Origin: a virus
Taxonomy: Duplodnaviria > Caudoviricetes
Length of the DNA stretch: 64,000 nt
Direction: 5' to 3' (one strand)
IMG/VR virus record: IMGVR_UViG_3300020037_002731
Location: 20,352 to 84,351 of that record
Shown here: one piece after another, positions 1-64,000 of the stretch
Layout: every line of letters begins with the position of its first letter
How positions within the stretch are numbered: the stretch's first letter is position 1
Translations under genes and position numbers: made by a program
Notes under the pieces: model-generated
The model's input: only the letters and a program-made list of their open reading frames with translations
What the model was told of the DNA's origin: nothing
The model's database searches: none

Positions 1-906
1 AATAATATCTTCACCTATATTAGCATTATTTTGTTTACCTTTTAAAGCATCTTTAAACGAATAATTATCTTTATAAGCAGATTGCACCATTTTAGAAGGT
101 ATACTTAATGGTTGTAGTATGTTTAAAGGATTATCTTCTTTCTTAGCTTCCTCTTGTGATAATGATGGATTTTTAAAAGCAACTGGACTTCCTGCATTTC
201 CTACACTTAACAATCCTTGTTCAAATTTACTCCAAATAGAAGGTTCTATTTTACTTGAATAACTACTGTTTTTAATAAGCTCTAATTCTTTTTGAGTAAA
301 TCCTTGTAATGTTTTTAATCTATCATTAGAATAATCTGTATCAAAGGTAGGTTTTCTTTTAAATATATTTTCTACTACTTTATCATTAATTCTTTTATCA
401 TATTCTGCAACATTATTAGGATTCATATTTGTAGATGAAATACCCATGCTTCTACTAAATTTAGGCATAGCTTCATCTATAAATCTATCCTTACTATATT
501 CTTTTTCAAATTGTCTTTTATCTTTTAACCATTGTGGAGCTTCTGCTGTTATAACTACTTCTTTTAAAGGTGTAGCAATATAAGTATCAGAATTTTTATC
601 ATAGCTCGTTAACTTCCCACTATTATACAAATCTCTATATTCAGGAGAACTTATATCATATTCTTTAATTTGGTTATCCTGATTAACTTTTACTTTTTTA
701 TTAGGAGGATAAACACTACCATCACCCGCATATTGACTTGTAACAGGTAATGTTTCTACTAAACTATCTATACAACCATGACAACCTTCTGATAGTTTTT
801 GTTTAACCCAATTTCTTTTATTTGCAGGAATTATTACTTTATCTCCATTAGAATTTTCAAGTATTAATTCATTATGTTCCGCTTCTACGTTTATATTTTT
901 ATACAT
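1..906 (-). CDS. Polyvalent/cargo-associated protein, 5' part (runs off the left edge of the window)
   Basis: Not in the ORF track. Manual translation from ATG 906 is open to position 1: MYKNINVEAEHNELILENSNGDKVIIPANKRNWVKQKLSEGCHGCIDSLVETLP...YAGDG. Starts 4 nt after the 911 stop. Confidence 0.8.
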   Translation of the reverse strand, partial: MYKNINVEAEHNELILENSNGDKVIIPANKRNWVKQKLSEGCHGCIDSLVETLPVTSQYAGDGSVYPPNKKVKVNQDNQIKEYDISSPEYRDLYNSGKLTSYDKNSDTYIATPLKEVVITAEAPQWLKDKRQFEKEYSKDRFIDEAMPKFSRSMGISSTNMNPNNVAEYDKRINDKVVENIFKRKPTFDTDYSNDRLKTLQGFTQKELELIKNSSYSSKIEPSIWSKFEQGLLSVGNAGSPVAFKNPSLSQEEAKKEDNPLNILQPLSIPSKMVQSAYKDNYSFKDALKGKQNNANIGEDII

Positions 907-910
907 AATA

Positions 911-1993
911 TTAATTTTTAGGAATTACTAAACCATACTTTGCTGTAAATTGAGTATTACCATTTTTAATACTAACCCCATCTTTACCAATAGTTAAATC
1001 TATTCCGCCTTCTTTGTGTGTAGGATAGCCTTTTAAATCTTTAATTACTTTCCATTTACCTCCTTTAGTAAAGGCTGTAGCTAATCCTTTTTCAGCTTTT
1101 AATTTACCTTTGCAATCTATTTCAAGTAAACCTTCTTTTTCTAACTCTCTTATTTTAGCTTCTACATCAGATTCTTGTACTTCTGTAACTGTTTGTTTTG
1201 CAGTTGATTGTATAATAGATTTAACAAAGAATGTAACCCAGTTTGAATCCTTATTAAGTAACTGTAAAAATGAGCTTTGCTTAAAAGATTCATCATATTT
1301 ATTATGAATATCTTGTAATTTATTTTCAAGTGTATTATTAAATTTCTTATACCAATCTTCTTGAAATTTATTAAACTTTTCATTAGTTCCTTCTGAAATA
1401 CCTTCTTCATATGGTCTTACTCCATATTTCTTCTCAAATTCATCTCTTAGAGTATAATGTTTATCTATTCCGCCATCTTCAGTTAAAAGATTATAGTTTT
1501 CATTAAATAAATTTACTATTTCAGGAGTTAGATTAATAGTTCCAATAAGTTTACCATTAACAGATTTTCTATATCTTACTTCTTGTAATTGTCCAAAATC
1601 AAAAATCTTTTGGTCTGATAAGTCAATATCAGGTTTATCACTAATTTCATATACATAAAAAGTTCCTGTTTGAGGATGATTAGAAGCACTCCAGTTACCC
1701 ATTAAGGCTGCTCCAATAGATTTACTCGCTGAGGTTTCAGGTATTTGAGATTTCTTAAATCCACCATATTTAGAGGTAACTAATCTATGTTTACCTTCAT
1801 AATCTTCTACTTGTTCAGTAAAAGAAGTGGGTAAAAATCCAGTTTCATTTCCTAAATCAACATTAACTACTCTGTAAAACTTATTAGGTTTTGATACAAG
1901 AGATTGCTTATTAGCTAATGGTTTAGCAATTTGCTCTACAAATTCTTCTTTAGAATCATAGGTTACTCCTTTATATATATACTTACACGCCAT
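911..1993 (-). CDS. Polyvalent-type module protein with a putative R-S-E ADP-ribosyltransferase-like domain
   Basis: 360-aa ORF with FYRV...TSASKS...FYVYEI...QEVRY. The C-terminal THKEGGIDL resembles HEQGGI in the 940-aa cargo protein. Confidence 0.55.
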   Translation of the reverse strand: MACKYIYKGVTYDSKEEFVEQIAKPLANKQSLVSKPNKFYRVVNVDLGNETGFLPTSFTEQVEDYEGKHRLVTSKYGGFKKSQIPETSASKSIGAALMGNWSASNHPQTGTFYVYEISDKPDIDLSDQKIFDFGQLQEVRYRKSVNGKLIGTINLTPEIVNLFNENYNLLTEDGGIDKHYTLRDEFEKKYGVRPYEEGISEGTNEKFNKFQEDWYKKFNNTLENKLQDIHNKYDESFKQSSFLQLLNKDSNWVTFFVKSIIQSTAKQTVTEVQESDVEAKIRELEKEGLLEIDCKGKLKAEKGLATAFTKGGKWKVIKDLKGYPTHKEGGIDLTIGKDGVSIKNGNTQFTAKYGLVIPKN

Positions 1994-2712
1994 TATCTAT
2001 TATGTTTTTTAAAACTTCTATTTATTTGTTGCACTCCAGATTTAGAAATCCCATATAAAGGAGCTATTTCCTTATACATTTTACCTTGTTTTATAAGCTC
2101 AATTATTTCATTTCTTTGAGCCTCTGTCAATTTTTGTTTAGGAGAAATCTTATTGGTTCTTCTGGTTAAATGTTTTTCTTCCTCTTTTACAATATAATCT
2201 GGAATATTTTTCCAACTTCTATGAGCTTTAATTTCAGATATTGTAGTAATACCTACTTTATACTTTTCAGCAATTTCTTTCAAAGAGATATTAAAGGCAA
2301 TCATCTTCTTAATATCATAAATATCTTCTATTGGTATTTTAGAATTAGTTTGTCCTTCATTATAAAGCTTAATTCTTGTCTTAGACATTTTATCAATAGT
2401 AGAAGAATCAAATTCTACACAGTCTCCTCCTGTAGTTAAATTTAATCCATTAATATTATTACCTCTAAAACTGTCAAATTCCTTAACATATTTCTTTTCT
2501 AAAACATTAAGTTCCTCTCTTGTAAAATTTCCCTTTTCAACAATTTCAAAAGAATGATTTTCTACTCCATGTTTTAAAAAAGACCTATATAATAGAATTT
2601 GAGCCTTACAATTTAATTCTTTATATCTGTTAAGTCTATATTCAACATCTTTAGATTGTCCAATATAGATTTTATTAGTAGGGGAAATAACTTTATAAAT
2701 TCCTGATTTCAT
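1993..2712 (-). mobile_element. Free-standing GIY-YIG homing endonuclease with C-terminal HTH repeats
   Basis: GIYKV...KIYIGQS...R motif and two HTH-like segments. The true start is probably ATG 2712 because the track start (2745) overlaps the promoter -7 box. Confidence 0.88.
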
Positions 2713-2731
2713 TTTTAGTATATTTGAACTA

Positions 2732-2763
2732 CAAAGATACAACATTAATTTGTAATTTCCAAA
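2732..2763 (-). promoter_or_regulatory. Bacteroidota sigma70-type promoter for the GIY-YIG gene
   Basis: Minus strand TTTG-N20-TATCTTTG, matching the -33 TTTG / -7 TAnnTTTG consensus. Confidence 0.8.
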
Positions 2764-2781
2764 TTTTATTGAAAAAAGTTA

Positions 2782-4212
2782 TTAACATTCTACTTTAAGT
2801 TCTCCACTTTTCTTTAATTGTTCAATAATAGCTTCTACATTACCTAAATTTCTTCCTTTTTGGAAAATTTCAGATTGTACTTCTAGTATTCTACGGGTTT
2901 TAGGATTTCCTTCTAGTAAGTCAGATAAATATCCTCTTGTACTAATAACTTTAGATTTATCAACTTTAGCTACAGTATCATCTATATCAGATTTCCAATC
3001 TTCAAAACCATAAGTAGCTCCTCTTGCATCAAATCTTTTCTTAAACTCATCTTTAGGTATAGTAATTACTTTATCAAAGTCAGACATTCTTTCTTTAAGA
3101 ATATTAGTGTTTGAAACAAATAACCTTTTACCTTCTTTTTTAGCTTGTAATTTTAATCTATCAAATAGATTAAGCATAAATTCATTATACTCTTTAGGTT
3201 TTCTACCTTTATATTCTTGTCTTGTTTCAGAACTTCTATTAGTATCTATAAAAGCAATTACTTCATTTGCATAATCATCATCTAAACTAATAAAATCATT
3301 ATTTCCTTTTTGTTTTAAATAACTTTTACCAATAGTAGGATGTCCAAATATTATTTTATCATTTTTTGTTATAGGATTATATTGAGCAGTTTCACTGTTT
3401 AAAAAATCATCTTCTTCTTTCCAACCAACTATTTTGTTTTCTTTATCATCACTTCTAAACCATCCAATACCATTTTCAGTACTAAATTGAGCATGTCCTT
3501 TAATACTTGGAATAATATCAGGAATTCTTATTTCATTTTCAGTGTAATTAGTACCTCCTGGAACTGTTAGATTAGAGTAATAGGAAGTAGGCTCACTATA
3601 TAAATATTCTTCTTCTCCATATTCTTCTCCAGTATCTATATCTCTAAAAGAAGATTTAGTACTTTCTTTATTTAAAGCAGTATTAATTTCAACACTATAT
3701 CCATAATTAGCTAATAAAGAAGCTATTAATTCTCCTTTACTCATACCTTCAGAGTAAGTATCTTTTAATAATTGAATTTGTTGAGAACTTGCACCTTTAA
3801 GATCATTTAAAAATCCTTGAAAGTTCTTACCAGGCTCTCTAACTTTATTGGAGCTAAGTAAGTCTATTATTCTTAAAGAATAATTAACTTCATCTGAATC
3901 TTCTACATTAGCAAATAATACTCCTTGTAGTTCTTTAGATACTGGTAATACATCAACACTTAACTTATGCCTTCCTGGAGCTTCAGTTTGAATACTAGCT
4001 ACTTTAGCACCTAATTTCTTATTAGTACTTGATACAAAATTATAAGCTGCCTGAATATTATTTTTCAGGGTGTATAATTTGTTATTGAATTTTCTAAAAG
4101 CTTTACTATCTACAGCATCTTGAAAGACCTGTACATGAATTTCTGATAACCTTTCTTTTTCAGTTTCAGAAATTTCTTCTTTTTCTATATAATTAAATTT
4201 ACAGTTTACCAT
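2782..4212 (-). CDS. Large-polyvalent-protein-type module with an inserted P-loop NTPase/kinase domain
   Basis: PGGTNYTE...GHAQF...GWFRSD and RILEVQSEIFQKGR flank a GHPTIGKS Walker A region. Confidence 0.65.
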   Translation of the reverse strand: MVNCKFNYIEKEEISETEKERLSEIHVQVFQDAVDSKAFRKFNNKLYTLKNNIQAAYNFVSSTNKKLGAKVASIQTEAPGRHKLSVDVLPVSKELQGVLFANVEDSDEVNYSLRIIDLLSSNKVREPGKNFQGFLNDLKGASSQQIQLLKDTYSEGMSKGELIASLLANYGYSVEINTALNKESTKSSFRDIDTGEEYGEEEYLYSEPTSYYSNLTVPGGTNYTENEIRIPDIIPSIKGHAQFSTENGIGWFRSDDKENKIVGWKEEDDFLNSETAQYNPITKNDKIIFGHPTIGKSYLKQKGNNDFISLDDDYANEVIAFIDTNRSSETRQEYKGRKPKEYNEFMLNLFDRLKLQAKKEGKRLFVSNTNILKERMSDFDKVITIPKDEFKKRFDARGATYGFEDWKSDIDDTVAKVDKSKVISTRGYLSDLLEGNPKTRRILEVQSEIFQKGRNLGNVEAIIEQLKKSGELKVEC

Positions 4213-4215
4213 TTC

Positions 4216-7200
4216 TTATATTGTTACACAATTTGGGATTTGATCATATTCTTCTTGAGTAATATTTCTTAATTCATCAGGTTCTTGTGGAATACTTTCA
4301 TAATCTATAAAATCATCTAAATCAGAAGTATTATTAGAACTTAGTACAAATACATTATTAGTAGCTCTTGACATACCTACATATTTAAGTTGCTGTCTTA
4401 ATTCTAAATCTTTAAATGCATCAATAGTATCTGCTAACAAAAGTACTTTATTATAAGTTCCACCTTGAGATTTATGTATAGTATGTGCATACCCATAATC
4501 TAAAGTTTTCTTTACAATGTAATTACCAGTTTGATTTTTTAAATCTTTCATAAAGGCTAATTGACTTTGTAATTCTCTAGCTCCAGCAAACATTTGTGCT
4601 GCTTTCTTTCTGTTGCCAGTCTTCATAGCTATTGCACCTTCTTTATTCATTGCTTCTACTTTCTGTACAAATTTAAGTACTTTATTAGGATCTTCAGTAT
4701 TATCTACAATAAATACATACTTATTACCATCCTCTGAATTTAAAGTATTTTTAAGTACAACCTGGTATCCAGAATAACTTTCATTGATACTACCAATTTG
4801 TTTATTACTCTTTTTAGCACTAAGTACTTCATAATCTCCAGAATTAATAATTAATGGTTCTCCAGTATTATAATCTATATCAAAATTATCATATCCCATT
4901 AATATATCTCCAGGTACTAATTGTTCATTAGTGTTAAATAATATTCTTCTAACTAAAGTATTGTATTCTTTAACTATTTGATTAGTACCAGATAAAATTC
5001 TAAAGAATAACTTATTCTGTTTAAAATTATCAGAAGTAAATGCTGCACTAATTATATCATTAGCTTCTTTAGTACTATCCATGTACTGTACTCCAATTCC
5101 TTTCTCATTAACTTTACTAGTATAGGTAAAGTCTTTTCCATTTCTAAGGTTAGTACTTTCTTCAAGTATAGCATTATCTCCAGTTCTTTCAACTTTAGTT
5201 AATTGAATTTGTGGATTTTGATTAGTACTAAATACTTTACTAATATTTTTCTGTCCTACAGGTTTAATTTGTCCCTTATCCCCTACATAAATAACCTTAA
5301 TATTGAGTTCTTGTATTTTCTTTTGAATAAAATCATACAAAGAATCTGATACCATACTACTTTCATCAATAATAAGTAAATCTCCTCTTTGGATTTTAAC
5401 TTTATTTTTTTGTGCAAATTCAAGATCTCTAATATCATAGTTACCTAATTCATCAAGTCTAATATCAGGAGTTAATCCAAATAATTTATGAAGAGTAAGA
5501 ACTCTAGCATTAGGATTATTAAGCTTAGTTACTGCATTAGCTCTATGTGTAGGGGCAGTATAATAAGGGTATCTATGTTGAGAAGATAAGTACTTATCAA
5601 ATAATGATATTAAAGTAGTTTTACCAGTTCCAGCATATCCTGATAAAGTAATTTCTTTATTACCAGAATTCATGAACTCTTCAAGCTTAAGTAAAGCTTT
5701 TCTTTGTTCATTATTTAAAGCAAATGGTAAGTACAATTTATATCCACTTTTAAAAGTAAATTCCATTGGATTACCTTCAATAATTTCTGGCTCTTCTTGG
5801 ATATTTGGATTAGGTAATATCTCTTCCTGTACAGTTTTTTCAGATTGTGTAATTGGTCTTATAGAATACACAAATCTACTTTGATTTCCATTTACAAAGT
5901 TTGAACTAAACTTATTATTTATTGTAAAATCCTTCCAATGCTCAAATCCTTCATTTTTTGCAAAAGTATTAAGATCTTGAGATATTCCATTAATTTTAAG
6001 ATCTATTTCTGCACCTTGTTCATCATTAGCATATCCTTGCAAGTACTCAATTTTTGCTTCTCCTATTAATTTAATTTCAATTAAAGTCCCATCTGGAAGT
6101 TTATGAGTACCCTCTGATAACTTTTCTTTTCTTATTGTAGTTGTTTTAGTTCCTGATTTTATTTTCTCAATATTATCAGATTGCATTGGTAAAGATAATA
6201 CTTTTTCTGGAGATTCCAAAACTTCAGATCCTTCAATTCCTTGAATTATTTCTGGAGAAAGAACTATAGTTTCTTGATCTTCTGGAGAAATTTCAAATCT
6301 TTCTTCAGGTATTTCTTCTTCATTTGTCTTAGGTTCTGGATCTCCTTGAATATCTTTGTATTTTTTGCTTAATTCATCACTAAGAGCTTTATTTCCCTCT
6401 GGAGTATTAATCCAAGGTTTTAAGTACTCATTACTATACAATTCTATACTAAATCTGTACTCATGTACTGGTTTGTACTCTTTAGGTAAGGAATCTTTAT
6501 TAACATTAGATCTGTAATTATTAGAATTACTTATGTAGTTTCTAATAAATTCATTCTGCAATTCTGCTGAAGTTTTTCCAGTTAATTCTTTAATAACACT
6601 TTCACTAGGATTACTTTTAGCTAATTCAGTATTTAGTTTCTGTAAATTTTGAGCTAAGTTTCTTAACATTTGAACTGGAATAAATCTCATAAATGAGTTA
6701 TTTCCAAATTCCATGTTATTCATAGCTGCTTGATAATTCAATAAATCTGTAGCAAATTGAGCTATTTCAGGATTACTTGAATGATACATTTGATTAATAC
6801 TATCAATAAATACCTCACTTAATTCTTTAGTAGGAGTTGTAGTACTATCAAATTTAAGTATATGTAAGGGAGTAGTATTACCCTTATCTCCAGGACTTAA
6901 TGGTTTTAAGTACTTAATGAATTTATTCTGTTTAAATTCAGGATACTTAAGTAAATTCTTAAACTTAGTTGTAATTAAATCTTCTGAAGTAGTATCTTTT
7001 AATTGAGTAACTAATCCTGCAAATTTTACATTAGGGTTTAGTGCTTTGTACACTTTCATCTGTAAATAAGTACTTAAATTAGCTCTTACTTTAGGAGTAT
7101 TTTTAAAAGTACTACCTTTAAGTAATGATAAAGTTTCATTCTGAATATTCCTAAACATTTCAGTTTCTTGCAAAAATAAATTTCTAGCAATATCAAGTAC

Positions 7201-10200
7201 TTTTCGTAGATTTCTTACATTATTAACAATGTTCTTTTCATTTTGAAGTAACTTAACTGTATCAAATGGATTAGGTATTGGATTACCATTTTTATCTAAT
7301 TTAGGAATAGTTAGTTCATCATATGAATTTAAGAAACTTCTTGCAGTATCAAATGAAGATCCAATAATTCTGGTTAAAGTATTAAGTCTTGATACATTAA
7401 AAGCAAAACTACTTATTTGTTGTGCTTTTATGTACATTCTTAAAGCTTTTACTTGAATCTGTAAGAACTCTTGAGAGTTTTGATCCATTTCTAAAGCATC
7501 CCATAATTCTTTACTAGTTAAATTATTAGGCACTTCCTTATTCTTAAGTTTACTCATGTAATCATTAAGCAATGGAGCTAATTCTCTAGGTTTTAAGCTT
7601 CCAGCTTTAACAATAACAGGTTGTACACTTAAAGGAGCATCACCATCTTTAATATTAATACCTAATTGATTTAAGTAACTAAATATACTTACACTTCCTA
7701 CAAGCCAATGAAATGTACTAGCCATTGGATCTTTACTATTATCAATAGTAGTACTTACCTTTTCAGAACTATAGTTATTTTTAAGGTAAGTTACATCATC
7801 AGGAGTATTAAATGTCTTATAAGTTTCTCCATTGAATTGTATATAAAACTCTGGATTTAAATCAACTCTATTCTTAGTTAAGTTAGCTCCAGTACTTTGA
7901 GCTAGTACAGCACTTCCTCTTAAAGTAGTACTTGCAGTATTATCATCCCAAGCTTTAATAAGACCATCTGGTGTAAAAATATTGTAAGTAATTTTATCTG
8001 TACCTAGTATCTTTTCTATTTTCTCTTTACTTTCTTTAGTATCATCAGTTGTACTAGCTTGTTTAAAATACTTCTCAAGTTCAGGCTGTTGCATTACTTC
8101 TTCTAACTTAATAATAAGCCTGTTATTTAAAGCACCTTGAGATTCAGGACTTCCTTTTAGTATAAAATCATCTAATGTTCCAGGAAGATTAAATTTCTCA
8201 AGAACTTGTCTTGCTGCATAATCTCTAAGATCATTAATATCTTCATACCTTTTTTGTAAAGCCTCTTTTAAGTCTCTTCTAGTTTGTTTAAATAACCACT
8301 CAAAAGAATCTTTATCATCAATGTACCATTCATTAATTTTTCTTTGAAGTTTTAACTCTTGTACCTCTTTAAGAATTTTATCATATCCTAGTTCAGTTAA
8401 AGTTTTACTTAACTCTTTCTTTACATCTAGATTATTATTTAAATACCAATCTCTGTACTCTTCCCATTTATCTTCTGTTTCTGTAGCATCTCCATAGTAT
8501 TGCTTACCATGTCTTTCTTTACTAAATATAAATAAACTATCATCATCAAAGTCTTGTCCTGCATACAAAGTTAATTGTGGAGCAGCTATAACTATATCTC
8601 CCATGTAATCAGGTAAAATATCTACTATCTTACTTCTTCCCATGAAGTTATAACCTTGAGTAGGTACTCTAAGTGAAACTACAGTATCTCCTATTTTTAA
8701 TCCTAATCTTTTAGCAGTGTACCCTGAAATAACAATTTCTCCTACTGGATTACCATTTTCCCAAGTTACTTTTAAATCTGATACTGGATAATCATTGTAC
8801 TCATCACTATTTCTTTGTGAGCTAGGTATTACTTCTCCATTCTCATCTCTAATAGTCTGATATATGATAGGAGAACCCATAGTTAATTTAGCTCCACCTA
8901 ATTTATGTTGAAATGCATCCTTAAATCCAGATAAATATATCTGTTCTAACTTCTTTCTTGTATGTGCAAGATTTAAAGTGTATTCAGGAATTCCAACAGT
9001 ATCTCTAAGAAGTTCAATCATTTGCATATCAGAAGTAGTCTCCTCTATAATATCCCTATACTTTTGAAATACATAAGATAAATCACTCTTTAAATTTCCT
9101 TGTTCATCAATTAATTGTGAACTTAAAAAATCAAAAGTATTATTTCTTAATTGTACTTGAATATCTTGAATCTCTTCTTTTAATAGATTATTTTTTTCAT
9201 TATCTAATAAACCAAAATCTATTAATTGTTGAATTTGAGTTAGCCAAGGTACTCTAGTCTTATCTTTACTCTCCTTTAGTACTTGTTCTCTTCTGTACTT
9301 TCTAGGTACTTCATATATTGTAGGATTTTCTCCTGTTATTGGAGTACTTTTTCCAAAGAATATTTTAGCTGCACTTTTAGGTACAATTAAATCTGCATTA
9401 TTATTTTGAAGTAATTTCCACCTGTTAAATCCTTGTTCTTGACCTTTCTTAGCTACCCATTCTTTACCATTCCAATATCCAGTATCCCAGGGAGTTAAAG
9501 TATAGATACTCATTTTATAGTACACTCTATTACCTAAAGTATCAAATCCAGCAGTTACATGCTTTTGAGATACAAGATCTAATGATTGTATTTCTTCTCT
9601 AGTCAAAGATACTGGATTTCCCTCTGCATCTAATTCCTCTCCATTAAGTTTCTTTAATGCAAGTTTTTGCAATTCAGTTAAAGTACCTAAAGCTTTTAAA
9701 TCTTTAAATTTACCCCTAGGACTTTGAAATACTTGAGCATCATCAGGATTTATAGGTTTCTTATAAAACTTCTTAGCTTCTTCACCTTCTGGCTTAGTCC
9801 ATTGTACTTCTCCACTTTCAATATTAACCCAAGCTTCAGTATTTTCTGTATAAATAATCTTATCATTTCCTTCTCCCATATCTTTACCACTAGCATTAAG
9901 AGAACTTTCTCTTTTAAATCTTTCAGAAAATAAAGCATTATAACTCTTTTCCCAAGTACCTAAATCTATGTACTTAAGTTGAGATAGATCTCCTTCTGTT
10001 AATTGTTGTACAGCAGAGTTATTAATAAGATTATTTAAGAAGAATTGATACAAGTATTCCTCTGTAAATTCCATTCCTTTAACCTCATGTTTCTGTATTT
10101 GAGAAAGAATATCTGCCTGGATAATAGGAAGTACAACACTTTCAAAGTGAGTATTAATATCAGCTTGAGTCTTAATTTTTTCAAATATTTCAGGATGATT

Positions 10201-13200
10201 ATTAATTACTGGTAAGTATAACCATATTGGTACAGTTACTTTACCATAATCTCCTTGTAATCTCTTGTATTCTTGAGTAAATAAGTTCTTTAAAGCTTGT
10301 ATTCCATCAGCACTAATCTTTCCTTCTTCATACAAGTTTCTAAATGGAACTGTAACTCCATAAAAAGATCTTTTATCACCTATAATACTAGGAGCAGTTA
10401 TGTAGTACCCATTTTTATCTCTATTCTGAAATAATCCATGAAGTACTCTAAGTACATCTTGAGCATCAGAATCTTTGTAAGTTTTACCTTCTTCAAAAGA
10501 ATTATCTCCTATGTAAAATATCTCCAAGTTTTGGAATCTTCCCTTTATTAAATCTGTATTATCTCCAAATAAGAAATTATTAAATTCCAGGTATTCTCCT
10601 TTCTTAGTACTTACTTTTATATTTTGAAGTGTTTCATATTTTTCAGATAACTCTTTTAATAATTGTGAATAACTACTATAAGGTACATAAGTGTATCTAT
10701 TAGTGTTATCTGAAGCTCTATAATTAGGAATAATAAAGTTCTTACTAAATTGAGCATTAGCATTAGCTATTGCTAATAATCTTCCAGATAAATTACTATC
10801 TAAGAAAGGATTTCTTATTTCTGTACTTTCTTTTGAATTACCAGTATTTTTAAATAAAATATCTTGTAACTTAATTAAATCTGCACTAGTAATATCTCCC
10901 TGTTCATTCTTTATAAGTTCTCTAAGTACTAATGAATCTTCATCTGTATTATCAAACATTACTTCTAAATAACTTTCTTCTAATTCAATACCTAAAGAAT
11001 TAAATATCTTCTTAACTACAGTACTTTTATGTAAATTTCCTTTAATAACATTACTTCCATCAACAACCCATTTATCTGATACAGGTTTATCTTCAAGGAA
11101 AGGTACTAGATTTTCTAAATTGTATTGAAGATCTTTTCTGAATTTTTCATCTTGTAATAATTTATCATCTATTACTAAGCTATAATTAGTACTCCAATTA
11201 TCAAAAGTATAAATTCCAGCATCATGTTTATTAGTTTTCTTAACAAGTACTTTCTTATCTTGAGTAAATACTGTTACATAAGGTAATCTAGCTAACTTGA
11301 ATTGATTAACAAACCTAGTTAAAAACATTTCATCCTGAAAAGTAATTCCTTGAGGAGTTTCTTTGCTGTATTTTTTTTCTGTATTTAATTTATTGTATAA
11401 AGCATTAATTTCAGGATTTTTAGTTCCTAAAGCTTTAATTGTACCAAGTACTTTATTAGCATCTTGATTAGTTAAAATACTAAGAAGTTGATTATATACT
11501 CTAGGAAAATTTACAGCAGTTTCTATTTCTTTACCATAGAAATTAACAGTGTAAATACTACTAGCTATGAAAGTTTTAATTTCAGAAGATACTCTATCTA
11601 GTGTATTTACTTCAGAATCTAATCTATCATACTCCTTCATATCCTTATCTACATCAGTATCAAAGTTTTCTTCTTCTTCTGTAATAGGATTATATCTTAA
11701 ATATTTTAAATATTTTTCAGCTTCACTTTGAACTAAAGCTTTATTATTTTTAATACCAAAGTTATACTTCTTAAATAATTTCTTTAGTTGATCTTTCTCA
11801 AACTCTGAAGTTTTAGAATTAATTAAAGCTAAATTAGATTTAGAAAAAGGATTGTATTCTTCAATTAAATCATTTATAATTGTATTGATACTCTTAGTAT
11901 TATCTAAAGAACTAGCTTTAGCAGTAATTAATGCTATTAAGTTTCTGCTCTCTTCAGCACTTAATCCACCTACTAATTTAGCTTTAACAAAGGGACTAAT
12001 AGGATTACTTTTATTAATACTTGAATTTACAAAAGCTCCTCTATCAATTTTATTGAATAAATCTATTGTCTTTACATTACCTGTAAAGAAATTAATAATA
12101 CTGTCAAATAAATCAAATATAACTTTTTTCCAAGGTTTAGGTTGATTTAATTCTTTATTATTTCTCTTATCTGCATACTCATCTGATAATTTTTCTTCAA
12201 ATACAAGATTTTCAATATCTTTTCTTGAAATAATTTTATCCTTAAGTAATTTAATTAAATCAGGTCTTTTGCTTAAAAGATCTTGTACTTCTGAATTTAA
12301 TTGTTCAGGACTGTAATTTAATTCTTTACTTTTAGCTTTTAAGTATCTTTCTTGTTCTTGAGGACTTAATACAGTACTAAATACAGCATGGAAAGCTTCA
12401 TGATCTACATCAAGATAACCCATTTTTTCTGAAATATATACTGCATTATCTCTATAAAATCCTACAGGAATTCCAATTACATTCAACTGATCTAGTACTC
12501 TTTCTATTCTTTCTATACTTATTCCTGAAGGAATTTGAGATAATAACCTAGCTCTAATTTCATCATAAGTTTTAGGTTCTGAACTTAATTGAGATTCATC
12601 AGTGTAAATTTTAGTTTTATTAAAGTCTTTATTACTTTCATTCCAATCTCTAATTAATTCTTGAATTTCTTCTGGAGTGTATCCTGCTACAATAGCACTA
12701 TCTATTATATCTTGAAGTTCTGAAGAGTATTTAGATTCTACTTTAGTTTCTTTAATATCCTCTTGTATTTCCTTTGTTTCAGTAGTTTCTTCAGATATTT
12801 TTTCTTCTTGCTGTTCATTAATAGTTTCTTGATTTAAAACTTTAGGATCAAATTTAAACAATAAAGTATAGTTCTTTAGTACTTCAGGGTTAACTCTAAT
12901 ACTAAATTGATCAATACTAGCATTTGTAGGATCAATACTTTGTCTAAAAGAATTTTCATCAATTTCTTTAATCTTATTTTTAATACTAGCATTAATAAAA
13001 TTAATAAGATCTACTTCAGTCCAATTAGTTATATCAGGTAAAATAGTTCTATTAGTAATCTTATTTCCAATACCATACCCTAAAGCTAGCTGCATTTTAT
13101 TGCCAGCTTTATCATTATGTACAAATTTAATTACATCTCCTGGTAGTGAAGCTATCCAAAAGTTAATATCATTGGTAATTAAATCAGCTTGTTCTCTTGT

Positions 13201-16200
13201 AATATTAGGATTAGCATCAATTTTAGCTTTAATGTCTTTAATGTTCTGTAAAAAATCAGTACTTGGTATTGGTTTAGCTTGAATAGGTAACCATCTTCCT
13301 AAACCATTAATAAGTTTAGCAAATACAAAGAATGATTTTCTAAATCTATTATCTTTATGAAATTCATACTCCTGATCTGATAAGAATGGAATACCAGTCA
13401 TATCTTTACCATTAATACTTTGAGTTCTAGATACTTCAGATACTATAGGAGAATCTTTAAAAGCACCTTCAAATAATGTAGAATCTAGATCTATAGAAGG
13501 TTCATCCCTTGGTATCCATGATACTTCTCCACTTAAATCAAAATCTACTGCTCCTTTAGGTAATGGTACTTCTGGTAAATTTTGAGTACTAAACCACTTA
13601 ACTAAATCATCATTAAATCTCTTTAATAAATCCCAATTAGCTTTAAATGTATCAAGTTCTGATTGAGTAAAAGGTTTACTTCCTAACTTTTCATCATAGT
13701 TACTAAATACTCTATTAAATTCAGTTAGAGTCCATTTAGCATCATTAAAATCTATAGTAACTCCATTAGCATCTACAAATAAATTAGGATTATTTATTCC
13801 AGTAATATTTCTTCCTTCTTCTGGTACTTCTCCTGTTTCTGGATCTGTAATATCTAAAAGAATATCTATATCATATCTACCTTGGAGTTTAATTTCTTTA
13901 TTTCCAAATAAAGTTCTTTGACCATTTTTTTGTTCTTCTTCAAGATTAGCATTAACTTGTGATTTATTTACTTTAATACTAACATAATCTTTCCAGTTAG
14001 GAAGTTTAGCTATTTTATTAATTAATTCTTTAGTTTTAGCAGAAAATCCTCTATTACTTGCATACCCTTGAAACCACATTCTAGTAAAATGGTTTTCTCC
14101 ATAAAGTACTTGCTTAGTTCCTTTATTAATATTAGTTTTACCTGGCTCATAGTACCCATTTTCTTCAGTATAAGTATTACCTTTTTCATCTTCCCATACT
14201 CCTTGAGGATTTACTTTTACTTTAATTTTACTTCCAAGTACTCCTTGTTTTTCTATTGTAATATCAAAAGAGTCTGTAACTATAGGAGGTTGAGGAGGAG
14301 TAGGTGGTGTTGGAGGTTTTTCTTCAACCTTTACTTCAGGTTTAGGAGGATTTTGTTTAGTTTCAATCTTTTCTAAGTTCTCTTTAATACCTTTCTCTGA
14401 AGTTAAATCATTGTAAGCTTTAGTATATATCTCTCTTCTTTTATTTAATTTAATAATATCATTAACACTTTCTATTAAATGTTTATGATGTACTGGATTA
14501 GTATCTTTAATTTCCTGATTTGTAGCTTCAATATATTCTTCTTTACCTTTTTTATCCAAGGTATTAAAATAAATATTATTAAAACTAACTCCAAAAGAAT
14601 TTAAATCAGCATTAATCTTTAGTATTCTATTATTAGTATTATCTAATGAACTAGCAGTATGAGTAGCTAAGTTCTGTAATTCTTTAAAAGTTAAGTACTT
14701 AGCAGTATCTTTCTTTTGATCATAAGGATTAGGTAAATTTAGTAGTACTGCATCATTAACTTTCTTAATATTATTAATTTCTTTAACTAAAGAATTTATA
14801 GTATCATTACTGTCCCATCTTTGAGTATCTGCTATAGTAACATCATTACCAAAAACTTGATTTAATTCCTCTGCACTAGCATTTTTTAATGAATTAACTC
14901 TATCTATTAAAATACCTAAAGTTCCAGCTTGTAAATTCTGTTGAACTAAAGATACTATAGAACTATGTCTATCATTGAAATAATTAAATTTATCTCTGTT
15001 AGTTATAGCCTCATCAGCTAATTGTTGATAAGTTAAAGTTCTATCAGTTTCTAATAACTTATTTTTCATAACCTCATTTAATTGAGGTAACATCTTATTA
15101 GCAAAATCTAACTGAAATTTCTTTCTTTCAGCATCACTTTTAGCATTTCTAAAATGTCCTAAAGTTCCTGCACCACCACCTATTAAACCTCCAATTACAG
15201 TACTTTCTAGCCCTTCCTTGGTAGTTAATCCATCATACAAGGCTTTACCTATACTTTCAAATATATTAGCATTATTACCATTGTACTTATTATCTAAGTA
15301 ATCATTAATGGCTGCATTACTAGCAAACTGTAAATATTCTTGACCTCCTTCTGTAACAATACTTTCAGTTACAGGATTTTTAACTTTTCTAAAAGCTTTA
15401 GCATACTTACTTCCAGCATCTTCTATTAATTTACCATCTTTTAGTACAGTCTTAAGTCCTGCTTCTACATCATTAGCTCCAGGTCTAATTAAATTCTTGA
15501 AGATAAAAGTATTAGTAGGAGCTAGTACTGCCATGTTAATAGCAAAGTTAGCTAAACTACCAGAGTTAGCTATTTCTTCTTTTTGAGCATCACTTAAATC
15601 ATTTCTATCTTTTAATGTTTCAAGAATTTGATCTTTAGTTTGTCTAGCTTCTAAGGAACTTTCCATAGTAGCCATAATAGTACCTAAAGTTAATTGAGCT
15701 TTAAGATTAGGACTTATTGTATTAATACCTTTACTAGCTGCTTGTACTGCTGCTTCAGCATCTTTAAATTTAGTTCCTACTGAAGCTGCTTTACCTAAAT
15801 TAAAAGCTTTAGTTAATGCTGCACCAGTTAAAAAACTTCCTGCTGTATAACCAGCACCACTTAATAAAGCATCAAGAAAATGTCCTGAAGCTAAGTTTTC
15901 ATAACTAAAGAAATTACTATCTTTTTGAGCTTGTGATTGATATACTTTAAAAGTATCTTGAAACCAGTTATTAATAGGATCTACTACTCCTCTGGATATT
16001 TCATTATCAAATATTTCAGATAGTCCATTTACATAAGCAGTTTTAGCTGATTTACCTTTAGTCAATTCATCTATTTGTACAAATGGAACTTTTAAAGCTC
16101 CATAAAATATAGCTGGAATTTCTAATGCTGCATTTAAAGCACTACCAGCAAAATGCATACTTGCATTTCCTAGTACATCCCAATTACTTTGATTACTATG

Positions 16201-16422
16201 CCTAATATCATCTCTTAAAAATCCAGACATTAATCCATAATCTAAACCATAAGGTTTTAAATTATTAAACTCTCCATACTTTCCTATATTTTCAGATAAG
16301 TTAGGTAATACTTTACTTCCAGGACTAGGTGAACCTACAAACCCATCTCCAACTAAAGAAATATCTTTAGGAAAAGAATCTGTATTATTTTTATTTAGAT
16401 TAATTGTTGTTGGAAATCCCAT
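4216..16422 (-). CDS. Virion RNA polymerase polyprotein, 4068 aa (crAss-type RNAP core + HExxH zincin + ASCH-like + C-terminal RecD/Dda-like SF1B helicase)
   Basis: RVPTQ (~8670) and GQDFDDDSL catalytic DxDxD (8539-8553); HEAFH (12388-12402); IKSGTKTTTIR; GYAGTGKT (5617-5640), IIDESSMV, HKSQG and YVGMSRA. Located in the crAss cargo locus. Confidence 0.88.
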   Translation of the reverse strand: MGFPTTINLNKNNTDSFPKDISLVGDGFVGSPSPGSKVLPNLSENIGKYGEFNNLKPYGLDYGLMSGFLRDDIRHSNQSNWDVLGNASMHFAGSALNAALEIPAIFYGALKVPFVQIDELTKGKSAKTAYVNGLSEIFDNEISRGVVDPINNWFQDTFKVYQSQAQKDSNFFSYENLASGHFLDALLSGAGYTAGSFLTGAALTKAFNLGKAASVGTKFKDAEAAVQAASKGINTISPNLKAQLTLGTIMATMESSLEARQTKDQILETLKDRNDLSDAQKEEIANSGSLANFAINMAVLAPTNTFIFKNLIRPGANDVEAGLKTVLKDGKLIEDAGSKYAKAFRKVKNPVTESIVTEGGQEYLQFASNAAINDYLDNKYNGNNANIFESIGKALYDGLTTKEGLESTVIGGLIGGGAGTLGHFRNAKSDAERKKFQLDFANKMLPQLNEVMKNKLLETDRTLTYQQLADEAITNRDKFNYFNDRHSSIVSLVQQNLQAGTLGILIDRVNSLKNASAEELNQVFGNDVTIADTQRWDSNDTINSLVKEINNIKKVNDAVLLNLPNPYDQKKDTAKYLTFKELQNLATHTASSLDNTNNRILKINADLNSFGVSFNNIYFNTLDKKGKEEYIEATNQEIKDTNPVHHKHLIESVNDIIKLNKRREIYTKAYNDLTSEKGIKENLEKIETKQNPPKPEVKVEEKPPTPPTPPQPPIVTDSFDITIEKQGVLGSKIKVKVNPQGVWEDEKGNTYTEENGYYEPGKTNINKGTKQVLYGENHFTRMWFQGYASNRGFSAKTKELINKIAKLPNWKDYVSIKVNKSQVNANLEEEQKNGQRTLFGNKEIKLQGRYDIDILLDITDPETGEVPEEGRNITGINNPNLFVDANGVTIDFNDAKWTLTEFNRVFSNYDEKLGSKPFTQSELDTFKANWDLLKRFNDDLVKWFSTQNLPEVPLPKGAVDFDLSGEVSWIPRDEPSIDLDSTLFEGAFKDSPIVSEVSRTQSINGKDMTGIPFLSDQEYEFHKDNRFRKSFFVFAKLINGLGRWLPIQAKPIPSTDFLQNIKDIKAKIDANPNITREQADLITNDINFWIASLPGDVIKFVHNDKAGNKMQLALGYGIGNKITNRTILPDITNWTEVDLINFINASIKNKIKEIDENSFRQSIDPTNASIDQFSIRVNPEVLKNYTLLFKFDPKVLNQETINEQQEEKISEETTETKEIQEDIKETKVESKYSSELQDIIDSAIVAGYTPEEIQELIRDWNESNKDFNKTKIYTDESQLSSEPKTYDEIRARLLSQIPSGISIERIERVLDQLNVIGIPVGFYRDNAVYISEKMGYLDVDHEAFHAVFSTVLSPQEQERYLKAKSKELNYSPEQLNSEVQDLLSKRPDLIKLLKDKIISRKDIENLVFEEKLSDEYADKRNNKELNQPKPWKKVIFDLFDSIINFFTGNVKTIDLFNKIDRGAFVNSSINKSNPISPFVKAKLVGGLSAEESRNLIALITAKASSLDNTKSINTIINDLIEEYNPFSKSNLALINSKTSEFEKDQLKKLFKKYNFGIKNNKALVQSEAEKYLKYLRYNPITEEEENFDTDVDKDMKEYDRLDSEVNTLDRVSSEIKTFIASSIYTVNFYGKEIETAVNFPRVYNQLLSILTNQDANKVLGTIKALGTKNPEINALYNKLNTEKKYSKETPQGITFQDEMFLTRFVNQFKLARLPYVTVFTQDKKVLVKKTNKHDAGIYTFDNWSTNYSLVIDDKLLQDEKFRKDLQYNLENLVPFLEDKPVSDKWVVDGSNVIKGNLHKSTVVKKIFNSLGIELEESYLEVMFDNTDEDSLVLRELIKNEQGDITSADLIKLQDILFKNTGNSKESTEIRNPFLDSNLSGRLLAIANANAQFSKNFIIPNYRASDNTNRYTYVPYSSYSQLLKELSEKYETLQNIKVSTKKGEYLEFNNFLFGDNTDLIKGRFQNLEIFYIGDNSFEEGKTYKDSDAQDVLRVLHGLFQNRDKNGYYITAPSIIGDKRSFYGVTVPFRNLYEEGKISADGIQALKNLFTQEYKRLQGDYGKVTVPIWLYLPVINNHPEIFEKIKTQADINTHFESVVLPIIQADILSQIQKHEVKGMEFTEEYLYQFFLNNLINNSAVQQLTEGDLSQLKYIDLGTWEKSYNALFSERFKRESSLNASGKDMGEGNDKIIYTENTEAWVNIESGEVQWTKPEGEEAKKFYKKPINPDDAQVFQSPRGKFKDLKALGTLTELQKLALKKLNGEELDAEGNPVSLTREEIQSLDLVSQKHVTAGFDTLGNRVYYKMSIYTLTPWDTGYWNGKEWVAKKGQEQGFNRWKLLQNNNADLIVPKSAAKIFFGKSTPITGENPTIYEVPRKYRREQVLKESKDKTRVPWLTQIQQLIDFGLLDNEKNNLLKEEIQDIQVQLRNNTFDFLSSQLIDEQGNLKSDLSYVFQKYRDIIEETTSDMQMIELLRDTVGIPEYTLNLAHTRKKLEQIYLSGFKDAFQHKLGGAKLTMGSPIIYQTIRDENGEVIPSSQRNSDEYNDYPVSDLKVTWENGNPVGEIVISGYTAKRLGLKIGDTVVSLRVPTQGYNFMGRSKIVDILPDYMGDIVIAAPQLTLYAGQDFDDDSLFIFSKERHGKQYYGDATETEDKWEEYRDWYLNNNLDVKKELSKTLTELGYDKILKEVQELKLQRKINEWYIDDKDSFEWLFKQTRRDLKEALQKRYEDINDLRDYAARQVLEKFNLPGTLDDFILKGSPESQGALNNRLIIKLEEVMQQPELEKYFKQASTTDDTKESKEKIEKILGTDKITYNIFTPDGLIKAWDDNTASTTLRGSAVLAQSTGANLTKNRVDLNPEFYIQFNGETYKTFNTPDDVTYLKNNYSSEKVSTTIDNSKDPMASTFHWLVGSVSIFSYLNQLGINIKDGDAPLSVQPVIVKAGSLKPRELAPLLNDYMSKLKNKEVPNNLTSKELWDALEMDQNSQEFLQIQVKALRMYIKAQQISSFAFNVSRLNTLTRIIGSSFDTARSFLNSYDELTIPKLDKNGNPIPNPFDTVKLLQNEKNIVNNVRNLRKVLDIARNLFLQETEMFRNIQNETLSLLKGSTFKNTPKVRANLSTYLQMKVYKALNPNVKFAGLVTQLKDTTSEDLITTKFKNLLKYPEFKQNKFIKYLKPLSPGDKGNTTPLHILKFDSTTTPTKELSEVFIDSINQMYHSSNPEIAQFATDLLNYQAAMNNMEFGNNSFMRFIPVQMLRNLAQNLQKLNTELAKSNPSESVIKELTGKTSAELQNEFIRNYISNSNNYRSNVNKDSLPKEYKPVHEYRFSIELYSNEYLKPWINTPEGNKALSDELSKKYKDIQGDPEPKTNEEEIPEERFEISPEDQETIVLSPEIIQGIEGSEVLESPEKVLSLPMQSDNIEKIKSGTKTTTIRKEKLSEGTHKLPDGTLIEIKLIGEAKIEYLQGYANDEQGAEIDLKINGISQDLNTFAKNEGFEHWKDFTINNKFSSNFVNGNQSRFVYSIRPITQSEKTVQEEILPNPNIQEEPEIIEGNPMEFTFKSGYKLYLPFALNNEQRKALLKLEEFMNSGNKEITLSGYAGTGKTTLISLFDKYLSSQHRYPYYTAPTHRANAVTKLNNPNARVLTLHKLFGLTPDIRLDELGNYDIRDLEFAQKNKVKIQRGDLLIIDESSMVSDSLYDFIQKKIQELNIKVIYVGDKGQIKPVGQKNISKVFSTNQNPQIQLTKVERTGDNAILEESTNLRNGKDFTYTSKVNEKGIGVQYMDSTKEANDIISAAFTSDNFKQNKLFFRILSGTNQIVKEYNTLVRRILFNTNEQLVPGDILMGYDNFDIDYNTGEPLIINSGDYEVLSAKKSNKQIGSINESYSGYQVVLKNTLNSEDGNKYVFIVDNTEDPNKVLKFVQKVEAMNKEGAIAMKTGNRKKAAQMFAGARELQSQLAFMKDLKNQTGNYIVKKTLDYGYAHTIHKSQGGTYNKVLLLADTIDAFKDLELRQQLKYVGMSRATNNVFVLSSNNTSDLDDFIDYESIPQEPDELRNITQEEYDQIPNCVTI

Positions 16423-18173
16423 TATTTTATACTTAAGTTTCCTGTTTGAGGATTAATGAAATATATTTTTGATTTTTTTGTATCTGTATTAGTTACTCTA
16501 TAACTTCCATCTAATAACTCTTCTGAAGTATATCTTCCAGGACTAGCTCCTGATTGAGAATTACTTGGAATTTCAAATTCATTATAAGCAAATCCATCTT
16601 TATTAATATTAGGACTTTGAGAGGCTCTTAATATTCCATTAGCAAAGTATTGTGGAGCTTGTCTAGCTGTAATAGTAGGAGATTGAATAACTTTAACTAT
16701 TTGCCCTCCATTGTCTATAGCTACTTCTGTACTACCATATTCATGAGGAGAAAATACATCTTCATAAGTACCAGAGTAACTTACAGGCTTTCCTTTAAAT
16801 GTACCTACAAATTCTTTACCAGTGTATATTTTTCCACTTTCATCTGCATAAGAGAAATTAGAAGCTAATCCATCACCTACCATTCCTTTACCATCACTAC
16901 CTGGAAAGAAAGCTTCATTATAATTTTTTCTATAAGGAGAGTTAAGATTAGGTATAACTAAAGAACCTTGTACTGTAGCATTTTGTCTAAAATTTAAGTA
17001 ATCAGACACACCTTTAGTTTTTTCTTCTTCAGTATTCCAATTATCTTGTATAAAGCCTCTATTTTTAGCAGCTTGTTCTAAGTTTTTATAACCTTCAGTA
17101 TTTACATCTAAAGTATCATTATCTTCAAATATATTCTTAAATATTGCTGTAGCTAACCATTGAAGCCCACCAGACATTCCTACTACTCCAGGAGTTTCAT
17201 TTAAATCTTTCTGAAATGATCCATGAGTTCTGATTTTACCATCTGAACTTACATAATAAGGAGATTCTCCTTGAATCTTACTTCCTGGTTGAAATATACT
17301 TCCTGGGATTAAAGGACTTTCTTTTTCTTCAAACTCTTTATTTAATCTTGCATACCCTAAACTTCTTCCAGTGTAATCAAGTTTATTAATTGCATTTGAA
17401 TAACTAAATTGTGAAGACCTAGCTCTATCAGCTACCCACTCTTCAAATGTTTTATCTGTATTTCCATTATATTGTTCAAATCTATGATCTTTAGCCATTT
17501 GTTGATAAGCTTCAGAACTTAATCCAGATAAAAACATTGAGCCTATTCTATCATCACTAACTATCCCACCTTTTCCATCAGTAGCAAATCTGCCTGTAGT
17601 ATTATCAATAAAATCTCCATTTACAAAAGATACTCCCATATCTCCTATATCCTTTAAATTATCATGAAATTCTTTATTATAATCATAATAAGGATCTATA
17701 CTAGGAGGAAGTTTTAAAGTATTAGCTACACTTGTATCTCCCATTTGATACCTTTTAACAGCATCTAAATAGTCTAAAGCATTTTGATCTCTATAATCTT
17801 TACCTAATTTTTCTACATTCTTTTGGTACTCATTAAAAGCATTAGTTCTTTGGATAGCTCCATACACTTCTTTATCATTACTAAATGTACTTCTTAATCC
17901 TCTTAATTTATTTTGAGTAACTGGATCATCTAACTTTCCTGAAACCAAATCATTCATTCCTTGTACTAAAGAATTTACTTTGTTTATTTTATATTCTGTA
18001 TCTGGATTAAATACTGTTGCATAGTTTCCTTCTGTATTAAGAAAATCTTGTCCAGAATTTATAATATCCTGAATTCCAGCATCTTTCATTAACCCAACCT
18101 TAAATGCAGCTTCAAGTGGTTTGTGTACATATTGTGTTGGAGTTATAGCTCCACTGTATCTTGATGTAGCCAT
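16422..18173 (-). CDS. Ejected/cargo virion protein (crAss cargo locus)
   Basis: 583 aa, between the cargo-1-like gene and the RNAP gene. TAATG stop/start overlap with RNAP. Confidence 0.6.
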   Translation of the reverse strand: MATSRYSGAITPTQYVHKPLEAAFKVGLMKDAGIQDIINSGQDFLNTEGNYATVFNPDTEYKINKVNSLVQGMNDLVSGKLDDPVTQNKLRGLRSTFSNDKEVYGAIQRTNAFNEYQKNVEKLGKDYRDQNALDYLDAVKRYQMGDTSVANTLKLPPSIDPYYDYNKEFHDNLKDIGDMGVSFVNGDFIDNTTGRFATDGKGGIVSDDRIGSMFLSGLSSEAYQQMAKDHRFEQYNGNTDKTFEEWVADRARSSQFSYSNAINKLDYTGRSLGYARLNKEFEEKESPLIPGSIFQPGSKIQGESPYYVSSDGKIRTHGSFQKDLNETPGVVGMSGGLQWLATAIFKNIFEDNDTLDVNTEGYKNLEQAAKNRGFIQDNWNTEEEKTKGVSDYLNFRQNATVQGSLVIPNLNSPYRKNYNEAFFPGSDGKGMVGDGLASNFSYADESGKIYTGKEFVGTFKGKPVSYSGTYEDVFSPHEYGSTEVAIDNGGQIVKVIQSPTITARQAPQYFANGILRASQSPNINKDGFAYNEFEIPSNSQSGASPGRYTSEELLDGSYRVTNTDTKKSKIYFINPQTGNLSIK

Positions 18174-18174
18174 A

Positions 18175-20997
18175 CTATTCTGTAGTTTTTTTACTTACTT
18201 CATTAGGTGAAACTGAACTGTAGAATACTCTTCCTACATTATTCTTGTACATATATTTTCCTGTCTTAGAATCATAGCTATAATATTTTAAGCCCTCATT
18301 AAGTATCTTACCCAACTCTTTATCATATCCAATATTGCTAATATCATTAACAGCAGCTCCTAAATATCCTAAAGCATTATCTTGCCTTTTACTAGCATCT
18401 TGAGTATTCTCATTCTGATAAGTATGCATGGCAGCTTGTCTAAATCTATTGTTACTATCTTGTAATTGAGCTATTGCTCCTTTCTTATTAGTTTCTCTAT
18501 CTAATTTTTCAGCTTGTTCTCTAAAAGCTATTTCATTATCAGCATTTAATTTAGTACCTAAGTTATTAGCTTGTAAAGAATTTCTAACACTAGGAGAATA
18601 ATTAGTTGCAGTTTTATCTGCTGCTCTTAAACTTCTTGTATTTCTATTATACAATTGTGAATAATCAGGAGTAGTTTGAATACTTTGTAATGTAGTTAAA
18701 GCTTCATTATTAGGTTTTTCAAGATAGTTTTTATTTTTATTAAATAAAGATATTCCAGCAGCTATAGTATTAAAAGCTGGTGAAATATAATCTGCATAAT
18801 TAATACCCTCACCACCTGGAGTACTTAAATTTGTACTTTTATTAGCACTTGCAGGAGAATTCATTTTACTGTACTCATTATATCTATCTTCTAAAGGCAT
18901 TGTAGCTATTCTAGAGTTATTATATTTCATAGGGAATACATCCATACTTTCTCCCATAGCTCCTGTTAATCCATCATTATTATTAGGTAAAATACCTTGA
19001 GCAAAATTATATTGATCACTAGCACTTGAAGCACCTGATTCTAAATTATTAGTATTGTAAGGTTGCCAATTACCTCTTCCCAAAATATTATCTTGAAGTT
19101 GTTCAAATCCAAAAGGATTGTCTGTTAAATCTCCACCTAAAGGATATTTATTCAACATTCCTCCCCATTTCTTTTGAAAAGAACTAAAACTCTTTTGAAA
19201 TTTACTCTGAAGAGCTATTTCATTTTTTTCAGTTAAATTTTTATACATAAAATTCTTAGTAACATTAGAAATTTCGTCATTTCTTCCTTTAAATTTATTA
19301 TCTATCTTTTTACTTAAATCTGCAAAAGTTTTATTAACTTTTTTAGCATTAGTCTGTACTTGTCCTTTTTTATCTACTCCTAAAGTATCACTGTAAATAT
19401 AATCTCCTCTCATAGTTTCATCTCCTTCAACTTCAGCTACAGCACTGTTAGGGTTATTAACTGGTACTCCTAATTTATTAATTTTAATTCCACCTTGTTC
19501 ATGTTTAGCTCCATTAAATCTAGTTAAATCTCCACCATTTTTAAAGCTATTTCCATAAGGATTAGGATTGTATGTCTGTCTAATTGGAGTACTAGTATCT
19601 TGAGGATCTTGCTTTGTAAATTCATTAATAGCTCCTGTAGCTAATCCACTTGCTCCACCTAGTATCATAGGTACTCCTACTGCTGCTCCTGCTCCTGTAG
19701 CACTTAAAGCTATTCCTCCTGCTAAACTTCCTATACTACCTAAGTTTTCTCCTAAGAAAGATCCAAAAGTATGTTTAGGTAATCTTTTTTGCTCTTCAGT
19801 AATTTTAGGAGCAGACATTTTATGAGGTTTTGCTAATATTCTATCTTGTAAAGCATGAAAATTGATTGTATCAGGAGCAGGAGATAAACTAGGTTTATAA
19901 TTCTTAGGATATACTTTTCCACCATCTTTAAATTTATATCCCATACCTACTTCAGCTTGTGTAGCTCCAGTACTTCCATTTTTAGAAATATCTCCAGATA
20001 AGTATAAATCATTAGCATTTTTATTTCTTCTTCCAAATTTATTTAAATTTAATTCTCCTTTGATTCCCGCATTAATATGTTCTGTTCCACTTAATCTATT
20101 CTCATATGCTTTACCATCTATCCCCCAACCAAGATCTAAATAAGGATTTATACTTCCTATTTTGTTTCCTTGATGATTCATAAAATTTCTTTGTACTCCA
20201 GTTCTAAAATTAGTATAAGGTGTTAATCTATTATCTGCAAATTTAACTCCTCCTTCTACTTGTATTGGTACAGTATATTTTTTATTTTCTCCATCTAGTA
20301 CATCAGAATTATATTTTAATCCTGCTTTTAAGTTAGGAGAATTTTTATTTATTATTTCAGAATTATTTATCCAAGGATCTTTTTTCTCTTGAGTTCTATC
20401 CATGCCACCAGCTAACTCTAAACTTATAAAATCTCTATCACTAGGTAATTTTCTATTACCTCCCAGGTTTTTACTATAGTTTAAACTAGTTTTACCTATA
20501 TTTAAAGAATTTTCAGCTATAGTATTCCAAGGAATTTCCTGATTATAAAAATTTTCTTTGTTAGTTAAAGATAATTCTGATTTATTTAATTTTCCTCCAC
20601 CCTTAAAAAAATAAGGTTGTTTAGGTTTAGGTGCTGGTTTTTGTAATTTACCATCAAATCCACTATATTCTCCATTAGCATCAGCTATAGGTATTTTATT
20701 AAATCCTTTTATTTTATAATTTTCTCCTAAACTTCTAAGATCATTAACTAATGAATCTATTCTAGGTGCATTGTCTAATATTTGTTGAGAATATCCTTGA
20801 GCTTTATCTATAGGTAAAAGTCCATTTTTCATATCTTTTAACATAGCACTATCCATACTATTAGTATAGTTATACAAAGCTAGAGAATCTTGATATTTTC
20901 TAACTTTATTAGGATCAGTAGTTTGGATTGGTGGTTTTATAATACCTCCATCTGGATATTTAAGATATTTAGAAAATTTTGATTTAGATTTTTTCAT
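18175..20997 (-). CDS. Cargo protein 1-like ejected protein (about 940 aa) with a TM hairpin and repeated xxxGG motifs
   Basis: Directly after the muzzle gene; Gly/Ala-rich hydrophobic segment; HEQGGI...EVEGDE...YIYSD. Start reassigned from 21054 to ATG 20997 (MKKSK). Confidence 0.7.
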   Translation of the reverse strand: MKKSKSKFSKYLKYPDGGIIKPPIQTTDPNKVRKYQDSLALYNYTNSMDSAMLKDMKNGLLPIDKAQGYSQQILDNAPRIDSLVNDLRSLGENYKIKGFNKIPIADANGEYSGFDGKLQKPAPKPKQPYFFKGGGKLNKSELSLTNKENFYNQEIPWNTIAENSLNIGKTSLNYSKNLGGNRKLPSDRDFISLELAGGMDRTQEKKDPWINNSEIINKNSPNLKAGLKYNSDVLDGENKKYTVPIQVEGGVKFADNRLTPYTNFRTGVQRNFMNHQGNKIGSINPYLDLGWGIDGKAYENRLSGTEHINAGIKGELNLNKFGRRNKNANDLYLSGDISKNGSTGATQAEVGMGYKFKDGGKVYPKNYKPSLSPAPDTINFHALQDRILAKPHKMSAPKITEEQKRLPKHTFGSFLGENLGSIGSLAGGIALSATGAGAAVGVPMILGGASGLATGAINEFTKQDPQDTSTPIRQTYNPNPYGNSFKNGGDLTRFNGAKHEQGGIKINKLGVPVNNPNSAVAEVEGDETMRGDYIYSDTLGVDKKGQVQTNAKKVNKTFADLSKKIDNKFKGRNDEISNVTKNFMYKNLTEKNEIALQSKFQKSFSSFQKKWGGMLNKYPLGGDLTDNPFGFEQLQDNILGRGNWQPYNTNNLESGASSASDQYNFAQGILPNNNDGLTGAMGESMDVFPMKYNNSRIATMPLEDRYNEYSKMNSPASANKSTNLSTPGGEGINYADYISPAFNTIAAGISLFNKNKNYLEKPNNEALTTLQSIQTTPDYSQLYNRNTRSLRAADKTATNYSPSVRNSLQANNLGTKLNADNEIAFREQAEKLDRETNKKGAIAQLQDSNNRFRQAAMHTYQNENTQDASKRQDNALGYLGAAVNDISNIGYDKELGKILNEGLKYYSYDSKTGKYMYKNNVGRVFYSSVSPNEVSKKTTE

Positions 20998-21065
20998 GGT
21001 AAGAAAATAAAGAATATTATATAAACGGGTAAATATAATAAAAAAGGTTATCAATAGATAACCCT

Positions 21066-21097
21066 TAAAGATACAAAATTATATTGGTAAATCCAAA
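21066..21097 (-). promoter_or_regulatory. Bacteroidota-type promoter upstream of the cargo/RNAP operon
   Basis: TTTG-N20-TATCTTTA, one mismatch to the -7 consensus. Confidence 0.65.
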
Positions 21098-24000
21098 TTA
21101 ATTTCTGACTGAATTATTCTGTTCTTGGATAGTAAATACAGTATTAAGAATAAGATCATTTCTGTTAAATATCAATCTTGCTTTGTTCCAACTTCCTTTT
21201 AGAGGTTTTAGCTCATACCAGTTCTTATTAACATTAATAGCTGCTTGATTAATTACCTTATCTATAGGATAACTTGTAACAAAATTTGTGTCAGCCCAAC
21301 TACTAGTTGTACTACTAATTGCAGTATTAGCATTATTAGTTTTATCCCAAAGGTAATTTAAGCTCCATATTCCATCATTAGTACTAATAAGTACATTAGT
21401 ATCTGTTCCTGTAACAGTAGGATAAGTTACTGTTTGTGAAGGAATATTAGGATCATTAACTACAAAAACTAGAGATCCAGTATTCTGATTATTATTGTAC
21501 ACATACCCAGAATCAAAGGTTATGTACTTGTACTCATAGATATTTTCTAAATCTTCAGTAGGTTCATAACAACTTGTTTTCCAAAATACAGTATTAAGTT
21601 TTGACACTAAACTCTTACTTTTAGCTGGAATTTCTAAAATATAAGGGTATTCTACAGTATAATAATCATTAAATGTAATTTCACTATTGTGAGAATAAAT
21701 ATCATTATCTACTCCACTAAGGTAAGTATCAGTTCTTTGAATATAGAATAATGGGATAAAGCTATACCAAGATACCCAAACATTTAGTTCAGGACTATAA
21801 CTCATTGTCCAGGATTTATTAATAAATACTTCAGTATCACTTAAATCTACATACTCTTTTTCTTCTCCTTCACCAAAATAAAACCTACCATCTTCTTCCA
21901 TACTAGGTTTATTTTCCTGATCAAAGACTTTAAAATCTCTTTTAGTGAGAATCCAGAGTTTGTTCTGGGAGTCCCAGGTAGATATAAAGCCAATGCCATT
22001 AGGATTATTAGGGTTATCATAATTAGGAAAAGTTGGATAATCATTAAGTAAATTTAATTTCAAATTACTATTAAACCATGAACTCATTTTAATATTACTA
22101 ATAGGTAAGAAATTATCAGTAAATTTAAATACCATACTTCTCAAATCATCCACCATAAAACTTCCATAAGGAGTACTATTAAAAGCCCATTGAGATCTAG
22201 TTCCTACATATCCAGCATCTACATTAAATATTTCTACTGGTTCAGGATCAAATAAACTTCCAGTTCCTATTTCTACAGTACTTTCATTATTAGTTTCTAA
22301 TCTTTGATTAAACTGTTTTATAAAGATACCATTATTAAATCTGTACAAGATTCTAGCTCCACTTAAGTTTCTAACATCCCATAACTCTCCTTTGTTCTTA
22401 TTAAAATCATAATAATTATTAGGTAAATATACTAACCAATTATCTTGAGTTCCTTCTGTTTGATCTTTTTCAGAGTATATTGTTCTTGTATAAAAATGAT
22501 TATCACATTCATCAGGTTCAAAAGAATCAGGTTGAGTACAAATACTATTGAAATTCCTTGAAGTACTATAATCAGAGTTGTACAAGTAGTAATTATCAAC
22601 ATCAGCCCACATATTAGTAGGACTTTCAAATTGAAATAATTGTAATGCAAAATCATCTAAATTAGGATAAAATGTTTCCTTATTAGTTAATCCAGAATAC
22701 CTATAATTAGTATTAATACTACTCTCACAATAAAATACTGGATTACCATACAATAATCTAAATGGATCATTACCTCCAGTCCCATCTCCTCCCCATTCTC
22801 CATCATCATTTAGTATATCATCTGTATTAGCTATTCCAATGTTACTTACATATTGAGGGTACAAAGTTCTCTTATGAAAACTAAAGAATGAAATAAAAGT
22901 ATCTCCTCCAAATAAACATCCTGTATTTACTTCATCTCTTCCAACACTGCACATATTAAATGGAGCTATGTAAGTTACATTTTCAATATTTCCCCATAAG
23001 TTAGGTATGTTATTTTTTAATGCCCCATAATAAGAGGATATATCTCCATCTACTATTCCTGGAATTGTATAATCTGATTTACTATCATCAGGTTTTGTAT
23101 TAGCTAAAAATACATTAGTTGTATCTAGCATTACAGTACTTTCTCTGTACAAGTTGTTTACATTGCCTAATGTAGTACTCTGATATGAATTATTTAATAT
23201 GTACTCTTTATTATCTATTTCTCTTCTTACTGAAGTAAATTGAGGAAGTACATAATTATTGTACCAACCAGTACTAAAAACTATATCTCCTAAGAAGTTA
23301 ATATTATTTTCAGTATTAGTTCCTGTATTTACATCTGATACTGGTACAGAATAATCATATCCTGAATACCTAGCAGTTCCAAATTCTTCAGCTTCTAATT
23401 TTAATTCTGAAGTACTCCCTATTGAAGTATTTTTAAATGTTGTATCAGGAGAATAAAATGAAAATGAATTTAATAAGGCATCATCTGTTTGTGCAAAGTT
23501 AGCAAATGAACTTAAATCATTGTACATCCAATTAGTATAAATATAAGGAGCTGGAACTACTGCATTAGCAGCACCACCTGGAGCTTCTTGCTCCATATTA
23601 TTAAATAATAATCCTTTAGCTACTATACTTTTTTGGTAAGTTCTATCTCCTATTACTATTTCATACCCTACAATATCTGGAAATAAAGTAGTATCTATTT
23701 GAATATTATCACATTGAATTCCTAGTATATGTAAATAAGGGTACTCACTAATTGTGGCACTTCCATTTAAATTCTCATGAATATGATCTATACTACAATC
23801 AGGCATTTTGTGGTGTCTAATAGGTTGACCAGCTAAATCTATTACTCCATTATTCCATACATCAGGAATATTAGGGTAGGTCAAAGTACTTTCCCAATAA
23901 CTCATTTCTCCATACTCATAACATCCTTCATAAGTACCAGCACTTCCTCCTGCAAGTATGTAAGCATCATACTCTGAAGTAAAGTCTATCTTCTCTCCTG

Positions 24001-25303
24001 TATTATATATTTTCCATCTAGGAGTACTATTTGTTTGTCCTGTTAGTAAATCATCACTACTATAACCTACTTGTGAATCCCATGTTGCAGGAACAATAGC
24101 TTCTCCATACTGGTCTAATATTTCTGTAAAAGGATCTCCATTACTTCTAGTATTTAATTCTCTCCCAGGAATATGATAAGTACAAGTCTTTTCTCCTGTA
24201 TTGTACACAAGTCTAATTCCAATAGGGTAAATTTCATCCTTCATTAAACTCATTAAGTTATAATAAGGATGATTTTTATTGTAATAATCTGTAGCAAGTA
24301 CTCTATAAGTTACCCATTGTACTTGAATATCATTTGCAAATGGTTGATAATTAGGCACTTCTTTACCATGAATATTGTACCATTGAGCAATACCTGTAGT
24401 ATTTTGAACTCCTTTAAATCTCTCATAAATAGTAGGAACTGCTACAATCTCTTGTACTGTAATATCAGTACTACTATTTTCATTGCCATTATAATTATAA
24501 GTACTAGTAGTTACTGGTAAAGTAATAATGAATTGAGCACTTGATACTCCATTAATGTACTTTATAATTCCTATATTGTAGTACTCAAAACTAGTATCTA
24601 GTCCTGTAAAAGTAAATTGAATACTTTTATTAGTACTTGTATTAGCAATATCTCCTGCACCATTTATATTATTTTCTCTACTAATAATATCTATTCTATT
24701 ACTACTAGTACTCCAGGAAGTTAATCCATTTCCATTAGCATCTGCATACTGTATAAATCCAAAATAAGCTCCACTTTTTAAAGCTCCATTAGTTTGTATT
24801 TCAATATCAGTACATGGAAATTCAAATTCTCTATCTATTCTAATTGCAGCACAATCAAAGGGACTTGGTATATTATCTATATCTAAATACCTTCTTGGCT
24901 CATTATTATCTGTCCAGTATGCTCTCCTACCACAATCAAAGGTTTCTTTATAAATAGCACTAATAGGCTTATCTATTCTAAATCTAAGACATTCATCTTG
25001 TACTAAAGTTTCATAAGTACAGTTAGTTAATAAACCTATTTCAGATCCAGTATTATCACTTTTTACACTGAATATTATAAATTGGTCTAAATTATTTGTA
25101 GCAAGTCCTCCTGGATTTAAAATAAATTTATCAGCAGGAATACTAGTACACAAATCATTACCTTCATAGTTAGTATAATAGTAAGATCCTCCTCTTAAAG
25201 AGAATTTACCATTTAAACAATATGTAATTTCACCTTCTTTTACTTGAGAAAGTTCAGCATCTAAATTTAATCCACCAATGCTAGGAGTACTAATAATTTC
25301 CAT
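21098..25303 (-). CDS. Muzzle / tail stabilisation protein (crAss gp44-like, P22 gp10-like)
   Basis: 1401 aa; N-terminal GGLNLD...YCLNG motif; beta-rich; located between the ring gene and the cargo genes. Confidence 0.8.
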   Translation of the reverse strand: MEIISTPSIGGLNLDAELSQVKEGEITYCLNGKFSLRGGSYYYTNYEGNDLCTSIPADKFILNPGGLATNNLDQFIIFSVKSDNTGSEIGLLTNCTYETLVQDECLRFRIDKPISAIYKETFDCGRRAYWTDNNEPRRYLDIDNIPSPFDCAAIRIDREFEFPCTDIEIQTNGALKSGAYFGFIQYADANGNGLTSWSTSSNRIDIISRENNINGAGDIANTSTNKSIQFTFTGLDTSFEYYNIGIIKYINGVSSAQFIITLPVTTSTYNYNGNENSSTDITVQEIVAVPTIYERFKGVQNTTGIAQWYNIHGKEVPNYQPFANDIQVQWVTYRVLATDYYNKNHPYYNLMSLMKDEIYPIGIRLVYNTGEKTCTYHIPGRELNTRSNGDPFTEILDQYGEAIVPATWDSQVGYSSDDLLTGQTNSTPRWKIYNTGEKIDFTSEYDAYILAGGSAGTYEGCYEYGEMSYWESTLTYPNIPDVWNNGVIDLAGQPIRHHKMPDCSIDHIHENLNGSATISEYPYLHILGIQCDNIQIDTTLFPDIVGYEIVIGDRTYQKSIVAKGLLFNNMEQEAPGGAANAVVPAPYIYTNWMYNDLSSFANFAQTDDALLNSFSFYSPDTTFKNTSIGSTSELKLEAEEFGTARYSGYDYSVPVSDVNTGTNTENNINFLGDIVFSTGWYNNYVLPQFTSVRREIDNKEYILNNSYQSTTLGNVNNLYRESTVMLDTTNVFLANTKPDDSKSDYTIPGIVDGDISSYYGALKNNIPNLWGNIENVTYIAPFNMCSVGRDEVNTGCLFGGDTFISFFSFHKRTLYPQYVSNIGIANTDDILNDDGEWGGDGTGGNDPFRLLYGNPVFYCESSINTNYRYSGLTNKETFYPNLDDFALQLFQFESPTNMWADVDNYYLYNSDYSTSRNFNSICTQPDSFEPDECDNHFYTRTIYSEKDQTEGTQDNWLVYLPNNYYDFNKNKGELWDVRNLSGARILYRFNNGIFIKQFNQRLETNNESTVEIGTGSLFDPEPVEIFNVDAGYVGTRSQWAFNSTPYGSFMVDDLRSMVFKFTDNFLPISNIKMSSWFNSNLKLNLLNDYPTFPNYDNPNNPNGIGFISTWDSQNKLWILTKRDFKVFDQENKPSMEEDGRFYFGEGEEKEYVDLSDTEVFINKSWTMSYSPELNVWVSWYSFIPLFYIQRTDTYLSGVDNDIYSHNSEITFNDYYTVEYPYILEIPAKSKSLVSKLNTVFWKTSCYEPTEDLENIYEYKYITFDSGYVYNNNQNTGSLVFVVNDPNIPSQTVTYPTVTGTDTNVLISTNDGIWSLNYLWDKTNNANTAISSTTSSWADTNFVTSYPIDKVINQAAINVNKNWYELKPLKGSWNKARLIFNRNDLILNTVFTIQEQNNSVRN

Positions 25304-26015
25304 ATCTTCTCTTAGGGATTCTAAATCTGTTGTACTTGTAATTTGTATTTGTAATTATGTTTCCAGCTTCTATTACACTAGGAGTTAAAAAGAATCCTTT
25401 AGCTTGACCAAAGTATTGTTTATATCTTTCCTCATGTCCTGCTAATTTATTCCAATCATACTCTCCTAGTATTGCTGGTTCTCTAAGCCAATTCCATAGT
25501 ATGTATTCTTGAATAGCTTGCTTAGTACTTTCTTCATCAGGATACATAGGTATATTTGTATCAGGATCTACTTTAAAACTTTGAGCTAAGATACTAACAC
25601 AAGAATCTGTAAAGTTAAAAGTGAGGTAAGGATAATTAACACTAAAAGTAATACCTACATTTCTAGGAGCTAACCTAGTACAAGAATCACTTACTATATT
25701 ACTTCTTATTCCATCTACATATCTAATAGGGTATTGAAAATTAAAAGAATCTGTAATTAAGGAATTACACCTATTTTTATAAACTCCATCAATGATCTTA
25801 ATTTCTGTAGGTAATTTTACCTTATTATTCTCTATACTAAGATTATAGATTTGAGGTTCAGTACTTCCAGCACCTAGTTGTCTAAGTACATATACAGCCC
25901 AATTAATAGCATCACTTTTATTCAAAGTGAATTTATCATTAAGTCTAGGATACAATCCTATTATCTCATTAACTAAGAGATCAGTTTTCTTGTATTCAAA
26001 AAGCTCATTGTTCAT
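25290..26015 (-). CDS. Tail ring protein (ring 1-like)
   Basis: 241 aa; size, position directly upstream of the muzzle gene, and the helical IQEYILWNW C-terminus fit crAss ring proteins. Confidence 0.65.
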   Translation of the reverse strand: MNNELFEYKKTDLLVNEIIGLYPRLNDKFTLNKSDAINWAVYVLRQLGAGSTEPQIYNLSIENNKVKLPTEIKIIDGVYKNRCNSLITDSFNFQYPIRYVDGIRSNIVSDSCTRLAPRNVGITFSVNYPYLTFNFTDSCVSILAQSFKVDPDTNIPMYPDEESTKQAIQEYILWNWLREPAILGEYDWNKLAGHEERYKQYFGQAKGFFLTPSVIEAGNIITNTNYKYNRFRIPKRRYGNY

Positions 26016-26422
26016 ACTATGAGATAATTATACTCTTTGGATTTGATTTTCTTTGCAAGAGATCTTGAAAAGGTTCTTGTTGGAATAAATTTATAGATAT
26101 TACTTATTTTATAATTAGGTTGAATCCAGCTAAATCTAAATCTAATACCTTCAGAATGATCATTAAAAATGTAAATTCTTTTCTTATGTATTTGACTTAA
26201 TCTTTTATCTACTGTTCTTGTATTTGTTTTAGTTCCTGTAATCTTTAATCTTCCCATCTTAGGAACTTTATACCCAAAGTAATTTGTTAGTACTTTATCT
26301 TGAATACATTGATTAAAATCAGATATTATTTTAGTCCAAAGTGTTTGTTTAATCTCTAATTTTAGATCTTTCTTAGCTTGTAAATAGAAACTAGTAGTTC
26401 TGTAATCTGTTGTGCTTGGCAT
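26012..26422 (-). CDS. IHF/HU-like DNA-binding protein
   Basis: Basic 136 aa; helix followed by YKVPKMGRLKI strand pattern; conserved position among the crAss ring genes. Confidence 0.6.
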   Translation of the reverse strand: MPSTTDYRTTSFYLQAKKDLKLEIKQTLWTKIISDFNQCIQDKVLTNYFGYKVPKMGRLKITGTKTNTRTVDKRLSQIHKKRIYIFNDHSEGIRFRFSWIQPNYKISNIYKFIPTRTFSRSLAKKIKSKEYNYLIV

Positions 26423-26432
26423 AATTTAATTA

Positions 26433-26663
26433 TCATTCTTTTATATTTTTATGAAATGATTTCCAATTCCATTCTTTAGAAGCATAAAATGGAACTAGTT
26501 TCTCATTAACATAGCTATAAGCTACTATTTCCATATCTTTTAATTTCTCTTTTTGTAATCTATCATTTTCTGTTTCTAACCATAATCTATGTAGCTCAAA
26601 ATTAGTTTTTGAAAGATTAAAATATTTATTCTTTAAATTATGGTTTGCATAAACTGAATCCAT
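26433..26663 (-). CDS. Hypothetical protein
   Basis: 76-aa ORF tightly packed between its neighbours. Confidence 0.55.
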   Translation of the reverse strand: MDSVYANHNLKNKYFNLSKTNFELHRLWLETENDRLQKEKLKDMEIVAYSYVNEKLVPFYASKEWNWKSFHKNIKE

Positions 26664-27385
26664 TATTCTTCTGATTTTAATTTATTAGGTAAGGCTGGAG
26701 CTGAATCATTCCTAGCATTGTTCTCTTTATCTTCATAAGCTATTCCATAAAATTGAGCTATTTCAATACAAGTAGCTTTTCTAATTGCATCCCATAAATC
26801 TCCATGAACATTAAACTCTAGCTCTAAATAAGGACTAGGACAAGTTTCTTGTATTAGTACTCCACAAGAGTCATAAGTTTTGCAAGTATTGAGTAATTCT
26901 ACTTCTATAGGATCTTCTGCTATCAATCTTAATTTAACTCCTAAGATATTTCCATTAACTATTAAGTAATCATTGCTTTGAGTAGCATCTGGAATTGGAG
27001 ATTTATATTTCTGATTTCTTGAATTAATCATTTTATCAAGATCTACTATTTGAATTATTTCTCCATTATCTAGAGTATAAACTTTAACTGCTGGTTTTCC
27101 AGTATTATAGTCCATACTTGCAGGTAATTTAAATTTAGATTTAGAAACTATTTGATTAAATACTATTCCACAGCACTCTGAAGTATCTGATAACTCCATA
27201 GGAAAACAATAGATTGTTTGAAATGCCGAAGTATTAAATAAGTACCCTTTATTTAATTCTCTTCCATATATGAGGCATCTTTTCGATTTTATAACACTGT
27301 AAATAAATCTATTAGACGGTGTACTATCGTCTGAATTTAATTTTAATTCATTCCTTATGGCGTAGATTGCTTCAGAAACTTTCAT
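26663..27385 (-). CDS. Tail ring protein (ring 2-like)
   Basis: 240 aa, MKVSEAIYAIRNELKLNSDDS...RFIYSVIKSKR, typical of crAss ring proteins; synteny. Confidence 0.65.
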   Translation of the reverse strand: MKVSEAIYAIRNELKLNSDDSTPSNRFIYSVIKSKRCLIYGRELNKGYLFNTSAFQTIYCFPMELSDTSECCGIVFNQIVSKSKFKLPASMDYNTGKPAVKVYTLDNGEIIQIVDLDKMINSRNQKYKSPIPDATQSNDYLIVNGNILGVKLRLIAEDPIEVELLNTCKTYDSCGVLIQETCPSPYLELEFNVHGDLWDAIRKATCIEIAQFYGIAYEDKENNARNDSAPALPNKLKSEE

Positions 27386-28086
27386 ACAATTATATATTTA
27401 TTTCTATTATTATCATATAAATTTACAGATCTATTATATTTCTTTGCTTTATTTTTCTCTATTCCAATGTAACTTCTATTCTTTTCTAAGAACCTTGCAC
27501 AATCTGAATTAGATTCAAATTGAAAAATCTCTTCTGTATTAAGATTTTTAATTTTAATCTCTGCCTTACTCCCCCTTATTTTGTGAGGTACTAATTTATT
27601 TAATTTATCTACTTTATAAAATTTAAATCTAAAACCTCCTGATGTTTGTGTTTTCTCTAAACAACACACACTTATATTATGTGAAATTATATTTAATTTT
27701 CTTCCCGCTTCCATTATTGTTTTAAATTCCTGTATATAATTACCATTCAAATCATATTGATAAACCTTCTTTCCCTCTCTATCATATCCATTTCCTCCTT
27801 TTAAAATATTGTACCCTATATTTCTATTAGTGCTATTGTATAATTGTATATAATGAATTTCTAATTCATCTAGTAATTGTCTATTAAAGTTTCCACTTTT
27901 AATAATATCAAATTTAAAATTATCCTTTCCATACTTCCTTATTGCATTTAAAACTAAAGATTTTTTATTCTTTTTATTAACAGCTTCATAAATATGTCTA
28001 ATAAATCTATCTTTTGGATTTTTAATAGTCTGTCCTATATAAATCTTTCCATTTATTAAGTTAGTTATTTTATAGATAGATTCCAT
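27382..28086 (-). mobile_element. GIY-YIG homing endonuclease with NUMOD1-like repeats
   Basis: SIYKITNLINGKIYIGQT...R; KKVYQYDLNGNYIQEFKTIMEA NUMOD1-like repeat. Confidence 0.9.
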
Positions 28087-28524
28087 TTAAGTATTATTTA
28101 TTGTTGTTGATCCAACTGTACTACAAAAAACATCATAAGGAGGATTATAAGGATAAGGATTAGTGTAAGGATTAATATAAGGAACATAAGGAGTAAAGGG
28201 AATACATGGGGCATCTTCCAAAGATTTATTCCTATTCTTAAGTCTTAGATTCTCTAATTGTAGCTCATTATTCATATCTTCCATTAACCTAACCTTATCA
28301 GTTAATCTTAATACTTCTTTAGTTTGTTTAGCACAATCTTCTCTAAGTTCTTTCCAATCTTGTACTAAAGCTTTAATTCCAGTATCTTGAGATTGTAAAT
28401 CTTCTCCTAGTTCTTTAATATCATTGTATAATTCTGAATTTACTTTATTCAATTCTCTAATTACTTGTATTTGTTTTTTAATTATTTCTTCTTTATTTTT
28501 TATTTGATTGTATAAATCATTCAT
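28087..28524 (-). CDS. Coiled-coil protein with a Pro/Tyr-rich tail
   Basis: Heptad-rich 145 aa with PFTPYVPYINPYTNPYPYNPPY. Confidence 0.65.
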   Translation of the reverse strand: MNDLYNQIKNKEEIIKKQIQVIRELNKVNSELYNDIKELGEDLQSQDTGIKALVQDWKELREDCAKQTKEVLRLTDKVRLMEDMNNELQLENLRLKNRNKSLEDAPCIPFTPYVPYINPYTNPYPYNPPYDVFCSTVGSTTINNT

Positions 28525-29120
28525 AAGAATCTTAAATTAGTTTCATTAAATTTTTTGTTATGCAGCATCTTAAGTAACATTCCCCTTTTTATATTATTTA
28601 AATCAGAAGCATCAGTTATTGAATCATATACTTCACTAGTTATAATATTAATAACCTTTTTGCCCCTTAATCTTGCAGCAGTTTTCTTTTGGGATACTCT
28701 AGCTTTTTCTATCGTTTCCTTACTCCTTTTTATTCCTTTAGTCCATGTATTTAATCCTTTATGAGTTTTAGATTGTCTTTCTCTTAATTCTTTACTCCAT
28801 ACTCTTTTAGTTTGTCCATCCCCACCATCAGTTAAATTCACCAATATTCCTAATCCTAAATCTTTTCTTCCATATAATTTTATTAATTCTATTTCTTTTT
28901 CACAAGCTTCTTTCCATGTTAAATTATCTAGAATTATATCTACCCTATATTCTGTTTTATTTACTATGTTATTCCAAAATATACTTCGTCTAGTATTACA
29001 TAACGCTCTTTTATATTCTTCTGAATATCCATAGAAATCGTCCATCTTAGTTCCAATTCCAATATAAAAAGGTTCATTTTTATCAAGTCTAATATGTCTA
29101 TAGATATAACAATTATTCAT
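28521..29120 (-). mobile_element. GIY-YIG-like homing endonuclease with NUMOD3-like region
   Basis: CYIYRHIRLDKNEPFYIGIG...R; NLTDGGDG; basic NUMOD-like tail. Confidence 0.82.
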
Positions 29121-29358
29121 CTAATTTTCTTATTTTTAACTTCCATAATTCTTTACTTAATTTAGTACTTAAAGATACTACTTCTTCTTCTGTTAAGTTT
29201 GGTTTAAAGGCATGTAAAAACTCATGAATTGCAATCTCTAAATATTTCTTACCCTTAAGTCTTTCATCTAAAACTATTGTATGATCTTCTGGATAATAAA
29301 TTCCATGAGCTTGTTCCTTACCAAGTTTTCTATGTAGTATCTTTAACCTTTTTGCCAT
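29113..29358 (-). CDS. Small HExxH zincin-like (SprT-like) protein
   Basis: HGIYYPEDHTIVLDERL...IAIHEFLHA. Confidence 0.7.
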   Translation of the reverse strand: MAKRLKILHRKLGKEQAHGIYYPEDHTIVLDERLKGKKYLEIAIHEFLHAFKPNLTEEEVVSLSTKLSKELWKLKIRKLDE

Positions 29359-29641
29359 TTTTCTTAATCTTCTTTTTAAGTACTTTAGCGTTTTTAATTT
29401 GTTTTTTACTCTTCTTTACTGAATCTAAGTGAAAAAATCTATTGTTAATTCCTTCTCTAGCATGTACATAAGTTCCATTTATATCTGTTATGTACTGTAC
29501 AAAATCAAACTCTCTGGTACTTTCTACATCTGCCTGATTTATTTTATCTCCTTTGATTAGAAACTTCTCTTCATCAGTTAGATTTATGTACTTATTCCTA
29601 GTTAATTTCCCCTTCTCCTTGACTTCCTTTATCTTTGACAT
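29330..29641 (-). CDS. Hypothetical basic protein
   Basis: 103-aa ORF in the accessory operon. Confidence 0.5.
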   Translation of the reverse strand: MSKIKEVKEKGKLTRNKYINLTDEEKFLIKGDKINQADVESTREFDFVQYITDINGTYVHAREGINNRFFHLDSVKKSKKQIKNAKVLKKKIKKNGKKVKDTT

Positions 29642-29834
29642 AAATTACAAATGGTTTTTCATAACTTGATATTACTATTAATCCTTTAGGAGTATTAAAT
29701 TCCCATCTAAATTCTTTATCATACTTAGTTAATGCTTTAAGTTGCATTTTCTGTCTATAATGAAGATTAATACTTTGTTTAGCTAATTCTGTTTTAATCT
29801 TATTTCTTAGAACTAAATTCTCTTTTATAATCAT
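29598..29834 (-). CDS. Hypothetical protein
   Basis: 78-aa ORF with a 4-nt overlap to the upstream gene. Confidence 0.5.
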   Translation of the reverse strand: MIIKENLVLRNKIKTELAKQSINLHYRQKMQLKALTKYDKEFRWEFNTPKGLIVISSYEKPFVIYVKDKGSQGEGEIN

Positions 29835-30679
29835 ACATTAATAAGTATTGGCTGTTTATCTAAAATTACTGCAACACTATTTACCCAAGGTTTAAGTTGC
29901 ATTTTTGCATAGTCAAATACTGCTTTACTCTTATCACATAAAGAACCTACTTGCATTGCAAATACTCCATCTTTAATATAATTAATATAACATTCACTAT
30001 GCCTATGCCCTTGTACTGTACTTTGATTTCTATACAATGATACTTTATCTGCTGAATCTACTTCTCCATGATTGAAATATATTCCATTACTTTCATACTC
30101 TGGAGTAAAATTCCAATTAGGCACACCTAATACATCTTTTAAATCTCTTAACCAAATACTAGGAATTTGAGCTATCTTAGCTAATTTAATTAATCTACTC
30201 TGATCATGATTACCTATCAGTACAGTAGCTTGTGGAAATGCTTTGTACCAAGCTTTAATTTTTTCTTTAGCAATTTCTACTTCTGTCAATGCATTACTAT
30301 TATAATTAACATCTTTTTGAAATATACTCAAGAAATAATTATCTACTATATCCCCAATAAAAATAACTTCTGTACACTTATATTTATTTTTAATTTGTAT
30401 ACATTTTTCTAAAGCATTTGGTATTTCACAAGGAATATGTAGATCTGAAATAACTAGTATATTATTTATCTCTCCTTCATATTTATGAAAGGATACAATA
30501 GCTTCAAATCCTTCAGTTTCTCTTTTAGGTTTTAATCCAGCATTTTCTCTTTTAATATCTTCTATAATCTCTGATGCTTTTGCTTCTGTAATATTAAACT
30601 TATTAGCATACCAAAAAGCTCCTTTTTTATACTTGAACATTCTTTCTGATATAAACTGTTTAATTTCTAATTCTGTCAT
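29831..30679 (-). CDS. Calcineurin-like metallophosphoesterase with an N-terminal HTH-like segment
   Basis: ISDLH, GDIVD, GNHD, NHGE and GHRH motifs. Confidence 0.9.
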   Translation of the reverse strand: MTELEIKQFISERMFKYKKGAFWYANKFNITEAKASEIIEDIKRENAGLKPKRETEGFEAIVSFHKYEGEINNILVISDLHIPCEIPNALEKCIQIKNKYKCTEVIFIGDIVDNYFLSIFQKDVNYNSNALTEVEIAKEKIKAWYKAFPQATVLIGNHDQSRLIKLAKIAQIPSIWLRDLKDVLGVPNWNFTPEYESNGIYFNHGEVDSADKVSLYRNQSTVQGHRHSECYINYIKDGVFAMQVGSLCDKSKAVFDYAKMQLKPWVNSVAVILDKQPILINV

Positions 30680-30710
30680 ATTAATTTTTTAGGTTAAATT
30701 CTTAATACAT

Positions 30711-30742
30711 CAAAGGTATGTAAAACATTTGGATAATCCAAA
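30711..30742 (-). promoter_or_regulatory. Bacteroidota-type promoter for the accessory operon
   Basis: TTTG-N20-TACCTTTG. Confidence 0.8.
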
Positions 30743-30746
30743 TTTC

Positions 30747-30950
30747 CTATTTTACCATTACTTCCACTTCTTCAACTTCTTGACTTTCAGGCTTTTCTGC
30801 CAATTGCTTGTTAATCTGAATTTGAATGTCTTGAATAATGTGAAAAGTATCTTTGAATTTCCCTTCACTTAGCAATAACAAAATTGTATTAATTTTATTT
30901 ATTGCTGTTCCCATTTGATCATCTTTGAATTCTAAGTTTAATGTTTTCAT
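30747..30950 (-). CDS. Small helical protein after the tail fibre (possible fibre chaperone)
   Basis: 67 aa; assignment by position only. Confidence 0.45.
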   Translation of the reverse strand: MKTLNLEFKDDQMGTAINKINTILLLLSEGKFKDTFHIIQDIQIQINKQLAEKPESQEVEEVEVMVK

Positions 30951-30971
30951 TTTTCTATTTTTAAGTTAAGT

Positions 30972-33479
30972 TTAAACTGCATTTGCACTTCTTGATACTT
31001 CTAACCAATTTGTGCCATCATATACTAATGTTAGTACTGTTGGATTTTTTGATATTACAAAATCTACTCCTGCTGCAAGTTTCATTGTAGCTGTATTAGC
31101 TCCTCCTGCTGTATTATGCTTTACTGTAGGAGTTCCTGTAAATATAAGTCTAATAACACTACCAGCTTGCCAATCTGTTGTTGTAATAGCATTTATAGTA
31201 GTGTTTCCAGTAATAGTAAATGAATTACCATCCATAAGTAGTACTAAATCCCCTGCTGCTACTGCATTAGTTCCTTTAGCTTGTTCTAATCTATTAGAAA
31301 CTACTGTTCTATTAGTATTAACAGAAAACATTGTTCCTACTATTGGTAATTTAAGTTGATGAATACCATTAGTATTATCAATGTAAATATGAGTAGTATT
31401 ATTTTGTAAGTTACCTACTTGAGTAAATCCAGCACCAGCTATACCACTACCATCTGCTTTTATACCAAATATTTCAGCAGCACCACTTTTCCTAGCCTGT
31501 ATTTGTATAGTTTCTTCTGCCATGAAAAGATAACTTGCACTTTGAGTGCCAAAGATATAATCATGATTAACTGCATCTGCATAAAGATAGTAATCTGTAG
31601 CATCTTGAACTCCTAATAAATCATTAGCTTCATCAAAAGTAAATTTAGGATCACTAGTTATTCCACTTCCTGTTCCATATCCAACTTCAGTAATAGGTAG
31701 TGAAACAGCACTTAATGGGTTAATCCATGAAAGTACACCACTTCCATTAGTTTTAAGAATGTATCCTGAAGTTCCATCTGCTGTAGGTAAAGTATAAATT
31801 ACATTTCCTGCTAAAGCATCTGGAGCTTTAAATCCAGTATAGTTACTTCCTCCTGCTGCAAGTTCTAAAAATCTTAGTTCATGAGTTTGTCCTGCTAAAG
31901 TTCCATAAGGAGAAAAAGCAGTGCTGTTATAATCTACCGTTATTCTAACAATTGGAGCTTGTAAACTACTTGAAGAAATTCCAGCAATACCTGTTTCTAT
32001 TAAAAATTTTCCTGGAGTGCCAGAGCCAGTTCCTAATCCAGGAACAATTGAAAAATCTCCTCCAGATATATCAGTTCCATTTGCCACAGTTCCTCCTAAA
32101 GCAATACTACCTGGAGTTGAGCTTCTATATCCTTCCCCTATATATACTCTGGTTATTGGAGCATCAAAAGCCCCTATTACTAATTGATTATTACCATAAA
32201 TTTCAGCATTGTACCCTAAAGCTATACTATTATCCCAAATTCCATTACTACTAGTTTCAGAGCCTAAAAAAGTATTTTGATTACCTATTGCATCTTTTCC
32301 TGCATCCTTACCTATATAGCAACAATCATCTCCAAATGCATTTTCACCAGCATGTGCTCCAATTGCTGTACAAGCCCAAGAAGATACTGCATCATTCATA
32401 GCATAATATCCAATAGCTGTATTAGAACTAGCTAAACCTAAGTCAATATTTTGTAAAGCATTTTGTCCCCAAGATGTATTTTTATTATTACTTACAGTAG
32501 TTAAACTATATAAGTCTCCTGTTCTATATATATTTCCATCTCTTCTGTATTCAAAAGAATGAGTTTGATCATAATTTTCTAAGTACAAAATACTTTGGTC
32601 AAGTATTACTGTATTAGTACCCATTACATGAAGTTTGCCTAATGGAGTATTATCTATACCTATTCCTACTTGTCTAGTAGTAAACATTCTAAATATCTCA
32701 TTAGTAAAAGTTATGAAAGCTACATCAAAGTTATCATTACTTCCTACTGTTTTGACAGCCCCAGTTTCATTACCATCAACTAACCAAGATAATTTATTAC
32801 CTCCAAGTATTCCTTTTTGATATATTATATTATCAGCACCTATTGTAGGTGAAGTTATAATTTGATTAAAATAATTACCTCCATAAGTAGTTCCTGTTTT
32901 TGTGTAGTTAGCAAATGCAACTTGATCATTTAATTCAGCACTAGTATCACTATCAGTACTTCTAGTCCAAGCTCCAGCTTGCATTATATAAATACCATTC
33001 TCTGTTTTAAGTGTTTGTTTCCATACAAGTACTTTTGTTGTACCAGCAACACCTACAATAGTATCTATTGTTTGTGCCCCACTTAATGTTATATTTGCTG
33101 TTGTTACAGCATCTACAATAACTAAGTTACTATCAGGGAATAAAAAAGTAGGAATAAGTCTTACATCAGCAGTATTAGCTGAAGGTTGAGTAACTATAAA
33201 TCCTGAATCTTGATTAAATCTTAATAGATTAGTAGCTGCATAACTAGGAGAACCATCAACTTCAGATACAGTTAAACCATTACCAGCATCTATTAAAGAA
33301 TAAAAATTACATACAGCACTGCCCAAAGCATTTAATACATCAGTCAAGTTATCTCCTGAAGACATATTAATACATGAAATACTACTAAGTACTGATACAC
33401 AATCTGAAGATACAATATCTTCACATCCTGTACAAGGACTACATGAGTTTGTATTAGAATTTGAGCAATTATTTGCCAT
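30972..33479 (-). CDS. Tail fibre / receptor-binding protein (about 835 aa)
   Basis: Cys-rich N-terminal module; TANITLSGAQTIDT...ENGIY fibre repeat; trimeric-autotransporter-like NTAIGYYA repeats; YTLPTADGTSGYILKTNGSG motif. Start reassigned to ATG 33479. Confidence 0.85.
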   Translation of the reverse strand: MANNCSNSNTNSCSPCTGCEDIVSSDCVSVLSSISCINMSSGDNLTDVLNALGSAVCNFYSLIDAGNGLTVSEVDGSPSYAATNLLRFNQDSGFIVTQPSANTADVRLIPTFLFPDSNLVIVDAVTTANITLSGAQTIDTIVGVAGTTKVLVWKQTLKTENGIYIMQAGAWTRSTDSDTSAELNDQVAFANYTKTGTTYGGNYFNQIITSPTIGADNIIYQKGILGGNKLSWLVDGNETGAVKTVGSNDNFDVAFITFTNEIFRMFTTRQVGIGIDNTPLGKLHVMGTNTVILDQSILYLENYDQTHSFEYRRDGNIYRTGDLYSLTTVSNNKNTSWGQNALQNIDLGLASSNTAIGYYAMNDAVSSWACTAIGAHAGENAFGDDCCYIGKDAGKDAIGNQNTFLGSETSSNGIWDNSIALGYNAEIYGNNQLVIGAFDAPITRVYIGEGYRSSTPGSIALGGTVANGTDISGGDFSIVPGLGTGSGTPGKFLIETGIAGISSSSLQAPIVRITVDYNSTAFSPYGTLAGQTHELRFLELAAGGSNYTGFKAPDALAGNVIYTLPTADGTSGYILKTNGSGVLSWINPLSAVSLPITEVGYGTGSGITSDPKFTFDEANDLLGVQDATDYYLYADAVNHDYIFGTQSASYLFMAEETIQIQARKSGAAEIFGIKADGSGIAGAGFTQVGNLQNNTTHIYIDNTNGIHQLKLPIVGTMFSVNTNRTVVSNRLEQAKGTNAVAAGDLVLLMDGNSFTITGNTTINAITTTDWQAGSVIRLIFTGTPTVKHNTAGGANTATMKLAAGVDFVISKNPTVLTLVYDGTNWLEVSRSANAV

Positions 33480-33504
33480 TATAATATATTTATGTATTTT
33501 ATTT

Positions 33505-33837
33505 TTAATAGAAGGATACCCAAGCAACTCCATTATAACCTTGAAAAGTTACAGTAGTAGTATTATAGATCATTTGACCTTGTACTGGAGTAAGTAAGTC
33601 TCTTTGAGCTGTTGTGTAAACAGGAGCTATACTAATTAAAGCATTTACAATAGCTCTTGTTTGTACTGCTAATGTTCCTATAGCATATATCATTTGACCT
33701 ATATCAGATCCTTCAGAGTAAGTTAATCCTGATATACCAGATGAATCATAAGTAATACATTCACTACTTATTATATCTTCACAACCAGTACATGGTGAAC
33801 ATGAATTAGTATTTGAATTGGAACAGTTATTAGCCAT
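33505..33837 (-). CDS. Short fibre protein sharing its N-terminal Cys module with the tail fibre
   Basis: MANNCSNSNTNSCSPCTGCEDI; C-terminal YTTAQRD...GQMIYNTT...QGYNG phage fibre domain. Confidence 0.75.
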   Translation of the reverse strand: MANNCSNSNTNSCSPCTGCEDIISSECITYDSSGISGLTYSEGSDIGQMIYAIGTLAVQTRAIVNALISIAPVYTTAQRDLLTPVQGQMIYNTTTVTFQGYNGVAWVSFY

Positions 33838-33840
33838 ATA

Positions 33841-34422
33841 TTAAACAGTAACTATTAAATAAGAAATAAGTACAGCTACATCTTGATCTCCTCCTGCTGG
33901 ATTAGCTGTTTGATGAGAAAGTACCAAAGGATCATTTATTCTTAATGTATCATATCCAGTAGTTCCAGGAATCATTTTACTTACTATACTAGTACTTGTT
34001 GTAGTTAAAGAAGCATCAGAAGTTATAAATGCTGGATTAGTTGCATTAGTAGTTTTAACTCTTAAGTTACTTGAACCTACAGTGTAAGCTACTCCTGTTG
34101 TATCATTTTTAATTTCTACACTCAAAGGTTGTATGTACTTACCACTTCCAGGAGCATTTATTAATGTGTAAGGATTGGTAAATAATAGCACTACACTGCT
34201 AGCAGGAACTACTACTTTAACTTGCAGTACTTGTCCTGTTATAGCATTATCAATAGCTACAAATATATCATTAATCCCTTGAGCAGGATCAATATTTAAA
34301 TTAGGTAACTCTACTCCATTGTATGTAACACATTCACTATTTAAAGTAACTGGACACTCTACACTGCAAGATTCACAGCCATTACTAACTTCTATAGGAT
34401 CAGGGCAATTGCAATCAGCCAT
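33841..34422 (-). CDS. Fibre/structural protein with a Cys-rich N-terminus
   Basis: MADCNCP...SECVTYNG followed by a beta-sandwich-like domain. Confidence 0.65.
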   Translation of the reverse strand: MADCNCPDPIEVSNGCESCSVECPVTLNSECVTYNGVELPNLNIDPAQGINDIFVAIDNAITGQVLQVKVVVPASSVVLLFTNPYTLINAPGSGKYIQPLSVEIKNDTTGVAYTVGSSNLRVKTTNATNPAFITSDASLTTTSTSIVSKMIPGTTGYDTLRINDPLVLSHQTANPAGGDQDVAVLISYLIVTV

Positions 34423-34444
34423 AGTATATATTTTTATAAATTAA

Positions 34445-35074
34445 TTAATCAATATAATATTCACAATCAATATTAAATGTAGCTGAAACTCCACTTAAAG
34501 TATTTAATAATAAACTCATAGCTCCAGTACTTAAAATTTGTATTTCTCCAGGAACATAAGTACCTCCATTATTAGCATTTACTGAAAAATGTTGAGTACT
34601 GGTAGGTCTATATGCAGTCCCAAGAGTTGTAACTAAAGTTGATGTTGGGTAATTACTAGCTGTAACTCTTCCTCTAATTTGTACTTTACCTAAAGCATCT
34701 ACAGTAACTTCACCATCTCTACTTCCTTGATTTGTAAAGGCTGTTGCGTAAGTAATATCAGTCCACACAGGAGCAGGAATATCTATATCTAAAGTTCTAC
34801 ATCCACTTCCATCTGCTTCTGATACTGTTATATCTAATGTACCTACAGGGGAATCTAGCTTTTCAGCTAAATATCCACAACATTCATCAGTACTACTTAC
34901 TTTAACAGTACAAGTATCTTCAATACTAAGAATTCTATCTATAATAGTTTCTAGAATAATATCTAAGCTCTTACCTAAACATATTTCAATTCCATCATCT
35001 GCTGTAGAGTATGTAGTACCAGTATAAAAAATACATGAAGTATAATTTTTACTTAAACAAGGATTAGGTTGCAT
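34445..35074 (-). CDS. Fibre/structural protein with a Cys-rich N-terminus
   Basis: SCIFYTG...DECCGYLAEKL; C-terminal GKVQIRG...LVTTLGTAYRP fibre tip fold. Confidence 0.7.
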   Translation of the reverse strand: MQPNPCLSKNYTSCIFYTGTTYSTADDGIEICLGKSLDIILETIIDRILSIEDTCTVKVSSTDECCGYLAEKLDSPVGTLDITVSEADGSGCRTLDIDIPAPVWTDITYATAFTNQGSRDGEVTVDALGKVQIRGRVTASNYPTSTLVTTLGTAYRPTSTQHFSVNANNGGTYVPGEIQILSTGAMSLLLNTLSGVSATFNIDCEYYID

Positions 35075-35519
35075 GAGATTGTTGTTGAATTTTATTTATA
35101 AAATATTCTAAAGTTGTATCATCAAGTATTTGACAATCTGATATAAAATATGCATCTTTGTAGATATAAGAACAAGTAGTATAGTCTACTTCTGATATTG
35201 TATAAGTATCACATACTTGGAATAAAAACTTAGCTCCTACTTTTTTTAATAATCTCTCTGTATGTACAGTTTCATATTCTGTACCATTTACTGTAATACT
35301 TCCTGTAGTTGTGCTGTAAGAACAACTTGGATACCTTTGCATATTGAAATTATATACTTTGTTTAGTATATAACTATAAGTACTCCAATTTTGTATCTCT
35401 GTTTGTACTGGTCTTTTTGTAAATGTGTACTTAAGAAGATTAAAAAATACTTGAGCTTTATCTAAGATTTTCTTCTCAAATTTAAGTTTTAGTAATTTAA
35501 TATCTTCAATATTGTACAT
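35064..35519 (-). CDS. Putative tail hub / fibre adaptor protein
   Basis: 151 aa; synteny with crAss hub genes (inference). Confidence 0.45.
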   Translation of the reverse strand: MYNIEDIKLLKLKFEKKILDKAQVFFNLLKYTFTKRPVQTEIQNWSTYSYILNKVYNFNMQRYPSCSYSTTTGSITVNGTEYETVHTERLLKKVGAKFLFQVCDTYTISEVDYTTCSYIYKDAYFISDCQILDDTTLEYFINKIQQQSHAT

Positions 35520-35797
35520 TATAAAAGACTTATTTGAGCATAATCATTTGCCCAGGTTTCATATGAACTTGAATTAGTACATGAACTTGAGTCTAGTTGT
35601 TTAGCTGCTATACTTTGATTTATTAAAGCCATTTGTTCTTGTACATACATTTCTGAAAATCCTAAATCATTGTACAAATTTTCATCAATAACTCTTTGGT
35701 ATCCACTTAAATACAACACTAAAGTTTGTGCTGTAGTACTATTACAATTTGCTTGTTGGGCTAATAGTCTGGCTCTTTCTTGGCAAGGTCTACACAT
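35519..35797 (-). CDS. Small CxxC-containing structural protein
   Basis: MCRPC...; tightly packed in the structural cluster. Confidence 0.5.
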   Translation of the reverse strand: MCRPCQERARLLAQQANCNSTTAQTLVLYLSGYQRVIDENLYNDLGFSEMYVQEQMALINQSIAAKQLDSSSCTNSSSYETWANDYAQISLL

Positions 35798-35817
35798 TTT
35801 TTCTTTATTTTATTCTT

Positions 35818-36360
35818 TTAAAAATTATTTAATTGAGTAACTACATAATCAAATTTATCTTCAGCTTCAGTAAATCTTAAAAATGTTACATCTACTTTAG
35901 CTTGTTCTAGTAACTGAAGGAGGTAATTTAATTGTTGTATTCTTTTATCTGTTATATCAGTTCCATATAAATTATATTGAGGGGAACTTGTTGGTACTGT
36001 AAGAATACCTGATAGAATGTTTAATATTTGATTTTCAGTACTCTTAGTTCTTAGATATTTTACAGTATAGTACACACTTGCATTAGGACATACACTATAA
36101 GTAAAAGTATAAATTCCATCAGGTAAATCATTTAATCCTGCTGAACAGGTTGTATTAGTTAATCCAAATGAATTACTAGTTAAAAATGTTCTACCTTTTA
36201 ATCTAAATAATGGAAAAAAATCACAAGTACTTCCTGGGATATTTACTTTTAAGGAAACATTAGTTATACTCATGTTATTATCATACAATGATATATCAAA
36301 TATATCTTGTACTCTAGCATCAGTTTGTTCAGGAAAATATAGATTAAGACAATGAGCCAT
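35818..36360 (-). CDS. Putative tail hub protein
   Basis: 180 aa; beta-rich N-terminus (DLPDGIYTFTYSV) and helical C-terminus, resembling crAss hub proteins. Confidence 0.55.
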   Translation of the reverse strand: MAHCLNLYFPEQTDARVQDIFDISLYDNNMSITNVSLKVNIPGSTCDFFPLFRLKGRTFLTSNSFGLTNTTCSAGLNDLPDGIYTFTYSVCPNASVYYTVKYLRTKSTENQILNILSGILTVPTSSPQYNLYGTDITDKRIQQLNYLLQLLEQAKVDVTFLRFTEAEDKFDYVVTQLNNF

Positions 36361-36611
36361 TATTTTTTAATTTCTTTTGATAAAGTATTTATAGTATCAT
36401 TTTTCATACTTGAACTTTGAGAACTCCCAAATACAAATTCAAATGGTTTTTGGTATTGCGCTCCTAATGTTCCAATAGCACTTCCTATTAGTAGTATTAC
36501 TTCTTTATTTAAATTATCTAATCCCATTATAGCTGTAAATACAATTATTCCTACAAAAGCAATACTACCAAATACTGTTAAAAATATCTTTATGAATTTA
36601 TTTTCATCCAT
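36360..36611 (-). CDS. Holin-like two-TM membrane protein
   Basis: Two hydrophobic helices and a basic C-terminus. Start likely ATG 36611 (MDENK). Confidence 0.55.
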   Translation of the reverse strand: MDENKFIKIFLTVFGSIAFVGIIVFTAIMGLDNLNKEVILLIGSAIGTLGAQYQKPFEFVFGSSQSSSMKNDTINTLSKEIKK

Positions 36612-36990
36612 GATTATCAAACATTGATTCCAGTTCATTATAGTATTTTTTATTAATCCACATATAATGCTCTGGTTGTGTTTTAACTTTACTTACTGGT
36701 TTTTTAAATAAGTATCCATAGTCTCTGTAAAATTGAGTTATATTAAGATCATATAAATCAAACTTAGTATTCATGTATTCTTTATTATAATTTAATTCCT
36801 TTTGTAATTGGAATATATCTTTAGTATTAGCAGCTATATCTCTAGTATTTTCTGCAATTTGTAAATAAACTTTATCTTGATTTAATAATATAGTATCTAG
36901 TGTATTTTGAAGATTGTTGTATGCTATCATTCCAAATGCACCTGATAAAGTCATAAATAACCCTAATGCCCAATCTTTCCAATTTTTCAT
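36604..36990 (-). CDS. Single-TM coiled-coil protein (lysis accessory, holin- or i-spanin-like)
   Basis: N-terminal TM (WALGLFMTLSGAFGMIAY) followed by a coiled coil. Confidence 0.5.
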   Translation of the reverse strand: MKNWKDWALGLFMTLSGAFGMIAYNNLQNTLDTILLNQDKVYLQIAENTRDIAANTKDIFQLQKELNYNKEYMNTKFDLYDLNITQFYRDYGYLFKKPVSKVKTQPEHYMWINKKYYNELESMFDNHG

Positions 36991-37016
36991 TACTAAAATA
37001 AAAGTTTTATATTATG

Positions 37017-38489
37017 TTAAAATCTGTATATATTTATTGAATACCCAGGTACTATAAATGTTGAATCTGCTGCATTATCTTCTGTAATTACTCCTGAATT
37101 TAAAGAAGTACTATGAATACTGTATCTTGTGTTTGATGTTATTTCAGTACTATTAATCATTATATTAGGAAATTCTTGTTGAGTACCTTCATAATTAATA
37201 ATACACAAGTAATAATTTGAATTCTGATCTACTGTACAAAATGTAGTTAAAGAATTTGTGCTAGCTCCACTTAATGTTACTGGAACATATTCTAAATCAT
37301 CTGTTCCTAAAACATTACCAAGAGCTTTTACTGCATAAAAATGTACTTTTCTTGTTAAATTATTTTGTCTTATTAATCCATTTAAGCTTTGGTAACTCAT
37401 ACCAAATACTTTACTCCCATTATTATGACTCCAATCTAAACAAGCTTGAACTATCCATACAATAAACATTAATCCTAACATAGTTTCATGAATTGGAGTA
37501 GGATTTTGATCTGGAAGTCCATAAACAATATTAACTAGTTTACCTGAATAATATGTATCTATAGCATCTAATCTTGTAGGAATAACTACATCTTTAATAT
37601 TTAAAGCTTCTCCTAAATCATTTACACTATCAAAATTATGGTGAAGCATGTATTCTCTAACTCCATCATAATCAAGTACTCCTGAATTAGTTAATCCTGC
37701 TCTCCAACCTATATCTCTTTGTGTTGTTTCTGCTATTGGAGAAGTATCTAAAAATACTGCTGCATTTGGAGCTAAAGCTCTTAATCCTGCAACTCCTGGA
37801 TCTATTTTTGTAATGTAGTTAGCTACATTTGTCTGTATTGCTGGTAAAGCTGGATTTAAAGCTTGCCCTACTGCATTCCACCAAATATCATTTCCACTTG
37901 TATTTTGTTCTAATCCTAATTGTATATTATAAACTGGAATACTTCTATTATTGCAAAAAGTTAATTTCCATTCAGCTTGATCTCTCCATGTTTGTAGATC
38001 TACCATTGCATCTACTTGAGGATTCATTACATGAGATACTGCTACTGTTCTTGTTGGAGTACTTACTAAAGTACTTAATTCAAGTAAATTACTAAATGCT
38101 GGATGTCCATAATCAGTATCAGGACAACATAAACCATCTTGAACTACACAACCACTTGTTGCATCACAATTTAATCCTCCAGTTCCTACAGCTTGATCTA
38201 AACTTGTATCTCCTATATTAACTATTTCTAAATCTGAATTAGCTAAACCTGGATGTTGTAAAGTACTTGGATTTAATTCTTTAATTAAATTAACATATTC
38301 TTCTGTAAGTAAATCATCAAACCATGTGTAAGTACTTGTATTATTTCCTCTTTTCCAAATCTCTTGAGTACTTATTCCATGAAATCCATTATCAATACTA
38401 GAAGTACTTAAAGCATCAAGTACTATATTAGTACTTGGAGTAGGAACTATTAATTTCTTTACACCTGTTACTCCTATCTTTATTTGCAT
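37017..38489 (-). CDS. Clan GH-A glycoside-hydrolase-like protein (GH79/44/51-like barrel + beta-sandwich), probably virion-associated
   Basis: LNPSTLQHPG, IQLGLE, LAPNAAVF, LCIINY and VPGYSINIYRF map onto the RfPGG / lGNE / lP.ySi pattern. Confidence 0.6.
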   Translation of the reverse strand: MQIKIGVTGVKKLIVPTPSTNIVLDALSTSSIDNGFHGISTQEIWKRGNNTSTYTWFDDLLTEEYVNLIKELNPSTLQHPGLANSDLEIVNIGDTSLDQAVGTGGLNCDATSGCVVQDGLCCPDTDYGHPAFSNLLELSTLVSTPTRTVAVSHVMNPQVDAMVDLQTWRDQAEWKLTFCNNRSIPVYNIQLGLEQNTSGNDIWWNAVGQALNPALPAIQTNVANYITKIDPGVAGLRALAPNAAVFLDTSPIAETTQRDIGWRAGLTNSGVLDYDGVREYMLHHNFDSVNDLGEALNIKDVVIPTRLDAIDTYYSGKLVNIVYGLPDQNPTPIHETMLGLMFIVWIVQACLDWSHNNGSKVFGMSYQSLNGLIRQNNLTRKVHFYAVKALGNVLGTDDLEYVPVTLSGASTNSLTTFCTVDQNSNYYLCIINYEGTQQEFPNIMINSTEITSNTRYSIHSTSLNSGVITEDNAADSTFIVPGYSINIYRF

Positions 38490-38498
38490 TATTCATTA

Positions 38499-39677
38499 TT
38501 ATAATGAAGTTGTTCTAACAAAATCTCTTGAAACCCAATCTATACTAAAAGCAGTATCAGTAGTCCCAGCAGATTTTTCAATTTTTATTAGTTCACTTGT
38601 AATTCTAGCTACAGTAATAGGAATGTTAGTTATTACATTTCCTATATTAGCATCATTTACAAAATAATCTACTCTTGTTCCAGCAGCATTTACTTCTATC
38701 CTTAATTTAGTCCAAGCAGCAGCCCCCACAGCTACAGCACTTGCAGTACTAGTTCTATTACCAGCACCACCATTTGCAGTACACATTTGCCAATTAACAC
38801 TAGTAAGTCTATCATACTTAAAGTATGCTCCATCACTCATATCTCCAGCACCACTTACATCTCCAAAACCTAAGTACACTATGTATTCATCAGTTACAGT
38901 ACTAAGAACTGGAATGTACACATAAGTTTCAAATACATGAACTCCACCACCAAAAAATACATTTGAACTTCCTCTCTGAATACTACTTCTAGCAGTAGTT
39001 CCTGTACCAGTAATTAAAGATATTACTCCAGCTTGAGAACTAGTTAATCCAGTACTTACACCCATAGTAATACCAGCTCCAGCACCACCACCAGCATTAG
39101 CTGTATTAGTAAATCCAGTATCAGCTATTGCATTATTTTCAAAGTCTTCTTCCCAATGTAAATGCTTAGTTAAAGTTCTAATCTTAGCAGCAGTTTCTAC
39201 ATACCAAGCTCCAGTTGCACTTGCAATACTAGTACAAGTAAATCTTGTAGTTTCATCTGGAAGCATTCTTCTTTTAACAGTACCAGCATTATCTTGTACT
39301 ACTATTATATTAGTACTACTATTAATTATTCTGAAAGTTTTACCTACAGTATAAGTAGTACAATCTCCTAAATTAATAGTTTGTACTTGAGTACTTCCTG
39401 TAAATTCCTGATTAGGAGTACTAAGTATTGTTAATGTTACTGTTGTATTTGTTGTTGCAGTACTTGTAAATGAACTAGGATTAATAGTTTCACCTAGTAC
39501 TCCAGCATTATTATAAAGAAGATAAGTATCAGTAGCATCTGTAACTTCAGTAACATCAATTACTAAATCTACATTTCCAGCTATGATACTAGCAATTTCT
39601 TCTTGAAGACAACAAATTTCTTCTTGAATTTGTTTTATTCTTGTAAGAAAATTATCTTCAGTTACAGTTTTAGACAT
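38499..39677 (-). CDS. Head/tail fibre protein with a C-terminal lectin-like beta-sandwich
   Basis: N-terminal coiled coil with ICCLQ; C-terminal WTKLRIEVN...VDYFVND ConA-like pattern. Confidence 0.65.
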   Translation of the reverse strand: MSKTVTEDNFLTRIKQIQEEICCLQEEIASIIAGNVDLVIDVTEVTDATDTYLLYNNAGVLGETINPSSFTSTATTNTTVTLTILSTPNQEFTGSTQVQTINLGDCTTYTVGKTFRIINSSTNIIVVQDNAGTVKRRMLPDETTRFTCTSIASATGAWYVETAAKIRTLTKHLHWEEDFENNAIADTGFTNTANAGGGAGAGITMGVSTGLTSSQAGVISLITGTGTTARSSIQRGSSNVFFGGGVHVFETYVYIPVLSTVTDEYIVYLGFGDVSGAGDMSDGAYFKYDRLTSVNWQMCTANGGAGNRTSTASAVAVGAAAWTKLRIEVNAAGTRVDYFVNDANIGNVITNIPITVARITSELIKIEKSAGTTDTAFSIDWVSRDFVRTTSL

Positions 39678-39733
39678 TACTTGGGCATTTATGTAAAATA
39701 CATATCATTATTTAAATAAAAGTTTATTGGAAA

Positions 39734-40342
39734 TTATCCTATTCTATAAAGCTTGGCTACAGTAGCACTTGAGAATACAATTCTGAAAATTCCTATTGCA
39801 TTAGCAACAGAAACAGTAAGAGTTGCTCCACCAGTTATTACAGGAGTAGCAGCAGTAATACCAGCACCTACTAAAATTGTAACAGTATTAGCACCAGCAG
39901 TATTATCAACAATAAATTCAAAACTAGTTCCAGCAACAGCACCAATTTCAGCAGCTAACAAAGTAGCTGTTGGAAGTGTGATTGAAGTAGCAGCAGCACT
40001 AGTAGTTGTTATGTATCCAGTAGCTAAAGCACTAGCTTCAATTGTAGCAGTTTCAGGAACAGCAGTAGCTGTATGTGATTCTACAATAGCTTCTTCAAAA
40101 GTAGTAGGAACATTTACAGTAAATCTTTCTGCACCAGGAGTAAAGTTCTGTATAAAATCAGCACAACATGGATCTGCATTAAGCAAACCATTTACAACAA
40201 GCAAGTTATTCACCCACTTTTGCATATCAAAATTTGGTGAATTATCTCCTTTTGTACTTCTATTACTTCTAGCAGGACTTAGTACTCCTTTACTTATAAA
40301 AAGTTTTGGTTGAGTCTCCCTAAAATTACGTTCATTAAACAT
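39734..40342 (-). CDS. Capsid decoration / head fibre protein
   Basis: SITLPTATLLAAEIG...SFEFIVDN fold typical of head decoration proteins; follows the auxiliary capsid gene. Confidence 0.65.
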   Translation of the reverse strand: MFNERNFRETQPKLFISKGVLSPARSNRSTKGDNSPNFDMQKWVNNLLVVNGLLNADPCCADFIQNFTPGAERFTVNVPTTFEEAIVESHTATAVPETATIEASALATGYITTTSAAATSITLPTATLLAAEIGAVAGTSFEFIVDNTAGANTVTILVGAGITAATPVITGGATLTVSVANAIGIFRIVFSSATVAKLYRIG

Positions 40343-40373
40343 AAAGTATAATAAGTTTTAAAATTAAAATAAT

Positions 40374-40400
40374 AAAAGGAAGGGCTATAGTTGCCCTTCC
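40374..40400 (-). terminator. Rho-independent terminator after the auxiliary capsid gene
   Basis: GGAAGGGC-AACTATA-GCCCTTCC followed by TTTT. Confidence 0.85.
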
Positions 40401-40416
40401 AATAAAATAAACATAA

Positions 40417-41769
40417 TTAGGTAGTTACTGATATTCCAGCAGCAGCAGCAATACTAGCTAAGATTGTATCCATATTAGTAGACATTGTGCTACTAGCAGG
40501 GGAAGCAATATAAGTAATAGCTGGAGTGTAAGCAAGTTGTCCACCCATTGAAGTAGTAGGAAAAGTCCTGGAACTTTCAATCATGTACAAGTCATAAGTA
40601 TCAGTACTTACTACAGAACTGAAATACCCAAGGTTAGCAGCACAATCCAAGAACCATTGTCTTTGATCAGTGTAACCTTTAGCATCCATTTCCAAGTACA
40701 ACATTTCTTTTGAAGTACCTCTTCCAGCAAAGAATGCAGTCAGTTGGGAACTATCAAAATCACAAGGAAAGCTTTGAGCAGCATCTCTAGTAATTTCAAA
40801 AGTTACACCTTCAAAATCAAAAGGATAAGGAGGGAAGCAGCAGCATCCTGAATAAGCATCCAAGAATCTACCAGTAAATTGAATACCACATGCAGTTACA
40901 GCAGTAGTATCTACAATACTCATAGAACTTGTACTTACAGTAGCAGTTACAGTTAAAGCAGCTATACTAGCTCTATGCCAAGGAGTATCCAAGGTAATTT
41001 GAGTACCAGTAGTAACACCTACAGCAACTTTAAATACTGGATCTGAATCTGTAGTATCAACCACATTATCAGCAGCTATTCTAATATAAGCACCAGTAGC
41101 AATAGTTACATTACCAGCAAAAGTTACAATTTTACTTCCTTGTGTAAGGACAGCAGTAGTTGTAGCAAGACCAGTTCCAATATCACTTGCTGAACCATCA
41201 AGCAACATTTCAGCAAAGACAAACCTTGCAGGAATACTAGCTTGATTAGTTTCATTAAATGCTTTTACAAACTTTGCAGTTTCTAACCAGCAATCACTAG
41301 TACTACAACCTTCACAATCATCACAACATTCTGTATGAATTACAGTACTTTGTGTAAGACCAAGGTTGTTATAAAATTTCCTGATGTAAGGAGAATAAGC
41401 AATAAGCTTAAATCCATAATCAGCATCACAATCATAAGAAAGAGATTTAGCAGTATCACTACCATCAAATCCAATTGTCCATACTTGTGCTACAGGAGCA
41501 CTATAAGTCTTTTTGACAATTCTTGTAATAGTGTTAGCATCAATAGGAAAACTCCTGATACTAAATCTATCACTAGCACTAGCTTTTTGAGCTACAAAAA
41601 ATGGATTTTCAGTGGCTAATGTAAAAGCAGCACCAGTGTTAGCTAGGGTACTTTGTACAAAAAATCCTACTTCACCAGCAGTAAATCCTGCACCAGTAAA
41701 AGCAGCAGAGGTCTCAAGACCTCCAGATAATCCAAGAATAAAAATAGGCTTCCTTTCCCAATTTGGCAT
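40417..41769 (-). CDS. Auxiliary capsid (stabilisation) protein, crAss gp36-like
   Basis: 450 aa, Ala/Thr-rich beta protein with an inserted domain; synteny; followed by a strong terminator. Confidence 0.7.
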   Translation of the reverse strand: MPNWERKPIFILGLSGGLETSAAFTGAGFTAGEVGFFVQSTLANTGAAFTLATENPFFVAQKASASDRFSIRSFPIDANTITRIVKKTYSAPVAQVWTIGFDGSDTAKSLSYDCDADYGFKLIAYSPYIRKFYNNLGLTQSTVIHTECCDDCEGCSTSDCWLETAKFVKAFNETNQASIPARFVFAEMLLDGSASDIGTGLATTTAVLTQGSKIVTFAGNVTIATGAYIRIAADNVVDTTDSDPVFKVAVGVTTGTQITLDTPWHRASIAALTVTATVSTSSMSIVDTTAVTACGIQFTGRFLDAYSGCCCFPPYPFDFEGVTFEITRDAAQSFPCDFDSSQLTAFFAGRGTSKEMLYLEMDAKGYTDQRQWFLDCAANLGYFSSVVSTDTYDLYMIESSRTFPTTSMGGQLAYTPAITYIASPASSTMSTNMDTILASIAAAAGISVTT

Positions 41770-41825
41770 TGTAATTAAATTTAAAGGTTAAAATAAAATA
41801 AGTTTAGTTATATAATATATTTTGA

Positions 41826-41857
41826 TAAAAATACGAAATAAAGTTGATATTTACAAA
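41826..41857 (-). promoter_or_regulatory. Bacteroidota-type promoter upstream of the auxiliary capsid gene
   Basis: TTTG-N20-TATTTTTA, preceded by TTTCG. Confidence 0.55.
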
Positions 41858-42564
41858 TTTCTATTTTTAGCTAGATCAGCAGATAAAAGTTTGTATCCTT
41901 CTGTATCTCCAATAATAGCTTTAGTGTTTAAAGCAGCTAAAGTAATAATATCTTCTAGTAAGTAATCTGGTAACTCTGAATTTACATCAGCACTTGCAGA
42001 GCCATCTAAGTGAACATAACCAGCTAGATCTATTTGTGTTGGAGTCTTTAAGTATTCTATGTGTAATTCTGTACAAGTAAAAGTTCCATCAGTGTACCCA
42101 AAGATTTTACCTGAACTAATGTTAATAGGTAATTCTTGCCATTCAAAGCTAGGGTATTTATAAGGATCTTTTGATACTAGAATATCATTAAGTTCATCAT
42201 GGCTGTACTGAATATTTCTTAAAGCCCTGTCAACACATAAATCCTTTGTCGCCAAAGAATAGCTCCTAAGTAAATGTAAATAATTGTCTGGTAAAGCACC
42301 TGTAAAAATGTTGTTTCCTGCACTAATGTAAGTTATATTGGGTAGATCATTTACAACTAAGGCTTCTAAATCATCTATCCTTCTTTGAAAACTCTCTACT
42401 CCTTGTCTGAAAAGATTGTTAATTCCATAAATAGCATCAGTATAACCTAAGATAGTCTTATTAAGAATATCTAATATGGTTGGTAATGGTAAATCAATAA
42501 AATCTTGTGAATCTAATTTATTTACCGTTACCTTATATTTATATACTACTTCAGCAGTTATCAT
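41851..42564 (-). CDS. Tail ring protein (ring 3/4-like, P22 gp4-like)
   Basis: NKLDSQ...ILNK; YLKTP; ELPDYLLEDIITLA pattern; two genes downstream of the MCP. Confidence 0.75.
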   Translation of the reverse strand: MITAEVVYKYKVTVNKLDSQDFIDLPLPTILDILNKTILGYTDAIYGINNLFRQGVESFQRRIDDLEALVVNDLPNITYISAGNNIFTGALPDNYLHLLRSYSLATKDLCVDRALRNIQYSHDELNDILVSKDPYKYPSFEWQELPINISSGKIFGYTDGTFTCTELHIEYLKTPTQIDLAGYVHLDGSASADVNSELPDYLLEDIITLAALNTKAIIGDTEGYKLLSADLAKNRNL

Positions 42565-42570
42565 TTAATG

Positions 42571-43611
42571 TTAAGCATTAACAGTTATTCCTTGATAATC
42601 TCTAACAGCTTCTCTAAGTTCAGCCCTAAATTCATTGTTTTGAATATCAAGAATAAATTGAATACTTGTATCTTCATCTACTCCAATCTGTCTTCCTGGT
42701 TTACCATCAGGATTCATCCTGTAGTACTTACCATCAATCTTTCTGATAATACCAGTATTCTTAGCTTGAATAAATTCATCTTGAGCAATGATTAAATCAG
42801 GTTGTGTTTTGTACTTATCTGCTACTTTTAGGAAAGCTTTTCTATTAGCTTCTGAAGTATCAATGTACTCAAACAAAGCTCCTTTAATTACTTTTTCAGA
42901 AGGGCTAGCACTCTTAATAATACCAAGGATATTACTAAATCTTTTCTTCATTTCAAATGAACTAGCATTGTATTCTTCAAATGCTCTAAGTTTACTTTCT
43001 CCCTTTGTGAGTTTATTTTCAGCTTCCATTTCTACATCTTCAATATAGAAATTAGCTCCTCTGTATTCAGGTAAATTTTTCATACTTAATGTAGGAAGAA
43101 CTTCATGAGTACCTTTTAAAATAAGGATTCTAAGTTCATCTTGTGGATTATCTACATCAAATTTATTTTCTCCAGCTTTAAGTTTAACTCCATAAAATTT
43201 AAAAAATCTAGAATTTGGACTTAGTGATTTACTATAATAATCTTTTTCAATATCTTCTTCTCCAATGGGTACATTATAATCTGGATCTGTACTTTGTATT
43301 CCAAGTTTTCTTTCCATTTCTTCCCATTTCCAAATCATCTCTGGCTCTTTGGGATCTTTAGGAATAAACTCTGGAACATTAGGAGTTTCTTTCTTATCTT
43401 TAAAATCTGGATTTTTTACAGCTTTGTACCTTTCATTAGGTACTTTGTACAACATTCCTGTATCAAGCTTACCATTTCTCAAGTACACCCTTTTCTTATC
43501 AAAAGTTCCAGGTGCTCTTGTAATACCTAATTTTTCATAACCTTCAATTACTGCTCCTACTTTTTGTCCTTCAAAAGGAGGAATTGTTTTAACCTTTACA
43601 ATTTTAGTCAT
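42571..43611 (-). CDS. Conserved crAss-like protein downstream of the MCP
   Basis: 346 aa; synteny. Confidence 0.65.
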   Translation of the reverse strand: MTKIVKVKTIPPFEGQKVGAVIEGYEKLGITRAPGTFDKKRVYLRNGKLDTGMLYKVPNERYKAVKNPDFKDKKETPNVPEFIPKDPKEPEMIWKWEEMERKLGIQSTDPDYNVPIGEEDIEKDYYSKSLSPNSRFFKFYGVKLKAGENKFDVDNPQDELRILILKGTHEVLPTLSMKNLPEYRGANFYIEDVEMEAENKLTKGESKLRAFEEYNASSFEMKKRFSNILGIIKSASPSEKVIKGALFEYIDTSEANRKAFLKVADKYKTQPDLIIAQDEFIQAKNTGIIRKIDGKYYRMNPDGKPGRQIGVDEDTSIQFILDIQNNEFRAELREAVRDYQGITVNA

Positions 43612-43645
43612 TTGTCTTTATTTATCTTTATTTAATTATTTATCT

Positions 43646-43692
43646 AAAAAATAAAAGGATAGAGAAAGTTATTTTAAGACTCTCTCTATCCT
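43646..43692 (-). terminator. Terminator after the major capsid gene
   Basis: AGGATAGAGAGAGT-N9-ACTTTCTCTATCCT followed by TTTATTTTT. Confidence 0.85.
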
Positions 43693-43703
43693 GTAATATC
43701 AAC

Positions 43704-45173
43704 CTAGCTAGTAGGTCTAAATTTCAATACACCAGTTGCACTTACATCTTGAATCCAAGGACTACATCTGTCTCTTGCTACAAGTGTGTAAGCATCTTCA
43801 GTTACACTCATTACTTGACCATTCATCTGCCAAGGAGCACTAGTTCCATGCAAGTAACCATACTTCAATGAATTCTGCCTCTTAACAACCTTAAAGTTTT
43901 GTTCAAGATCACCAGAGAAATCCATTACATAGAAGTTAGCACTTTGTGAAGGGAATCCAGTACTTGTAGCTCTCATAGTATTTGTCAAATCTGTATCCAG
44001 ATAAGGCAACATTCTAAGGGTTACAGTTCCACCATTAACAAGGTTATAAGATTTAATCTGATAACCATATCTCAAGTTCATAGGATCAGCACCTTTCAGT
44101 ACTTCACTTGACAACATTACAAACTTATTAGTACTTCTCTTCATAGCTGCATCAAACAACATGAATCCATACTCACCAGTCAAGAGTTCAATATTCCTTT
44201 CAGAAGGTTTCTTTCTTCCAATATAAATATCCAAAAGGTAATCAGATAAAAGCTTTTCAGAAAACTCTGAATAAGTTTCAACATTGCCCCAATTCTCAAT
44301 CTGGTATTTCAAACCATATCTTGACCTAGTAAGATAATTACTATCTCCATCAAGATTGTTAGCTCCCCTACCATAGAACAAATAGTTACCTCTGTTCATA
44401 TCAATGGTTTTCCAGAACTTAATCTCTGCTCTGTTAATCCATTTACTATCCACTACTCTAATTTCCTTACCAGTTTGAGGATCTACTTCAACCATGTCAA
44501 AGTTAAGAACCATATCATCTACATAACCAGTAACTTTAGCTTGCCATCTCATCATATCACCAAGAGAATCCTGGAGAGTGATAATACCATCATGCTTAAT
44601 TTCTGATTGCAAAGAAGAACCTTCAGGATAAAGATTGTGCATACTTACATACTCTGAACCAGCAGCTAAAAGTGCAGTATCATAGTAAGCAGCAGGATCA
44701 TCAGTTACAAGTTGTACAAAGTACACAAATCCACCTGATTCAGGATAAGGATCTTGTATTGTACTAATTCTAATCAAAGATTCTTTATCAGTACTGATAA
44801 TTTCACCTTTGCTGAACCATTTTTGATCAAGTTTAATCTTGAAATAAGTTCCATCAATACCTGGAGTACTAGAACTTTCAATGTTCTCTACTACTCTAGC
44901 AGGAGGAGCATCAATAGCTTGTCTCCATTGCCATGTATCACTTTCACCTTTAAGAATATAAGGAGTTCCTCTACCACCATTTCCACCAAAGGAAAGTTCA
45001 GCAAGGGGATCACCTACATACCTCATACTTGTAAAAGCCTTCCTAATTGCAGTTTCTACAAAGAAAGGATTAATTTGTGCATAATTAATAAGGTGGTTTG
45101 TATCCACCATGCCTGAAAGTCTTGGACTTTCACGAACAACCAGTTTATGACTGGTATTTAAGGGAGTTGCCAT
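43704..45173 (-). CDS. Major capsid protein (HK97 fold, crAss type)
   Basis: 489 aa; SGMVDTNHL N-terminal motif; between scaffold and terminator. Confidence 0.88.
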   Translation of the reverse strand: MATPLNTSHKLVVRESPRLSGMVDTNHLINYAQINPFFVETAIRKAFTSMRYVGDPLAELSFGGNGGRGTPYILKGESDTWQWRQAIDAPPARVVENIESSSTPGIDGTYFKIKLDQKWFSKGEIISTDKESLIRISTIQDPYPESGGFVYFVQLVTDDPAAYYDTALLAAGSEYVSMHNLYPEGSSLQSEIKHDGIITLQDSLGDMMRWQAKVTGYVDDMVLNFDMVEVDPQTGKEIRVVDSKWINRAEIKFWKTIDMNRGNYLFYGRGANNLDGDSNYLTRSRYGLKYQIENWGNVETYSEFSEKLLSDYLLDIYIGRKKPSERNIELLTGEYGFMLFDAAMKRSTNKFVMLSSEVLKGADPMNLRYGYQIKSYNLVNGGTVTLRMLPYLDTDLTNTMRATSTGFPSQSANFYVMDFSGDLEQNFKVVKRQNSLKYGYLHGTSAPWQMNGQVMSVTEDAYTLVARDRCSPWIQDVSATGVLKFRPTS

Positions 45174-45246
45174 ATTTTATTTGTATATTTATTTTTATAT
45201 TATGTTTTGTATCAATATAGTAAGGTTAAACCTTACTTAATAACTA

Positions 45247-46389
45247 CTAAAGATTAAAATTCTTCCAAAGATTATCTTTCTCATCTTGAGTCAACTGCTT
45301 TCCCTTTAAAACATCCTGTTCTCTTACTCTTCCTTCTCCTTTAGGTCTTGCATTTTCTTTACTAACTTTATTCAATTTCTCTGCAAGTCCATTCTTTACA
45401 TTAACTTCAATACTCTTTTCTAATTTTTTAAAATCAAAACCTTTTGCTTTTAATGCTACAATAGCCATAAAATCTTCTAAGGTTTCTTCTTGTTGATCTT
45501 TAACATACTTTGAAACTAAGTTTTTTCCTAATTTCTCTGTAGGTTTAAATAAGTACTCTATGATAGCATCCTTATCTTTTTTACTTTTTATATCAATTAC
45601 TCCTTTGATATTATCATTTTTAAGAATAAAATCTTTCATATCATTTTGATACTTAAGATTTTCTTGTCTTTGACTTTCAGCAGCTTGAGCAGTTTCTTGC
45701 AATAAGATTTGCTCATTTTCTTTTCTGATAAGATCTAATTCTTCAAAGGCATCTTTAGCTTCTTCTTCAAGTAAAGCTGCATCTTTAAACTTTTGAATTT
45801 TTTCTTTAATCTTTTCATCAGGTAATCTAGTAGTACTTTTAAACTTTAAAGTAAGTACTCTTTCCTGATCCCTTTCATTTTCTAAATCTATAAAAGCTAA
45901 TGGATTAGCATAAGCTTCTGTAAATCTATCTATATCTCCACCATCTTCAATGTACTTAAATAATGCTTCTGCTTTATCTTTTTGAGGATGATTTTCAAAT
46001 CTTTTATTAAAATTCTCTTGTACTTTATTTTCAATATTTCTATTGTAAATATTTATAAGATCATCATTACTCTCTATATTATCTTCATCTGCAAAATCAA
46101 GTAGCCCAACTTCTTTTAAACTTTCAGCAGTACTTTTATAAATATTTACTTCTGAAGTACCTTCTTCTTTAGTAACTACAGGGGCAGTATAAATTTCTTT
46201 AGCTTGCCTATCTGCTTCTTCTTTACTTAGTACTAAAGATTCTTCAGCACCCTCTTTTTCTACAATTTCCTCAACCTTAAATTCAGTATCTTGTTTTACT
46301 ACATGAATTGGTTCTACAATACTTTCATGTTGAACTGGTGTAAATCCAAAGTCTTCCATAGGAAATTCACCTAATACATTTTCTGCCAT
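45247..46389 (-). CDS. Scaffolding / head assembly protein
   Basis: Acidic, helical 380 aa between portal and MCP. Confidence 0.7.
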   Translation of the reverse strand: MAENVLGEFPMEDFGFTPVQHESIVEPIHVVKQDTEFKVEEIVEKEGAEESLVLSKEEADRQAKEIYTAPVVTKEEGTSEVNIYKSTAESLKEVGLLDFADEDNIESNDDLINIYNRNIENKVQENFNKRFENHPQKDKAEALFKYIEDGGDIDRFTEAYANPLAFIDLENERDQERVLTLKFKSTTRLPDEKIKEKIQKFKDAALLEEEAKDAFEELDLIRKENEQILLQETAQAAESQRQENLKYQNDMKDFILKNDNIKGVIDIKSKKDKDAIIEYLFKPTEKLGKNLVSKYVKDQQEETLEDFMAIVALKAKGFDFKKLEKSIEVNVKNGLAEKLNKVSKENARPKGEGRVREQDVLKGKQLTQDEKDNLWKNFNL

Positions 46390-46476
46390 ATTTGTCTATT
46401 TAAAAAATTTTATATTTATCTATCTTGATCTAAAATACTTTACACATAATATTTAATGTGTTATAACTAAGGAATA

Positions 46477-46508
46477 TAAATATACAAAAAGTATTTTAAT
46501 ATTCCAAA
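46477..46508 (-). promoter_or_regulatory. Bacteroidota-type promoter for scaffold-MCP
   Basis: TTTG-N20-TATATTTA. Confidence 0.6.
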
Positions 46509-46518
46509 TATCTAACTT

Positions 46519-49245
46519 TTACTTACTCTTTGGTTTAGGTTTAGCACTCTGCCTAGCCTTGGCTTTAGCTGCACTAGCCTTAATTATTTCCACTTCCTTC
46601 TTGAGTTTAAGCTCATCTCTTTTGAATTTAATCTCTTCTCTTTTGAACTTTAATTCCTCATTTTGAAGTTTCTCTTGATTCTTATTTTGAACCTCTACCT
46701 GTTTAAGTTTCTTATCTTCAATCTCTAATTTTTGTTTACTATCTTTAATCTTAATAGCTAACTCCTTCTCTTTCAATGACTTATCTTGAGATCTTTGAGC
46801 TTTGCTTTCTTTCATTTCTTCTCCAGATTTTAATTGTTCAAACCTTTGCTTACTTTGCTCTAATCCAATTTTACTCATTTCATAAATATCAGGAACAGCA
46901 TTATCATCCAGGTCAATATCTTTAGTTCCAAAAGCAGCACTACTTAAGATCTTACTTTCAGCAATTCTTTCATTACTTTCCCTATCAAGTTGCTTATTGG
47001 CATCTTCTCTATCCATTCTTTCCATTTCCAATCTTTCAGAACTTTGAATAGCCATTTGTTCATTTTGCAACTTAGCCTCTTCCATCTTCTGCCTGTTAAC
47101 ATCAATCTCTTCTAATTTTTCTCTAATAACTGCAATACTTTCTTCACTAGCTAATGTAAATGCTCCAAGCATACTTCCACCATTTTGAAGCACTGGTTGA
47201 ATCATTTGTTTTGCAATATTTAATATTTCAGCATCTTTAGCTGAATCAGTAACATACACACAAGTATCACTGAATTTAAAACCAGTACTAACTTTGAGAA
47301 AGGCAATACTTAGGTCATTCAAGAAATAAGTATCCTCATACCCTTCTTCTAAATTGAACTTAATTTGTTCAAGTAAGTTAGTAAGAACTCTACCCTTTAT
47401 ATTATTATGGGTTTTAAAATTGTATTCTGTTTGAGCATAAGACTTGCTTAATGCTGCATTAGTGGCTGTTGCTGTTTCTGTAGCTTTTACATCTCCTAGC
47501 CTTTGAGGACTAAATCCTACTATCCTGGCACATTCAGCTTGTAAGTACTCAAGTAAACTCATACACTTATCTATGTATGCTAAAGTACTTGTTTGTAGTA
47601 CAGTAAAGGTATTAAAGAATTTAGCTCCTTCTTGATTTGAATCTATAAGAAGCATGTGTTCTTCTTCATAGAACTTCTTCCATTTTTCAAAGTCCCATCC
47701 AGCTTTACTTGGAATTTGAGCTAAGTCAAATGGAATTAAATATCCAATATCTGAATTTATATAACTTCTTATTTTATCTGAAATAATATTATAAAGCTCA
47801 TTGTAAGGCTTCATTTGATCTAATGGAGAAGTAGGAGTAGTATTTCTATTATTGTAGTACCCTCCAGTATAACCTAACTTAGCTCCATATAATTTATTAC
47901 TACTTTTGAATTGAAAATTCTTAGGTTGAATTTTACAGTATATCTTATCTCCTATTTTAGTTCCTTCCCAAGCTTCATTAATCCAGGTGTATTCAGCAGT
48001 CCAACCATTATCTTTCATTTCTTTATCTAGCTCAAACTCTCCATCTAAATAAATGGTATCAGGCTCACCTTCCTCATCAAAGAAATGTAAAGTACATATT
48101 TTTCTTTTACTCATCCATTCTGCATGAAGTACTAAAATATGTTTCTTAAATCTATTACTTCCTCTTCCTCCATTACCATATCCAGAATTTAAGTACTCTG
48201 TAATAGGATCAAATACTCCAGGAAGTCCAGAACTTACAAGAGGGTATCTGTAAGATTCACTATTCTCATTGTAAGGAATAAAAGAAAAATCTCCAAAATC
48301 TACCATTGAAGTTTGTGCATTAAGAGCAGGGTTGCTATCATACACATCATTTCTATCAATTCTTTCTATTTCATCTTCTGTTAAAAACTCTCTGTATCTA
48401 TCAATAATATTACTATGAGACATTAATTCTCCTCTAATACCAAACTCACCTTCATCTAAATAAAATAAATCATAGCTTTTATCTCCTACAAAATTAACAG
48501 GATTAACACACTCTAGTACTGTTTCTCCATTTACTGTGCCTATCCAATAGATCTCTTCAGCTACAATAGTAGCATCTACCCATCCTTTATTGAATGTTTC
48601 TTTAACATTTAATTTCTTAATGTACTTCCTAAGAATTGCATTAGCTGTATCTTCATCTACAGTACTAAAATCTCTTTGCATGTACTTCTCTATTTCTGGA
48701 GGAGTCATACTTTGAGCAGCTTGTTGACCTTCTTCTGAATTAATATCTATTCCTAAAGTAAATACTTTTTGTTGTATCTCTCTTTGAATCTCCTGATTTA
48801 AATTTTGATGTACTAGTTCTGTCTTAGTTCTTAGATATTCATTAGTAGCTCCTTCATCTTCATTCTTAGCTCTGAAATTAAAAGGTCTTTGAACTTCTTC
48901 TCCCCATAGAGATTGTAATGGAATTACACAAATAGGAAAGTGAGTTATTTCTCTTGGAATTTCACCTAAAGAACCAGGATTAACTCCTAGACCTTGTAAG
49001 TTATTGTACTGATTAAAGCTGTACTCACCATTAATTAATCTATAATTAACTACTTTCTGTAACCTTCTGGCACTCTCTTCATTCCATACTCTAGTAAAGA
49101 AGTCCATATTCTTCTTCTTCCAGGGTAAAGTTTGTTTAGTACTCCAAGAGACAGTTTGAACTGGGTACTCATTGGAGTTAGTTAAGTTATATGTATCTGT
49201 AACTGTTTGACCATCTACAGAAGCTCTTGGTGAATTATATGCCAC
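46519..49245 (-). CDS. Portal protein
   Basis: 908 aa; NYRLING, LWGEEVQRPF, INEAWEGTKIG, MKPYNELYNI and GFSPQRLG motifs typical of crAss portals. Confidence 0.92.
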   Translation of the reverse strand: MAYNSPRASVDGQTVTDTYNLTNSNEYPVQTVSWSTKQTLPWKKKNMDFFTRVWNEESARRLQKVVNYRLINGEYSFNQYNNLQGLGVNPGSLGEIPREITHFPICVIPLQSLWGEEVQRPFNFRAKNEDEGATNEYLRTKTELVHQNLNQEIQREIQQKVFTLGIDINSEEGQQAAQSMTPPEIEKYMQRDFSTVDEDTANAILRKYIKKLNVKETFNKGWVDATIVAEEIYWIGTVNGETVLECVNPVNFVGDKSYDLFYLDEGEFGIRGELMSHSNIIDRYREFLTEDEIERIDRNDVYDSNPALNAQTSMVDFGDFSFIPYNENSESYRYPLVSSGLPGVFDPITEYLNSGYGNGGRGSNRFKKHILVLHAEWMSKRKICTLHFFDEEGEPDTIYLDGEFELDKEMKDNGWTAEYTWINEAWEGTKIGDKIYCKIQPKNFQFKSSNKLYGAKLGYTGGYYNNRNTTPTSPLDQMKPYNELYNIISDKIRSYINSDIGYLIPFDLAQIPSKAGWDFEKWKKFYEEEHMLLIDSNQEGAKFFNTFTVLQTSTLAYIDKCMSLLEYLQAECARIVGFSPQRLGDVKATETATATNAALSKSYAQTEYNFKTHNNIKGRVLTNLLEQIKFNLEEGYEDTYFLNDLSIAFLKVSTGFKFSDTCVYVTDSAKDAEILNIAKQMIQPVLQNGGSMLGAFTLASEESIAVIREKLEEIDVNRQKMEEAKLQNEQMAIQSSERLEMERMDREDANKQLDRESNERIAESKILSSAAFGTKDIDLDDNAVPDIYEMSKIGLEQSKQRFEQLKSGEEMKESKAQRSQDKSLKEKELAIKIKDSKQKLEIEDKKLKQVEVQNKNQEKLQNEELKFKREEIKFKRDELKLKKEVEIIKASAAKAKARQSAKPKPKSK

Positions 49246-49309
49246 TATGTATCACTTGTTTTGTTATACTTTATTGATTTATAAATATAAGTAAAATTTT
49301 CCACATTAT

Positions 49310-49567
49310 TTAATCATGAGGATATTTAAGATCATGAGTTAATTCTGGATAGATCTTTTCATTAATCTTTTTCTGCTCTTCTATATCACAAGATGATATT
49401 AATTCCTTGTTTCCATTTTCATCTATATGCTCTACTGTACAAAAATCAAGTTCTCCCAAATAATCTACATCAGGAAGTAACTCATCTAATCTTAATCTAA
49501 TTTTATCTAAGTAATTAGTTATAGTTAATTTAAGTTGAACTAATTCCATTGGATCTATCTTTCTCAT
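49310..49567 (-). CDS. Hypothetical protein
   Basis: 85-aa ORF between TerL and portal. Confidence 0.5.
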   Translation of the reverse strand: MRKIDPMELVQLKLTITNYLDKIRLRLDELLPDVDYLGELDFCTVEHIDENGNKELISSCDIEEQKKINEKIYPELTHDLKYPHD

Positions 49568-49595
49568 AATTTCTATTTTTCTTTAATTTAAATTT

Positions 49596-51782
49596 TTATC
49601 TAGGATGTTGTCTAAATACTGTTTTATTCATGTACTGATCCCATACTTTATTATTTCTATTTTTATTTAATAATGATTCAGCAAATTTAGCAGCTTGAGC
49701 TATTGGATCATTTTTATCTGATGTAGTTTTAATCTTTCTTTTAGCTGTAGCTTCTTTATACAATAAGCATCCCCTAAATGCTGTTACCCTATCTGCATTT
49801 TTCTCTCCATCATATTCTAATAGCTCTTCAATTAAACCTAAATCTTTAATCCTTTCTAGTCCTAGTATTTCTCTAGTCATATTTCCTTCAGCATCATATT
49901 CATTACCTATATTTTCTAATAAATATTTTACTATTAAATCATCTCCATGATCTATAATTTCAGCAGTAGGATGATAGCCTTTTCTTCTTTTTACTTTACT
50001 ATCTCCAATAAGTCCTTTAATTTCATCCATCTCATCCTGTAAAACAAATTCTTTGTTTTTATTAATGTGATGTGTAATAATACCTATGTTAGCATTCTCT
50101 ACTAAATTTTTACATCCAGGATAGTATTGACTTAAAAATAAACTAATATCATAACATTCTTCTACCTTATCTCTTCTTCCTATATAACTTGCTACTATTT
50201 CATTTTTAAAATAATGTTTATCTGTAGCATTATCTTGAGATATTTTTAAAGTTCCAGGATCGTTTTTAAAAATATAAGTAACGAATAAAGAATCACTTGT
50301 TGGAGCTACATCTTGATCTACACTATCTGTACTTTGTAAATATAAGTTTTCAATAGTATTATCTGAAACAGGAGGTTCATAAATCCATATTACTCCCTCA
50401 CTTCCATTTTGACTTGATAATTTAACAGGATAATCATTAAATGGATGTTTCTTATCATGTAATGGTTTTGAAGGAATTATTTTCCCATTATCATTTTGAG
50501 TCTTAATTGCATATCCATACTTATAATCTCCATAAAGTATTAATCTATTTTTATGTGCAAGTAAAAGATCTTTAGGAAATCTTGATCTACCTCTTGATAA
50601 AAATGCCTCACTTGGCTTTATACAATTTTGAGTAATCTCTGTAATATAAAATGAAGTACTTGTTTTCTTCATTTCATTTCTATTGTAAGCAATATAATCC
50701 ATTGCACAATAAATATCCAGTCCTTTATTCTTAATTAATATATTCCAATCTTCACTATTCCTCAACCAATTAATCTGATCTTCTGAAGGATCATTTATTA
50801 TACTATTTCCATATTGATCTACAAATGGCTCATAGTACATAAATCTTGGAATAAAATATCCACAAGTCTTGGGCATTGCATCATCAAACCAAACATTTTC
50901 AAATTCTTTAAAACCATATAGGGCTGGTTTAGTAAATATCTCTTTCAGTCCTTGACAATCATCCAAATCTCCCACACTTCCTGCTGCACAAAATAATCCT
51001 GTTGTAATAGCTCCTTTCTTTAAAGCTGGTAATAAATAAGCTACAGTATCTAAAAAGTTATTAGCTACACCAGGTTCTTGATAATCAAACAAAGTAGTTC
51101 CTCCACCCACACCCTTTGTTGGGTTATCTTTAAAATTAACTTTTCTTACTTCACTTAATTTACCCTTTGTTAGCTTTTTTCCATTATCAAAAACTTCATA
51201 AGCCATTCTAATTCTCTTCTGTGTATCAGGGCTTCTATTTTTATAAAATGCTGTATGTTCATTTAGATTGTCTAAATAATCTTGAAGCATAGTCCATGCT
51301 TTATCTCCATGATCTGCTAAATAGCTTCCTACATAATTCATACTTTTTTTATGAAAATGTAAATTCCATAAAATAGGAATCATAGCCTTTAAACTTGCGC
51401 CTACCTGTCTAACTTTTAAAGATACAAAATGTTCTTTATCTCTTTTGCAATTATCAATTTGTTTAAACCAATCTGCATCTAAATCAAGAAACTTTGGAAA
51501 AGTATAAGAGTTAGTACTTTCTTTTGTAGGAATAGGGCAATAGTTTAAATATAAATAATGTAGCCCAGAAACACTTTGATTTCCTATTTCTAGTCCATTT
51601 AGTATTTTATCTTTTTCTTTAGTCCAGTACTCATTAAATCCAGGAGTACCTTCAGGGTAAGGAGTATATTTACCTAACTTTGAAAAGGTAATTGCTGCTT
51701 CTCTAAAGACATCTGTATCTTTCCATAAACTTTTACCTCCTAGTCCATTGTAAGGATAGTAATTTGATTGCCATAAACTCAT
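49596..51782 (-). CDS. terL: Terminase large subunit
   Basis: LHYLYLNY, LKVRQVGAS (Walker A), RNase H-like nuclease motifs DSVD...DRV. No intein. Confidence 0.93.
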   Translation of the reverse strand: MSLWQSNYYPYNGLGGKSLWKDTDVFREAAITFSKLGKYTPYPEGTPGFNEYWTKEKDKILNGLEIGNQSVSGLHYLYLNYCPIPTKESTNSYTFPKFLDLDADWFKQIDNCKRDKEHFVSLKVRQVGASLKAMIPILWNLHFHKKSMNYVGSYLADHGDKAWTMLQDYLDNLNEHTAFYKNRSPDTQKRIRMAYEVFDNGKKLTKGKLSEVRKVNFKDNPTKGVGGGTTLFDYQEPGVANNFLDTVAYLLPALKKGAITTGLFCAAGSVGDLDDCQGLKEIFTKPALYGFKEFENVWFDDAMPKTCGYFIPRFMYYEPFVDQYGNSIINDPSEDQINWLRNSEDWNILIKNKGLDIYCAMDYIAYNRNEMKKTSTSFYITEITQNCIKPSEAFLSRGRSRFPKDLLLAHKNRLILYGDYKYGYAIKTQNDNGKIIPSKPLHDKKHPFNDYPVKLSSQNGSEGVIWIYEPPVSDNTIENLYLQSTDSVDQDVAPTSDSLFVTYIFKNDPGTLKISQDNATDKHYFKNEIVASYIGRRDKVEECYDISLFLSQYYPGCKNLVENANIGIITHHINKNKEFVLQDEMDEIKGLIGDSKVKRRKGYHPTAEIIDHGDDLIVKYLLENIGNEYDAEGNMTREILGLERIKDLGLIEELLEYDGEKNADRVTAFRGCLLYKEATAKRKIKTTSDKNDPIAQAAKFAESLLNKNRNNKVWDQYMNKTVFRQHPR

Positions 51783-51786
51783 TCTA

Positions 51787-52209
51787 TTATTCTCCTGTAT
51801 ATACTATAAAATTATTAAGTATTGCATTACCTGTTGATGTTTTTAAAACATAAGCATAGTCATAAACACCTACTCCATCTTTATTTGTTATTTCTGCTAT
51901 TGTGTTATTAGTCATATCTAAACACATAACTTCATCAAAGTTTTTGTACTCTGATATTTTTCTAAAATTTCCTTGAGCATCCATTATTTTTGTATCTGAT
52001 GTACAGTACAAAAAACATTTATTGTATAATCTAATTCTCCATAGATCTGATTTGAATGTGTTTCTATATAATTCAGTAACACAATCTCTTACTACTTTAT
52101 TAGTACTAAGATCATATGCTGTAATACTTCCTCTATAATTTGATATATCTTCCAAGGAAAATAAATCAGAAGTATCATATACTTGAAATACACTAAATCT
52201 ACTAAACAT
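51787..52209 (-). CDS. Free-standing Hint (intein-fold) domain protein lacking the catalytic residues
   Basis: SLEDI...ITAYD...WRIRL...CTSDTKI...G.FRKISEY...DEV...NAILNNFIVYT follows the Hint block A/B/F/G spacing. Confidence 0.65.
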   Translation of the reverse strand: MFSRFSVFQVYDTSDLFSLEDISNYRGSITAYDLSTNKVVRDCVTELYRNTFKSDLWRIRLYNKCFLYCTSDTKIMDAQGNFRKISEYKNFDEVMCLDMTNNTIAEITNKDGVGVYDYAYVLKTSTGNAILNNFIVYTGE

Positions 52210-52211
52210 AA

Positions 52212-52727
52212 TTATGCATTTTCATCCCAACCTATTTTACTTTGTCCTATTTTTTTACTTGAGTTTAATTTCTCCTTTTCTATTGCCTCTTTTAAAGCAT
52301 CATATGATGCAAAAGTTTTACTACTTTTATCCATTGCATTTAACAATTGAGTTATAGTTCCATCTTTTCCTGCACTAATTGGAGTTCTCTTAATAAAGTC
52401 TCCTAGCTTAAATAAAAGTTCTCTATAAGCTTCTAACAAAAATTGTGGAGGAGTTATATTTACTTTCTTATAAAATTCAATAGTTTCCTTAATTGAAGGT
52501 TCATTTAACTTAATTCCATATTGAGATTCTATTTCCTGTATTTTTATCTTTTCAGGAAAGTTATGATATGGAGATTTAGGATCTGCAAAGAAATAAATAG
52601 CTGCAAGTATATTAACCGCTTTATCTTTATTTTTAGTTTTATCACTTTCCCATATCTTTTTTATAGAGGGAATTACTAATAAATCTGGATCTATTACTAT
52701 ATGACCATTTATATCTATTGTAAACAT
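52212..52727 (-). CDS. Conserved crAss-like protein, terminase small subunit candidate
   Basis: DKTKNKDKA...IYFFADPKSPY; position upstream of TerL. Confidence 0.55.
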   Translation of the reverse strand: MFTIDINGHIVIDPDLLVIPSIKKIWESDKTKNKDKAVNILAAIYFFADPKSPYHNFPEKIKIQEIESQYGIKLNEPSIKETIEFYKKVNITPPQFLLEAYRELLFKLGDFIKRTPISAGKDGTITQLLNAMDKSSKTFASYDALKEAIEKEKLNSSKKIGQSKIGWDENA

Positions 52728-52751
52728 AACTTATTCTTTAAATTTTAATTG

Positions 52752-52841
52752 CGGAAAATATAGGATTTGAACCTATGAATCCCTTTTGAGGATTGCTTCT
52801 TTAGCAAAGAAGTGAGTTAAGCCATGCTCCCCCAATTTTCC
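52752..52841 (-). tRNA. trnS: tRNA-Ser(GCT)
   Basis: Acceptor GGAAAAT/ATTTTCC, anticodon arm CTTCT-TTGCTAA-AGAAG, long variable arm, GTTCAAAT T-loop, G73. CCA not encoded. Confidence 0.92.
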
Positions 52842-52846
52842 TAATG

Positions 52847-52917
52847 AGTTAGATACTAGATTTGAACTAGTGTAACTAGTTTTGCAGACTAGTGGTTAGC
52901 CACTCACCCAATCTAAC
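52847..52917 (-). tRNA. trnC: tRNA-Cys(GCA)
   Basis: Acceptor GTTAGAT/ATCTAAC, anticodon arm CTAGT-CTGCAAA-ACTAG, TTCAAAT T-loop, U73 discriminator. Confidence 0.92.
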
Positions 52918-53030
52918 TTTTTAATTACAAAGTAGGTAGTATTTTCATAAGCTTTTCAACAGGTCTTACCTCAACTATTTAAAGCGAATAGTAACTAAGC
53001 TATCCATTGAGCTTTGTAATTAAGTTTTAA

Positions 53031-53234
53031 TTAAACACAAGTCTTTGAATATACTTTAGCTTCTACATCAATAGCAAGCTCAATGATAAAATCAAAGATT
53101 GGGTTTTTTGTTACTTCTTTAAGTTTCTCCAATGTCTGTACCACTACTGCATGGTTCTCACAAAAAAGATTCTTCACATCAATTTTTTCAAGTTCAGCTT
53201 CATTGAACTCTACTTTGTCTACATTAAATTTCAT
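53031..53234 (-). CDS. Hypothetical protein
   Basis: 67-aa ORF. Confidence 0.55.
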   Translation of the reverse strand: MKFNVDKVEFNEAELEKIDVKNLFCENHAVVVQTLEKLKEVTKNPIFDFIIELAIDVEAKVYSKTCV

Positions 53235-53265
53235 AATATTTATTTGGTTTTAGTTTATTGGTTTA

Positions 53266-53703
53266 TTAATTATTACTTACTTCATACAATTTATCCATAT
53301 TAGTTTGTCTACAATCTACATGAATCCATCCTTGAGTACCAGCTTCTATAGTTGTAATTCCCATTTTCTTAAATGAATCATATCTTTCTCTAATAGTATT
53401 TCTTATTTTCTCATAATCTGTTTTAGGTGGAAATACCATATCAAATGCTCTTCCAAACTTATGTTGAGAATACAATGCTCCAGTACTAGTACTAGGTAAT
53501 CTAAATCCTGATTCATGTCTATTACCACCAGTCCACCAATTATTAATTACAATAGGTACTCCAAAGTAATTTCTAACTCCTTCAATAATATCTTTAGTTC
53601 TTGGATCTAGAAACATAATACTCTTTTCATAAAAGAGCATATAAATTTCTTTAGGTACTAATTCATCTAGGTAAAAATGATCACTAAATTTTATTCTTTG
53701 CAT
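53266..53703 (-). CDS. Peptidase M15-family endolysin
   Basis: HFYLDEL...ESGFR...SQHKFGRAFD...WIHVDCR Zn-peptidase motifs. Confidence 0.88.
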   Translation of the reverse strand: MQRIKFSDHFYLDELVPKEIYMLFYEKSIMFLDPRTKDIIEGVRNYFGVPIVINNWWTGGNRHESGFRLPSTSTGALYSQHKFGRAFDMVFPPKTDYEKIRNTIRERYDSFKKMGITTIEAGTQGWIHVDCRQTNMDKLYEVSNN

Positions 53704-53704
53704 A

Positions 53705-53968
53705 TTATTTTCTTAGTGCTTGTGTATAAAATTTATATGACTGTACTATACCTTTAATCTTTGGTAAAATTTGCTCCATTGTTTCTCCTTCATGCCTTGA
53801 CATAATATCAAAATTATCATCATGGAGACTTAATCTTACTACATACTTACTATTTTCTAATATGGTAGTATCCATCTCTGTAATATGTACAGAAAATACT
53901 TTGTTTATTTCATCTGCTGATTCTTTAGGAGCTATGCTCAAATCTATTACTTCTAGTACTGTTTTCAT
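53705..53968 (-). CDS. Hypothetical protein
   Basis: 87-aa ORF, tightly packed. Confidence 0.55.
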   Translation of the reverse strand: MKTVLEVIDLSIAPKESADEINKVFSVHITEMDTTILENSKYVVRLSLHDDNFDIMSRHEGETMEQILPKIKGIVQSYKFYTQALRK

Positions 53969-53989
53969 AATTCCAATTTTATCTTTAAT

Positions 53990-54274
53990 TTATATTGCCC
54001 AAAGTCCTAGAGGACAAGTGGCATTCTTTTCTTTATCTATGTTGAATGAATGTGATTTTAATAGCAATAAACATTTACACTCTTTACATTGTTTAAATAA
54101 CCTAATCACTATTTGTGTCCAAGGAATATGAATATTGATTAAATATCCTTGTTTAGGACAAGTGTTGCATACACTCATTCTGTACTTAGCTACTTTCTCT
54201 GTATTAGGATCTTTAAAAATACTTTTATAGATCCCTTGAAGTATTTGTTTAATAATGCCAATGAGTTTCATCAA
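53990..54274 (-). CDS. Zinc-finger protein (CxxC...CxxCxC...CP..W)
   Basis: RMSVCNTCP...QCKECKCLLLLK...CPLGLW. Confidence 0.75.
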   Translation of the reverse strand: MMKLIGIIKQILQGIYKSIFKDPNTEKVAKYRMSVCNTCPKQGYLINIHIPWTQIVIRLFKQCKECKCLLLLKSHSFNIDKEKNATCPLGLWAI

Positions 54275-54527
54275 AGTGTCTTTCTTTTAAAGTTCTTAAA
54301 TCTAAATTGATATTTTGTTGTATTAAATTCATTTTAACTCCTTTCAAGTTATCTATATTTTCTAATATAAATTCAAACATATCTTTGTATCCTTGTGTAT
54401 CTGGAGATATATTTATTTGAACTGCATCAGTTCCAGACATTCCTATAATTACTTTTTCTCCTTTTCTATTAAACTCTTGTTTTTTTAAAAATAGTGTTAC
54501 TGACAATGGTTCATATTTCTGGTACAT
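54249..54527 (-). CDS. Hypothetical protein
   Basis: 92-aa ORF overlapping its neighbours. Confidence 0.55.
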   Translation of the reverse strand: MYQKYEPLSVTLFLKKQEFNRKGEKVIIGMSGTDAVQINISPDTQGYKDMFEFILENIDNLKGVKMNLIQQNINLDLRTLKERHFDETHWHY

Positions 54528-54873
54528 ATTCTTTAAAGTTTATTTTAATTCCTTTTCTCTTTTCTATTTTATCTCTTTTCTTTTGTATCTTTTGTTGTAT
54601 TCTAGTATTAGCTTTAAGTAGTAATTTTTGTAATAACTCTACCTTATCAGGTTTTTCATCTTTAATAGCATAGTCTCTTGCTGCTTTAATCTTCTTAGGT
54701 GAAAGTTCTATTTGCCCTAAGTTAACTACATTGATACTATAGTGTTCTAACTTGTTTATTTGATTAGTTAAGTTAGTATAGAAATTCTGAATTAACTTAT
54801 CTACAAATTCAGGACTCTGGTTGTTCTTCAATGCTATTTCCTGGATTATCTGTCTGTACTTGGATGTCCTCAT
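54511..54873 (-). CDS. IHF/HU-like DNA-binding protein
   Basis: IIQEIALKNNQSPEFVDKLIQNFY...INVVNLGQIEL. Confidence 0.7.
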   Translation of the reverse strand: MRTSKYRQIIQEIALKNNQSPEFVDKLIQNFYTNLTNQINKLEHYSINVVNLGQIELSPKKIKAARDYAIKDEKPDKVELLQKLLLKANTRIQQKIQKKRDKIEKRKGIKINFKEYVPEI

Positions 54874-55228
54874 TTGGTTTTACAATAAAGTCTATAATTA
54901 ATCTAAATTGATCTTCAGTAGGAATATTACTTGGTAGTACCAACCAGGAAGCTTGTTCTGGATTTAATCTGTACTCACCTACAGGATCTTTTGTTATTAA
55001 CTTTTTCTTTACTAATTTACTTTTATAGTTATTCATACTTTGAACACTAATACCTAGATTCTTAGTAATTCTTTCACTATTCCATTTATTGAAATTCTGC
55101 TTTACTTGATCTAGTATTTCAATTTCAAGATCTGTAATATTTAAATTACTTCCTGCAAATATTTTGTACAGGTAAGCTTTGTAAATATCTTTTCTTGGTT
55201 TATCTATTCTTATTTGTTTATTTATCAT
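54809..55228 (-). CDS. Winged-HTH (RepL-like) DNA-binding protein
   Basis: ITDLEIEIL...LGISVQSMNNYKSKLVKKKLI...YRLNP. Confidence 0.7.
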   Translation of the reverse strand: MINKQIRIDKPRKDIYKAYLYKIFAGSNLNITDLEIEILDQVKQNFNKWNSERITKNLGISVQSMNNYKSKLVKKKLITKDPVGEYRLNPEQASWLVLPSNIPTEDQFRLIIDFIVKPNEDIQVQTDNPGNSIEEQPES

Positions 55229-55572
55229 TTTCCAAATCCTTTAACTGTTACAAATGATTCCTCTCTATGATTAAGTTCTAATTTATCCTCAAATGTTTTA
55301 AAATTTCCTTTTACTAATACCATTCCTAAATTATCTATCTGTACTACAAATCTATCTTTGTATACAGTACCTTTAGGATTAAAAGTTTGGCAGTAAGTTC
55401 CTATGTTATATATTGGTACTTTAATCTTATGGGTAGCATTTTTCTTAATAATAACTGGAAAATCATTCCCTTCTGCATCTTTTAGTACTTTAACTATATC
55501 CTCAATAGCTGTAAGAGTAATGTATTCTTTAATCTGACTTGAGGGTTTCTTCGTACTTTTTTTTGTTCTCAT
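55225..55572 (-). CDS. Conserved crAss-like hypothetical protein
   Basis: 115 aa ending VKGFGK; synteny. Confidence 0.55.
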   Translation of the reverse strand: MRTKKSTKKPSSQIKEYITLTAIEDIVKVLKDAEGNDFPVIIKKNATHKIKVPIYNIGTYCQTFNPKGTVYKDRFVVQIDNLGMVLVKGNFKTFEDKLELNHREESFVTVKGFGK

Positions 55573-55876
55573 ACTTAATCTTTTTCCTCATTTTTGTTTC
55601 TCCTATAATTTCTTTAATGTACTCAATAATTTTATCATTACTCTTAGAATAATGCTTATCATTCAGTTCTTTGTATCTAAGTAACATCATGTACCAAACT
55701 TCTTCATTTGTTATGCCATCCTTAAATTCAATAACTCCATCTACATAAATCTTGTCTGTACTTTCTTCATACAGTGGAACTTTCTTATGAATCTTTTGAA
55801 CAAACTCAACAAGTAAACTTTTATCTTTGTCTGAATAATACTGGAGTTCATATACTCCTGGTGATACTATCTTCAT
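55529..55876 (-). CDS. Divergent Tad1/Acb2-hairpin-like protein (putative immune-signal sponge)
   Basis: PGVYEL...VEFVQK...DGITNEEV...R...LNDKHYSKSN...IKE...R aligns by eye to the Tad1 pattern GV...L...DRL...F..REN...EEA..W...R. Confidence 0.55.
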   Translation of the reverse strand: MKIVSPGVYELQYYSDKDKSLLVEFVQKIHKKVPLYEESTDKIYVDGVIEFKDGITNEEVWYMMLLRYKELNDKHYSKSNDKIIEYIKEIIGETKMRKKIKYENKKKYEETLKSD

Positions 55877-55896
55877 ATATACAATTTAAATCTAAA

Positions 55897-57768
55897 TTAA
55901 AACTCTAAATAAACAATACTGAACTTTGATAATTTTCCTGTTATTAATGGATTATGTTCTGCACCATTTGTACTTCCTAAAGTACTTCCTGCAAATCCTT
56001 GCACCTTACTAAATGTTGGTTTAGTGTATTTTGAATCAAGTAAAAAATATTCTGGAATGTCAATTTCTTTTCCTGATCTATTTTGAATAAGTAAAGAATA
56101 CTTACCATTCTTATATCCAGCTAACATATCTACTTGAGATCCTAATGAATGTTGTACAGTACAGTAAGTTCTTTGTTCTAGGTACATATTATTAATAACT
56201 GAAAGCCAAGGAAAGTTCAATGAATTAAACATTGACTTTAATCCTATAATACTACTTCCAATAAAATTACTTTGCCCTGATGTTGTTCTCTCAATCATTA
56301 CTTTCTCTGCTCTCAAGTACCAAAACATATCTACAATTCTTCCATTAAGAGGAAGCTTAGACACATAAACAGGAACATCTGTACTAAATTGAGCTACAAA
56401 TATTGGGCATCCTTTAAACAAAACTTCAGTATCATCAATATGAGTATTAAATACTGGAAGTCCAGCAGTGTAAATACTTGAGTCTTGATCTGGTATTCTT
56501 GTTAAGTTTCCATACTGATCAAATCCATGATAGTACTGTCTAATTCCTATCTTATTGGAATCTACTGCTCTATAGTTAACAAAGTCTTGAATCCATGAAT
56601 TATATTTACCAGTAATAGGATTTTTCTTAACTTCTGGCATATCTGCCAAGTGATAGATTTTTCTATCTGGAAACTTCTTATTTACTGAATCTACATACTG
56701 ATAGAATTTAGGAGGATAAGTCTTTGAAGTAAGTACTGGATAATTACTAGTAGCTCCTTCTAATCCATAAAAAATTACTATTGTTTCTTGATTGGGAAAC
56801 TGATTTATAAAGTAATAAATATCTTGTAATGAACCTGTTTGAATATTAGCAGTGTAAACAGCTTTTGTATTTGTCTTCTTACATAAATCCATCCAAGACA
56901 AGAAAAAGTCTTGCTGATAAGTTTTACATAACTCTCCATTCATAGGTCTAGGATCACAAGGCAATGGAGGATTATATCCTGATCCTTTAGTTCCATAAGG
57001 AAGTTTAAAATGAGAGTACTCACTTTCATGTCCTTCTACTGCTCCAATATAAGAATTGAAATGTCCTGAAATCATTAGATCTATAAAGGTCTGATTCTTT
57101 GGATCATTAGCTGGTACTGCAAACATAGCTGAAGTACCTCCAGCTCCCATGTATTCTGGAATTAAAGCTTTGGTAGTGTTAATAACAATACCAGGAGAAG
57201 TTAGCCCTTCATCAATTAAAGTATTACAATTATCATCTAGTCCATTCCATACTTCTACTTTATCAGGATTAATATTTGAATTAAAATCATCACAATCTAA
57301 AGAGTTAGTACTAAAATCTTTCCCAGGAGTTAAGGTACATAATTGAGTACCTAGAATTCCACCAAATCCATCTTGATCATTATCAAGATAATAAGTTATT
57401 GGAGAAGTAATTTGTGGATTAGTATCATCACAATCCCCTGATCTGTTGATATAATTAAACGGTTGTTTCTTTTTAAATAGAGGATTTTTCTCATCTACTG
57501 TATTAGCTCCATATCCATCATGATCAAAATCTTTGTACCAATAAATACATAAAGGACAATCTCCTTGAATTGCTGCAAGTTTAGCACCAGTATCAATACT
57601 TAAGGTATTCTGTTCAGTACTTACTTCTGGAATATTCTTTCCAGGAATTTGTACTACTTGTACTGAAGTATCTATTTTCTTGTTTTCTGTTTGTAATTGT
57701 GAAGTACTAGTACAAGAGAATAATCCTAGTGCTAGTACAATTGAGAGTACTCCTAATATTTTTTTCAT
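55897..57768 (-). CDS. Lipoprotein with MopE-like Cys/Asp metal-binding repeats and a GH-A-like barrel
   Basis: Lipobox LFS-C19; DFDHDGYG/GDCDD, DNDQDGFG/DCDD and NGLDDNCN repeats; YGLEG...KFPDRKI...LIQNRS...FSIVYLEF. Confidence 0.75.
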   Translation of the reverse strand: MKKILGVLSIVLALGLFSCTSTSQLQTENKKIDTSVQVVQIPGKNIPEVSTEQNTLSIDTGAKLAAIQGDCPLCIYWYKDFDHDGYGANTVDEKNPLFKKKQPFNYINRSGDCDDTNPQITSPITYYLDNDQDGFGGILGTQLCTLTPGKDFSTNSLDCDDFNSNINPDKVEVWNGLDDNCNTLIDEGLTSPGIVINTTKALIPEYMGAGGTSAMFAVPANDPKNQTFIDLMISGHFNSYIGAVEGHESEYSHFKLPYGTKGSGYNPPLPCDPRPMNGELCKTYQQDFFLSWMDLCKKTNTKAVYTANIQTGSLQDIYYFINQFPNQETIVIFYGLEGATSNYPVLTSKTYPPKFYQYVDSVNKKFPDRKIYHLADMPEVKKNPITGKYNSWIQDFVNYRAVDSNKIGIRQYYHGFDQYGNLTRIPDQDSSIYTAGLPVFNTHIDDTEVLFKGCPIFVAQFSTDVPVYVSKLPLNGRIVDMFWYLRAEKVMIERTTSGQSNFIGSSIIGLKSMFNSLNFPWLSVINNMYLEQRTYCTVQHSLGSQVDMLAGYKNGKYSLLIQNRSGKEIDIPEYFLLDSKYTKPTFSKVQGFAGSTLGSTNGAEHNPLITGKLSKFSIVYLEF

Positions 57769-58197
57769 TTATTTCTTTTCTTTTATTAATTCTTTCTCTA
57801 AAATTTTTTCAATACTATCCCATTGGGAGTACTTAATTCTAATTAGTTTAAACTTTTTCTTTTTACAGTACTCATCTTTAACTTTATCTTTAGCTTGCTG
57901 CCTCTCAAATCTTCCTGATTTTTTACTCCCATGAAATTTAGGGGTGTACTCTTCATGTTGAGACCCATCATACTCAAGAACAGTTTTAATTAAAGGTAGA
58001 TAAAAATCAAAGACTAAGTTCTGTCCAGTTAAAGGATTAATACAATCATTGAACCTAGCATACATTAGATGAAATATTCCATGAGAATTAAGCCATGTTT
58101 CAATCCTACTTTCACCTATACTCTTAGTATCTTGTATCCAGTACTTTCTTTTTGTATTTCCTTTATTATAACTTTTACTCTTTTTTGGTACTACCAT
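57769..58197 (-). CDS. DUF559/Vsr-like PD-(D/E)XK endonuclease (possibly homing)
   Basis: SIGESRI...FDFYLP...LEYDGSQH...DKVKDEYC...LIRI. Confidence 0.8.
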   Translation of the reverse strand: MVVPKKSKSYNKGNTKRKYWIQDTKSIGESRIETWLNSHGIFHLMYARFNDCINPLTGQNLVFDFYLPLIKTVLEYDGSQHEEYTPKFHGSKKSGRFERQQAKDKVKDEYCKKKKFKLIRIKYSQWDSIEKILEKELIKEKK

Positions 58198-58224
58198 TTT
58201 ATAATTCTTCTGTATATTTTTCTA

Positions 58225-58256
58225 CAAAGATACAACAATTTATTGGTATAACCAAA
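58225..58256 (-). promoter_or_regulatory. Bacteroidota-type promoter for the DUF559-like nuclease
   Basis: TTTG-N20-TATCTTTG. Confidence 0.8.
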
Positions 58257-58257
58257 C

Positions 58258-59130
58258 TTATGTTAAATTGAGAGTAACAGAAGTTCTTTCTGAATCTGTC
58301 ATATCTGCTTGTACTCTATCTACTGTATCATTTATATCCCTAAATGTTACTGTAGCTAATCCTCCACCTAAATCTACAATTGTACTTTTTCCTGCCGCTA
58401 CTGCTGTAAGTAACTTTAACATTTCTCCTGCTGTATAAGCTCCCTCAAGTACTTCTGTCCAAGGATTACTTGCTGATCCAGCATCATTCATTTTTTCACC
58501 CATTGTTCCTGTTGCATTATAACTAGCTGCTAATGCATTCCATACTCCATCAACAATTTGTTGTACTGTTTCTTCTGATTGATTTACATATATGTGAGCC
58601 TCCATTGAAAGAGTTCCTCTTAATGCTGCTGTAACAGAACTAGTTCCTGCTAGTGCAGAATTCATAAATGCTACTACATTTAATCCAGCAGTTAAACTTC
58701 CAGTACTACTTATTGATGATGCTAAAGAAGTTATTCCTACTAAAGATGCTACTGTTATTGTACCTGATCCACTTAATGTAGCTGCTAGTTGAGTTATTAA
58801 AGATAAATTAGCTGCTGATATAGTACCACTTCCTGTTAATGAACTTAGTATATTAATACCCATTGATAATCCACTAACTTGTGAACCTACTCCTTCTAGT
58901 TGATTAGTGGCACTTAATAAAGCTCCACTATCTCCCATTATAATTGAATAAGGAATATTAGTCCCTGTAGGAAAACTATCTCTTTTTATTTGCTCTATAT
59001 TATCATCTGTTTGTGCTTTACCATAATAACCTCTCATTGTGTGAGGGCTTATAAATTGACATGGGTTTGTTATGCCACTATGATTATGCCCACAAATTTG
59101 GTTTATATATGAGTAATTACAAATTAACAT
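58258..59130 (-). CDS. Structural fibre/decoration protein with S/T-G-x-G repeats
   Basis: LTGSGTISAA / LSGSGTITVA repeats; C-terminal VTFRDINDTVDRVQA domain. Confidence 0.65.
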   Translation of the reverse strand: MLICNYSYINQICGHNHSGITNPCQFISPHTMRGYYGKAQTDDNIEQIKRDSFPTGTNIPYSIIMGDSGALLSATNQLEGVGSQVSGLSMGINILSSLTGSGTISAANLSLITQLAATLSGSGTITVASLVGITSLASSISSTGSLTAGLNVVAFMNSALAGTSSVTAALRGTLSMEAHIYVNQSEETVQQIVDGVWNALAASYNATGTMGEKMNDAGSASNPWTEVLEGAYTAGEMLKLLTAVAAGKSTIVDLGGGLATVTFRDINDTVDRVQADMTDSERTSVTLNLT

Positions 59131-60309
59131 TTAATTCCACACAAAATTTAATTGTCCTGATATTGCACTAGATACTGGAGTTGCTGCACCTGATCCCCAT
59201 CCAAAGTATAAAGCAGCCCCATCATAAATTCTTGGCATACTTGGGTATTCAAATAAAAAGTTTCTTTCACTTGCTAAACCTAATGTTGATATTGGAAATC
59301 TAGCTAGTTCTTTTATTAAGAGAACAGTATATGTTCCTGATACATAACTAATAGAATTTTGAATAGTGTTTATTTCTGCAATACCAGCATCACCAGCTTG
59401 TAAAGGCATTACATAATTATATTTACCTGTACCTGTAGCCCCTGTATAAATTATTTGAGAATTTGGACAAGCTGTTTTACCAATAGGAAGAACAGTAGGT
59501 GTAGCTCTTGAAGCTGTTTGAGCTGAATTAGTATAACCTAAACTCATGTTAGGTGTAGCTGCTCCTAATGCTGTTGAAGCAGGATTAATAATAATTGCTT
59601 GAACTCCTGCTCCATTAGTGTATCTTGGTAATAACCAGTTTAAAGTATGTGTTCCTGTACCAGTTGTAGTAATATCAATAGCTGTACTTGCAATTGCATT
59701 AGCATATGAAGTAGCTAGTTTATAAGTAGTATTATCTATTCTTATTAAATAGTAATCAGTAGCTAAAGCTAATGGTGCTGGTAATGTTGTTGTTGTTGTA
59801 CATCTAACTCTTGTTCCAGTAAGTAAATTACTTGGTAAAGAAGTTGTTGATGTATAAGTCATTATATCTGTTGTATCATCAGCAGTAAAAGTAGCTGTTC
59901 TAGTTGATATAGTATTAGTTGTAGCTTGAGCAGATGTAGTAGTAACAGTTGTTACTCTATAATAACCTATAACATCCCAAAGAACTAGAGTACCTGGAGC
60001 CATAGTAGCTGCTGCTGTTACAGCGTGTCCACTTAGTAAATATTTATTATAACTACTAGCTTGAACATTGCCTCCATGTTGTAAACATCCTGCTGAAGCT
60101 GTTGTATCTTCTACTGGTATAAATGTTAAGTTAGCACCTGTATCAAATAAAGCATCAGCACCAGGATTACCAGCACCCCTTGCTAAAGAATGCCACTCAT
60201 TTGCAACACACACTGTAGTAGGCTGCATATTTTTTCCAAAAGGTGCATTCCAAGTTTGCCCTAAACTTAAAGCATTAATTATTTGGTCATTACTTGCAAA
60301 TCCACTCAT
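59131..60309 (-). CDS. Structural protein, paralogue of 60601..61464, with an inserted beta domain
   Basis: MSGFAS..., LWDVIGYY, RYTNGAGVQ, PLQAGDAGI and MPRIYDGAAL shared with the paralogue. Confidence 0.65.
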   Translation of the reverse strand: MSGFASNDQIINALSLGQTWNAPFGKNMQPTTVCVANEWHSLARGAGNPGADALFDTGANLTFIPVEDTTASAGCLQHGGNVQASSYNKYLLSGHAVTAAATMAPGTLVLWDVIGYYRVTTVTTTSAQATTNTISTRTATFTADDTTDIMTYTSTTSLPSNLLTGTRVRCTTTTTLPAPLALATDYYLIRIDNTTYKLATSYANAIASTAIDITTTGTGTHTLNWLLPRYTNGAGVQAIIINPASTALGAATPNMSLGYTNSAQTASRATPTVLPIGKTACPNSQIIYTGATGTGKYNYVMPLQAGDAGIAEINTIQNSISYVSGTYTVLLIKELARFPISTLGLASERNFLFEYPSMPRIYDGAALYFGWGSGAATPVSSAISGQLNFVWN

Positions 60310-60331
60310 AATATTTTATTTTAAATTACTA

Positions 60332-60586
60332 TTAGTTTAATACTGGAGATTTTTCATTCATAATCCCTCTACCATAATTATTATTTACCGCTTCTTCCCT
60401 TGTTAAATAAGTGGAATCTTTATAAACAGCTAATATAAATTTAGCTGCTTCTATATTTCCAAGTCTAATTCCAATAGTTGCTGAAAAAAGATATTTAAAT
60501 AGCATATCTAAATTATTTCCAGTAGCGTTCATAAAAGACTCTGTGTTTAAAGTTTCTTTTATTTCTTTTATTCTTTTTTCTTCCAT
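60332..60586 (-). CDS. Hypothetical protein (84 aa)
   Basis: Start reassigned to ATG 60586 (MEEKR) to remove the overlap with the upstream gene. Confidence 0.45.
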   Translation of the reverse strand: MEEKRIKEIKETLNTESFMNATGNNLDMLFKYLFSATIGIRLGNIEAAKFILAVYKDSTYLTREEAVNNNYGRGIMNEKSPVLN

Positions 60587-60600
60587 TATTTTTTTTTTAA

Positions 60601-61464
60601 TTATTCTGTCCATATTACTTTTAAATCTCCTCTTAAAACTGTTGCTGCTAAACTTCCTAAAGGCAAGCATAAAAATCCTAAAAAGGCATCATCATATATT
60701 CTAATTAAATCACTTGTAGGTATTAAAAAATCTTTTTCGTAAGGTACTGTTATTTCTCTAAAACAAGTTTGTACTAAAGGTTTAACCAATACTAATGCAA
60801 AAAGACCTGTATCAATTCCTAACATTGTTACTGATTCAATACTTCTAACTCCACTATCTCCTAATTGTAATCCTATAAAAGGATTGCTTGCATTAATAGT
60901 TGCTCTATTACTTCCAATTACATTACCTACAACTGTAGAAGTATTCATAGTAACTGTTTGACTTACTCTTCCTGCAACTCCATCTGAATTAGTGTATGTA
61001 AAAAAGAATTGCTGCCCACCTGTTCCTGCATTAGTTTGTATTGCCATTACTTGTACTCCTTTACCATCAGAGTATCTAGGTAAAGTATTTACATTAACCA
61101 TATTTTGTTGATCCAAAGATCCTTCATCTATAAAAGGATAAAATAAAAGATAATCACAAAGAATAGTATTTAAAGGAAGTGCTGTTACTGCACTAGCTTG
61201 TGTTGTAATTCTTCTTAAGTATTTTTCACTAGGACTAACATTTGCACCATGATATAATCCACCATCAGTACTTTGTTTTAATTGGGTAGCAGTTAATATC
61301 CCTCCAATATAATATTGTGGAGGAGGCATACCTGGACTCATTGAAGTATCAAACCAAAGTCCTGTAATTGTAGTTTGTGAGGGAGTTTTTCTCCAAATGT
61401 AATTTCTTACCTTCCCCTCAAGTTCTGCATCAACTACTTGTCCTATACTCTTGAATCCTGCCAT
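60601..61464 (-). CDS. Structural protein, paralogue of 59131..60309
   Basis: MAGFKS..., LCDYLLFY, RYSDGKGVQ, IGLQLGDSGV and IRIYDDAFL. Confidence 0.65.
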   Translation of the reverse strand: MAGFKSIGQVVDAELEGKVRNYIWRKTPSQTTITGLWFDTSMSPGMPPPQYYIGGILTATQLKQSTDGGLYHGANVSPSEKYLRRITTQASAVTALPLNTILCDYLLFYPFIDEGSLDQQNMVNVNTLPRYSDGKGVQVMAIQTNAGTGGQQFFFTYTNSDGVAGRVSQTVTMNTSTVVGNVIGSNRATINASNPFIGLQLGDSGVRSIESVTMLGIDTGLFALVLVKPLVQTCFREITVPYEKDFLIPTSDLIRIYDDAFLGFLCLPLGSLAATVLRGDLKVIWTE

Positions 61465-61682
61465 TAAGCATTAAATTGACTTTTACCATAAGCATTCCCT
61501 TCCATATTACATACTATAGGAGCTAGTCTTGTAGTATAATACTTTTTACCAAAAAAATGTTTAAATTTCTCAATAAAATTTTCTGGACTTCTTTCTCTTT
61601 TAACAGTACATTTACAAGCCCTAATGGGTTCTGGTAAATTCTGTACCAATACTCCTTTTCCACAAACTGAACAAGTGTACAT
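61464..61682 (-). CDS. Small Cys-containing protein
   Basis: MYTCSVCG...ACKC; coupled to the next gene. Confidence 0.6.
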   Translation of the reverse strand: MYTCSVCGKGVLVQNLPEPIRACKCTVKRERSPENFIEKFKHFFGKKYYTTRLAPIVCNMEGNAYGKSQFNA

Positions 61683-61704
61683 ATTTATCTTTATTTAAAA
61701 ATTA

Positions 61705-62148
61705 TTAATCTTCTGTAACTATCAAAGCTCCAATTGCAAATTGTGGTTGGATACCACTTGATACAGATCTTGATGCTGTTAATGCCCCACTATAAAGTAT
61801 CACCCCTGCTGTTGGATAAGCTGATGTACCTATACTTACATAAGTAATAGTTTCTGAACCTCCAGTACATTCTGGAAATTGAGCTAGTGCTGCATTAGAA
61901 ACAGAGTTACCAGCTACAGTCCATCCTGCACCACTACGAGCTACTGCTACTCTATCATAAGATGTGTAAGCACACTCATTAGTTGTTTGGTCTCCAGCCT
62001 CACCTGGATCTCCTGTATGTAAAGCTAAATATAAACTTCCTGCAACTGCTGAATTTTGTAATCCAGCAGCATCTCCAATATTTGCTATATCTGTATTATT
62101 AAATAGTAACAGTAATAGACTGTTTTCAAATGAATTTGATTTACTCAT
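61705..62148 (-). CDS. Phage tail fibre-associated protein (Gp80-like family)
   Basis: LYLALHTGDPGE...YTSYDRVAV...VSNAALAQFP...ILYSGAL...FAIGAL. Confidence 0.8.
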   Translation of the reverse strand: MSKSNSFENSLLLLLFNNTDIANIGDAAGLQNSAVAGSLYLALHTGDPGEAGDQTTNECAYTSYDRVAVARSGAGWTVAGNSVSNAALAQFPECTGGSETITYVSIGTSAYPTAGVILYSGALTASRSVSSGIQPQFAIGALIVTED

Positions 62149-62174
62149 ATTTTATATTTTTTATATATTTATTC

Positions 62175-62399
62175 TTACCACCCACTAGGAAAATATGAAT
62201 TAGAAGATCCTGAACTAAATGCTATAAAATCTTCTGCACTTAATAATCCTGTATTTGTAGCACTTGCTATTGGAATATTAAATGTTACTACATTTTTATA
62301 TCCTGATTTAGAATCCCCAATAAGAGCTTTAATAATATTAAAGTCTGTGCCCTTCTGCCCAGTTCTAAATATTAAATCATCTATTGTTATGGAGGTCAT
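62175..62399 (-). CDS. Short fibre-anchor-like protein
   Basis: IPIASATNTGLLSAEDF motif; C-terminal SYFPSGW. Confidence 0.55.
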   Translation of the reverse strand: MTSITIDDLIFRTGQKGTDFNIIKALIGDSKSGYKNVVTFNIPIASATNTGLLSAEDFIAFSSGSSNSYFPSGW

Positions 62400-62614
62400 T
62401 TCTTAATTAAATTTTTTAAAAACATTTTAAACTCTGTAATTCCAAAATCAAAGTTATTGATACTGAAGTACTTATCTCTGTAATAATTAAGATGGAATAT
62501 GTTTGTTACTGGATTGTGTAAATATTGTACTTCAGCTTTATTCTTAGTTAGTAATAATTCTTTAATTTCCTGTAAATCTTGTTCTTCTTTATTCATTAGA
62601 ATAGTTTTGATCAA
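62396..62614 (-). CDS. Hypothetical protein
   Basis: 72-aa ORF. Confidence 0.45.
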   Translation of the reverse strand: MIKTILMNKEEQDLQEIKELLLTKNKAEVQYLHNPVTNIFHLNYYRDKYFSINNFDFGITEFKMFLKNLIKK

Positions 62615-63059
62615 ATCTTACATCTAGTCTAAAAAATAGATTTTCTATCTTACTATTTGTTAAATGTGTAACAGGGTTAAAACCTTTAATGTGAAATCCT
62701 TCATTTTCTGATTCAAATTCTTTAATCAAATCATTAATTTGTCTTTGTAATTTCTGTACTTTTTCTTTCATATTACTTTCTTTTACTTCTTTTTTCTTTG
62801 TAAGCTCTAAATATCTTTTATCTATAAACTCTTCTCCTACTCTACCTTTAAACCCTTTAATATCATATACTGGGTATCTAGTATCATCCCATTCCCCATA
62901 CCAAGTTTTCTTTTGATTTGGATTTACCCATATGTAAGAATCTGTTAATACTTCATATTCTTGCTCTCCATTTGTAATAATATCTCCTTTACTAAAACTA
63001 CTGTATTCAAATACTACTTTGTTTTCTTCTAATACTTCTGTTACTAAATTAACTGTCAT
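62589..63059 (-). CDS. Hypothetical protein
   Basis: 156-aa ORF with an A-rich leader. Confidence 0.55.
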   Translation of the reverse strand: MTVNLVTEVLEENKVVFEYSSFSKGDIITNGEQEYEVLTDSYIWVNPNQKKTWYGEWDDTRYPVYDIKGFKGRVGEEFIDKRYLELTKKKEVKESNMKEKVQKLQRQINDLIKEFESENEGFHIKGFNPVTHLTNSKIENLFFRLDVRFDQNYSNE

Positions 63060-63305
63060 TTCTTTTTAACTTTAATTATTATACTGTTTGCCCTTCGCAA
63101 ACTCAAACCCCTGGCTCTCAAACCTAATGTTAAGCCAGATTGAGCACTCTTAACAAAATTGGAGTTTTTAAGTAAACTACCACAAAACCTTTATTTAAAT
63201 AATTTTCACATTGACAGACATCATCCAACTTTTATTAGGGAATGTCTGGAGTCCTTTTAGCTTAAAGTACTAAGGAAGAACACTTCAATAAAGAAGATTT
63301 TTTTA

Positions 63306-63764
63306 TTATTTATTTAAATGCTCAATAGCACTAAGAAGAATATTTTTATTTTCTTTAAGTAACCCAATTCCAGAATTACAAGCATAACATAATAATCCTC
63401 TTACTTCTCCTGTCTTATGATCATGGTCAACTACTAAATTATTATAAACATCCTTACAAATTAAACATTTACTTTCTTGATTTTTTAATAAAATATTATA
63501 GTCTTCTAAGGTTATTCCATAATTATATTTTAAAGTACTATTCTTTTTTAATTGTTTTCTATCTAATCCTTTAATTTTCTCTTTTTTAATTTCACTCTTA
63601 GAGGATAGTCCTTCTCTTTTTCTCCTTCTACTTTCTTTTCTTTCTTCTACTGAACATTTCCTACAATATACTGATTTGCCATCTTTTTGAGATTTATTAT
63701 TATTAAAATTACTTAATAACAAATTTTCTTTACAACAAGGACAATATTTAAATTCTATTTCCAT
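63306..63764 (-). CDS. Endonuclease VII-like (His-Me finger) nuclease, probably homing
   Basis: CPCC...YCRKC Zn ribbon; YGIT...CLIC...VVDHDHKTGEVRGLLCYACNSGIG. Confidence 0.9.
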   Translation of the reverse strand: MEIEFKYCPCCKENLLLSNFNNNKSQKDGKSVYCRKCSVEERKESRRRKREGLSSKSEIKKEKIKGLDRKQLKKNSTLKYNYGITLEDYNILLKNQESKCLICKDVYNNLVVDHDHKTGEVRGLLCYACNSGIGLLKENKNILLSAIEHLNK

Positions 63765-63801
63765 TTACTCACACAAGATTTGTTATATTAAAATTCTACT
63801 G

Positions 63802-63833
63802 CAAAGATACAGCTTATTTTTGAAATAACCTAA
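63802..63833 (-). promoter_or_regulatory. Bacteroidota-type promoter for the EndoVII gene
   Basis: TTAG-N20-TATCTTTG(CAG). Confidence 0.75.
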
Positions 63834-64000
63834 TCTGTACTTTATGTACCTGATAAGGTATAATTTCTTTAATTTTAAGGAATTAGTACCTTAAAGGGTA
63901 TAAAATTAGCTATTTAAAAATAAATTTGAATAAATAGACTTTATATATCCTAAAAATTCTTCTTCTACAAAATCACTCTTCATTAAGTTTACTCCACTAC

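Follow-up and report, generated by a model that had tools for sequence, protein, structure and literature searches.

The window, a stretch of 64,000 nucleotides, comes from a crAss-like phage and takes in the downstream end of its virion cargo block, with the cargo ORFs on the minus strand. Read along that strand, its features are these:

4216..16422, minus strand: giant cargo protein of 4068 aa, with a gp67-like N-terminal part, a two-barrel RNA polymerase and a C-terminal Dda/RecD-like helicase
4219..4239, minus strand: C-terminal tip IPNCVTI of the giant protein, Cys codon at 4228-4230; relatives have comparable tips
2782..4212, minus strand: P0001, a 476-aa link protein that starts MVNCKF, ends KSGELKVEC and has exactly two Cys
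3445-3501, minus strand: conserved block 1 of P0001
3322-3345, minus strand: Walker A of a P-loop module inserted in P0001
2851-2901, minus strand: conserved block 2 of P0001, RRILEVQSE
2785..2850, minus strand: tail clasp peptide of P0001, residues 455-476, a helix and then G-E-L-K-V-E-C, followed by the stop codon
2732..2763, minus strand: promoter-like site (TTTG, 20 nt, TATCTTTG) that directly follows the P0001 stop and precedes the nuclease gene
1993..2712, minus strand: free-standing GIY-YIG homing-endonuclease gene, 239 aa, ATG at 2712 and stop at 1993-1995
911..1993, minus strand: P0003, a 360-aa link protein that starts MACKYIYKG and has exactly two Cys
1922-1993, minus strand: head clasp of P0003, residues 1-24, containing Cys3
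residues 26-235 of P0003, minus strand: extra module, possibly an ADP-ribosyltransferase
1196-1270, minus strand: conserved block 3, in P0003
1112-1168, minus strand: second tail, in P0003, with EKEGLLEIDC at residues 285-294, ending in Cys294
914-1111, minus strand: C-terminal domain of P0003, 66 aa, after the second tail
1..906, minus strand: first 302 residues of a 644-aa protein, the rest of which lies upstream of the window (genome 19323-21257)
772-783, minus strand: CHGC of the 644-aa protein, residues 42-45, with its sole two Cys

The strings quoted in the earlier note (IPNCVTI, MVNCKF, KSGELKVEC, MACKYIYKG and CHGC) are all present on the minus strand. Its gene order holds for the 476-aa ORF, which directly follows the giant one across a gap of 3 nt, but not for the 360-aa ORF, from which it is separated by the 239-aa GIY-YIG gene; the stop codon of the latter shares one base with the ATG of P0003. 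The polymerase was said to end in IPNCVTI, and although this is indeed the tip of the giant protein, its last domain is the helicase, with the polymerase motif DFDDD at 8539-8553 (residues 2624-2628). The site at 2732..2763, read from the sequence and also kept in relatives L006 and L010, is one that we take to be promoter-like in the manner of the Bacteroidota. A Pfam search of the 476-, 360-, 644- and 1476-aa ORFs matched no domain; the P-loop module weakly resembles nucleotide kinases, and the ADP-ribosyltransferase candidate in P0003 is a lead (Atlas score 0.90-0.92).

The block is related to the cargo genes of cultured crAss-like phages. In searches of a small local database, giant protein residues 52-433 match phi14:2 gp67 (E 2.4e-10), residues 2581-2633 match phi14:2 gp66 residues 1318-1370 (E 3.6e-6), and residues 1048-1464 of the 1476-aa protein match phi14:2 gp65 (E 1e-10) and also crAss001 gp49; the N-terminal part of the giant protein resembles crAss001 gp47 as well as gp67, and its DFDxD region resembles gp66. 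A two-barrel polymerase with DFDxD lies in the giant protein, and relatives of gp67 and gp65 lie up- and downstream in the same order, as in other Crassvirales cargo blocks, which bears out the earlier note's view of these ORFs as modules of a polymerase-associated cargo block. Products of phi14:2 65-67 and crAss001 47, 49 and 50 have been identified as virion proteins by mass spectrometry, and by homology to them we predict that the proteins encoded here are co-ejected. The genes gp67-gp66-gp65 and gp47-gp50-gp49 occupy the same genome position and follow the same rule of terminal cysteines described below. The present genome differs from both phages: its counterparts of gp67 and gp66 form a single ORF to which a helicase has been added, and its gp65-like gene contains extra polyvalent modules and is divided into four ORFs, with one of the cuts holding a homing-endonuclease gene.

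The 476-, 360-, 644- and 1476-aa ORFs correspond in most relatives to one polyvalent protein of ~2000-2800 aa. The P-loop module, RRILEVQSD and an NWVTFF block lie in a single ORF in L007 (2306 aa), L009 and L011 (2808 aa), and this arrangement is found in ~40 of 61 related ORFs. These comparisons show the small ORFs after the giant one to be parts of a gene that relatives carry unbroken. The position of the break varies among genomes, lying between blocks 1 and 2, between blocks 2 and 3, or after block 3. Because blocks 1 and 2 fold poorly in a structure model of the unsplit protein, it is conservation that suggests a single domain made up of all three blocks.

As the earlier note anticipated, fused and split states both occur across relatives, and homologues swap modules at this locus, with ART-PolyVal, Zeta_toxin/AAA_33, AlkB or His_Phos_1 identified by Pfam in some. 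Such modules recall the polyvalent proteins of phages and conjugative elements, in which many unrelated enzyme modules are strung together and are believed to enter along with the DNA (Iyer, Burroughs, Anand, de Souza and Aravind 2017, PMC5512222). Unlike those, the modules here are on separate genes bearing clasp peptides, and the words cysteine, disulfide, split, homing endonuclease and crAss are all absent from the text of that paper.

The clasp peptides are dedicated end modules. The tail is the C-terminus of an upstream piece and consists of an amphipathic helix followed by G-x-L-x-(I/V)-x-C, in which G and C are invariant; after the motif come either 0-1 residues or the 66-aa domain. The head is the N-terminus of a downstream piece and consists of M-x-(x)-C, a beta-hairpin x-Y-x-Y-K-G-x-x-Y and then a helix, with M1, C3, Y7 and Y12 invariant. 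Heads always open with ATG at the ORF start, and 91 of 94 head matches among 1.84 billion representative proteins begin at residue 1-4. AlphaFold2 models the head as a hairpin plus helix (pLDDT 85-92) and the tail strand alone as unfolded. The junction motifs are conserved in homologues, and tail and head are both absent from the unsplit relatives. The earlier note did not remark on the nuclease gene in the gap, the continuity of the gene in relatives or the near absence of cysteine elsewhere.

The product of the gene in the gap is a free-standing GIY-YIG homing endonuclease, with a catalytic domain above the curated Pfam cut-off (GIY-YIG, 25.6 bits, cut-off 22.6) and a C-terminal DNA-binding helix-turn-helix (HTH_7, 25.7 bits, cut-off 23.8); it also matches TIGR01453 (57.2 bits, cut-off 56.05), a model named group I intron endonuclease. 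A GIY-YIG gene is present in 11 of the 12 tail-to-head gaps, with the nucleases coming from at least five lineages. Five lineages occur in the same gap, and their presence is patchy, the unsplit relatives having no nuclease gene. Block 2, tail, nuclease gene and head move as one cassette: DNA identity to L078 is 81.6% over 2903-1940 while the flanks barely align, the nucleases of L006, L022 and L052 are 97-98% identical yet their neighbouring modules differ, and the cassette is found at three different sites.

One explanation is that splicing heals the break, either through a group I intron with the nuclease gene or through a decayed or atypical split intein. [quoted passage not shown] 2009, PMC2677866). 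We nonetheless regard splicing as very improbable. An Rfam search of 1-6000 at E up to 1 found no intron, a null that divergent introns can escape, and every downstream piece begins at an ATG of its own with a conserved N-terminal peptide; a group I intron was rejected on these grounds. A split intein was judged by Hint halves of ~100 + 35 or 25 + 100 aa, an N-intein that starts with Cys or Ser, and a C-intein with His-Asn before Cys, Ser or Thr. Here neither the tail (22 aa) nor the head (24 aa) is long enough to make a Hint fold, Cys is the last and not the first residue of the tail, no His-Asn precedes the head Cys, and Pfam finds no intein or Hint family in either the 476-aa or the 360-aa ORF, and this candidate was likewise rejected. 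In contrast to fractured genes, any pieces that rejoin here would do so by docking and through their side chains, not through a peptide bond.

Genes can be split by a free-standing nuclease gene without an intron or intein, as in Aeromonas phage Aeh1, where mobE splits nrdA, and in T4 genes 39 and 60 with mobA, and the two products reassemble. We know of no portable, dedicated cysteine-tipped end-peptides in the Aeh1 and T4 cases, whereas the same clasp described here recurs at three or more sites and in many phages.

Cysteines in the cargo proteins are few and sit at the facing ends of neighbouring pieces, at breaks in the chain. In this genome, the seven cargo ORFs have 8 Cys in 8,547 residues, compared with 1.35% Cys in the other ORFs, and five of these eight are no more than four residues from an ORF end, with one more ending the internal tail motif. 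The giant protein has a single Cys (4065 of 4068), P0001 has two (residues 4 and 476), P0003 two (3 and 294), the 644-aa protein two (42 and 45) and the 1476-aa protein one (residue 4); none was found in the two upstream cargo proteins. The gp67-like and gp66-like parts, which are joined in the giant ORF, have zero Cys between them, and fused genes are without these cysteines. The placement is far beyond chance. In 72 complete ORFs of at least 1000 aa from related contigs, 84 of 113 Cys are within 8 residues of an end, where uniform placement predicts 0.9, and among 211 metagenomic homologues, 164 have exactly two Cys and 351 of the 373 Cys are at an end or at a constant distance of 66 residues from the C-terminus.

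The cysteines are also paired between neighbours, with 19 of 20 ORFs with a C-tip Cys being followed by one with an N-tip Cys. In phi14:2, gp67 has one Cys (the last residue), gp66 has two (residues 3 and 2179 of 2180) and gp65 has one (residue 3); in crAss001 the positions are 2339 of 2341 in gp47, 5, 1334 and 2404 of 2412 in gp50, and 5 in gp49. The same rule holds in twelve environmental relatives from IMG/VR, cr55_1, cr124_1, DAC15, crAss002, cr4_1 and the cyanophage Lbo-JY46. The first protein has a Cys at its C end only, middle ones at both ends and the last at its N end only, and because of this pattern docking fits best among the three roles (docking, packaging and cleavage) suggested in the earlier note. 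Cysteines are not mentioned in the papers on phi14:2 and crAss001 cargo, and a terminal-cysteine link between cargo proteins has no mention in the literature searched.

A second explanation is that tails and heads are passengers of the homing endonucleases, spread by co-conversion of the flanks, with no role in the protein and with the cysteines kept by descent. The spread of the cassette as a unit, a conservation far above that of the surroundings and the nuclease genes in nearly all gaps would all follow. However, junctions that are free of a nuclease, with gaps of 0-14 nt, keep the Cys pair in lineages as far apart as phi14:2, crAss001, gut Suoliviridae and the cyanophage, and where the tail varies it does so between similar amino acids (D/E, I/V). 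The proteins are moreover otherwise purged of Cys and the fused forms have none, and we consider this explanation improbable.

Phage T4 internal proteins have short N-terminal capsid-targeting peptides, a precedent for a third explanation, that the motifs are each read singly by a protease, portal or scaffold as cleavage sites or capsid-targeting signals. Drobysheva et al. expect fused forms to be cleaved, and cleavage tags were also among the earlier suggestions. The motifs, however, are at true ORF ends set by stop and start codons and not inside a polyprotein, so that cleavage is unneeded, and a common receptor leaves unexplained that the first protein has no N-tip Cys and the last no C-tip Cys in every genome checked. 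Such signals therefore seem quite improbable.

We propose instead that the clasp peptides join consecutive cargo pieces into one chain for packaging and ejection, with the breaks made by the mobile tail-nuclease-head cassette, and consider this the probable explanation, if by a modest measure. Each break carries two peptides, a tail on the upstream piece and a head on the downstream piece, and the tail would dock onto the head of the next cargo protein. A link between the two tip cysteines, most likely a disulfide, would secure the joint after the particle has reached oxidising surroundings; because particles assemble in the reducing cytoplasm, the bond could form only later. The predicted chain is linear and in gene order, running from the giant protein to the 476-aa and 360-aa proteins, perhaps the 644-aa protein via its CHGC, and the 1476-aa protein. 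It would behave like a polyprotein, giving one-to-one packaging and threading through the tail, and would come apart in the reducing cytoplasm of the host, while the cassette would create breaks and promote exchange of neighbouring modules between phages. Disulfides in these particles are plausible, since the solved crAss001 tails contain them and gp47, gp49 and gp50 are in virions. The stronger form of the proposal, a redox-cleavable pseudo-polyprotein in crassviruses and some relatives, held head to tail by single disulfides and with a portable clasp cassette that cuts the gene at new sites without breaking the chain, we put at slightly under an even chance.

The ends could alternatively dock non-covalently or through a shared metal ion, with the cysteines acting as ligands, or as part of the packing, in a small fold built from both chains. 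Assembly in a reducing cytoplasm is compatible with this, as are the conserved non-cysteine residues of tails and heads, which are suited to strand pairing, and the four Cys to which the second break sums (tail Cys, CHGC pair and head Cys) resemble a zinc site. Simple junctions, though, have two Cys only, with no conserved His, Asp or extra Cys, and tips as different as CVTI, CNS and CK keep just the Cys, which points to chemistry rather than packing; with disulfides known from crAss001 particles, docking of this kind is in our view unlikely. At the 360-aa/644-aa break the Cys are not at the very ends but 66 residues before the end and 42-45 after the start, and the wiring of this joint is consequently ambiguous.

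No phages are more abundant in the human gut than crassviruses. A clasped chain, if it exists, would be a simple and testable answer to how ~0.7-1 MDa of cargo protein, among it the polymerase with which infection begins, is loaded in constant amounts and gets through a narrow tail, and would explain why gene fusions and splits are freely tolerated in the cargo block. The clasp cassette would likewise answer an old problem of selfish nucleases, that of residing in an essential gene, and would add a third harmless arrangement to those offered by introns and inteins; the clasp itself, a predicted natural pair of short docking peptides, could be usable for protein assembly. Both phi14:2 and crAss001 are in culture, and the idea is directly testable there.

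Phage N4 also injects a giant virion RNA polymerase (gp50) with partner proteins (gp51 and gp52). All three have zero Cys, resembling the interiors of the cargo proteins here, and differ from crAss-like cargo in having no terminal Cys; the tips are therefore something that the crAss-like lineage has added and do not characterise ejected proteins at large. In crAss001 gp50, DAC15 gp076 and some relatives, between one and three additional Cys lie in the interior.

The window covers bases 20352-84351 of a viral contig of 84 kb with a G+C content of 28%. The genes of the cargo finding are all encoded on its minus strand and are listed here in transcription order:

Window 4216-16422, minus strand: giant cargo ORF, 4068 aa, first in transcription order
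Window 2782-4212, minus strand: link protein P0001, 476 aa
Window 1993-2712, minus strand: GIY-YIG nuclease gene, 239 aa
Window 911-1993, minus strand: link protein P0003, 360 aa
Window 1-906 and on to genome 19323, minus strand: 644-aa ORF
Genome 14893-19323, minus strand: 1476-aa ORF
Next after the 1476-aa ORF, minus strand: small ORF, 131 aa

Replication genes lie downstream of the 131-aa ORF, on the switched strand. Two further cargo proteins, of 583 aa and about 940-959 aa and both devoid of cysteine, are encoded upstream of the giant ORF (window 16422-21054), in the place of crAss001 gp46 and gp45. Every string quoted from the sequence in the earlier note was found, but the note took P0003 to be the ORF adjoining P0001, overlooking the nuclease gene between them.

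Residues 2624-2628 of the giant ORF read DFDDD, and its C-terminal domain is a Dda/RecD-like helicase (AAA_30, E 8.7e-26; phrog_325, E 8.2e-81). Local comparisons relate the N-terminal part of the giant ORF to phi14:2 gp67 and crAss001 gp47, its DFDxD region to gp66, the crystallised polymerase of phi14:2, and the C-terminal part of the 1476-aa ORF to phi14:2 gp65 and crAss001 gp49. These matches place the genes described here in the cargo block of crassviruses, at its downstream end. Proteins of this block are virion components in both phi14:2 and crAss001. A tblastn search of the phage collection with the polymerase core and the 1476-aa C-terminal part as queries gave no matches at the thresholds used.

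Related IMG/VR contigs were collected with P0001 and P0003 as queries. In three of these (L007, 2306 aa; L009 and L011, 2808 aa) a single ORF spans three conserved segments, termed block 1 (HAQF...GW.R.D), block 2 (RRILEVQSD.FQK) and block 3, an NWVTFF block running on into GYEKVLFP.G.TA.KVEG; L007 and L011 have a P-loop module between blocks 1 and 2. The three blocks occur together in about 40 of 61 related ORFs. In the window phage, P0001 corresponds to block 1, the P-loop module and block 2, and block 3 is divided, with its first half in P0003 and its second half at residues 25-60 of the 1476-aa ORF. Every break is marked by two additional segments that the unsplit proteins lack: a tail on the upstream piece and a head on the downstream piece. 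At the first break P0001 ends in a helix followed by GELKVEC and P0003 begins MACKYIYKG; at the second, GLLEIDC occupies residues 288-294 of P0003 and the 1476-aa ORF begins MANCIYKYKG. The unsplit region has a predicted fold with a pLDDT of 67 and no PDB matches at E 0.001.

Stop-codon recoding is ruled out as the origin of the small ORFs, as every stop is TAA and each ORF has its own ATG. Ribosomal bypass of the T4 gene 60 type fits the window by eye, with matching TGT take-off and landing codons and a stop right behind the take-off, but is ruled out by the 1-4 residues found beyond the cysteine in relatives and by the gap of about 790 nt. Splicing is a further rival account of the joint, and an Rfam intron search of window 1-6000 at E up to 1 gave no matches.

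The tail and head, which together we refer to as a clasp, are dedicated end modules. Among 12 aligned pairs the glycine and cysteine of the tail (helix-G-x-L-x-(I/V)-x-C) are invariant, as M1, C3, Y7 and Y12 of the head are kept, and beyond the tail motif there are always either 0-1 further residues or a 66-aa domain that is itself conserved. A head profile compared with 1.84 billion representative proteins matched 94, of which 91 match from residue 1-4; the other three comprise two repeat proteins that are unrelated and one that aligns solely with the later, unconserved portion of the profile. One 136-aa relative consists of head, block 2, block 3 and tail alone, with cysteines at 4 and 135. 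A search for an unsplit tail-head domain with a typed 50-aa tail-plus-head query matched P0003 alone, a weak test as only 11 candidates were scored, and no such domain was present in 88 loci scanned by regular expression. In AlphaFold2 models the head forms a hairpin plus helix (pLDDT 85-92) and the tail a helix with an unfolded strand after it, predictions that would be compatible with docking by strand addition.

The cargo proteins are nearly cysteine-free, with 8 cysteines in 8,547 residues as compared to 1.35% cysteine across the genome's other ORFs, and the remaining cysteines are at the joints.

Cysteine positions in the cargo proteins of the window phage
Two upstream cargo proteins: none
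Giant ORF, 4068 aa: 4065
P0001, 476 aa: 4 and 476
P0003, 360 aa: 3 and 294
644-aa ORF: 42 and 45 (CHGC)
1476-aa ORF: 4

The first protein has a cysteine at its C-terminal end only, the middle proteins at both ends, and the last at its N-terminal end only. Where genes are fused, as in the gp67-gp66 fusion within the giant ORF, the joint has no cysteine.

This rule was tested on independent genomes. The same placement is present in 12 environmental relatives and in the gut phages cr55_1 and cr124_1. In crAss001, gp47 has a single cysteine (2339 of 2341 residues), gp50 has cysteines at 5 and at 2404 of 2412 plus one internal, and gp49 has one (residue 5); in phi14:2 the only cysteine of gp67 is its last residue, gp66 has cysteines at 3 and at 2179 of 2180, and gp65 has one (residue 3). 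DAC15 and cr4_1 also follow the rule, as does crAss002 if gp33 starts at Met33 (MSC). At 7270-7370 of the crAss002 genome (MN917146) this position reads MSCTPSNP, like the homologue starts in cr4_1, cr55_1 and L007, and the annotated gp33 start is probably 32 codons too early. In Leptolyngbya phage Lbo-JY46 the last residue of a 1552-aa protein is its only cysteine and the next protein, of 2748 aa, has its single cysteine at residue 4; the former ends EVEVNC and the latter begins MSNCVFSYNGKT (PP438436, 6723-19629). The joint is thus shared by a cyanophage that is not assigned to Crassvirales.

Tips account for 84 of the 113 cysteines (0.9 expected) in a set of 72 complete ORFs that are 1000 aa or longer, and in the 211 metagenomic homologues of P0001 and P0003, 351 of 373 cysteines are either at an end or about 66 residues from the C-terminal end, with 164 homologues having exactly two. 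In 19 of 20 cases the ORF next after one with a C-tip cysteine has an N-tip cysteine. In contrast, cysteine is entirely missing from the three ejected proteins of phage N4, gp50, gp51 and gp52, one of which is the 3500-aa virion RNA polymerase. Ejected proteins may therefore commonly have a cysteine-free interior, the tips being an addition in the crAss-like lineage.

We infer that the clasps are docking pairs that would hold a broken cargo polyprotein together, that the two cysteines of a joint could form a disulfide upon oxidation of the particle, and that the clasped chain may play a role in ejection. A bond between the end residues of one protein and the opening residues of the next would leave the chain linear and still able to pass through the tail; disulfides in the interior would block threading, which would account for the removal of all other cysteines. 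Several disulfides hold the solved crAss001 tail together, so oxidation of such particles is real. Metal bridging by the same residues is a rival to the disulfide, and recognition of the motifs as single tags is a rival to docking. Terminal cysteines are absent from the text of the crAss001 atlas, the phi14:2 polymerase preprint and the polyvalent-protein paper (PMC5512222), and a further full-text literature search for them found nothing.

The second break is more elaborate, with the tail cysteine followed by the 66-aa domain, a separate 644-aa gene whose only cysteines are those of CHGC, and then the head of the 1476-aa ORF. The same set is found in L006, L019 and L083 and in most P0003 homologues. 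The metagenomic protein P0033 (437 aa; predicted fold pLDDT 60) joins a P0003-like link protein, including the 66-aa C-terminal domain, to the N-terminal part of the CxxC protein, and this natural fusion indicates that the P0003/644-aa boundary in the window is also a split in a once continuous chain, although without cysteines at the very ends. The CxxC pair may link the chain, act as a redox helper or contribute half of a metal site.

The 239-aa nuclease exceeds the curated cut-offs for both Pfam GIY-YIG and TIGR01453 and has a helix-turn-helix tail; its stop codon shares one base with the P0003 ATG. Directly behind the P0001 stop and upstream of the nuclease gene is TTTG-N20-TATCTTTG (window 2732-2763), a site that is also kept ahead of the nuclease genes in L006 and L010 and that we take to resemble the Bacteroidota sigma-A promoter consensus. 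A host-type promoter within a late cargo operon would permit early nuclease production. GIY-YIG genes, all above the Pfam cut-off, occupy 11 of 12 tail-to-head gaps and represent at least five lineages with 20-47% identity across lineages. A 199-aa ORF elsewhere (window 28521-29120) opens with the GIY-YIG-like MNNCYIYRHIRLDKNEPFYIGIG and is probably a second homing endonuclease, but has no Pfam matches at E 0.01. A 140-aa ORF (window 51787-52209) likewise has no Pfam matches at E 0.01, and no link to the cysteine joints was found.

The nuclease gene spreads as part of a cassette that also includes block 2, the tail and the head. The window phage and L078 share 81.6% DNA identity over window 2903-1940, comprising block 2, the tail, the nuclease gene and the first 18 head codons, and the remainder of both genes is barely alignable. 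The nucleases of L006, L022 and L052 are 97-98% identical with near-identical tails and heads, and these cassettes are flanked by differing N-terminal modules and differing downstream proteins. In L006, the closest relative of the window phage, this gap is occupied by another nuclease. Clasps are located between blocks 1 and 2 in L039, L085 and P0006, between blocks 2 and 3 in the window phage, L010 and L020, and after block 3 in the window phage, L019, P0006 and P0223. This spread across lineages and sites indicates that the clasp unit is portable and marks points of module exchange; that the motifs are hitch-hiking sequence is a rival to a docking function.

Comparison of the link proteins with Pfam, PHROGs and NCBIfam gave nothing useful, and the P-loop module weakly resembles nucleotide kinases. 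Residues 26-235 of P0003 (window 1289-1918) form an extra module that is lacking in the closest relative, L006, and contain an Arg, Ser-x-Ser and Gln-x-Glu in the order of R-S-E ADP-ribosyltransferases. ESM Atlas relates them to the NarE, Scabin-like and enterotoxin-A families (scores 0.90-0.92), making this module an ADP-ribosyltransferase candidate at the level of a lead. Homologues contain ART-PolyVal, Zeta_toxin/AAA_33, AlkB and His_Phos_1 domains, a repertoire that would be compatible with the polyvalent-protein class.

Follow-up and report, generated by a model that had tools for sequence, protein, structure and literature searches.

Why should a phage do without a dinucleotide that its likely hosts keep? 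The question is raised by IMGVR_UViG_3300020037_002731, a linear, uncultured crAss-like phage record of 84,351 bp that represents a genome fragment (48% complete by the CheckV estimate). The window analysed here is the 64,000 nt from position 20,352 to 84,351 of this record. About 96% of CG has been eliminated from the phage genome by ongoing natural selection, and the purge is not an effect of mutation, codon usage or host mimicry. The phage was placed by the following genes.

43704..45173, minus strand: crAss-type major capsid protein, an identity marker (PF23898 Crass_capsid, E 3.6e-64; phrog_11589)
46519..49245, minus strand: portal protein, an identity marker (phrog_6547, E 3e-110)
49596..51782, minus strand: large terminase (phrog_6681, E 6e-78)

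The terminase, which shares 24-31% identity with named Crassvirales terminases, was used to gather relatives and to build a tree.

Depth of the CG depletion

1..64000, unstranded: whole window, CG purged genome-wide (48 CG against 1,328 expected; all 4-kb bins depleted)
4216..16422, minus strand: giant gene of 4,068 aa, putatively a virion RNA polymerase, with an SF1B helicase at its C terminus (DFDDD motif, Pfam, BLASTP)
52751..52917, minus strand: tRNA-Ser(GCU) and tRNA-Cys(GCA), one CG in total (ARAGORN)

The original prediction, made by eye, was of extreme CG depletion, and counting bore it out: the window's 48 CGs against 1,328 expected from base composition correspond to a symmetrised odds ratio of 0.035, while GC is as common as was claimed (1,434 copies, ratio 1.04). 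Over the whole record there are 68 CGs against ~1,700 expected (ratio 0.039), with depletion in every 4-kb bin. The single CG noticed near position 7205 of the 12.2-kb giant gene is indeed the only one (231 expected; 235 GC), and arginine is encoded almost solely by AGA or AGG (864 of 873 codons), again as noted by eye. The assignment of the giant gene draws on a DFDDD motif at residue 2624, on Pfam matches to AAA_30, PIF1 and UvrD_C_2 across residues 3569-4026, and on BLASTP matches to the giant genes of FPSV-S29, PhicrAss001 and cr10_1. Even the two tRNAs carry one CG between them where their own composition predicts ~6.5; the tRNA-Leu of the non-purged phage cr130_1 has eight.

CG loss is neither a codon-usage nor an AT-richness effect. 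By codon position, 9 CGs lie at positions 1-2, 25 at 2-3 and 26 across the 3-1 codon boundary, where synonymous codon shuffling, which preserves proteins and codon usage, predicts 349 ± 15. Codon correction therefore leaves the depletion in place, and does not bring the phage near other AT-rich phages: the observed/expected value at the boundary is 0.078, against 1.02 for cr130_1 and 0.69 for cr10_1. The boundary test is unbiased, because cr130_1 scores 1.02 by the same procedure. Intergenic DNA has 8 CGs against 66 expected. The dinucleotides raised instead are AG/CT (1.33) and CC/GG (1.16); TG/CA, at 1.00, shows no excess.

Surviving CGs and homing endonuclease genes

58..1988, unstranded: main cluster of remaining CGs, nine in the window (CG positions)
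1993..2745, minus strand: GIY-YIG homing-type endonuclease with C-terminal helix-turn-helix, 0 CG (PF01541 and HTH families)
27227..27361, unstranded: five CGs in 135 bp at the 5' end of the tail ring protein 2 gene (ring protein PF25702)
27382..28086, minus strand: second GIY-YIG endonuclease, GIY-YIG plus NUMOD1 (PF01541, PF07453)
28521..29120, minus strand: third homing-type endonuclease, with four surviving CGs (phrog_314 homing endonuclease, E 8e-17)

The CG ratio is 0.19 in the DNA lying up to 500 bp from the three endonuclease genes, versus 0.033 elsewhere (p 8e-7), as expected for freshly imported DNA that is not yet purged. The main cluster sits directly downstream of the first endonuclease gene and extends upstream past the start of the window, giving 19 CGs in ~3.2 kb of the record; the group of five abuts the second. 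The first endonuclease has homologues in PhicrAss001 and FPSV-S29, and the homologues of the third in the same two phages bear NUMOD domains.

Active maintenance and sequence context

CG loss is actively maintained. We compared the phage with a near-identical but mosaic relative (L001; blocks at 99.1%, 90.8% and 80.8% identity) over 1,160 substitutions. C alleles occurred at 2 of the 86 sites preceding a conserved G, against 216 of 604 elsewhere (p 8e-13), and G alleles at 4 of the 67 sites following a conserved C, against 298 of 619 elsewhere (p 9e-13), so that CG-creating substitutions are ~15-fold under-represented (p about 1e-12). Turnover is evident too in three further relatives (L002, L003 and L015), whose CG sites comprise 86 singletons and nine shared; GC, taken as the control word, was retained in this genome at 154 of 247 sites.

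Flanking bases matter little here: ACG, CCG, GCG and TCG are equally affected, all being depleted to 0.03-0.07, CCGG has no copies, and no motif shared among the surviving CGs was found. In partly purged relatives the lowest values on the sense strand are those of both TCG (0.14) and CGA (0.20), which suggests that what is read is DNA, on either strand, rather than mRNA. Other words are avoided alongside CG (observed/Markov-expected: GGCC 0/12.9, CTCAG 1/84, GATATC 0/29, CTGCAG 0/17, GGACC 0/19). Across 67 crAss-like loci, CG loss did not correlate with avoidance of non-CG palindromes (Spearman 0.06); it is thus not simply more of the same avoidance.

Distribution among phages and hosts

The trait is not unique to this phage and recurs in separate lineages and independent data sets. 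CG ratios of 0.04 to 0.41 are found across its clade, whose GC-rich sister has 0.87, and the purge is also seen in PhicrAss001 (0.028), DAC15 (0.022) and Flavobacterium phage FPSV-S29 (0.089), but not in crAss002, phi14:2 or cr130_1, the last having a ratio of 0.88 at equal GC content. Most AT-rich crAss-like loci lie at 0.3-0.7. PhicrAss001 and DAC15 are cultured gut phages, grown on B. intestinalis and B. thetaiotaomicron, respectively; FPSV-S29 is a phage of a fish pathogen, and the clade takes in environmental metagenome records.

Among 68 genome pieces of Bacteroidia, the CG ratio was 0.38-1.37 in 51 sampled genomes and 0.64-1.26 in a further 17 belonging to the family of a MAG titled Bacteroidaceae. 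CG is likewise kept by unrelated phages that infect the same host genera (temperate F. psychrophilum phage 6H, 1.06; B. fragilis phage B40-8, 1.18). The purge thus tracks phage lineages, not host taxa. A host search in species genomes returned only distant, misbinned crAss contigs and no spacer-like matches, and our literature search found no paper describing the purge in these phages.

Selection against CG in phage DNA

The lack of CG is genuine, and we consider it somewhat probable that natural selection on the double-stranded phage DNA made and keeps it, the likeliest mechanism being restriction-site avoidance of a two-base word. A deep, maintained purge in phages whose likely hosts keep CG means that some activity must punish CG in phage DNA. 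This activity, met during infection at the DNA level, would read bare CG in any flank and on either strand, and would most plausibly be a nuclease-type defence that part of the host population carries. Any CG would thus come at a cost, with CG-removing synonymous and non-coding changes being fixed and new CGs weeded out. The agent would cleave or otherwise inactivate DNA and is probably host-encoded, and the uneven purge among close relatives (0.04 to 0.41) may reflect how often each lineage meets it. We know of no enzyme of bare CG specificity, and no CG-targeting system was identified in this analysis.

The original prediction had offered, as one cause, selection by a CG-targeting system in the host lineage. 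Selection is upheld by the codon boundaries, the non-coding DNA, the recent substitutions, the indifference to context on both strands and the accompanying losses of restriction sites; the tie to a host lineage is not, given that the trait follows phage lineages. A host nuclease cutting every unmethylated CG would oblige the host to have a CG methylase, and the sampled Bacteroidia give no sign of CG decay. As unrelated F. psychrophilum and B. fragilis phages keep CG, a host-wide agent must spare them or be rare. The 68 CGs remaining in the record are not what a strict one-cut-kills model predicts.

Alternative explanations

The purge could instead have been built up by many ordinary restriction-modification systems acting together, all of which a broad-range virulent phage would escape at once by dropping CG. 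Bacteroidota strains would on this account have some ten systems apiece, many of them recognising sites that contain CG (CCGG, TCGA, GCGC, ACGT, CGCAG and others), and F. psychrophilum strains do have ~10 methylases each, including an HpaII-like CCGG enzyme and a type III CGCAG system (PMC11837570). Nearly every crAss-like locus, mildly depleted ones included, avoids TCGA more than any other CG word, and other 4-bp sites can be eliminated fully, as are GATC (1/306) and CTAG (2/325) in PhicrAss001. We nevertheless think it unlikely: non-palindromic NCGN contexts (ACGA, GCGT, ACGG, TCGC, TCGG, CCGC) account for about two thirds of the CGs expected, each context being depleted 5- to 60-fold, and five- to six-base sites cannot clear every such context. 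To our knowledge, REBASE holds no 4-bp specificities covering them all. Sites of type I, IIG and III systems are, moreover, little or not avoided (Rusinov et al., PMC6286503), and CG loss is uncorrelated with avoidance of non-CG palindromes.

It is rather improbable that the reader of CG is the phage's own weapon, a nuclease that cuts CG-bearing DNA of hosts or rival phages and to which a CG-free phage is immune. T4 endonuclease II (DenA), a GIY-YIG enzyme, degrades cytosine DNA in this manner, T4 DNA being protected. Such a weapon would explain why the trait follows phage lineages while hosts and unrelated phages keep CG. GIY-YIG genes occur in all four purged genomes examined (this record, two; PhicrAss001, two; FPSV-S29, four; DAC15, three) but are lacking in two unrelated phages and in the five non-purged crAss-like genomes that are complete, their density being 2.7 per 100 kb at CG ratios below 0.2 versus 0.3-0.5 elsewhere. 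The association is not exclusive, however, since crAss-like loci at 0.54-1.01 have them too, and both their NUMOD or HTH tails and their location within structural operons are typical of ordinary homing endonucleases. A BLASTP comparison, confounded by phylogeny, yielded no further gene families confined to purged genomes.

Mutational decay, the other cause offered by the original prediction, fared worse. A cytosine methylase specific for CG, encoded by phage or host, would modify these sites, which would then be lost as 5-methylcytosine deaminates to T; vertebrates lose CG in this way, as do Mollicutes with M.MpeI or M.SssI. Where a single relative has a CG of its own, the commonest counterpart in this genome is TG (38 of 86), TG/CA is slightly raised in PhicrAss001 (1.15) and FPSV-S29 (1.14), and a methylase could lie in the missing part of what is about half a genome. 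The TG:CA asymmetry of 38:6 on the sense strand is, however, predicted by synonymous third-position change under any model, and the anticipated TG/CA excess is absent from this phage. No C5 or N4/N6 methylase domain was found in the record or in the complete purged genomes of PhicrAss001 and FPSV-S29, and neither hosts nor the temperate F. psychrophilum phage are CG-depleted. The purged ratios of 0.02-0.04 are far under the sampled bacterial minimum (0.38) and below the vertebrate value of about 0.2. Deamination cannot turn CGN arginine codons into AGR, and the recent CG differences between near-identical genomes (CA, CT, AG and AG) are mostly transversions. Long exposure to a CG-specific methylase is thus improbable.

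Avoidance of a CRISPR PAM, with removal of an NCG-like motif blocking spacer acquisition and interference by a common host CRISPR-Cas system, appears very improbable. The reader does seem to rely on CG and, weakly, on the base before it, T being worst in partly purged relatives, which is PAM-like; but known PAM depletion in phages is weak, each site being under little selection, and spacer searches scoring two candidates per genome gave no matches. That the depletion is ordinary, a product of AT-richness, codon usage or a copied host signature, can be dismissed: phage CpG is generally host-like (Forni et al. 2024, as cited in PMC11282364) and AT-rich crAss-like loci are as a rule mildly depleted (0.3-0.7), but the codon-boundary and intergenic controls contradict it, AT-rich Bacteroidia have CG at 0.38-0.92 with AG/CT below 1 (1.33 in the phage), and cr130_1 reaches 0.88 at equal GC content.

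Comparison with known systems

T4 endonuclease II offers an analogy in that a phage could destroy foreign DNA with a loosely specific nuclease while its own DNA lacks the target. T4, however, protects itself by base modification rather than word loss, and the GIY-YIG genes here resemble homing endonucleases and occur in non-purged relatives too. The methylase-driven CpG deficit ascribed to M.MpeI of Mycoplasma penetrans and M.SssI (Wojciechowski et al. 2013, as cited in PMC11282364) is likewise a strong loss of CG from a prokaryotic-type genome rich in AT. It differs in that here no methylase was found, TG/CA is not in excess, sampled potential hosts are normal, the deficit goes much deeper and AGR has taken the place of CGN as the arginine codon.

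Closest in logic, as a working model, is the CpG suppression in vertebrate viruses that PMC11282364 attributes to ZAP or TLR9, where a virus loses a dinucleotide read by a host sensor. Those sensors are confined to vertebrates and ZAP reads RNA, whereas the contexts here are symmetric on both strands, the clade has environmental records and the fish-pathogen phage FPSV-S29 is purged as well. Restriction-site avoidance in non-temperate phages (Rusinov et al. 2018, PMC6286503) likewise removes a short word from virulent genomes by selection, up to full elimination, and textbook cases (GGCC, GATATC, CTGCAG, CTCAG) stand beside the CG purge. The purge differs from them in that the word has two bases, ~1,700 sites are gone in every flank, and its strength across relatives is unrelated to the avoidance of other palindromes.

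Phage identity and gene content

The source record is linear, 84,351 bp long and ~48% complete by CheckV. The window corresponds to its bases 20352-84351, and nearly all genes lie on the minus strand. Its content is that of a Crassvirales-like phage: capsid, portal, terminase, ring and cargo proteins are encoded in one operon, accompanied by a giant gene of the virion-polymerase type.

Structural, replication and metabolic genes of the phage
Crass-type major capsid protein: PF23898 (E 4e-64), phrog_11589
Portal: phrog_6547
Large terminase: phrog_6681
Tail ring proteins 1 and 2 and cargo protein: CrAss_Ring_1, CrAss_Ring_2, crAss_CARG1
4216-16422, minus strand: giant gene, 4,068 aa, putative virion RNA polymerase with a DFDDD motif and a C-terminal SF1B helicase
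Elsewhere in the record: family A DNA polymerase, ribonucleotide reductase and a MazG-type gene

The helicase at the end of the giant protein (residues 3569-4026) is a complete SF1B domain of the PIF1/RecD-like type, and the remainder of the protein has no Pfam model. With the terminases of named Crassvirales, that of the window phage shares only 24-31% identity; a tree of terminases from 98 crAss-like loci and genomes placed it inside the crAss-like radiation, grouped with a clade of uncultured relatives (42-76% identity). The phage collection held no close DNA or capsid match. No integrase was found among the scanned proteins of the record, which agrees with the non-temperate lifestyle expected where restriction sites are avoided. 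Small genes of two relatives (L002, 3654-3965; L009, 7879-8217) carry, in precomputed Pfam annotation, the Acb2/Tad1 hairpin domain of the anti-CBASS/Thoeris sponge family.

CG loss exceeds what coding and composition explain

The original prediction of extreme CG depletion was borne out: the window contains 48 CG dinucleotides against 1,328 expected, a CG ratio (symmetrised observed/expected odds ratio) of 0.035, with a GC ratio of 1.04. The full record contains 68 (ratio 0.039), and the depletion is found in each 4-kb bin. The giant gene indeed has a single CG, at 7205, against 231 expected and 235 occurrences of GC, and arginine is, as had been noticed, encoded almost only by AGA and AGG (864 of 873 codons).

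The depletion persists when codon position is controlled for. CG occurs nine times at codon positions 1-2, 25 times at 2-3 and 26 times at the 3-1 boundary, where shuffling of synonymous codons, which preserves both proteins and codon usage, gave an expectation of 349 +/- 15. Observed/expected values at codon boundaries were 0.078 for the window phage, 0.030 for PhicrAss001, 0.17 for FPSV-S29, 0.69 for cr10_1 and 1.02 for cr130_1, the last two of which indicate that the test is not biased. Intergenic DNA has eight CGs where 66 are expected, and the two phage tRNA genes have one in total where their own composition predicts ~6.5. All four NCG contexts are alike in depletion (0.03-0.07), CCGG is absent, and the surviving CGs have no motif in common; the slack is taken up by AG/CT (1.33) and CC/GG (1.16). 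CG loss is not explained by coding or base composition, and the short word is under-represented beyond both, as in restriction-site avoidance. A sequencing or assembly artefact was rejected, the trait being present in independent IMG/VR, Logan, ENA and GenBank records with reading frames intact.

The trait recurs among crAss-like phages

Within the AT-rich clade of the window phage, CG ratios range from 0.04 to 0.41 (three members at ~0.04, five at 0.12-0.17 and three at 0.32-0.41), and the GC-rich sister of the clade has a ratio of 0.87. Other AT-rich crAss-like loci mostly fall at 0.3-0.7, and GC-rich loci lie near 1. Three named phages are likewise purged.

Whole-genome CG ratios of comparison phages
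DAC15 (host B. thetaiotaomicron): 0.022
PhicrAss001 (host B. intestinalis): 0.028
FPSV-S29 (host F. psychrophilum): 0.089
phi14:2: 0.46
cr10_1: 0.53
Azobacteroides phage: 0.58
crAss002: 0.72
cr130_1: 0.88

Because PhicrAss001 and DAC15 belong to the same subfamily as phi14:2, and the nearest sampled relatives of PhicrAss001 have ratios of 0.65-1.18, the extreme state has been gained or lost at least three times. Two genomes marked as unpublished (G098 and G184) underlie none of the claims. No paper on the depletion of CpG, or of dinucleotides generally, in PhicrAss001 or other crAss-like phages came up in the literature search. A ThiF/E1-like and metalloprotease gene pair is conserved in the distant purged phages PhicrAss001 (MH675552, 81394-83798) and FPSV-S29 (MK764449, 64736-66341); the pair had no BLASTP match in three Suoliviridae genomes.

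The purge is maintained at present

The IMG/VR contig IMGVR_UViG_3300020047_006610 (L001) is a mosaic near-twin of window positions 46900-62100, with identity blocks of 99.1% (7.6 kb), 90.8% (3.8 kb) and 80.8% (2.8 kb), the latter two spanning the terminase-portal region. In the terminase tree L001 groups with the relatives L003 and L015 rather than with the window phage, and this mosaicism indicates recent exchange of modules inside the clade. Among 1,160 substitutions between L001 and the window phage, the C allele was found before a conserved G in 2 of 86 cases, versus 216 of 604 before other bases (p 8e-13); the G allele followed a conserved C in 4 of 67 cases, versus 298 of 619 elsewhere (p 9e-13). 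The purge is thus under present-day maintenance. The CG sites of L002, L003 and L015 comprise 86 singletons versus nine shared ones. GC served as the control word, and 154 of its 247 sites in these loci are conserved in the window phage. The CGs of these relatives, being almost all private, are therefore young and transient, and the clade as a whole is at a balance of mutation and removal whose strength varies.

Of the earlier proposal that a CG-targeting system selects against the dinucleotide, the selection stands, supported by the codon-boundary and intergenic deficits and by the rarity of CG-making substitutions; a CG-targeting agent was not found. The account with the best support is purifying selection that acts on bare CG in the double-stranded DNA of the phages, the most likely cause being a nuclease-type activity that they would encounter in host cells.

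Surviving CGs and homing endonucleases

The record carries three genes for homing-type endonucleases:

1993-2745: GIY-YIG homing-type endonuclease
27382-28086: GIY-YIG and NUMOD1 endonuclease
28521-29120: homing endonuclease, phrog_314

Within 500 bp of these genes the CG ratio is 0.19, versus 0.033 elsewhere (p 8e-7), which suggests that the survivors lie in DNA recently imported with mobile genes from less purged relatives and still uncleaned. Such clustering is not a general rule: FPSV-S29 shows it weakly, and PhicrAss001 and DAC15 not at all.

The same genes raise a minor rival, by analogy with T4 endonuclease II: a GIY-YIG enzyme might be a phage weapon to which the phage became immune by losing CG from its own DNA. 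Among the complete or large genomes examined, GIY-YIG genes occur in all four purged ones and in none of seven non-purged ones (five complete crAss-like and two unrelated phages), and their density is five- to eight-fold higher in purged DNA; however, they are not exclusive to it, as a domain profile also detected them in seven non-purged loci with CG ratios of 0.54-1.01. When gene content was contrasted by BLASTP, homing-type endonucleases alone were common to all purged genomes, in a comparison confounded by phylogeny because the contrast set consisted entirely of Suoliviridae. The 'HKD nuclease' of PhicrAss001 proved by Pfam to be an SF2 helicase.

Other avoided words and the kind of selection

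Several longer words are also near-absent from the window phage (observed/Markov-expected: GGCC 0/12.9, CTCAG 1/84, GGACC 0/19), as are the palindromes GATATC (0/29), CTGCAG (0/17) and CAGCTG (0/12); CACAG (11/55) and ACATGT (0/11) are further scarce words genome-wide. PhicrAss001 is short of GATC (1/306), CTAG (2/325) and GGCC (0/62), and FPSV-S29 of GATC (2/217). The non-CG losses of the window phage look like footprints of specific restriction systems in its host. Classic restriction words being missing, these phages escape nucleases by site deletion, and the loss of CG can readily be seen as this strategy extended to a word of two bases. Among phages that keep CG, crAss002 (MN917146) has two GATC and one GGCC in 93 kb, and phi14:2 (NC_021806) no GGCC and one CCGG in 100 kb.

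That the purge is the summed action of many ordinary restriction systems is unlikely, because about two-thirds of the expected CGs are non-palindromic in context and every such context is depleted 5- to 60-fold. Nor is it part of a general palindrome purge: CG ratio and avoidance of other palindromes are uncorrelated across 67 loci (Spearman 0.06). One relative with a CG ratio of 0.04 (L004) retains GGCC, and GATC and CTAG are avoided in three loci of normal CG content (L109, L110 and L116). The CG purge is a trait separate from other palindrome avoidance.

At codon boundaries of partly purged relatives the lowest values are those of sense-strand TCG (0.14) and CGA (0.20), a pattern consistent with a reader that acts on DNA, whichever the strand, and mildly disfavours CG preceded by T. 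A reader of mRNA or other RNA was rejected, because sense and antisense contexts did not differ convincingly at these boundaries. The 87 CGs of PhicrAss001 preferentially include CCGG (18) and TCGA (18), whose retention would fit shielding of those words by host methylation.

Methylation and host signature

The original prediction had also offered a CG methylase with ensuing deamination, a reading that is not supported: no methylase domain, no TG/CA excess and no deficit in the sampled host group was found. Neither the ~48%-complete record nor the complete genomes of PhicrAss001 and FPSV-S29 contain a C5 or N4/N6 methylase domain (PF00145, PF01555). The TG/CA ratio is 1.00-1.01 and thus not raised, and where L001 aligns well with the window phage, the few CG differences between the two have CA, CT, AG and AG as their counterparts, a spectrum unlike that of deamination.

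In 20-kb samples of 51 Bacteroidia genomes the CG ratio was 0.38-1.37 (median 0.87), with AT-rich members at 0.38-0.92, and AG/CT across the Bacteroidia was mostly below 1; 17 genomes from the family of a Bacteroidaceae-titled MAG gave 0.64-1.26. Unrelated phages of the same host genera have ratios of 1.06 (temperate F. psychrophilum phage 6H) and 1.18 (B. fragilis phage B40-8). Phage CpG generally resembles host CpG according to Forni et al. 2024, as cited in PMC11282364. Mimicry of host dinucleotides does not describe the window phage, whose values of 0.04 for CG and 1.33 for AG/CT contrast with those of Bacteroidia, and the ranges for Bacteroidia and phage 6H show no deficit common to the host genome or its other residents. 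The CG purge is neither a host signature nor the result of host-wide methylation.

Host searches were weak negatives, because only two candidates per genome were scored. When 185,579 species genomes were scanned with a terminase profile, the only hits were distant crAss-like contigs (≤32% identity), most of them in misbinned MAGs; a BLAST search of 401 Bacteroidia genomes with 14.8 kb of the window yielded nothing beyond chance AT-rich matches; and 20 kb of crAss002 had no match in 133 genomes of the Bacteroidaceae-titled family. Crass-like contigs of ~50-100 kb (L097-L112) sit inside MAGs labelled Bacilli, Mollicutes, Sphaerochaeta, Saccharibacteria, Lachnospiraceae and Gammaproteobacteria, placements that are probably binning errors arising from odd composition. 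A 2.9-Mb Marinilabiliaceae MAG (G004), which holds the crAss-like locus L113, has 27 matches to the C5 cytosine methylase family, mostly full length and unusually many.

Discussion

The CG purge is probably restriction-site avoidance in a new form, and it is not confined to the window phage. For one dinucleotide, a whole crAss-like branch, including two cultured phages of Bacteroides hosts, stands 20- to 40-fold off the sampled Bacteroidia. Host prediction and binning that rely on composition will go wrong for such phages; MAGs labelled Bacilli, Mollicutes and Saccharibacteria already contain distant crAss-like contigs.

We know of no enzyme of bare CG specificity. Tentatively, and with more doubt than confidence, we propose that an undescribed activity, present in Bacteroidota cells or in the crAss-like phages, recognises bare CG and inactivates DNA containing it, and that this activity drove several crAss-like lineages to purge CG from ~100 kb of sequence. 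The lineages so rewritten would include the model phages PhicrAss001 and DAC15; crAss-like phages are said, in the title of the PhicrAss001 description, to be more abundant in the human gut than any other phage family. The trait offers a direct handle on a new DNA-sensing defence or a new phage weapon, and the purged phages DAC15 and PhicrAss001 are directly testable in culture. Were the proposal true, the activity would be a prokaryotic, DNA-level counterpart of the CpG sensing of vertebrate innate immunity.

Follow-up and report, generated by a model that had tools for sequence, protein, structure and literature searches.

A Dda-like helicase in the variable tail of a candidate virion RNA polymerase from a divergent crAss-like phage

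Results

A single open reading frame of 4068 codons on the minus strand of the window, by which we mean the whole 64,000-nt stretch of phage DNA analysed, joins a gp66-type RNA polymerase (RNAP) to a Dda/RecD-like SF1B helicase. The join between polymerase and helicase is real and recurs in many public phage genomes; we regard it as an unstudied variant and not as a machine of a new type. We place about even weight on the reading that the ORF encodes the virion-packaged RNAP of a divergent crAss-like phage, in the form of a polyvalent cargo protein with a variable enzyme tail. A conserved body, made up of a gp67-like N-terminus, a zincin-like module and the gp66-type core, would be followed after about residue 3400 by a tail into which different phages would insert different nucleic-acid enzymes, the source phage having a YqfB-type ASCH module and an intact Dda-like helicase, presumably of 5'-3' polarity.

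The locus and the source phage

The frame (4216–16422, minus) has zero internal stops, in agreement with the preliminary description of one uninterrupted ORF. Its start codon shares 1 nt with the upstream stop (TAATG), and the downstream gene begins 3 nt past its own stop. The protein and its surroundings are laid out as follows, with the basis of each assignment in brackets.

4216–16422, minus: single 4068-aa ORF, putative virion RNA polymerase polyvalent cargo protein (uninterrupted frame)
14323–16245, minus: N-terminal region, aa 60–700, phi14:2 gp67 homologue with Gly/Ala-rich amphipathic stretches (profile match)
14284–14316, minus: Pro-rich linker PPTPPTPPQPP, aa 703–713 (motif position)
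12574–14283, minus: middle region, aa 714–1283, no recognised family (conserved in close relatives)
12013–12573, minus: zincin-like module, aa ~1284–1470, with HEAFH at 12388–12402 and invariant Glu1367 at 12322–12324 (conserved residues)
6223–11925, minus: gp66-type two-barrel RNA polymerase core, aa ~1500–3400 (profile against 6VR4)
6199–6330, minus: acidic, Pro-rich linker before the accessory tail, aa 3365–3408 (homology to RNAP relatives stops here)
5845–6198, minus: YqfB-like ASCH-fold module, aa 3409–3526, with K3426, T3429, R3431 and E3491 (model and fold search)
5761–5844, minus: acidic linker from ASCH module to helicase, aa 3527–3554 (sequence)
4330–5760, minus: Dda/RecD-like SF1B helicase, aa 3555–4031, motifs I–VI intact, Walker A Lys3601 (Pfam, PHROG and Dda alignment)
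4219–4329, minus: acidic C-terminal tail, aa 4032–4068, ending ...IPNCVTI (sequence)
18175–21054, minus: upstream gene with a Crassvirus cargo protein 1 domain (PF25725, E 8.8e-8, 32.8 bits, cut-off 27)
21098–25303, minus: 1401-aa virion structural protein (phrog_15100, E 4e-69)
43704–51782, minus: crAss-type major head protein, portal and large terminase (phrog_11589, 1e-66; phrog_6547, 3e-110; phrog_6681, 6e-78)

The ORF thus belongs to the block of cargo and structural genes in a crAss-like genome, as is typical of crAss-type virion RNAPs, and its earlier placement among virion cargo genes was right: cargo protein 1, the structural protein and crAss PHROGs all lie nearby. The best matches of the large terminase are Crassvirales proteins at ~30% identity, and the source is a very divergent, uncultured crAss-like phage of sludge and sediment. 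Its relatives come from sludge, sediment, wastewater and rhizosphere samples. The 84-kb record from which the window is taken has a CheckV completeness of 48, i.e. about half a genome. Gene order at the locus matches crAss001 gp44–gp50, in which a large virion structural protein, cargo protein 1 and a second cargo gene precede the RNAP genes; the crAss001 cargo and RNAP-associated proteins gp45–gp50 were found in virions (PMC10172136). By analogy with the phi14:2 and crAss001 homologues, we infer that the 4068-aa protein is probably packaged and ejected. In crAss001, unlike the source phage, the RNAP-associated functions are split over gp47, gp49 and gp50.

The conserved body of the protein

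A profile of aa 60–700 matched residues 65–751 of phi14:2 gp67 (E 1.1e-21), a virion protein whose annotation rests on MS/MS proteomics. The N-terminus had been described as a Gly/Ala hydrophobic, membrane-type region; it is indeed Gly/Ala-rich, but its Kyte-Doolittle maxima of 1.1–1.3 (19-residue windows) fall under the usual transmembrane-helix value, and the case for a membrane helix is weak, the stretches being amphipathic instead. The Pro-rich linker, previously put at ~14280–14350, corresponds to PPTPPTPPQPP. The middle region that follows (aa 714–1283) is 52–91% identical to the close relatives P0002–P0005. At E<=10, Pfam returned zero matches for the N-terminus, aa 714–1220, the HEAFH region and the ASCH region.

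The zincin proposed earlier at 12388–12402 was upheld as a signature. HEAFH occupies aa 1341–1345, and H1341, E1342, H1345 and E1367 are invariant among 9–10 homologues, giving the gluzincin pattern of HExxH plus a downstream Glu. A predicted model of the region (pLDDT 74) had lethal-factor-like proteins, PPEP-2/3, PprI and ArdC as its best folds, at Z scores (4.3–5.6) that are weak and within background, and Foldseek with this model gave nothing at E<=0.001. In phi14:2 an HExxH module lies on gp65, after the polymerase, whereas in the source ORF it lies before it, and there is no detectable similarity between the two.

Both RNAP motifs named in the preliminary description were confirmed. RVPTQ (aa 2585–2589, nt 8656–8670) and the catalytic DFDDD (aa 2624–2628, nt 8539–8553) are 34 aa apart, as are RIPNQ (1322) and DFDID in phi14:2 gp66, and D2624, F2625, D2626, D2628, R2585, P2587 and Q2589 are invariant in 9 homologues. 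A 9-sequence profile matched phi14:2 gp66 (PDB 6VR4), a polymerase with two double-psi beta-barrels, with E 5.4e-12; sub-profiles of aa 2100–2500 and aa 2500–2900 matched gp66 residues 838–994 (E 3e-10) and 1271–1617 (E 1e-17), respectively. Single-sequence phmmer against the PDB failed to find 6VR4, which only the 9-sequence profile detected, and PHROGs contained no family covering the polymerase part. Neither megablast of the gene nor tblastn of aa 1975–3141 found a match among GenBank phages, because the polymerase is too diverged.

Taken against phi14:2 gp67-gp66-gp65, the likeness therefore extends from the N-terminus (gp67, E 1e-21) to the core (gp66, E 1e-17 and 5e-12) and the identical RxPxQ-34 aa-DFDxD spacing, and both sets of genes lie among virion and cargo genes. 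The differences are that gp67 and gp66 are separate in phi14:2 and that their counterparts in the source phage form one polypeptide; phi14:2 also lacks an ASCH tail and, throughout its genome, any SF1B helicase.

The C-terminal helicase

The RecD/Dda-like helicase originally recognised at ~4330–5760 from motifs I, II, V and VI proved to have all of its motifs intact: I (GYAGTGKT, 3595–3602), Ia (APTHRAN, 3623), II (IIDESS, 3684), III (VGDKGQIKPV, 3713), IV (KVERT, 3743), V (HKSQGG, 3983) and VI (GMSRAT, 4016). In Pfam it matched AAA_30 (E 8.7e-26, 91.3 bits, cut-off 27), UvrD_C_2 (34 bits, cut-off 27.4) and PIF1 (34.9 bits, cut-off 25.9), and it matched PHROG 325, 'Dda-like helicase', with E 8e-81. 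Its alignment with T4 Dda (PDB 3UPU, E 5.6e-19) includes all helicase motifs and is near full length, covering Dda residues 41–458 of 459, at ~28% identity. The SF1B helicases Dda, RecD2 and Pif1 move 5'-3', and Dda-like helicases require a 5' single-stranded tail for loading. T4 makes Dda after infection as a free 439-aa protein accessory to replication, whereas the helicase of the source phage forms the tail of a 4068-aa protein that is presumably packaged.

Relative to the closest relative, dN/dS was 0.07–0.11 for the helicase, 0.16 for the RNAP and 0.2–0.4 for the N-terminus. The helicase is under strong purifying selection (dN/dS about 0.1), which lends indirect support to its predicted activity, ATP-dependent 5'-3' unwinding. 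The 84-kb record holds no other AAA_30 helicase, and the same is true of cr50_1 and cr118_1, two genomes discussed below, where the single such helicase is again part of the RNAP protein. Separately, we observed that the near-terminal Cys of the 4068-aa protein recurs in related modules.

The ASCH-fold module

Between polymerase and helicase, the segment LPMQSDNIEKIKSGTKTTTIR (aa 3411–3431, nt 6130–6192) had been called ASCH-like, and structure prediction bears this out. The AlphaFold model of the module (pLDDT 88.5) found E. coli YqfB (9kyf_A) as its best match in a structure search, with Z 9.7 and rmsd 2.3 A over 91 residues, followed by PH0355 (Z 8.4) and the L. crispatus ASCH protein (Z 7.5); the top 12 were all ASCH proteins, as were the top 14 in Foldseek (probability 0.66–0.99). 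At the sequence level the module is remote: identity to YqfB is only ~15%, and aa 3396–3530 matched neither the Pfam ASCH model nor any other Pfam family at E<=10. The family is also narrow, a HMMER scan of 1.84 billion proteins yielding 73 representatives; the majority are parts of giant proteins, which in turn mostly bear an RNAP, and a word-index search turned up no small relatives standing alone.

YqfB is an ASCH-domain N4-acetylcytidine amidohydrolase (PDB 9KYF) with a Thr-Lys-Glu triad and an Arg oxyanion hole, formed by K21, T24, R26 and E74 (PMC6972931). K3426, T3429 and R3431 reproduce the K-x-x-T-x-R spacing of YqfB, a correspondence at the level of sequence, and the Glu is conserved as well; within the module family the Lys and E3491 are invariant and the Thr and Arg at least 90% conserved. 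Because these putative catalytic residues are conserved, an enzymatic role is likelier than the RNA-binding one first suggested. The module is most likely an enzyme in its own right, and an optional one: a deacylase of the N4-acyl-cytosine type with RNA or DNA as its substrate.

Distribution of the fusion and its tail cassettes

The architecture had been thought unusual; it is common. Homologues of the helicase turn up in at least 1477 giant proteins, and RxPxQ-34 aa-D[FY]DxD lies upstream of the helicase in 115 of the 120 best of them. A survey of crassviruses, proposed at the outset, located the fusion in two RefSeq Suoliviridae genomes, cr50_1 and cr118_1, where it is labelled 'DNA helicase' and 'exonuclease V'. 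Both cr50_1 gp059 (YP_010110216, 4774 aa) and cr118_1 gp14 (YP_010110531, 4946 aa) hold HEAFH, the RNAP motif (RIP(A/T)Q...DFDID) and, near the C-terminus, a Dda-like helicase in one frame. Their helicases are 40% and 32% identical to that of the source phage, respectively, whereas their polymerases are too diverged for alignment past the catalytic motif; BLAST comparison gave no ASCH match, and both phages inhabit the human gut, unlike the environmental relatives of the source phage. Searches of whole genomes for AAA_30 at E<=0.001 found no such helicase in 7 of the 9 complete reference crassviruses, phi14:2, crAss001 and 5 of the 7 complete Suoliviridae among them, and within Suoliviridae it is both present and absent in the same subfamilies. 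Relatives whose polymerases are 55–60% identical have tails ending in other modules, with no helicase in the flanks read (1.6–8 kb downstream), and the helicase is 52–59% identical to that of phages whose polymerases are barely alignable. Vertical descent with repeated loss and horizontal movement between polymerase genes both fit the latter identity. The helicase is an optional add-on of patchy distribution, dispensable for a gp66-type RNAP.

The idea that ASCH module and helicase form one unit did not hold. Only 6 of 38 giant proteins with the ASCH module also have the helicase, although the two are directly adjacent (4–50 aa apart) where they co-occur, and 27 other giant proteins with an RNAP have a homologous ASCH module at the equivalent point of the tail. 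In contigs of near-identical phages from two other studies the RNAP runs in frame into the helicase with no ASCH in between. The closest assembled relative carries another insert at the ASCH position, one that includes a NADAR gene; its region is in several frames, and a stop precedes the helicase, which is encoded as separate ORFs. ASCH, no insert and a NADAR-containing insert are thus all represented among close relatives, whose identity is about 90% where measured; in other giant proteins cpYpsA, NADAR, an AlkB-like oxygenase or ART-PolyVal adjoin the helicase. The ASCH cassette assorts independently of the helicase. Among the contigs of four sequencing runs none covers nt 5833–6114, the ASCH cassette, so that the ASCH junctions are without independent read support from these runs.

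With unrelated enzyme domains in one ORF, shuffled among relatives and lying beside virion genes, the protein resembles the polyvalent proteins of Iyer et al. 2017 (PMC5512222), its delivery being putative. That class, which includes the N4 virion RNAP gp50, likewise combines giant size, a zincin-like peptidase, a polymerase and shuffled enzymes beside late or virion genes. Its published scope differs, comprising T7-like N4 RNAPs, SF2 (SNF2-type) helicases and a UvrD-like helicase in plasmid proteins, and the terms 'crAss', 'Dda', 'SF1' and 'ASCH' are all absent from the text of that paper (PMC5512222). The preliminary description had allowed that the fusion might turn out to be both common and already described. 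The former applies; as to the latter, full-text searches found no paper on a crAss RNAP-helicase fusion, with the proviso that figures in Yutin 2018 or the published Drobysheva paper might show a helicase domain. Yutin 2021 lists an 'SF1 helicase' among conserved genes; the fusion is absent from its text, and its supplements yielded nothing.

Discussion

What the helicase might do is suggested by the template preference of its presumed partner. In vitro, gp66 transcribes single-stranded or denatured DNA and not double-stranded M13 DNA, and QDE-1, a structural relative of gp66, needs the QDE-3 helicase and RPA (bioRxiv 10.1101/2020.03.07.982082). We tentatively favor, with somewhat less than even confidence, a helicase acting on the phage's own entering DNA. 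By moving 5'-3' along the non-template strand it would share the direction of the polymerase to which it is tethered, hand that polymerase single-stranded template and so boost early transcription while not being required for it. The self-contained unwinding and transcription machine first proposed is thus conjectural. Against this stands phi14:2, whose gp66 transcribes early genes in vivo although the phage has no AAA_30 helicase. Further points against it are the lack of that helicase in crAss001, in 5 of 7 complete Suoliviridae and in the flanks read of relatives with 55–60% identical polymerases, its separate ORFs in the closest relative, and the 5' single-stranded tail that a Dda-like helicase would need for loading. 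The patchy occurrence of the helicase is what would be expected of host-specific accessory or counter-defence modules.

Somewhat more doubtful, yet still a possibility to be weighed, is that helicase and ASCH module are independent injected effectors that ride on the polymerase for delivery and serve genome protection, repair or counter-defence with no role in transcription; the helicase could, for example, strip host proteins or expose strands on which ASCH, NADAR or AlkB-like enzymes erase host-inflicted base modifications. The range of unrelated enzymes in the tail slot (cpYpsA, NADAR, AlkB-like 2OG oxygenase, ART-PolyVal and ASCH), the exchange of cassettes among ~90% identical phages, the patchiness of the helicase even inside subfamilies and the adjacency of ASCH and helicase where they co-occur all fit such a role, as does the precedent of phage and plasmid polyvalent proteins that combine a zincin with DNA-acting enzymes, helicases included (PMC5512222). 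However, a Dda-like helicase is not known to counter any defence system, ASCH and helicase mostly occur without each other, and across the ten phage records searched AAA_30 helicases turned up only on the polymerase protein, when other cargo proteins might be expected to carry one too. An unlikely extension would unite this picture with the template-opening role: in an appreciable minority of crAss-like phages the tethered helicase would make a single-strand-dependent polymerase self-sufficient on duplex DNA, and the exposed strands would feed base demodification by ASCH, NADAR or AlkB-like enzymes, yielding an injected transcription-plus-genome-cleaning unit loosely like eukaryotic ASCC3/ALKBH3/ASC-1 (ASCH).

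It is less probable again that cleavage of the giant protein, perhaps by the zincin it contains, frees an ordinary Dda for replication or recombination start and fork clearing, the fusion amounting to early supply. Drobysheva et al. anticipate cleavage of polyproteins in which gp65, gp66 and gp67 are fused (bioRxiv 10.1101/2020.03.07.982082), acidic, Pro-rich linkers lie on both sides of each tail module, and the separate helicase ORFs of the closest relative and the almost full-length alignment with T4 Dda would suit a free enzyme. That this is the sole SF1B helicase of the 84-kb record points the same way, but the record is only about half a genome and may miss a replication module that has helicases of its own; moreover, most crassviruses replicate without such a helicase. 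It is hardly credible that separate genes were joined here by an assembly or frameshift artefact. The several frames and the stop between RNAP and helicase in the closest assembled relative, together with the gap in contig coverage over the ASCH cassette, would be in keeping with one. On the other side, a 12.2-kb open frame at 28% G+C is beyond chance, the independent contigs from two other studies keep RNAP and helicase in frame, the same order in one frame recurs in hundreds of independent assemblies and two RefSeq genomes, and homologous ASCH modules hold the same position in the 27 other RNAP-bearing proteins.

For crAss-like phages, a covalent, selectively maintained SF1B helicase in a large subset bears on how the polymerase starts on a duplex genome. 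The claim is limited because the helicase is optional and patchy: it would be at best an enhancer or a host-specific accessory, not a general answer to duplex transcription. The labels 'DNA helicase' and 'exonuclease V' on proteins of 4,700–4,900 aa hide the polymerase and distort gene-content comparisons. Finally, since the polymerase tail is a fast-changing cassette site, it is a promising region in which to seek new effectors of early infection.

Domain organization of the protein

The protein is encoded by a single open frame of 4068 codons (ORF call; window 4216–16422, minus strand). The frame opens on a codon overlapping the preceding gene's stop, and 3 nt separate its own stop from the next gene. 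All genes of the window, which has a G+C content of ~28%, share the same orientation, and they include those for a crAss-type major head protein, portal and large terminase (TerL), a large virion structural protein and, on another gene, a Crassvirus cargo protein 1 domain. Every motif named in the preliminary description was found where it had been placed. A conserved body, consisting of a gp67-like part, a zincin signature and a gp66-like polymerase, bears a variable tail. The two body regions matched to virion proteins of phage phi14:2 are, on the minus-strand product:

aa 60–700, gp67-like N-terminal region (profile of the 4068-aa protein and its eight homologues against phi14:2 gp67, E = 1e-21)
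aa 2100–2900, gp66-like polymerase region (profile matches to gp66, E = 3e-10 and 1e-17)

By record annotation, gp67 of phi14:2 is a virion protein detected by mass spectrometry, and the whole-protein profile matched PDB 6VR4 at E = 5.4e-12. Because gp66 carries RIPNQ-34 aa-DFDID, with spacing equal to the RVPTQ-34 aa-DFDDD of our protein, a motif of the RxPxQ-34 aa-DxDxD type is a valid polymerase marker. HEAFH and Glu1367 were invariant in the homologue alignment, and the fold model of this region was weakly zincin-like (Z 4.3–5.6), so that we speak of a zincin signature and do not claim the zincin as proven. The N-terminal Gly/Ala stretches, previously read as membrane-type, are amphipathic and not clearly membrane-spanning. 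In a relative's protein (P0004), aa 1428–1567 weakly resemble YkuD (L,D-transpeptidase), scoring under the Pfam cut-off; the segment lies inside a ~320-aa insertion preceding the zincin region, which may mark a second variable slot of the polymerase protein.

The tail helicase is intact and under selection. Pfam AAA_30, PIF1 and UvrD_C_2 each scored above their cut-offs, PHROG 325 ('Dda-like helicase') matched at 8e-81, and residues 41–458 of the 459 of T4 Dda align with the region, in which motifs I to VI are intact, in agreement with the SF1B assignment made from sequence reading. Relative to the closest assembled relative (L003, ~90% nucleotide identity), dN/dS was 0.07–0.11 for the helicase, the lowest of the gene, compared to 0.16 for the polymerase and 0.2–0.4 for the N-terminus. 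No second AAA_30 helicase is encoded in the 84-kb record. In L003, from a JGI metagenome, the helicase follows the polymerase as separate ORFs beyond a stop; the homologous gene (L003 6401–20061) is split into frames 2/3/1/2, and the helicase occupies two frames, its break coinciding with a 1-nt difference. Assembly error and genuine decay could each account for these breaks; the dN/dS argues that the helicase is functional.

Pfam gave no match for aa 3409–3526, sequence searches found no close small homologues, and only 73 relatives emerged when 1.84 billion representatives were scanned in full with HMMER. With 15 of these as input, AlphaFold gave a confident model (pLDDT 88.5), which best matched YqfB, the ac4C amidohydrolase of E. 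coli (Z 9.7, rmsd 2.3 Å, 91 residues), followed exclusively by other ASCH proteins, with Foldseek in agreement, bearing out the proposed ASCH fold. The module alignment retains a K-x-x-T-x-R pattern (K3426, T3429, R3431) and a conserved Glu (E3491), and mutating the YqfB residues to which these appear to correspond abolishes or severely reduces activity (PMC6972931); judging from these residues, an enzymatic function is more likely than the plain RNA binding originally suggested. In 12/14 small ASCH-module proteins a Cys lies at the C-terminus or within a few residues of it, and our protein ends in ...IPNCVTI (window 4219–4240); the near-terminal Cys may serve crAss cargo modules as a common signal for packaging or processing.

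Distribution of the fusion and exchange of its tail

Searching proteins of 2237–7119 aa with the tail (aa 3400–4068) matched at least 1477 giant proteins, all but 20 of the scored candidates. Among the best 120 of these 1477, the helicase was C-terminal in all 120, and RxPxQ-34 aa-D[FY]DxD lay upstream of it in 115. Some clusters, on contigs of ~100 kb, number hundreds to thousands of members. In GenBank/RefSeq, cr50_1 gp059 (NC_055868, 4774 aa) and cr118_1 gp14 (NC_055872, 4946 aa), named just 'DNA helicase' and 'exonuclease V', each combine HEAFH, polymerase motif and helicase in one frame; the architecture is thus already public, hidden by helicase-only names. We found no published description of a polymerase-helicase fusion in the literature searched, whose coverage is incomplete. 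The architecture is common in sequence databases and experimentally unstudied.

All eight proteins sharing the polymerase region lack the helicase on the same polypeptide. Those among them at 55–60% identity terminate in different modules (cpYpsA, for example), and the flanks read, which extend 1.6–8 kb downstream of the gene, contain no helicase. Neither of the two phages studied experimentally, phi14:2 and crAss001, has an AAA_30 helicase in its complete genome, and five further complete Suoliviridae genomes lack one too. Presence is mixed within subfamilies: cr50_1 has it, cr10_1 and cr55_1 do not; cr118_1 has it, cr114_1 does not. Since most relatives lack it, the helicase is at most an enhancer or host-specific accessory.

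The ASCH module was present in 38 giant proteins, of which 27 also have the polymerase motif but just six the helicase. ASCH and helicase are adjacent whenever both are present, helicase first in 10 of 11 cases, the order being reversed in our protein. Close-relative contigs, found in four other metagenomes, span the helicase and the end of the polymerase and leave nt 5833–6114 uncovered. In contigs of two studies, 5826 is linked to 6188 through 1 or 10 extra letters, so that 360 or 351 nt are lost on balance; the reading frame survives, and what is missing is precisely the ASCH module. At the same site, L003 (17132–18452) holds a different insert of 1.3 kb, in which a truncated cpYpsA-like start is accompanied by a NADAR gene, and its junction also occurs in metagenome run X7. 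The site (window 5826–6188) thus has three states among relatives ~90% identical where measured (runs X2 and X7; L003): ASCH, an in-frame joint without insert, and the NADAR-bearing insert. Elsewhere, helicase neighbours in giant polymerases include AlkB-like oxygenase, ART-PolyVal, NADAR or cpYpsA. The region beyond ~aa 3400 is thus a cassette site. The few helicases among ASCH-bearing giants and the in-frame joints argue against ASCH and helicase as one unit; by sequence, ASCH is a separate cassette.

TerL is ~30% identical to classified Crassvirales, with Suoliviridae as best matches, which together with the low G+C places the phage distant from all of them. The window belongs to an 84-kb IMG/VR virus record, whose CheckV completeness of 48, about half complete, hints at a full genome well above 100 kb. 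Close relatives come from activated sludge, sediment, wastewater and rhizosphere metagenomes (12 studies), not gut samples. Amid the cargo genes, window 1993–2745 (minus strand) encodes a GIY-YIG homing-endonuclease-like protein with a C-terminal HTH, and in L003 and another relative's locus (L004) GIY-YIG genes directly follow the polymerase gene.

Discussion

From its homologues, we infer that the protein is packaged and ejected. Dda, RecD2 and Pif1 have established 5'-3' polarity, and on the non-template strand an SF1B helicase of this polarity would proceed in the same direction as the polymerase. In vitro, gp66 transcribes only single-stranded or denatured DNA, and its relative QDE-1 depends on a helicase and RPA (bioRxiv 10.1101/2020.03.07.982082). 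From these three points, the best-supported role, which we hold tentatively, is that the helicase moves with and assists the polymerase, as its enhancer or host-specific accessory. The main rival, that independent effectors are injected for genome protection or counter-defence, is possible if doubtful; cleavage of the helicase to release an ordinary Dda-type replication helper is unlikely, and an artefactual fusion hardly credible, the same arrangement recurring across databases.

The preliminary observation of a polymerase, ASCH and helicase in one protein is confirmed, and its reading as an unwinding and transcription machine is borne out in part. The polyvalent crAss virion RNA polymerase is already known as a kind; the novelty lies in the order, ASCH first and helicase second, and in its occurrence in an environmental lineage distant from the classified crassviruses.
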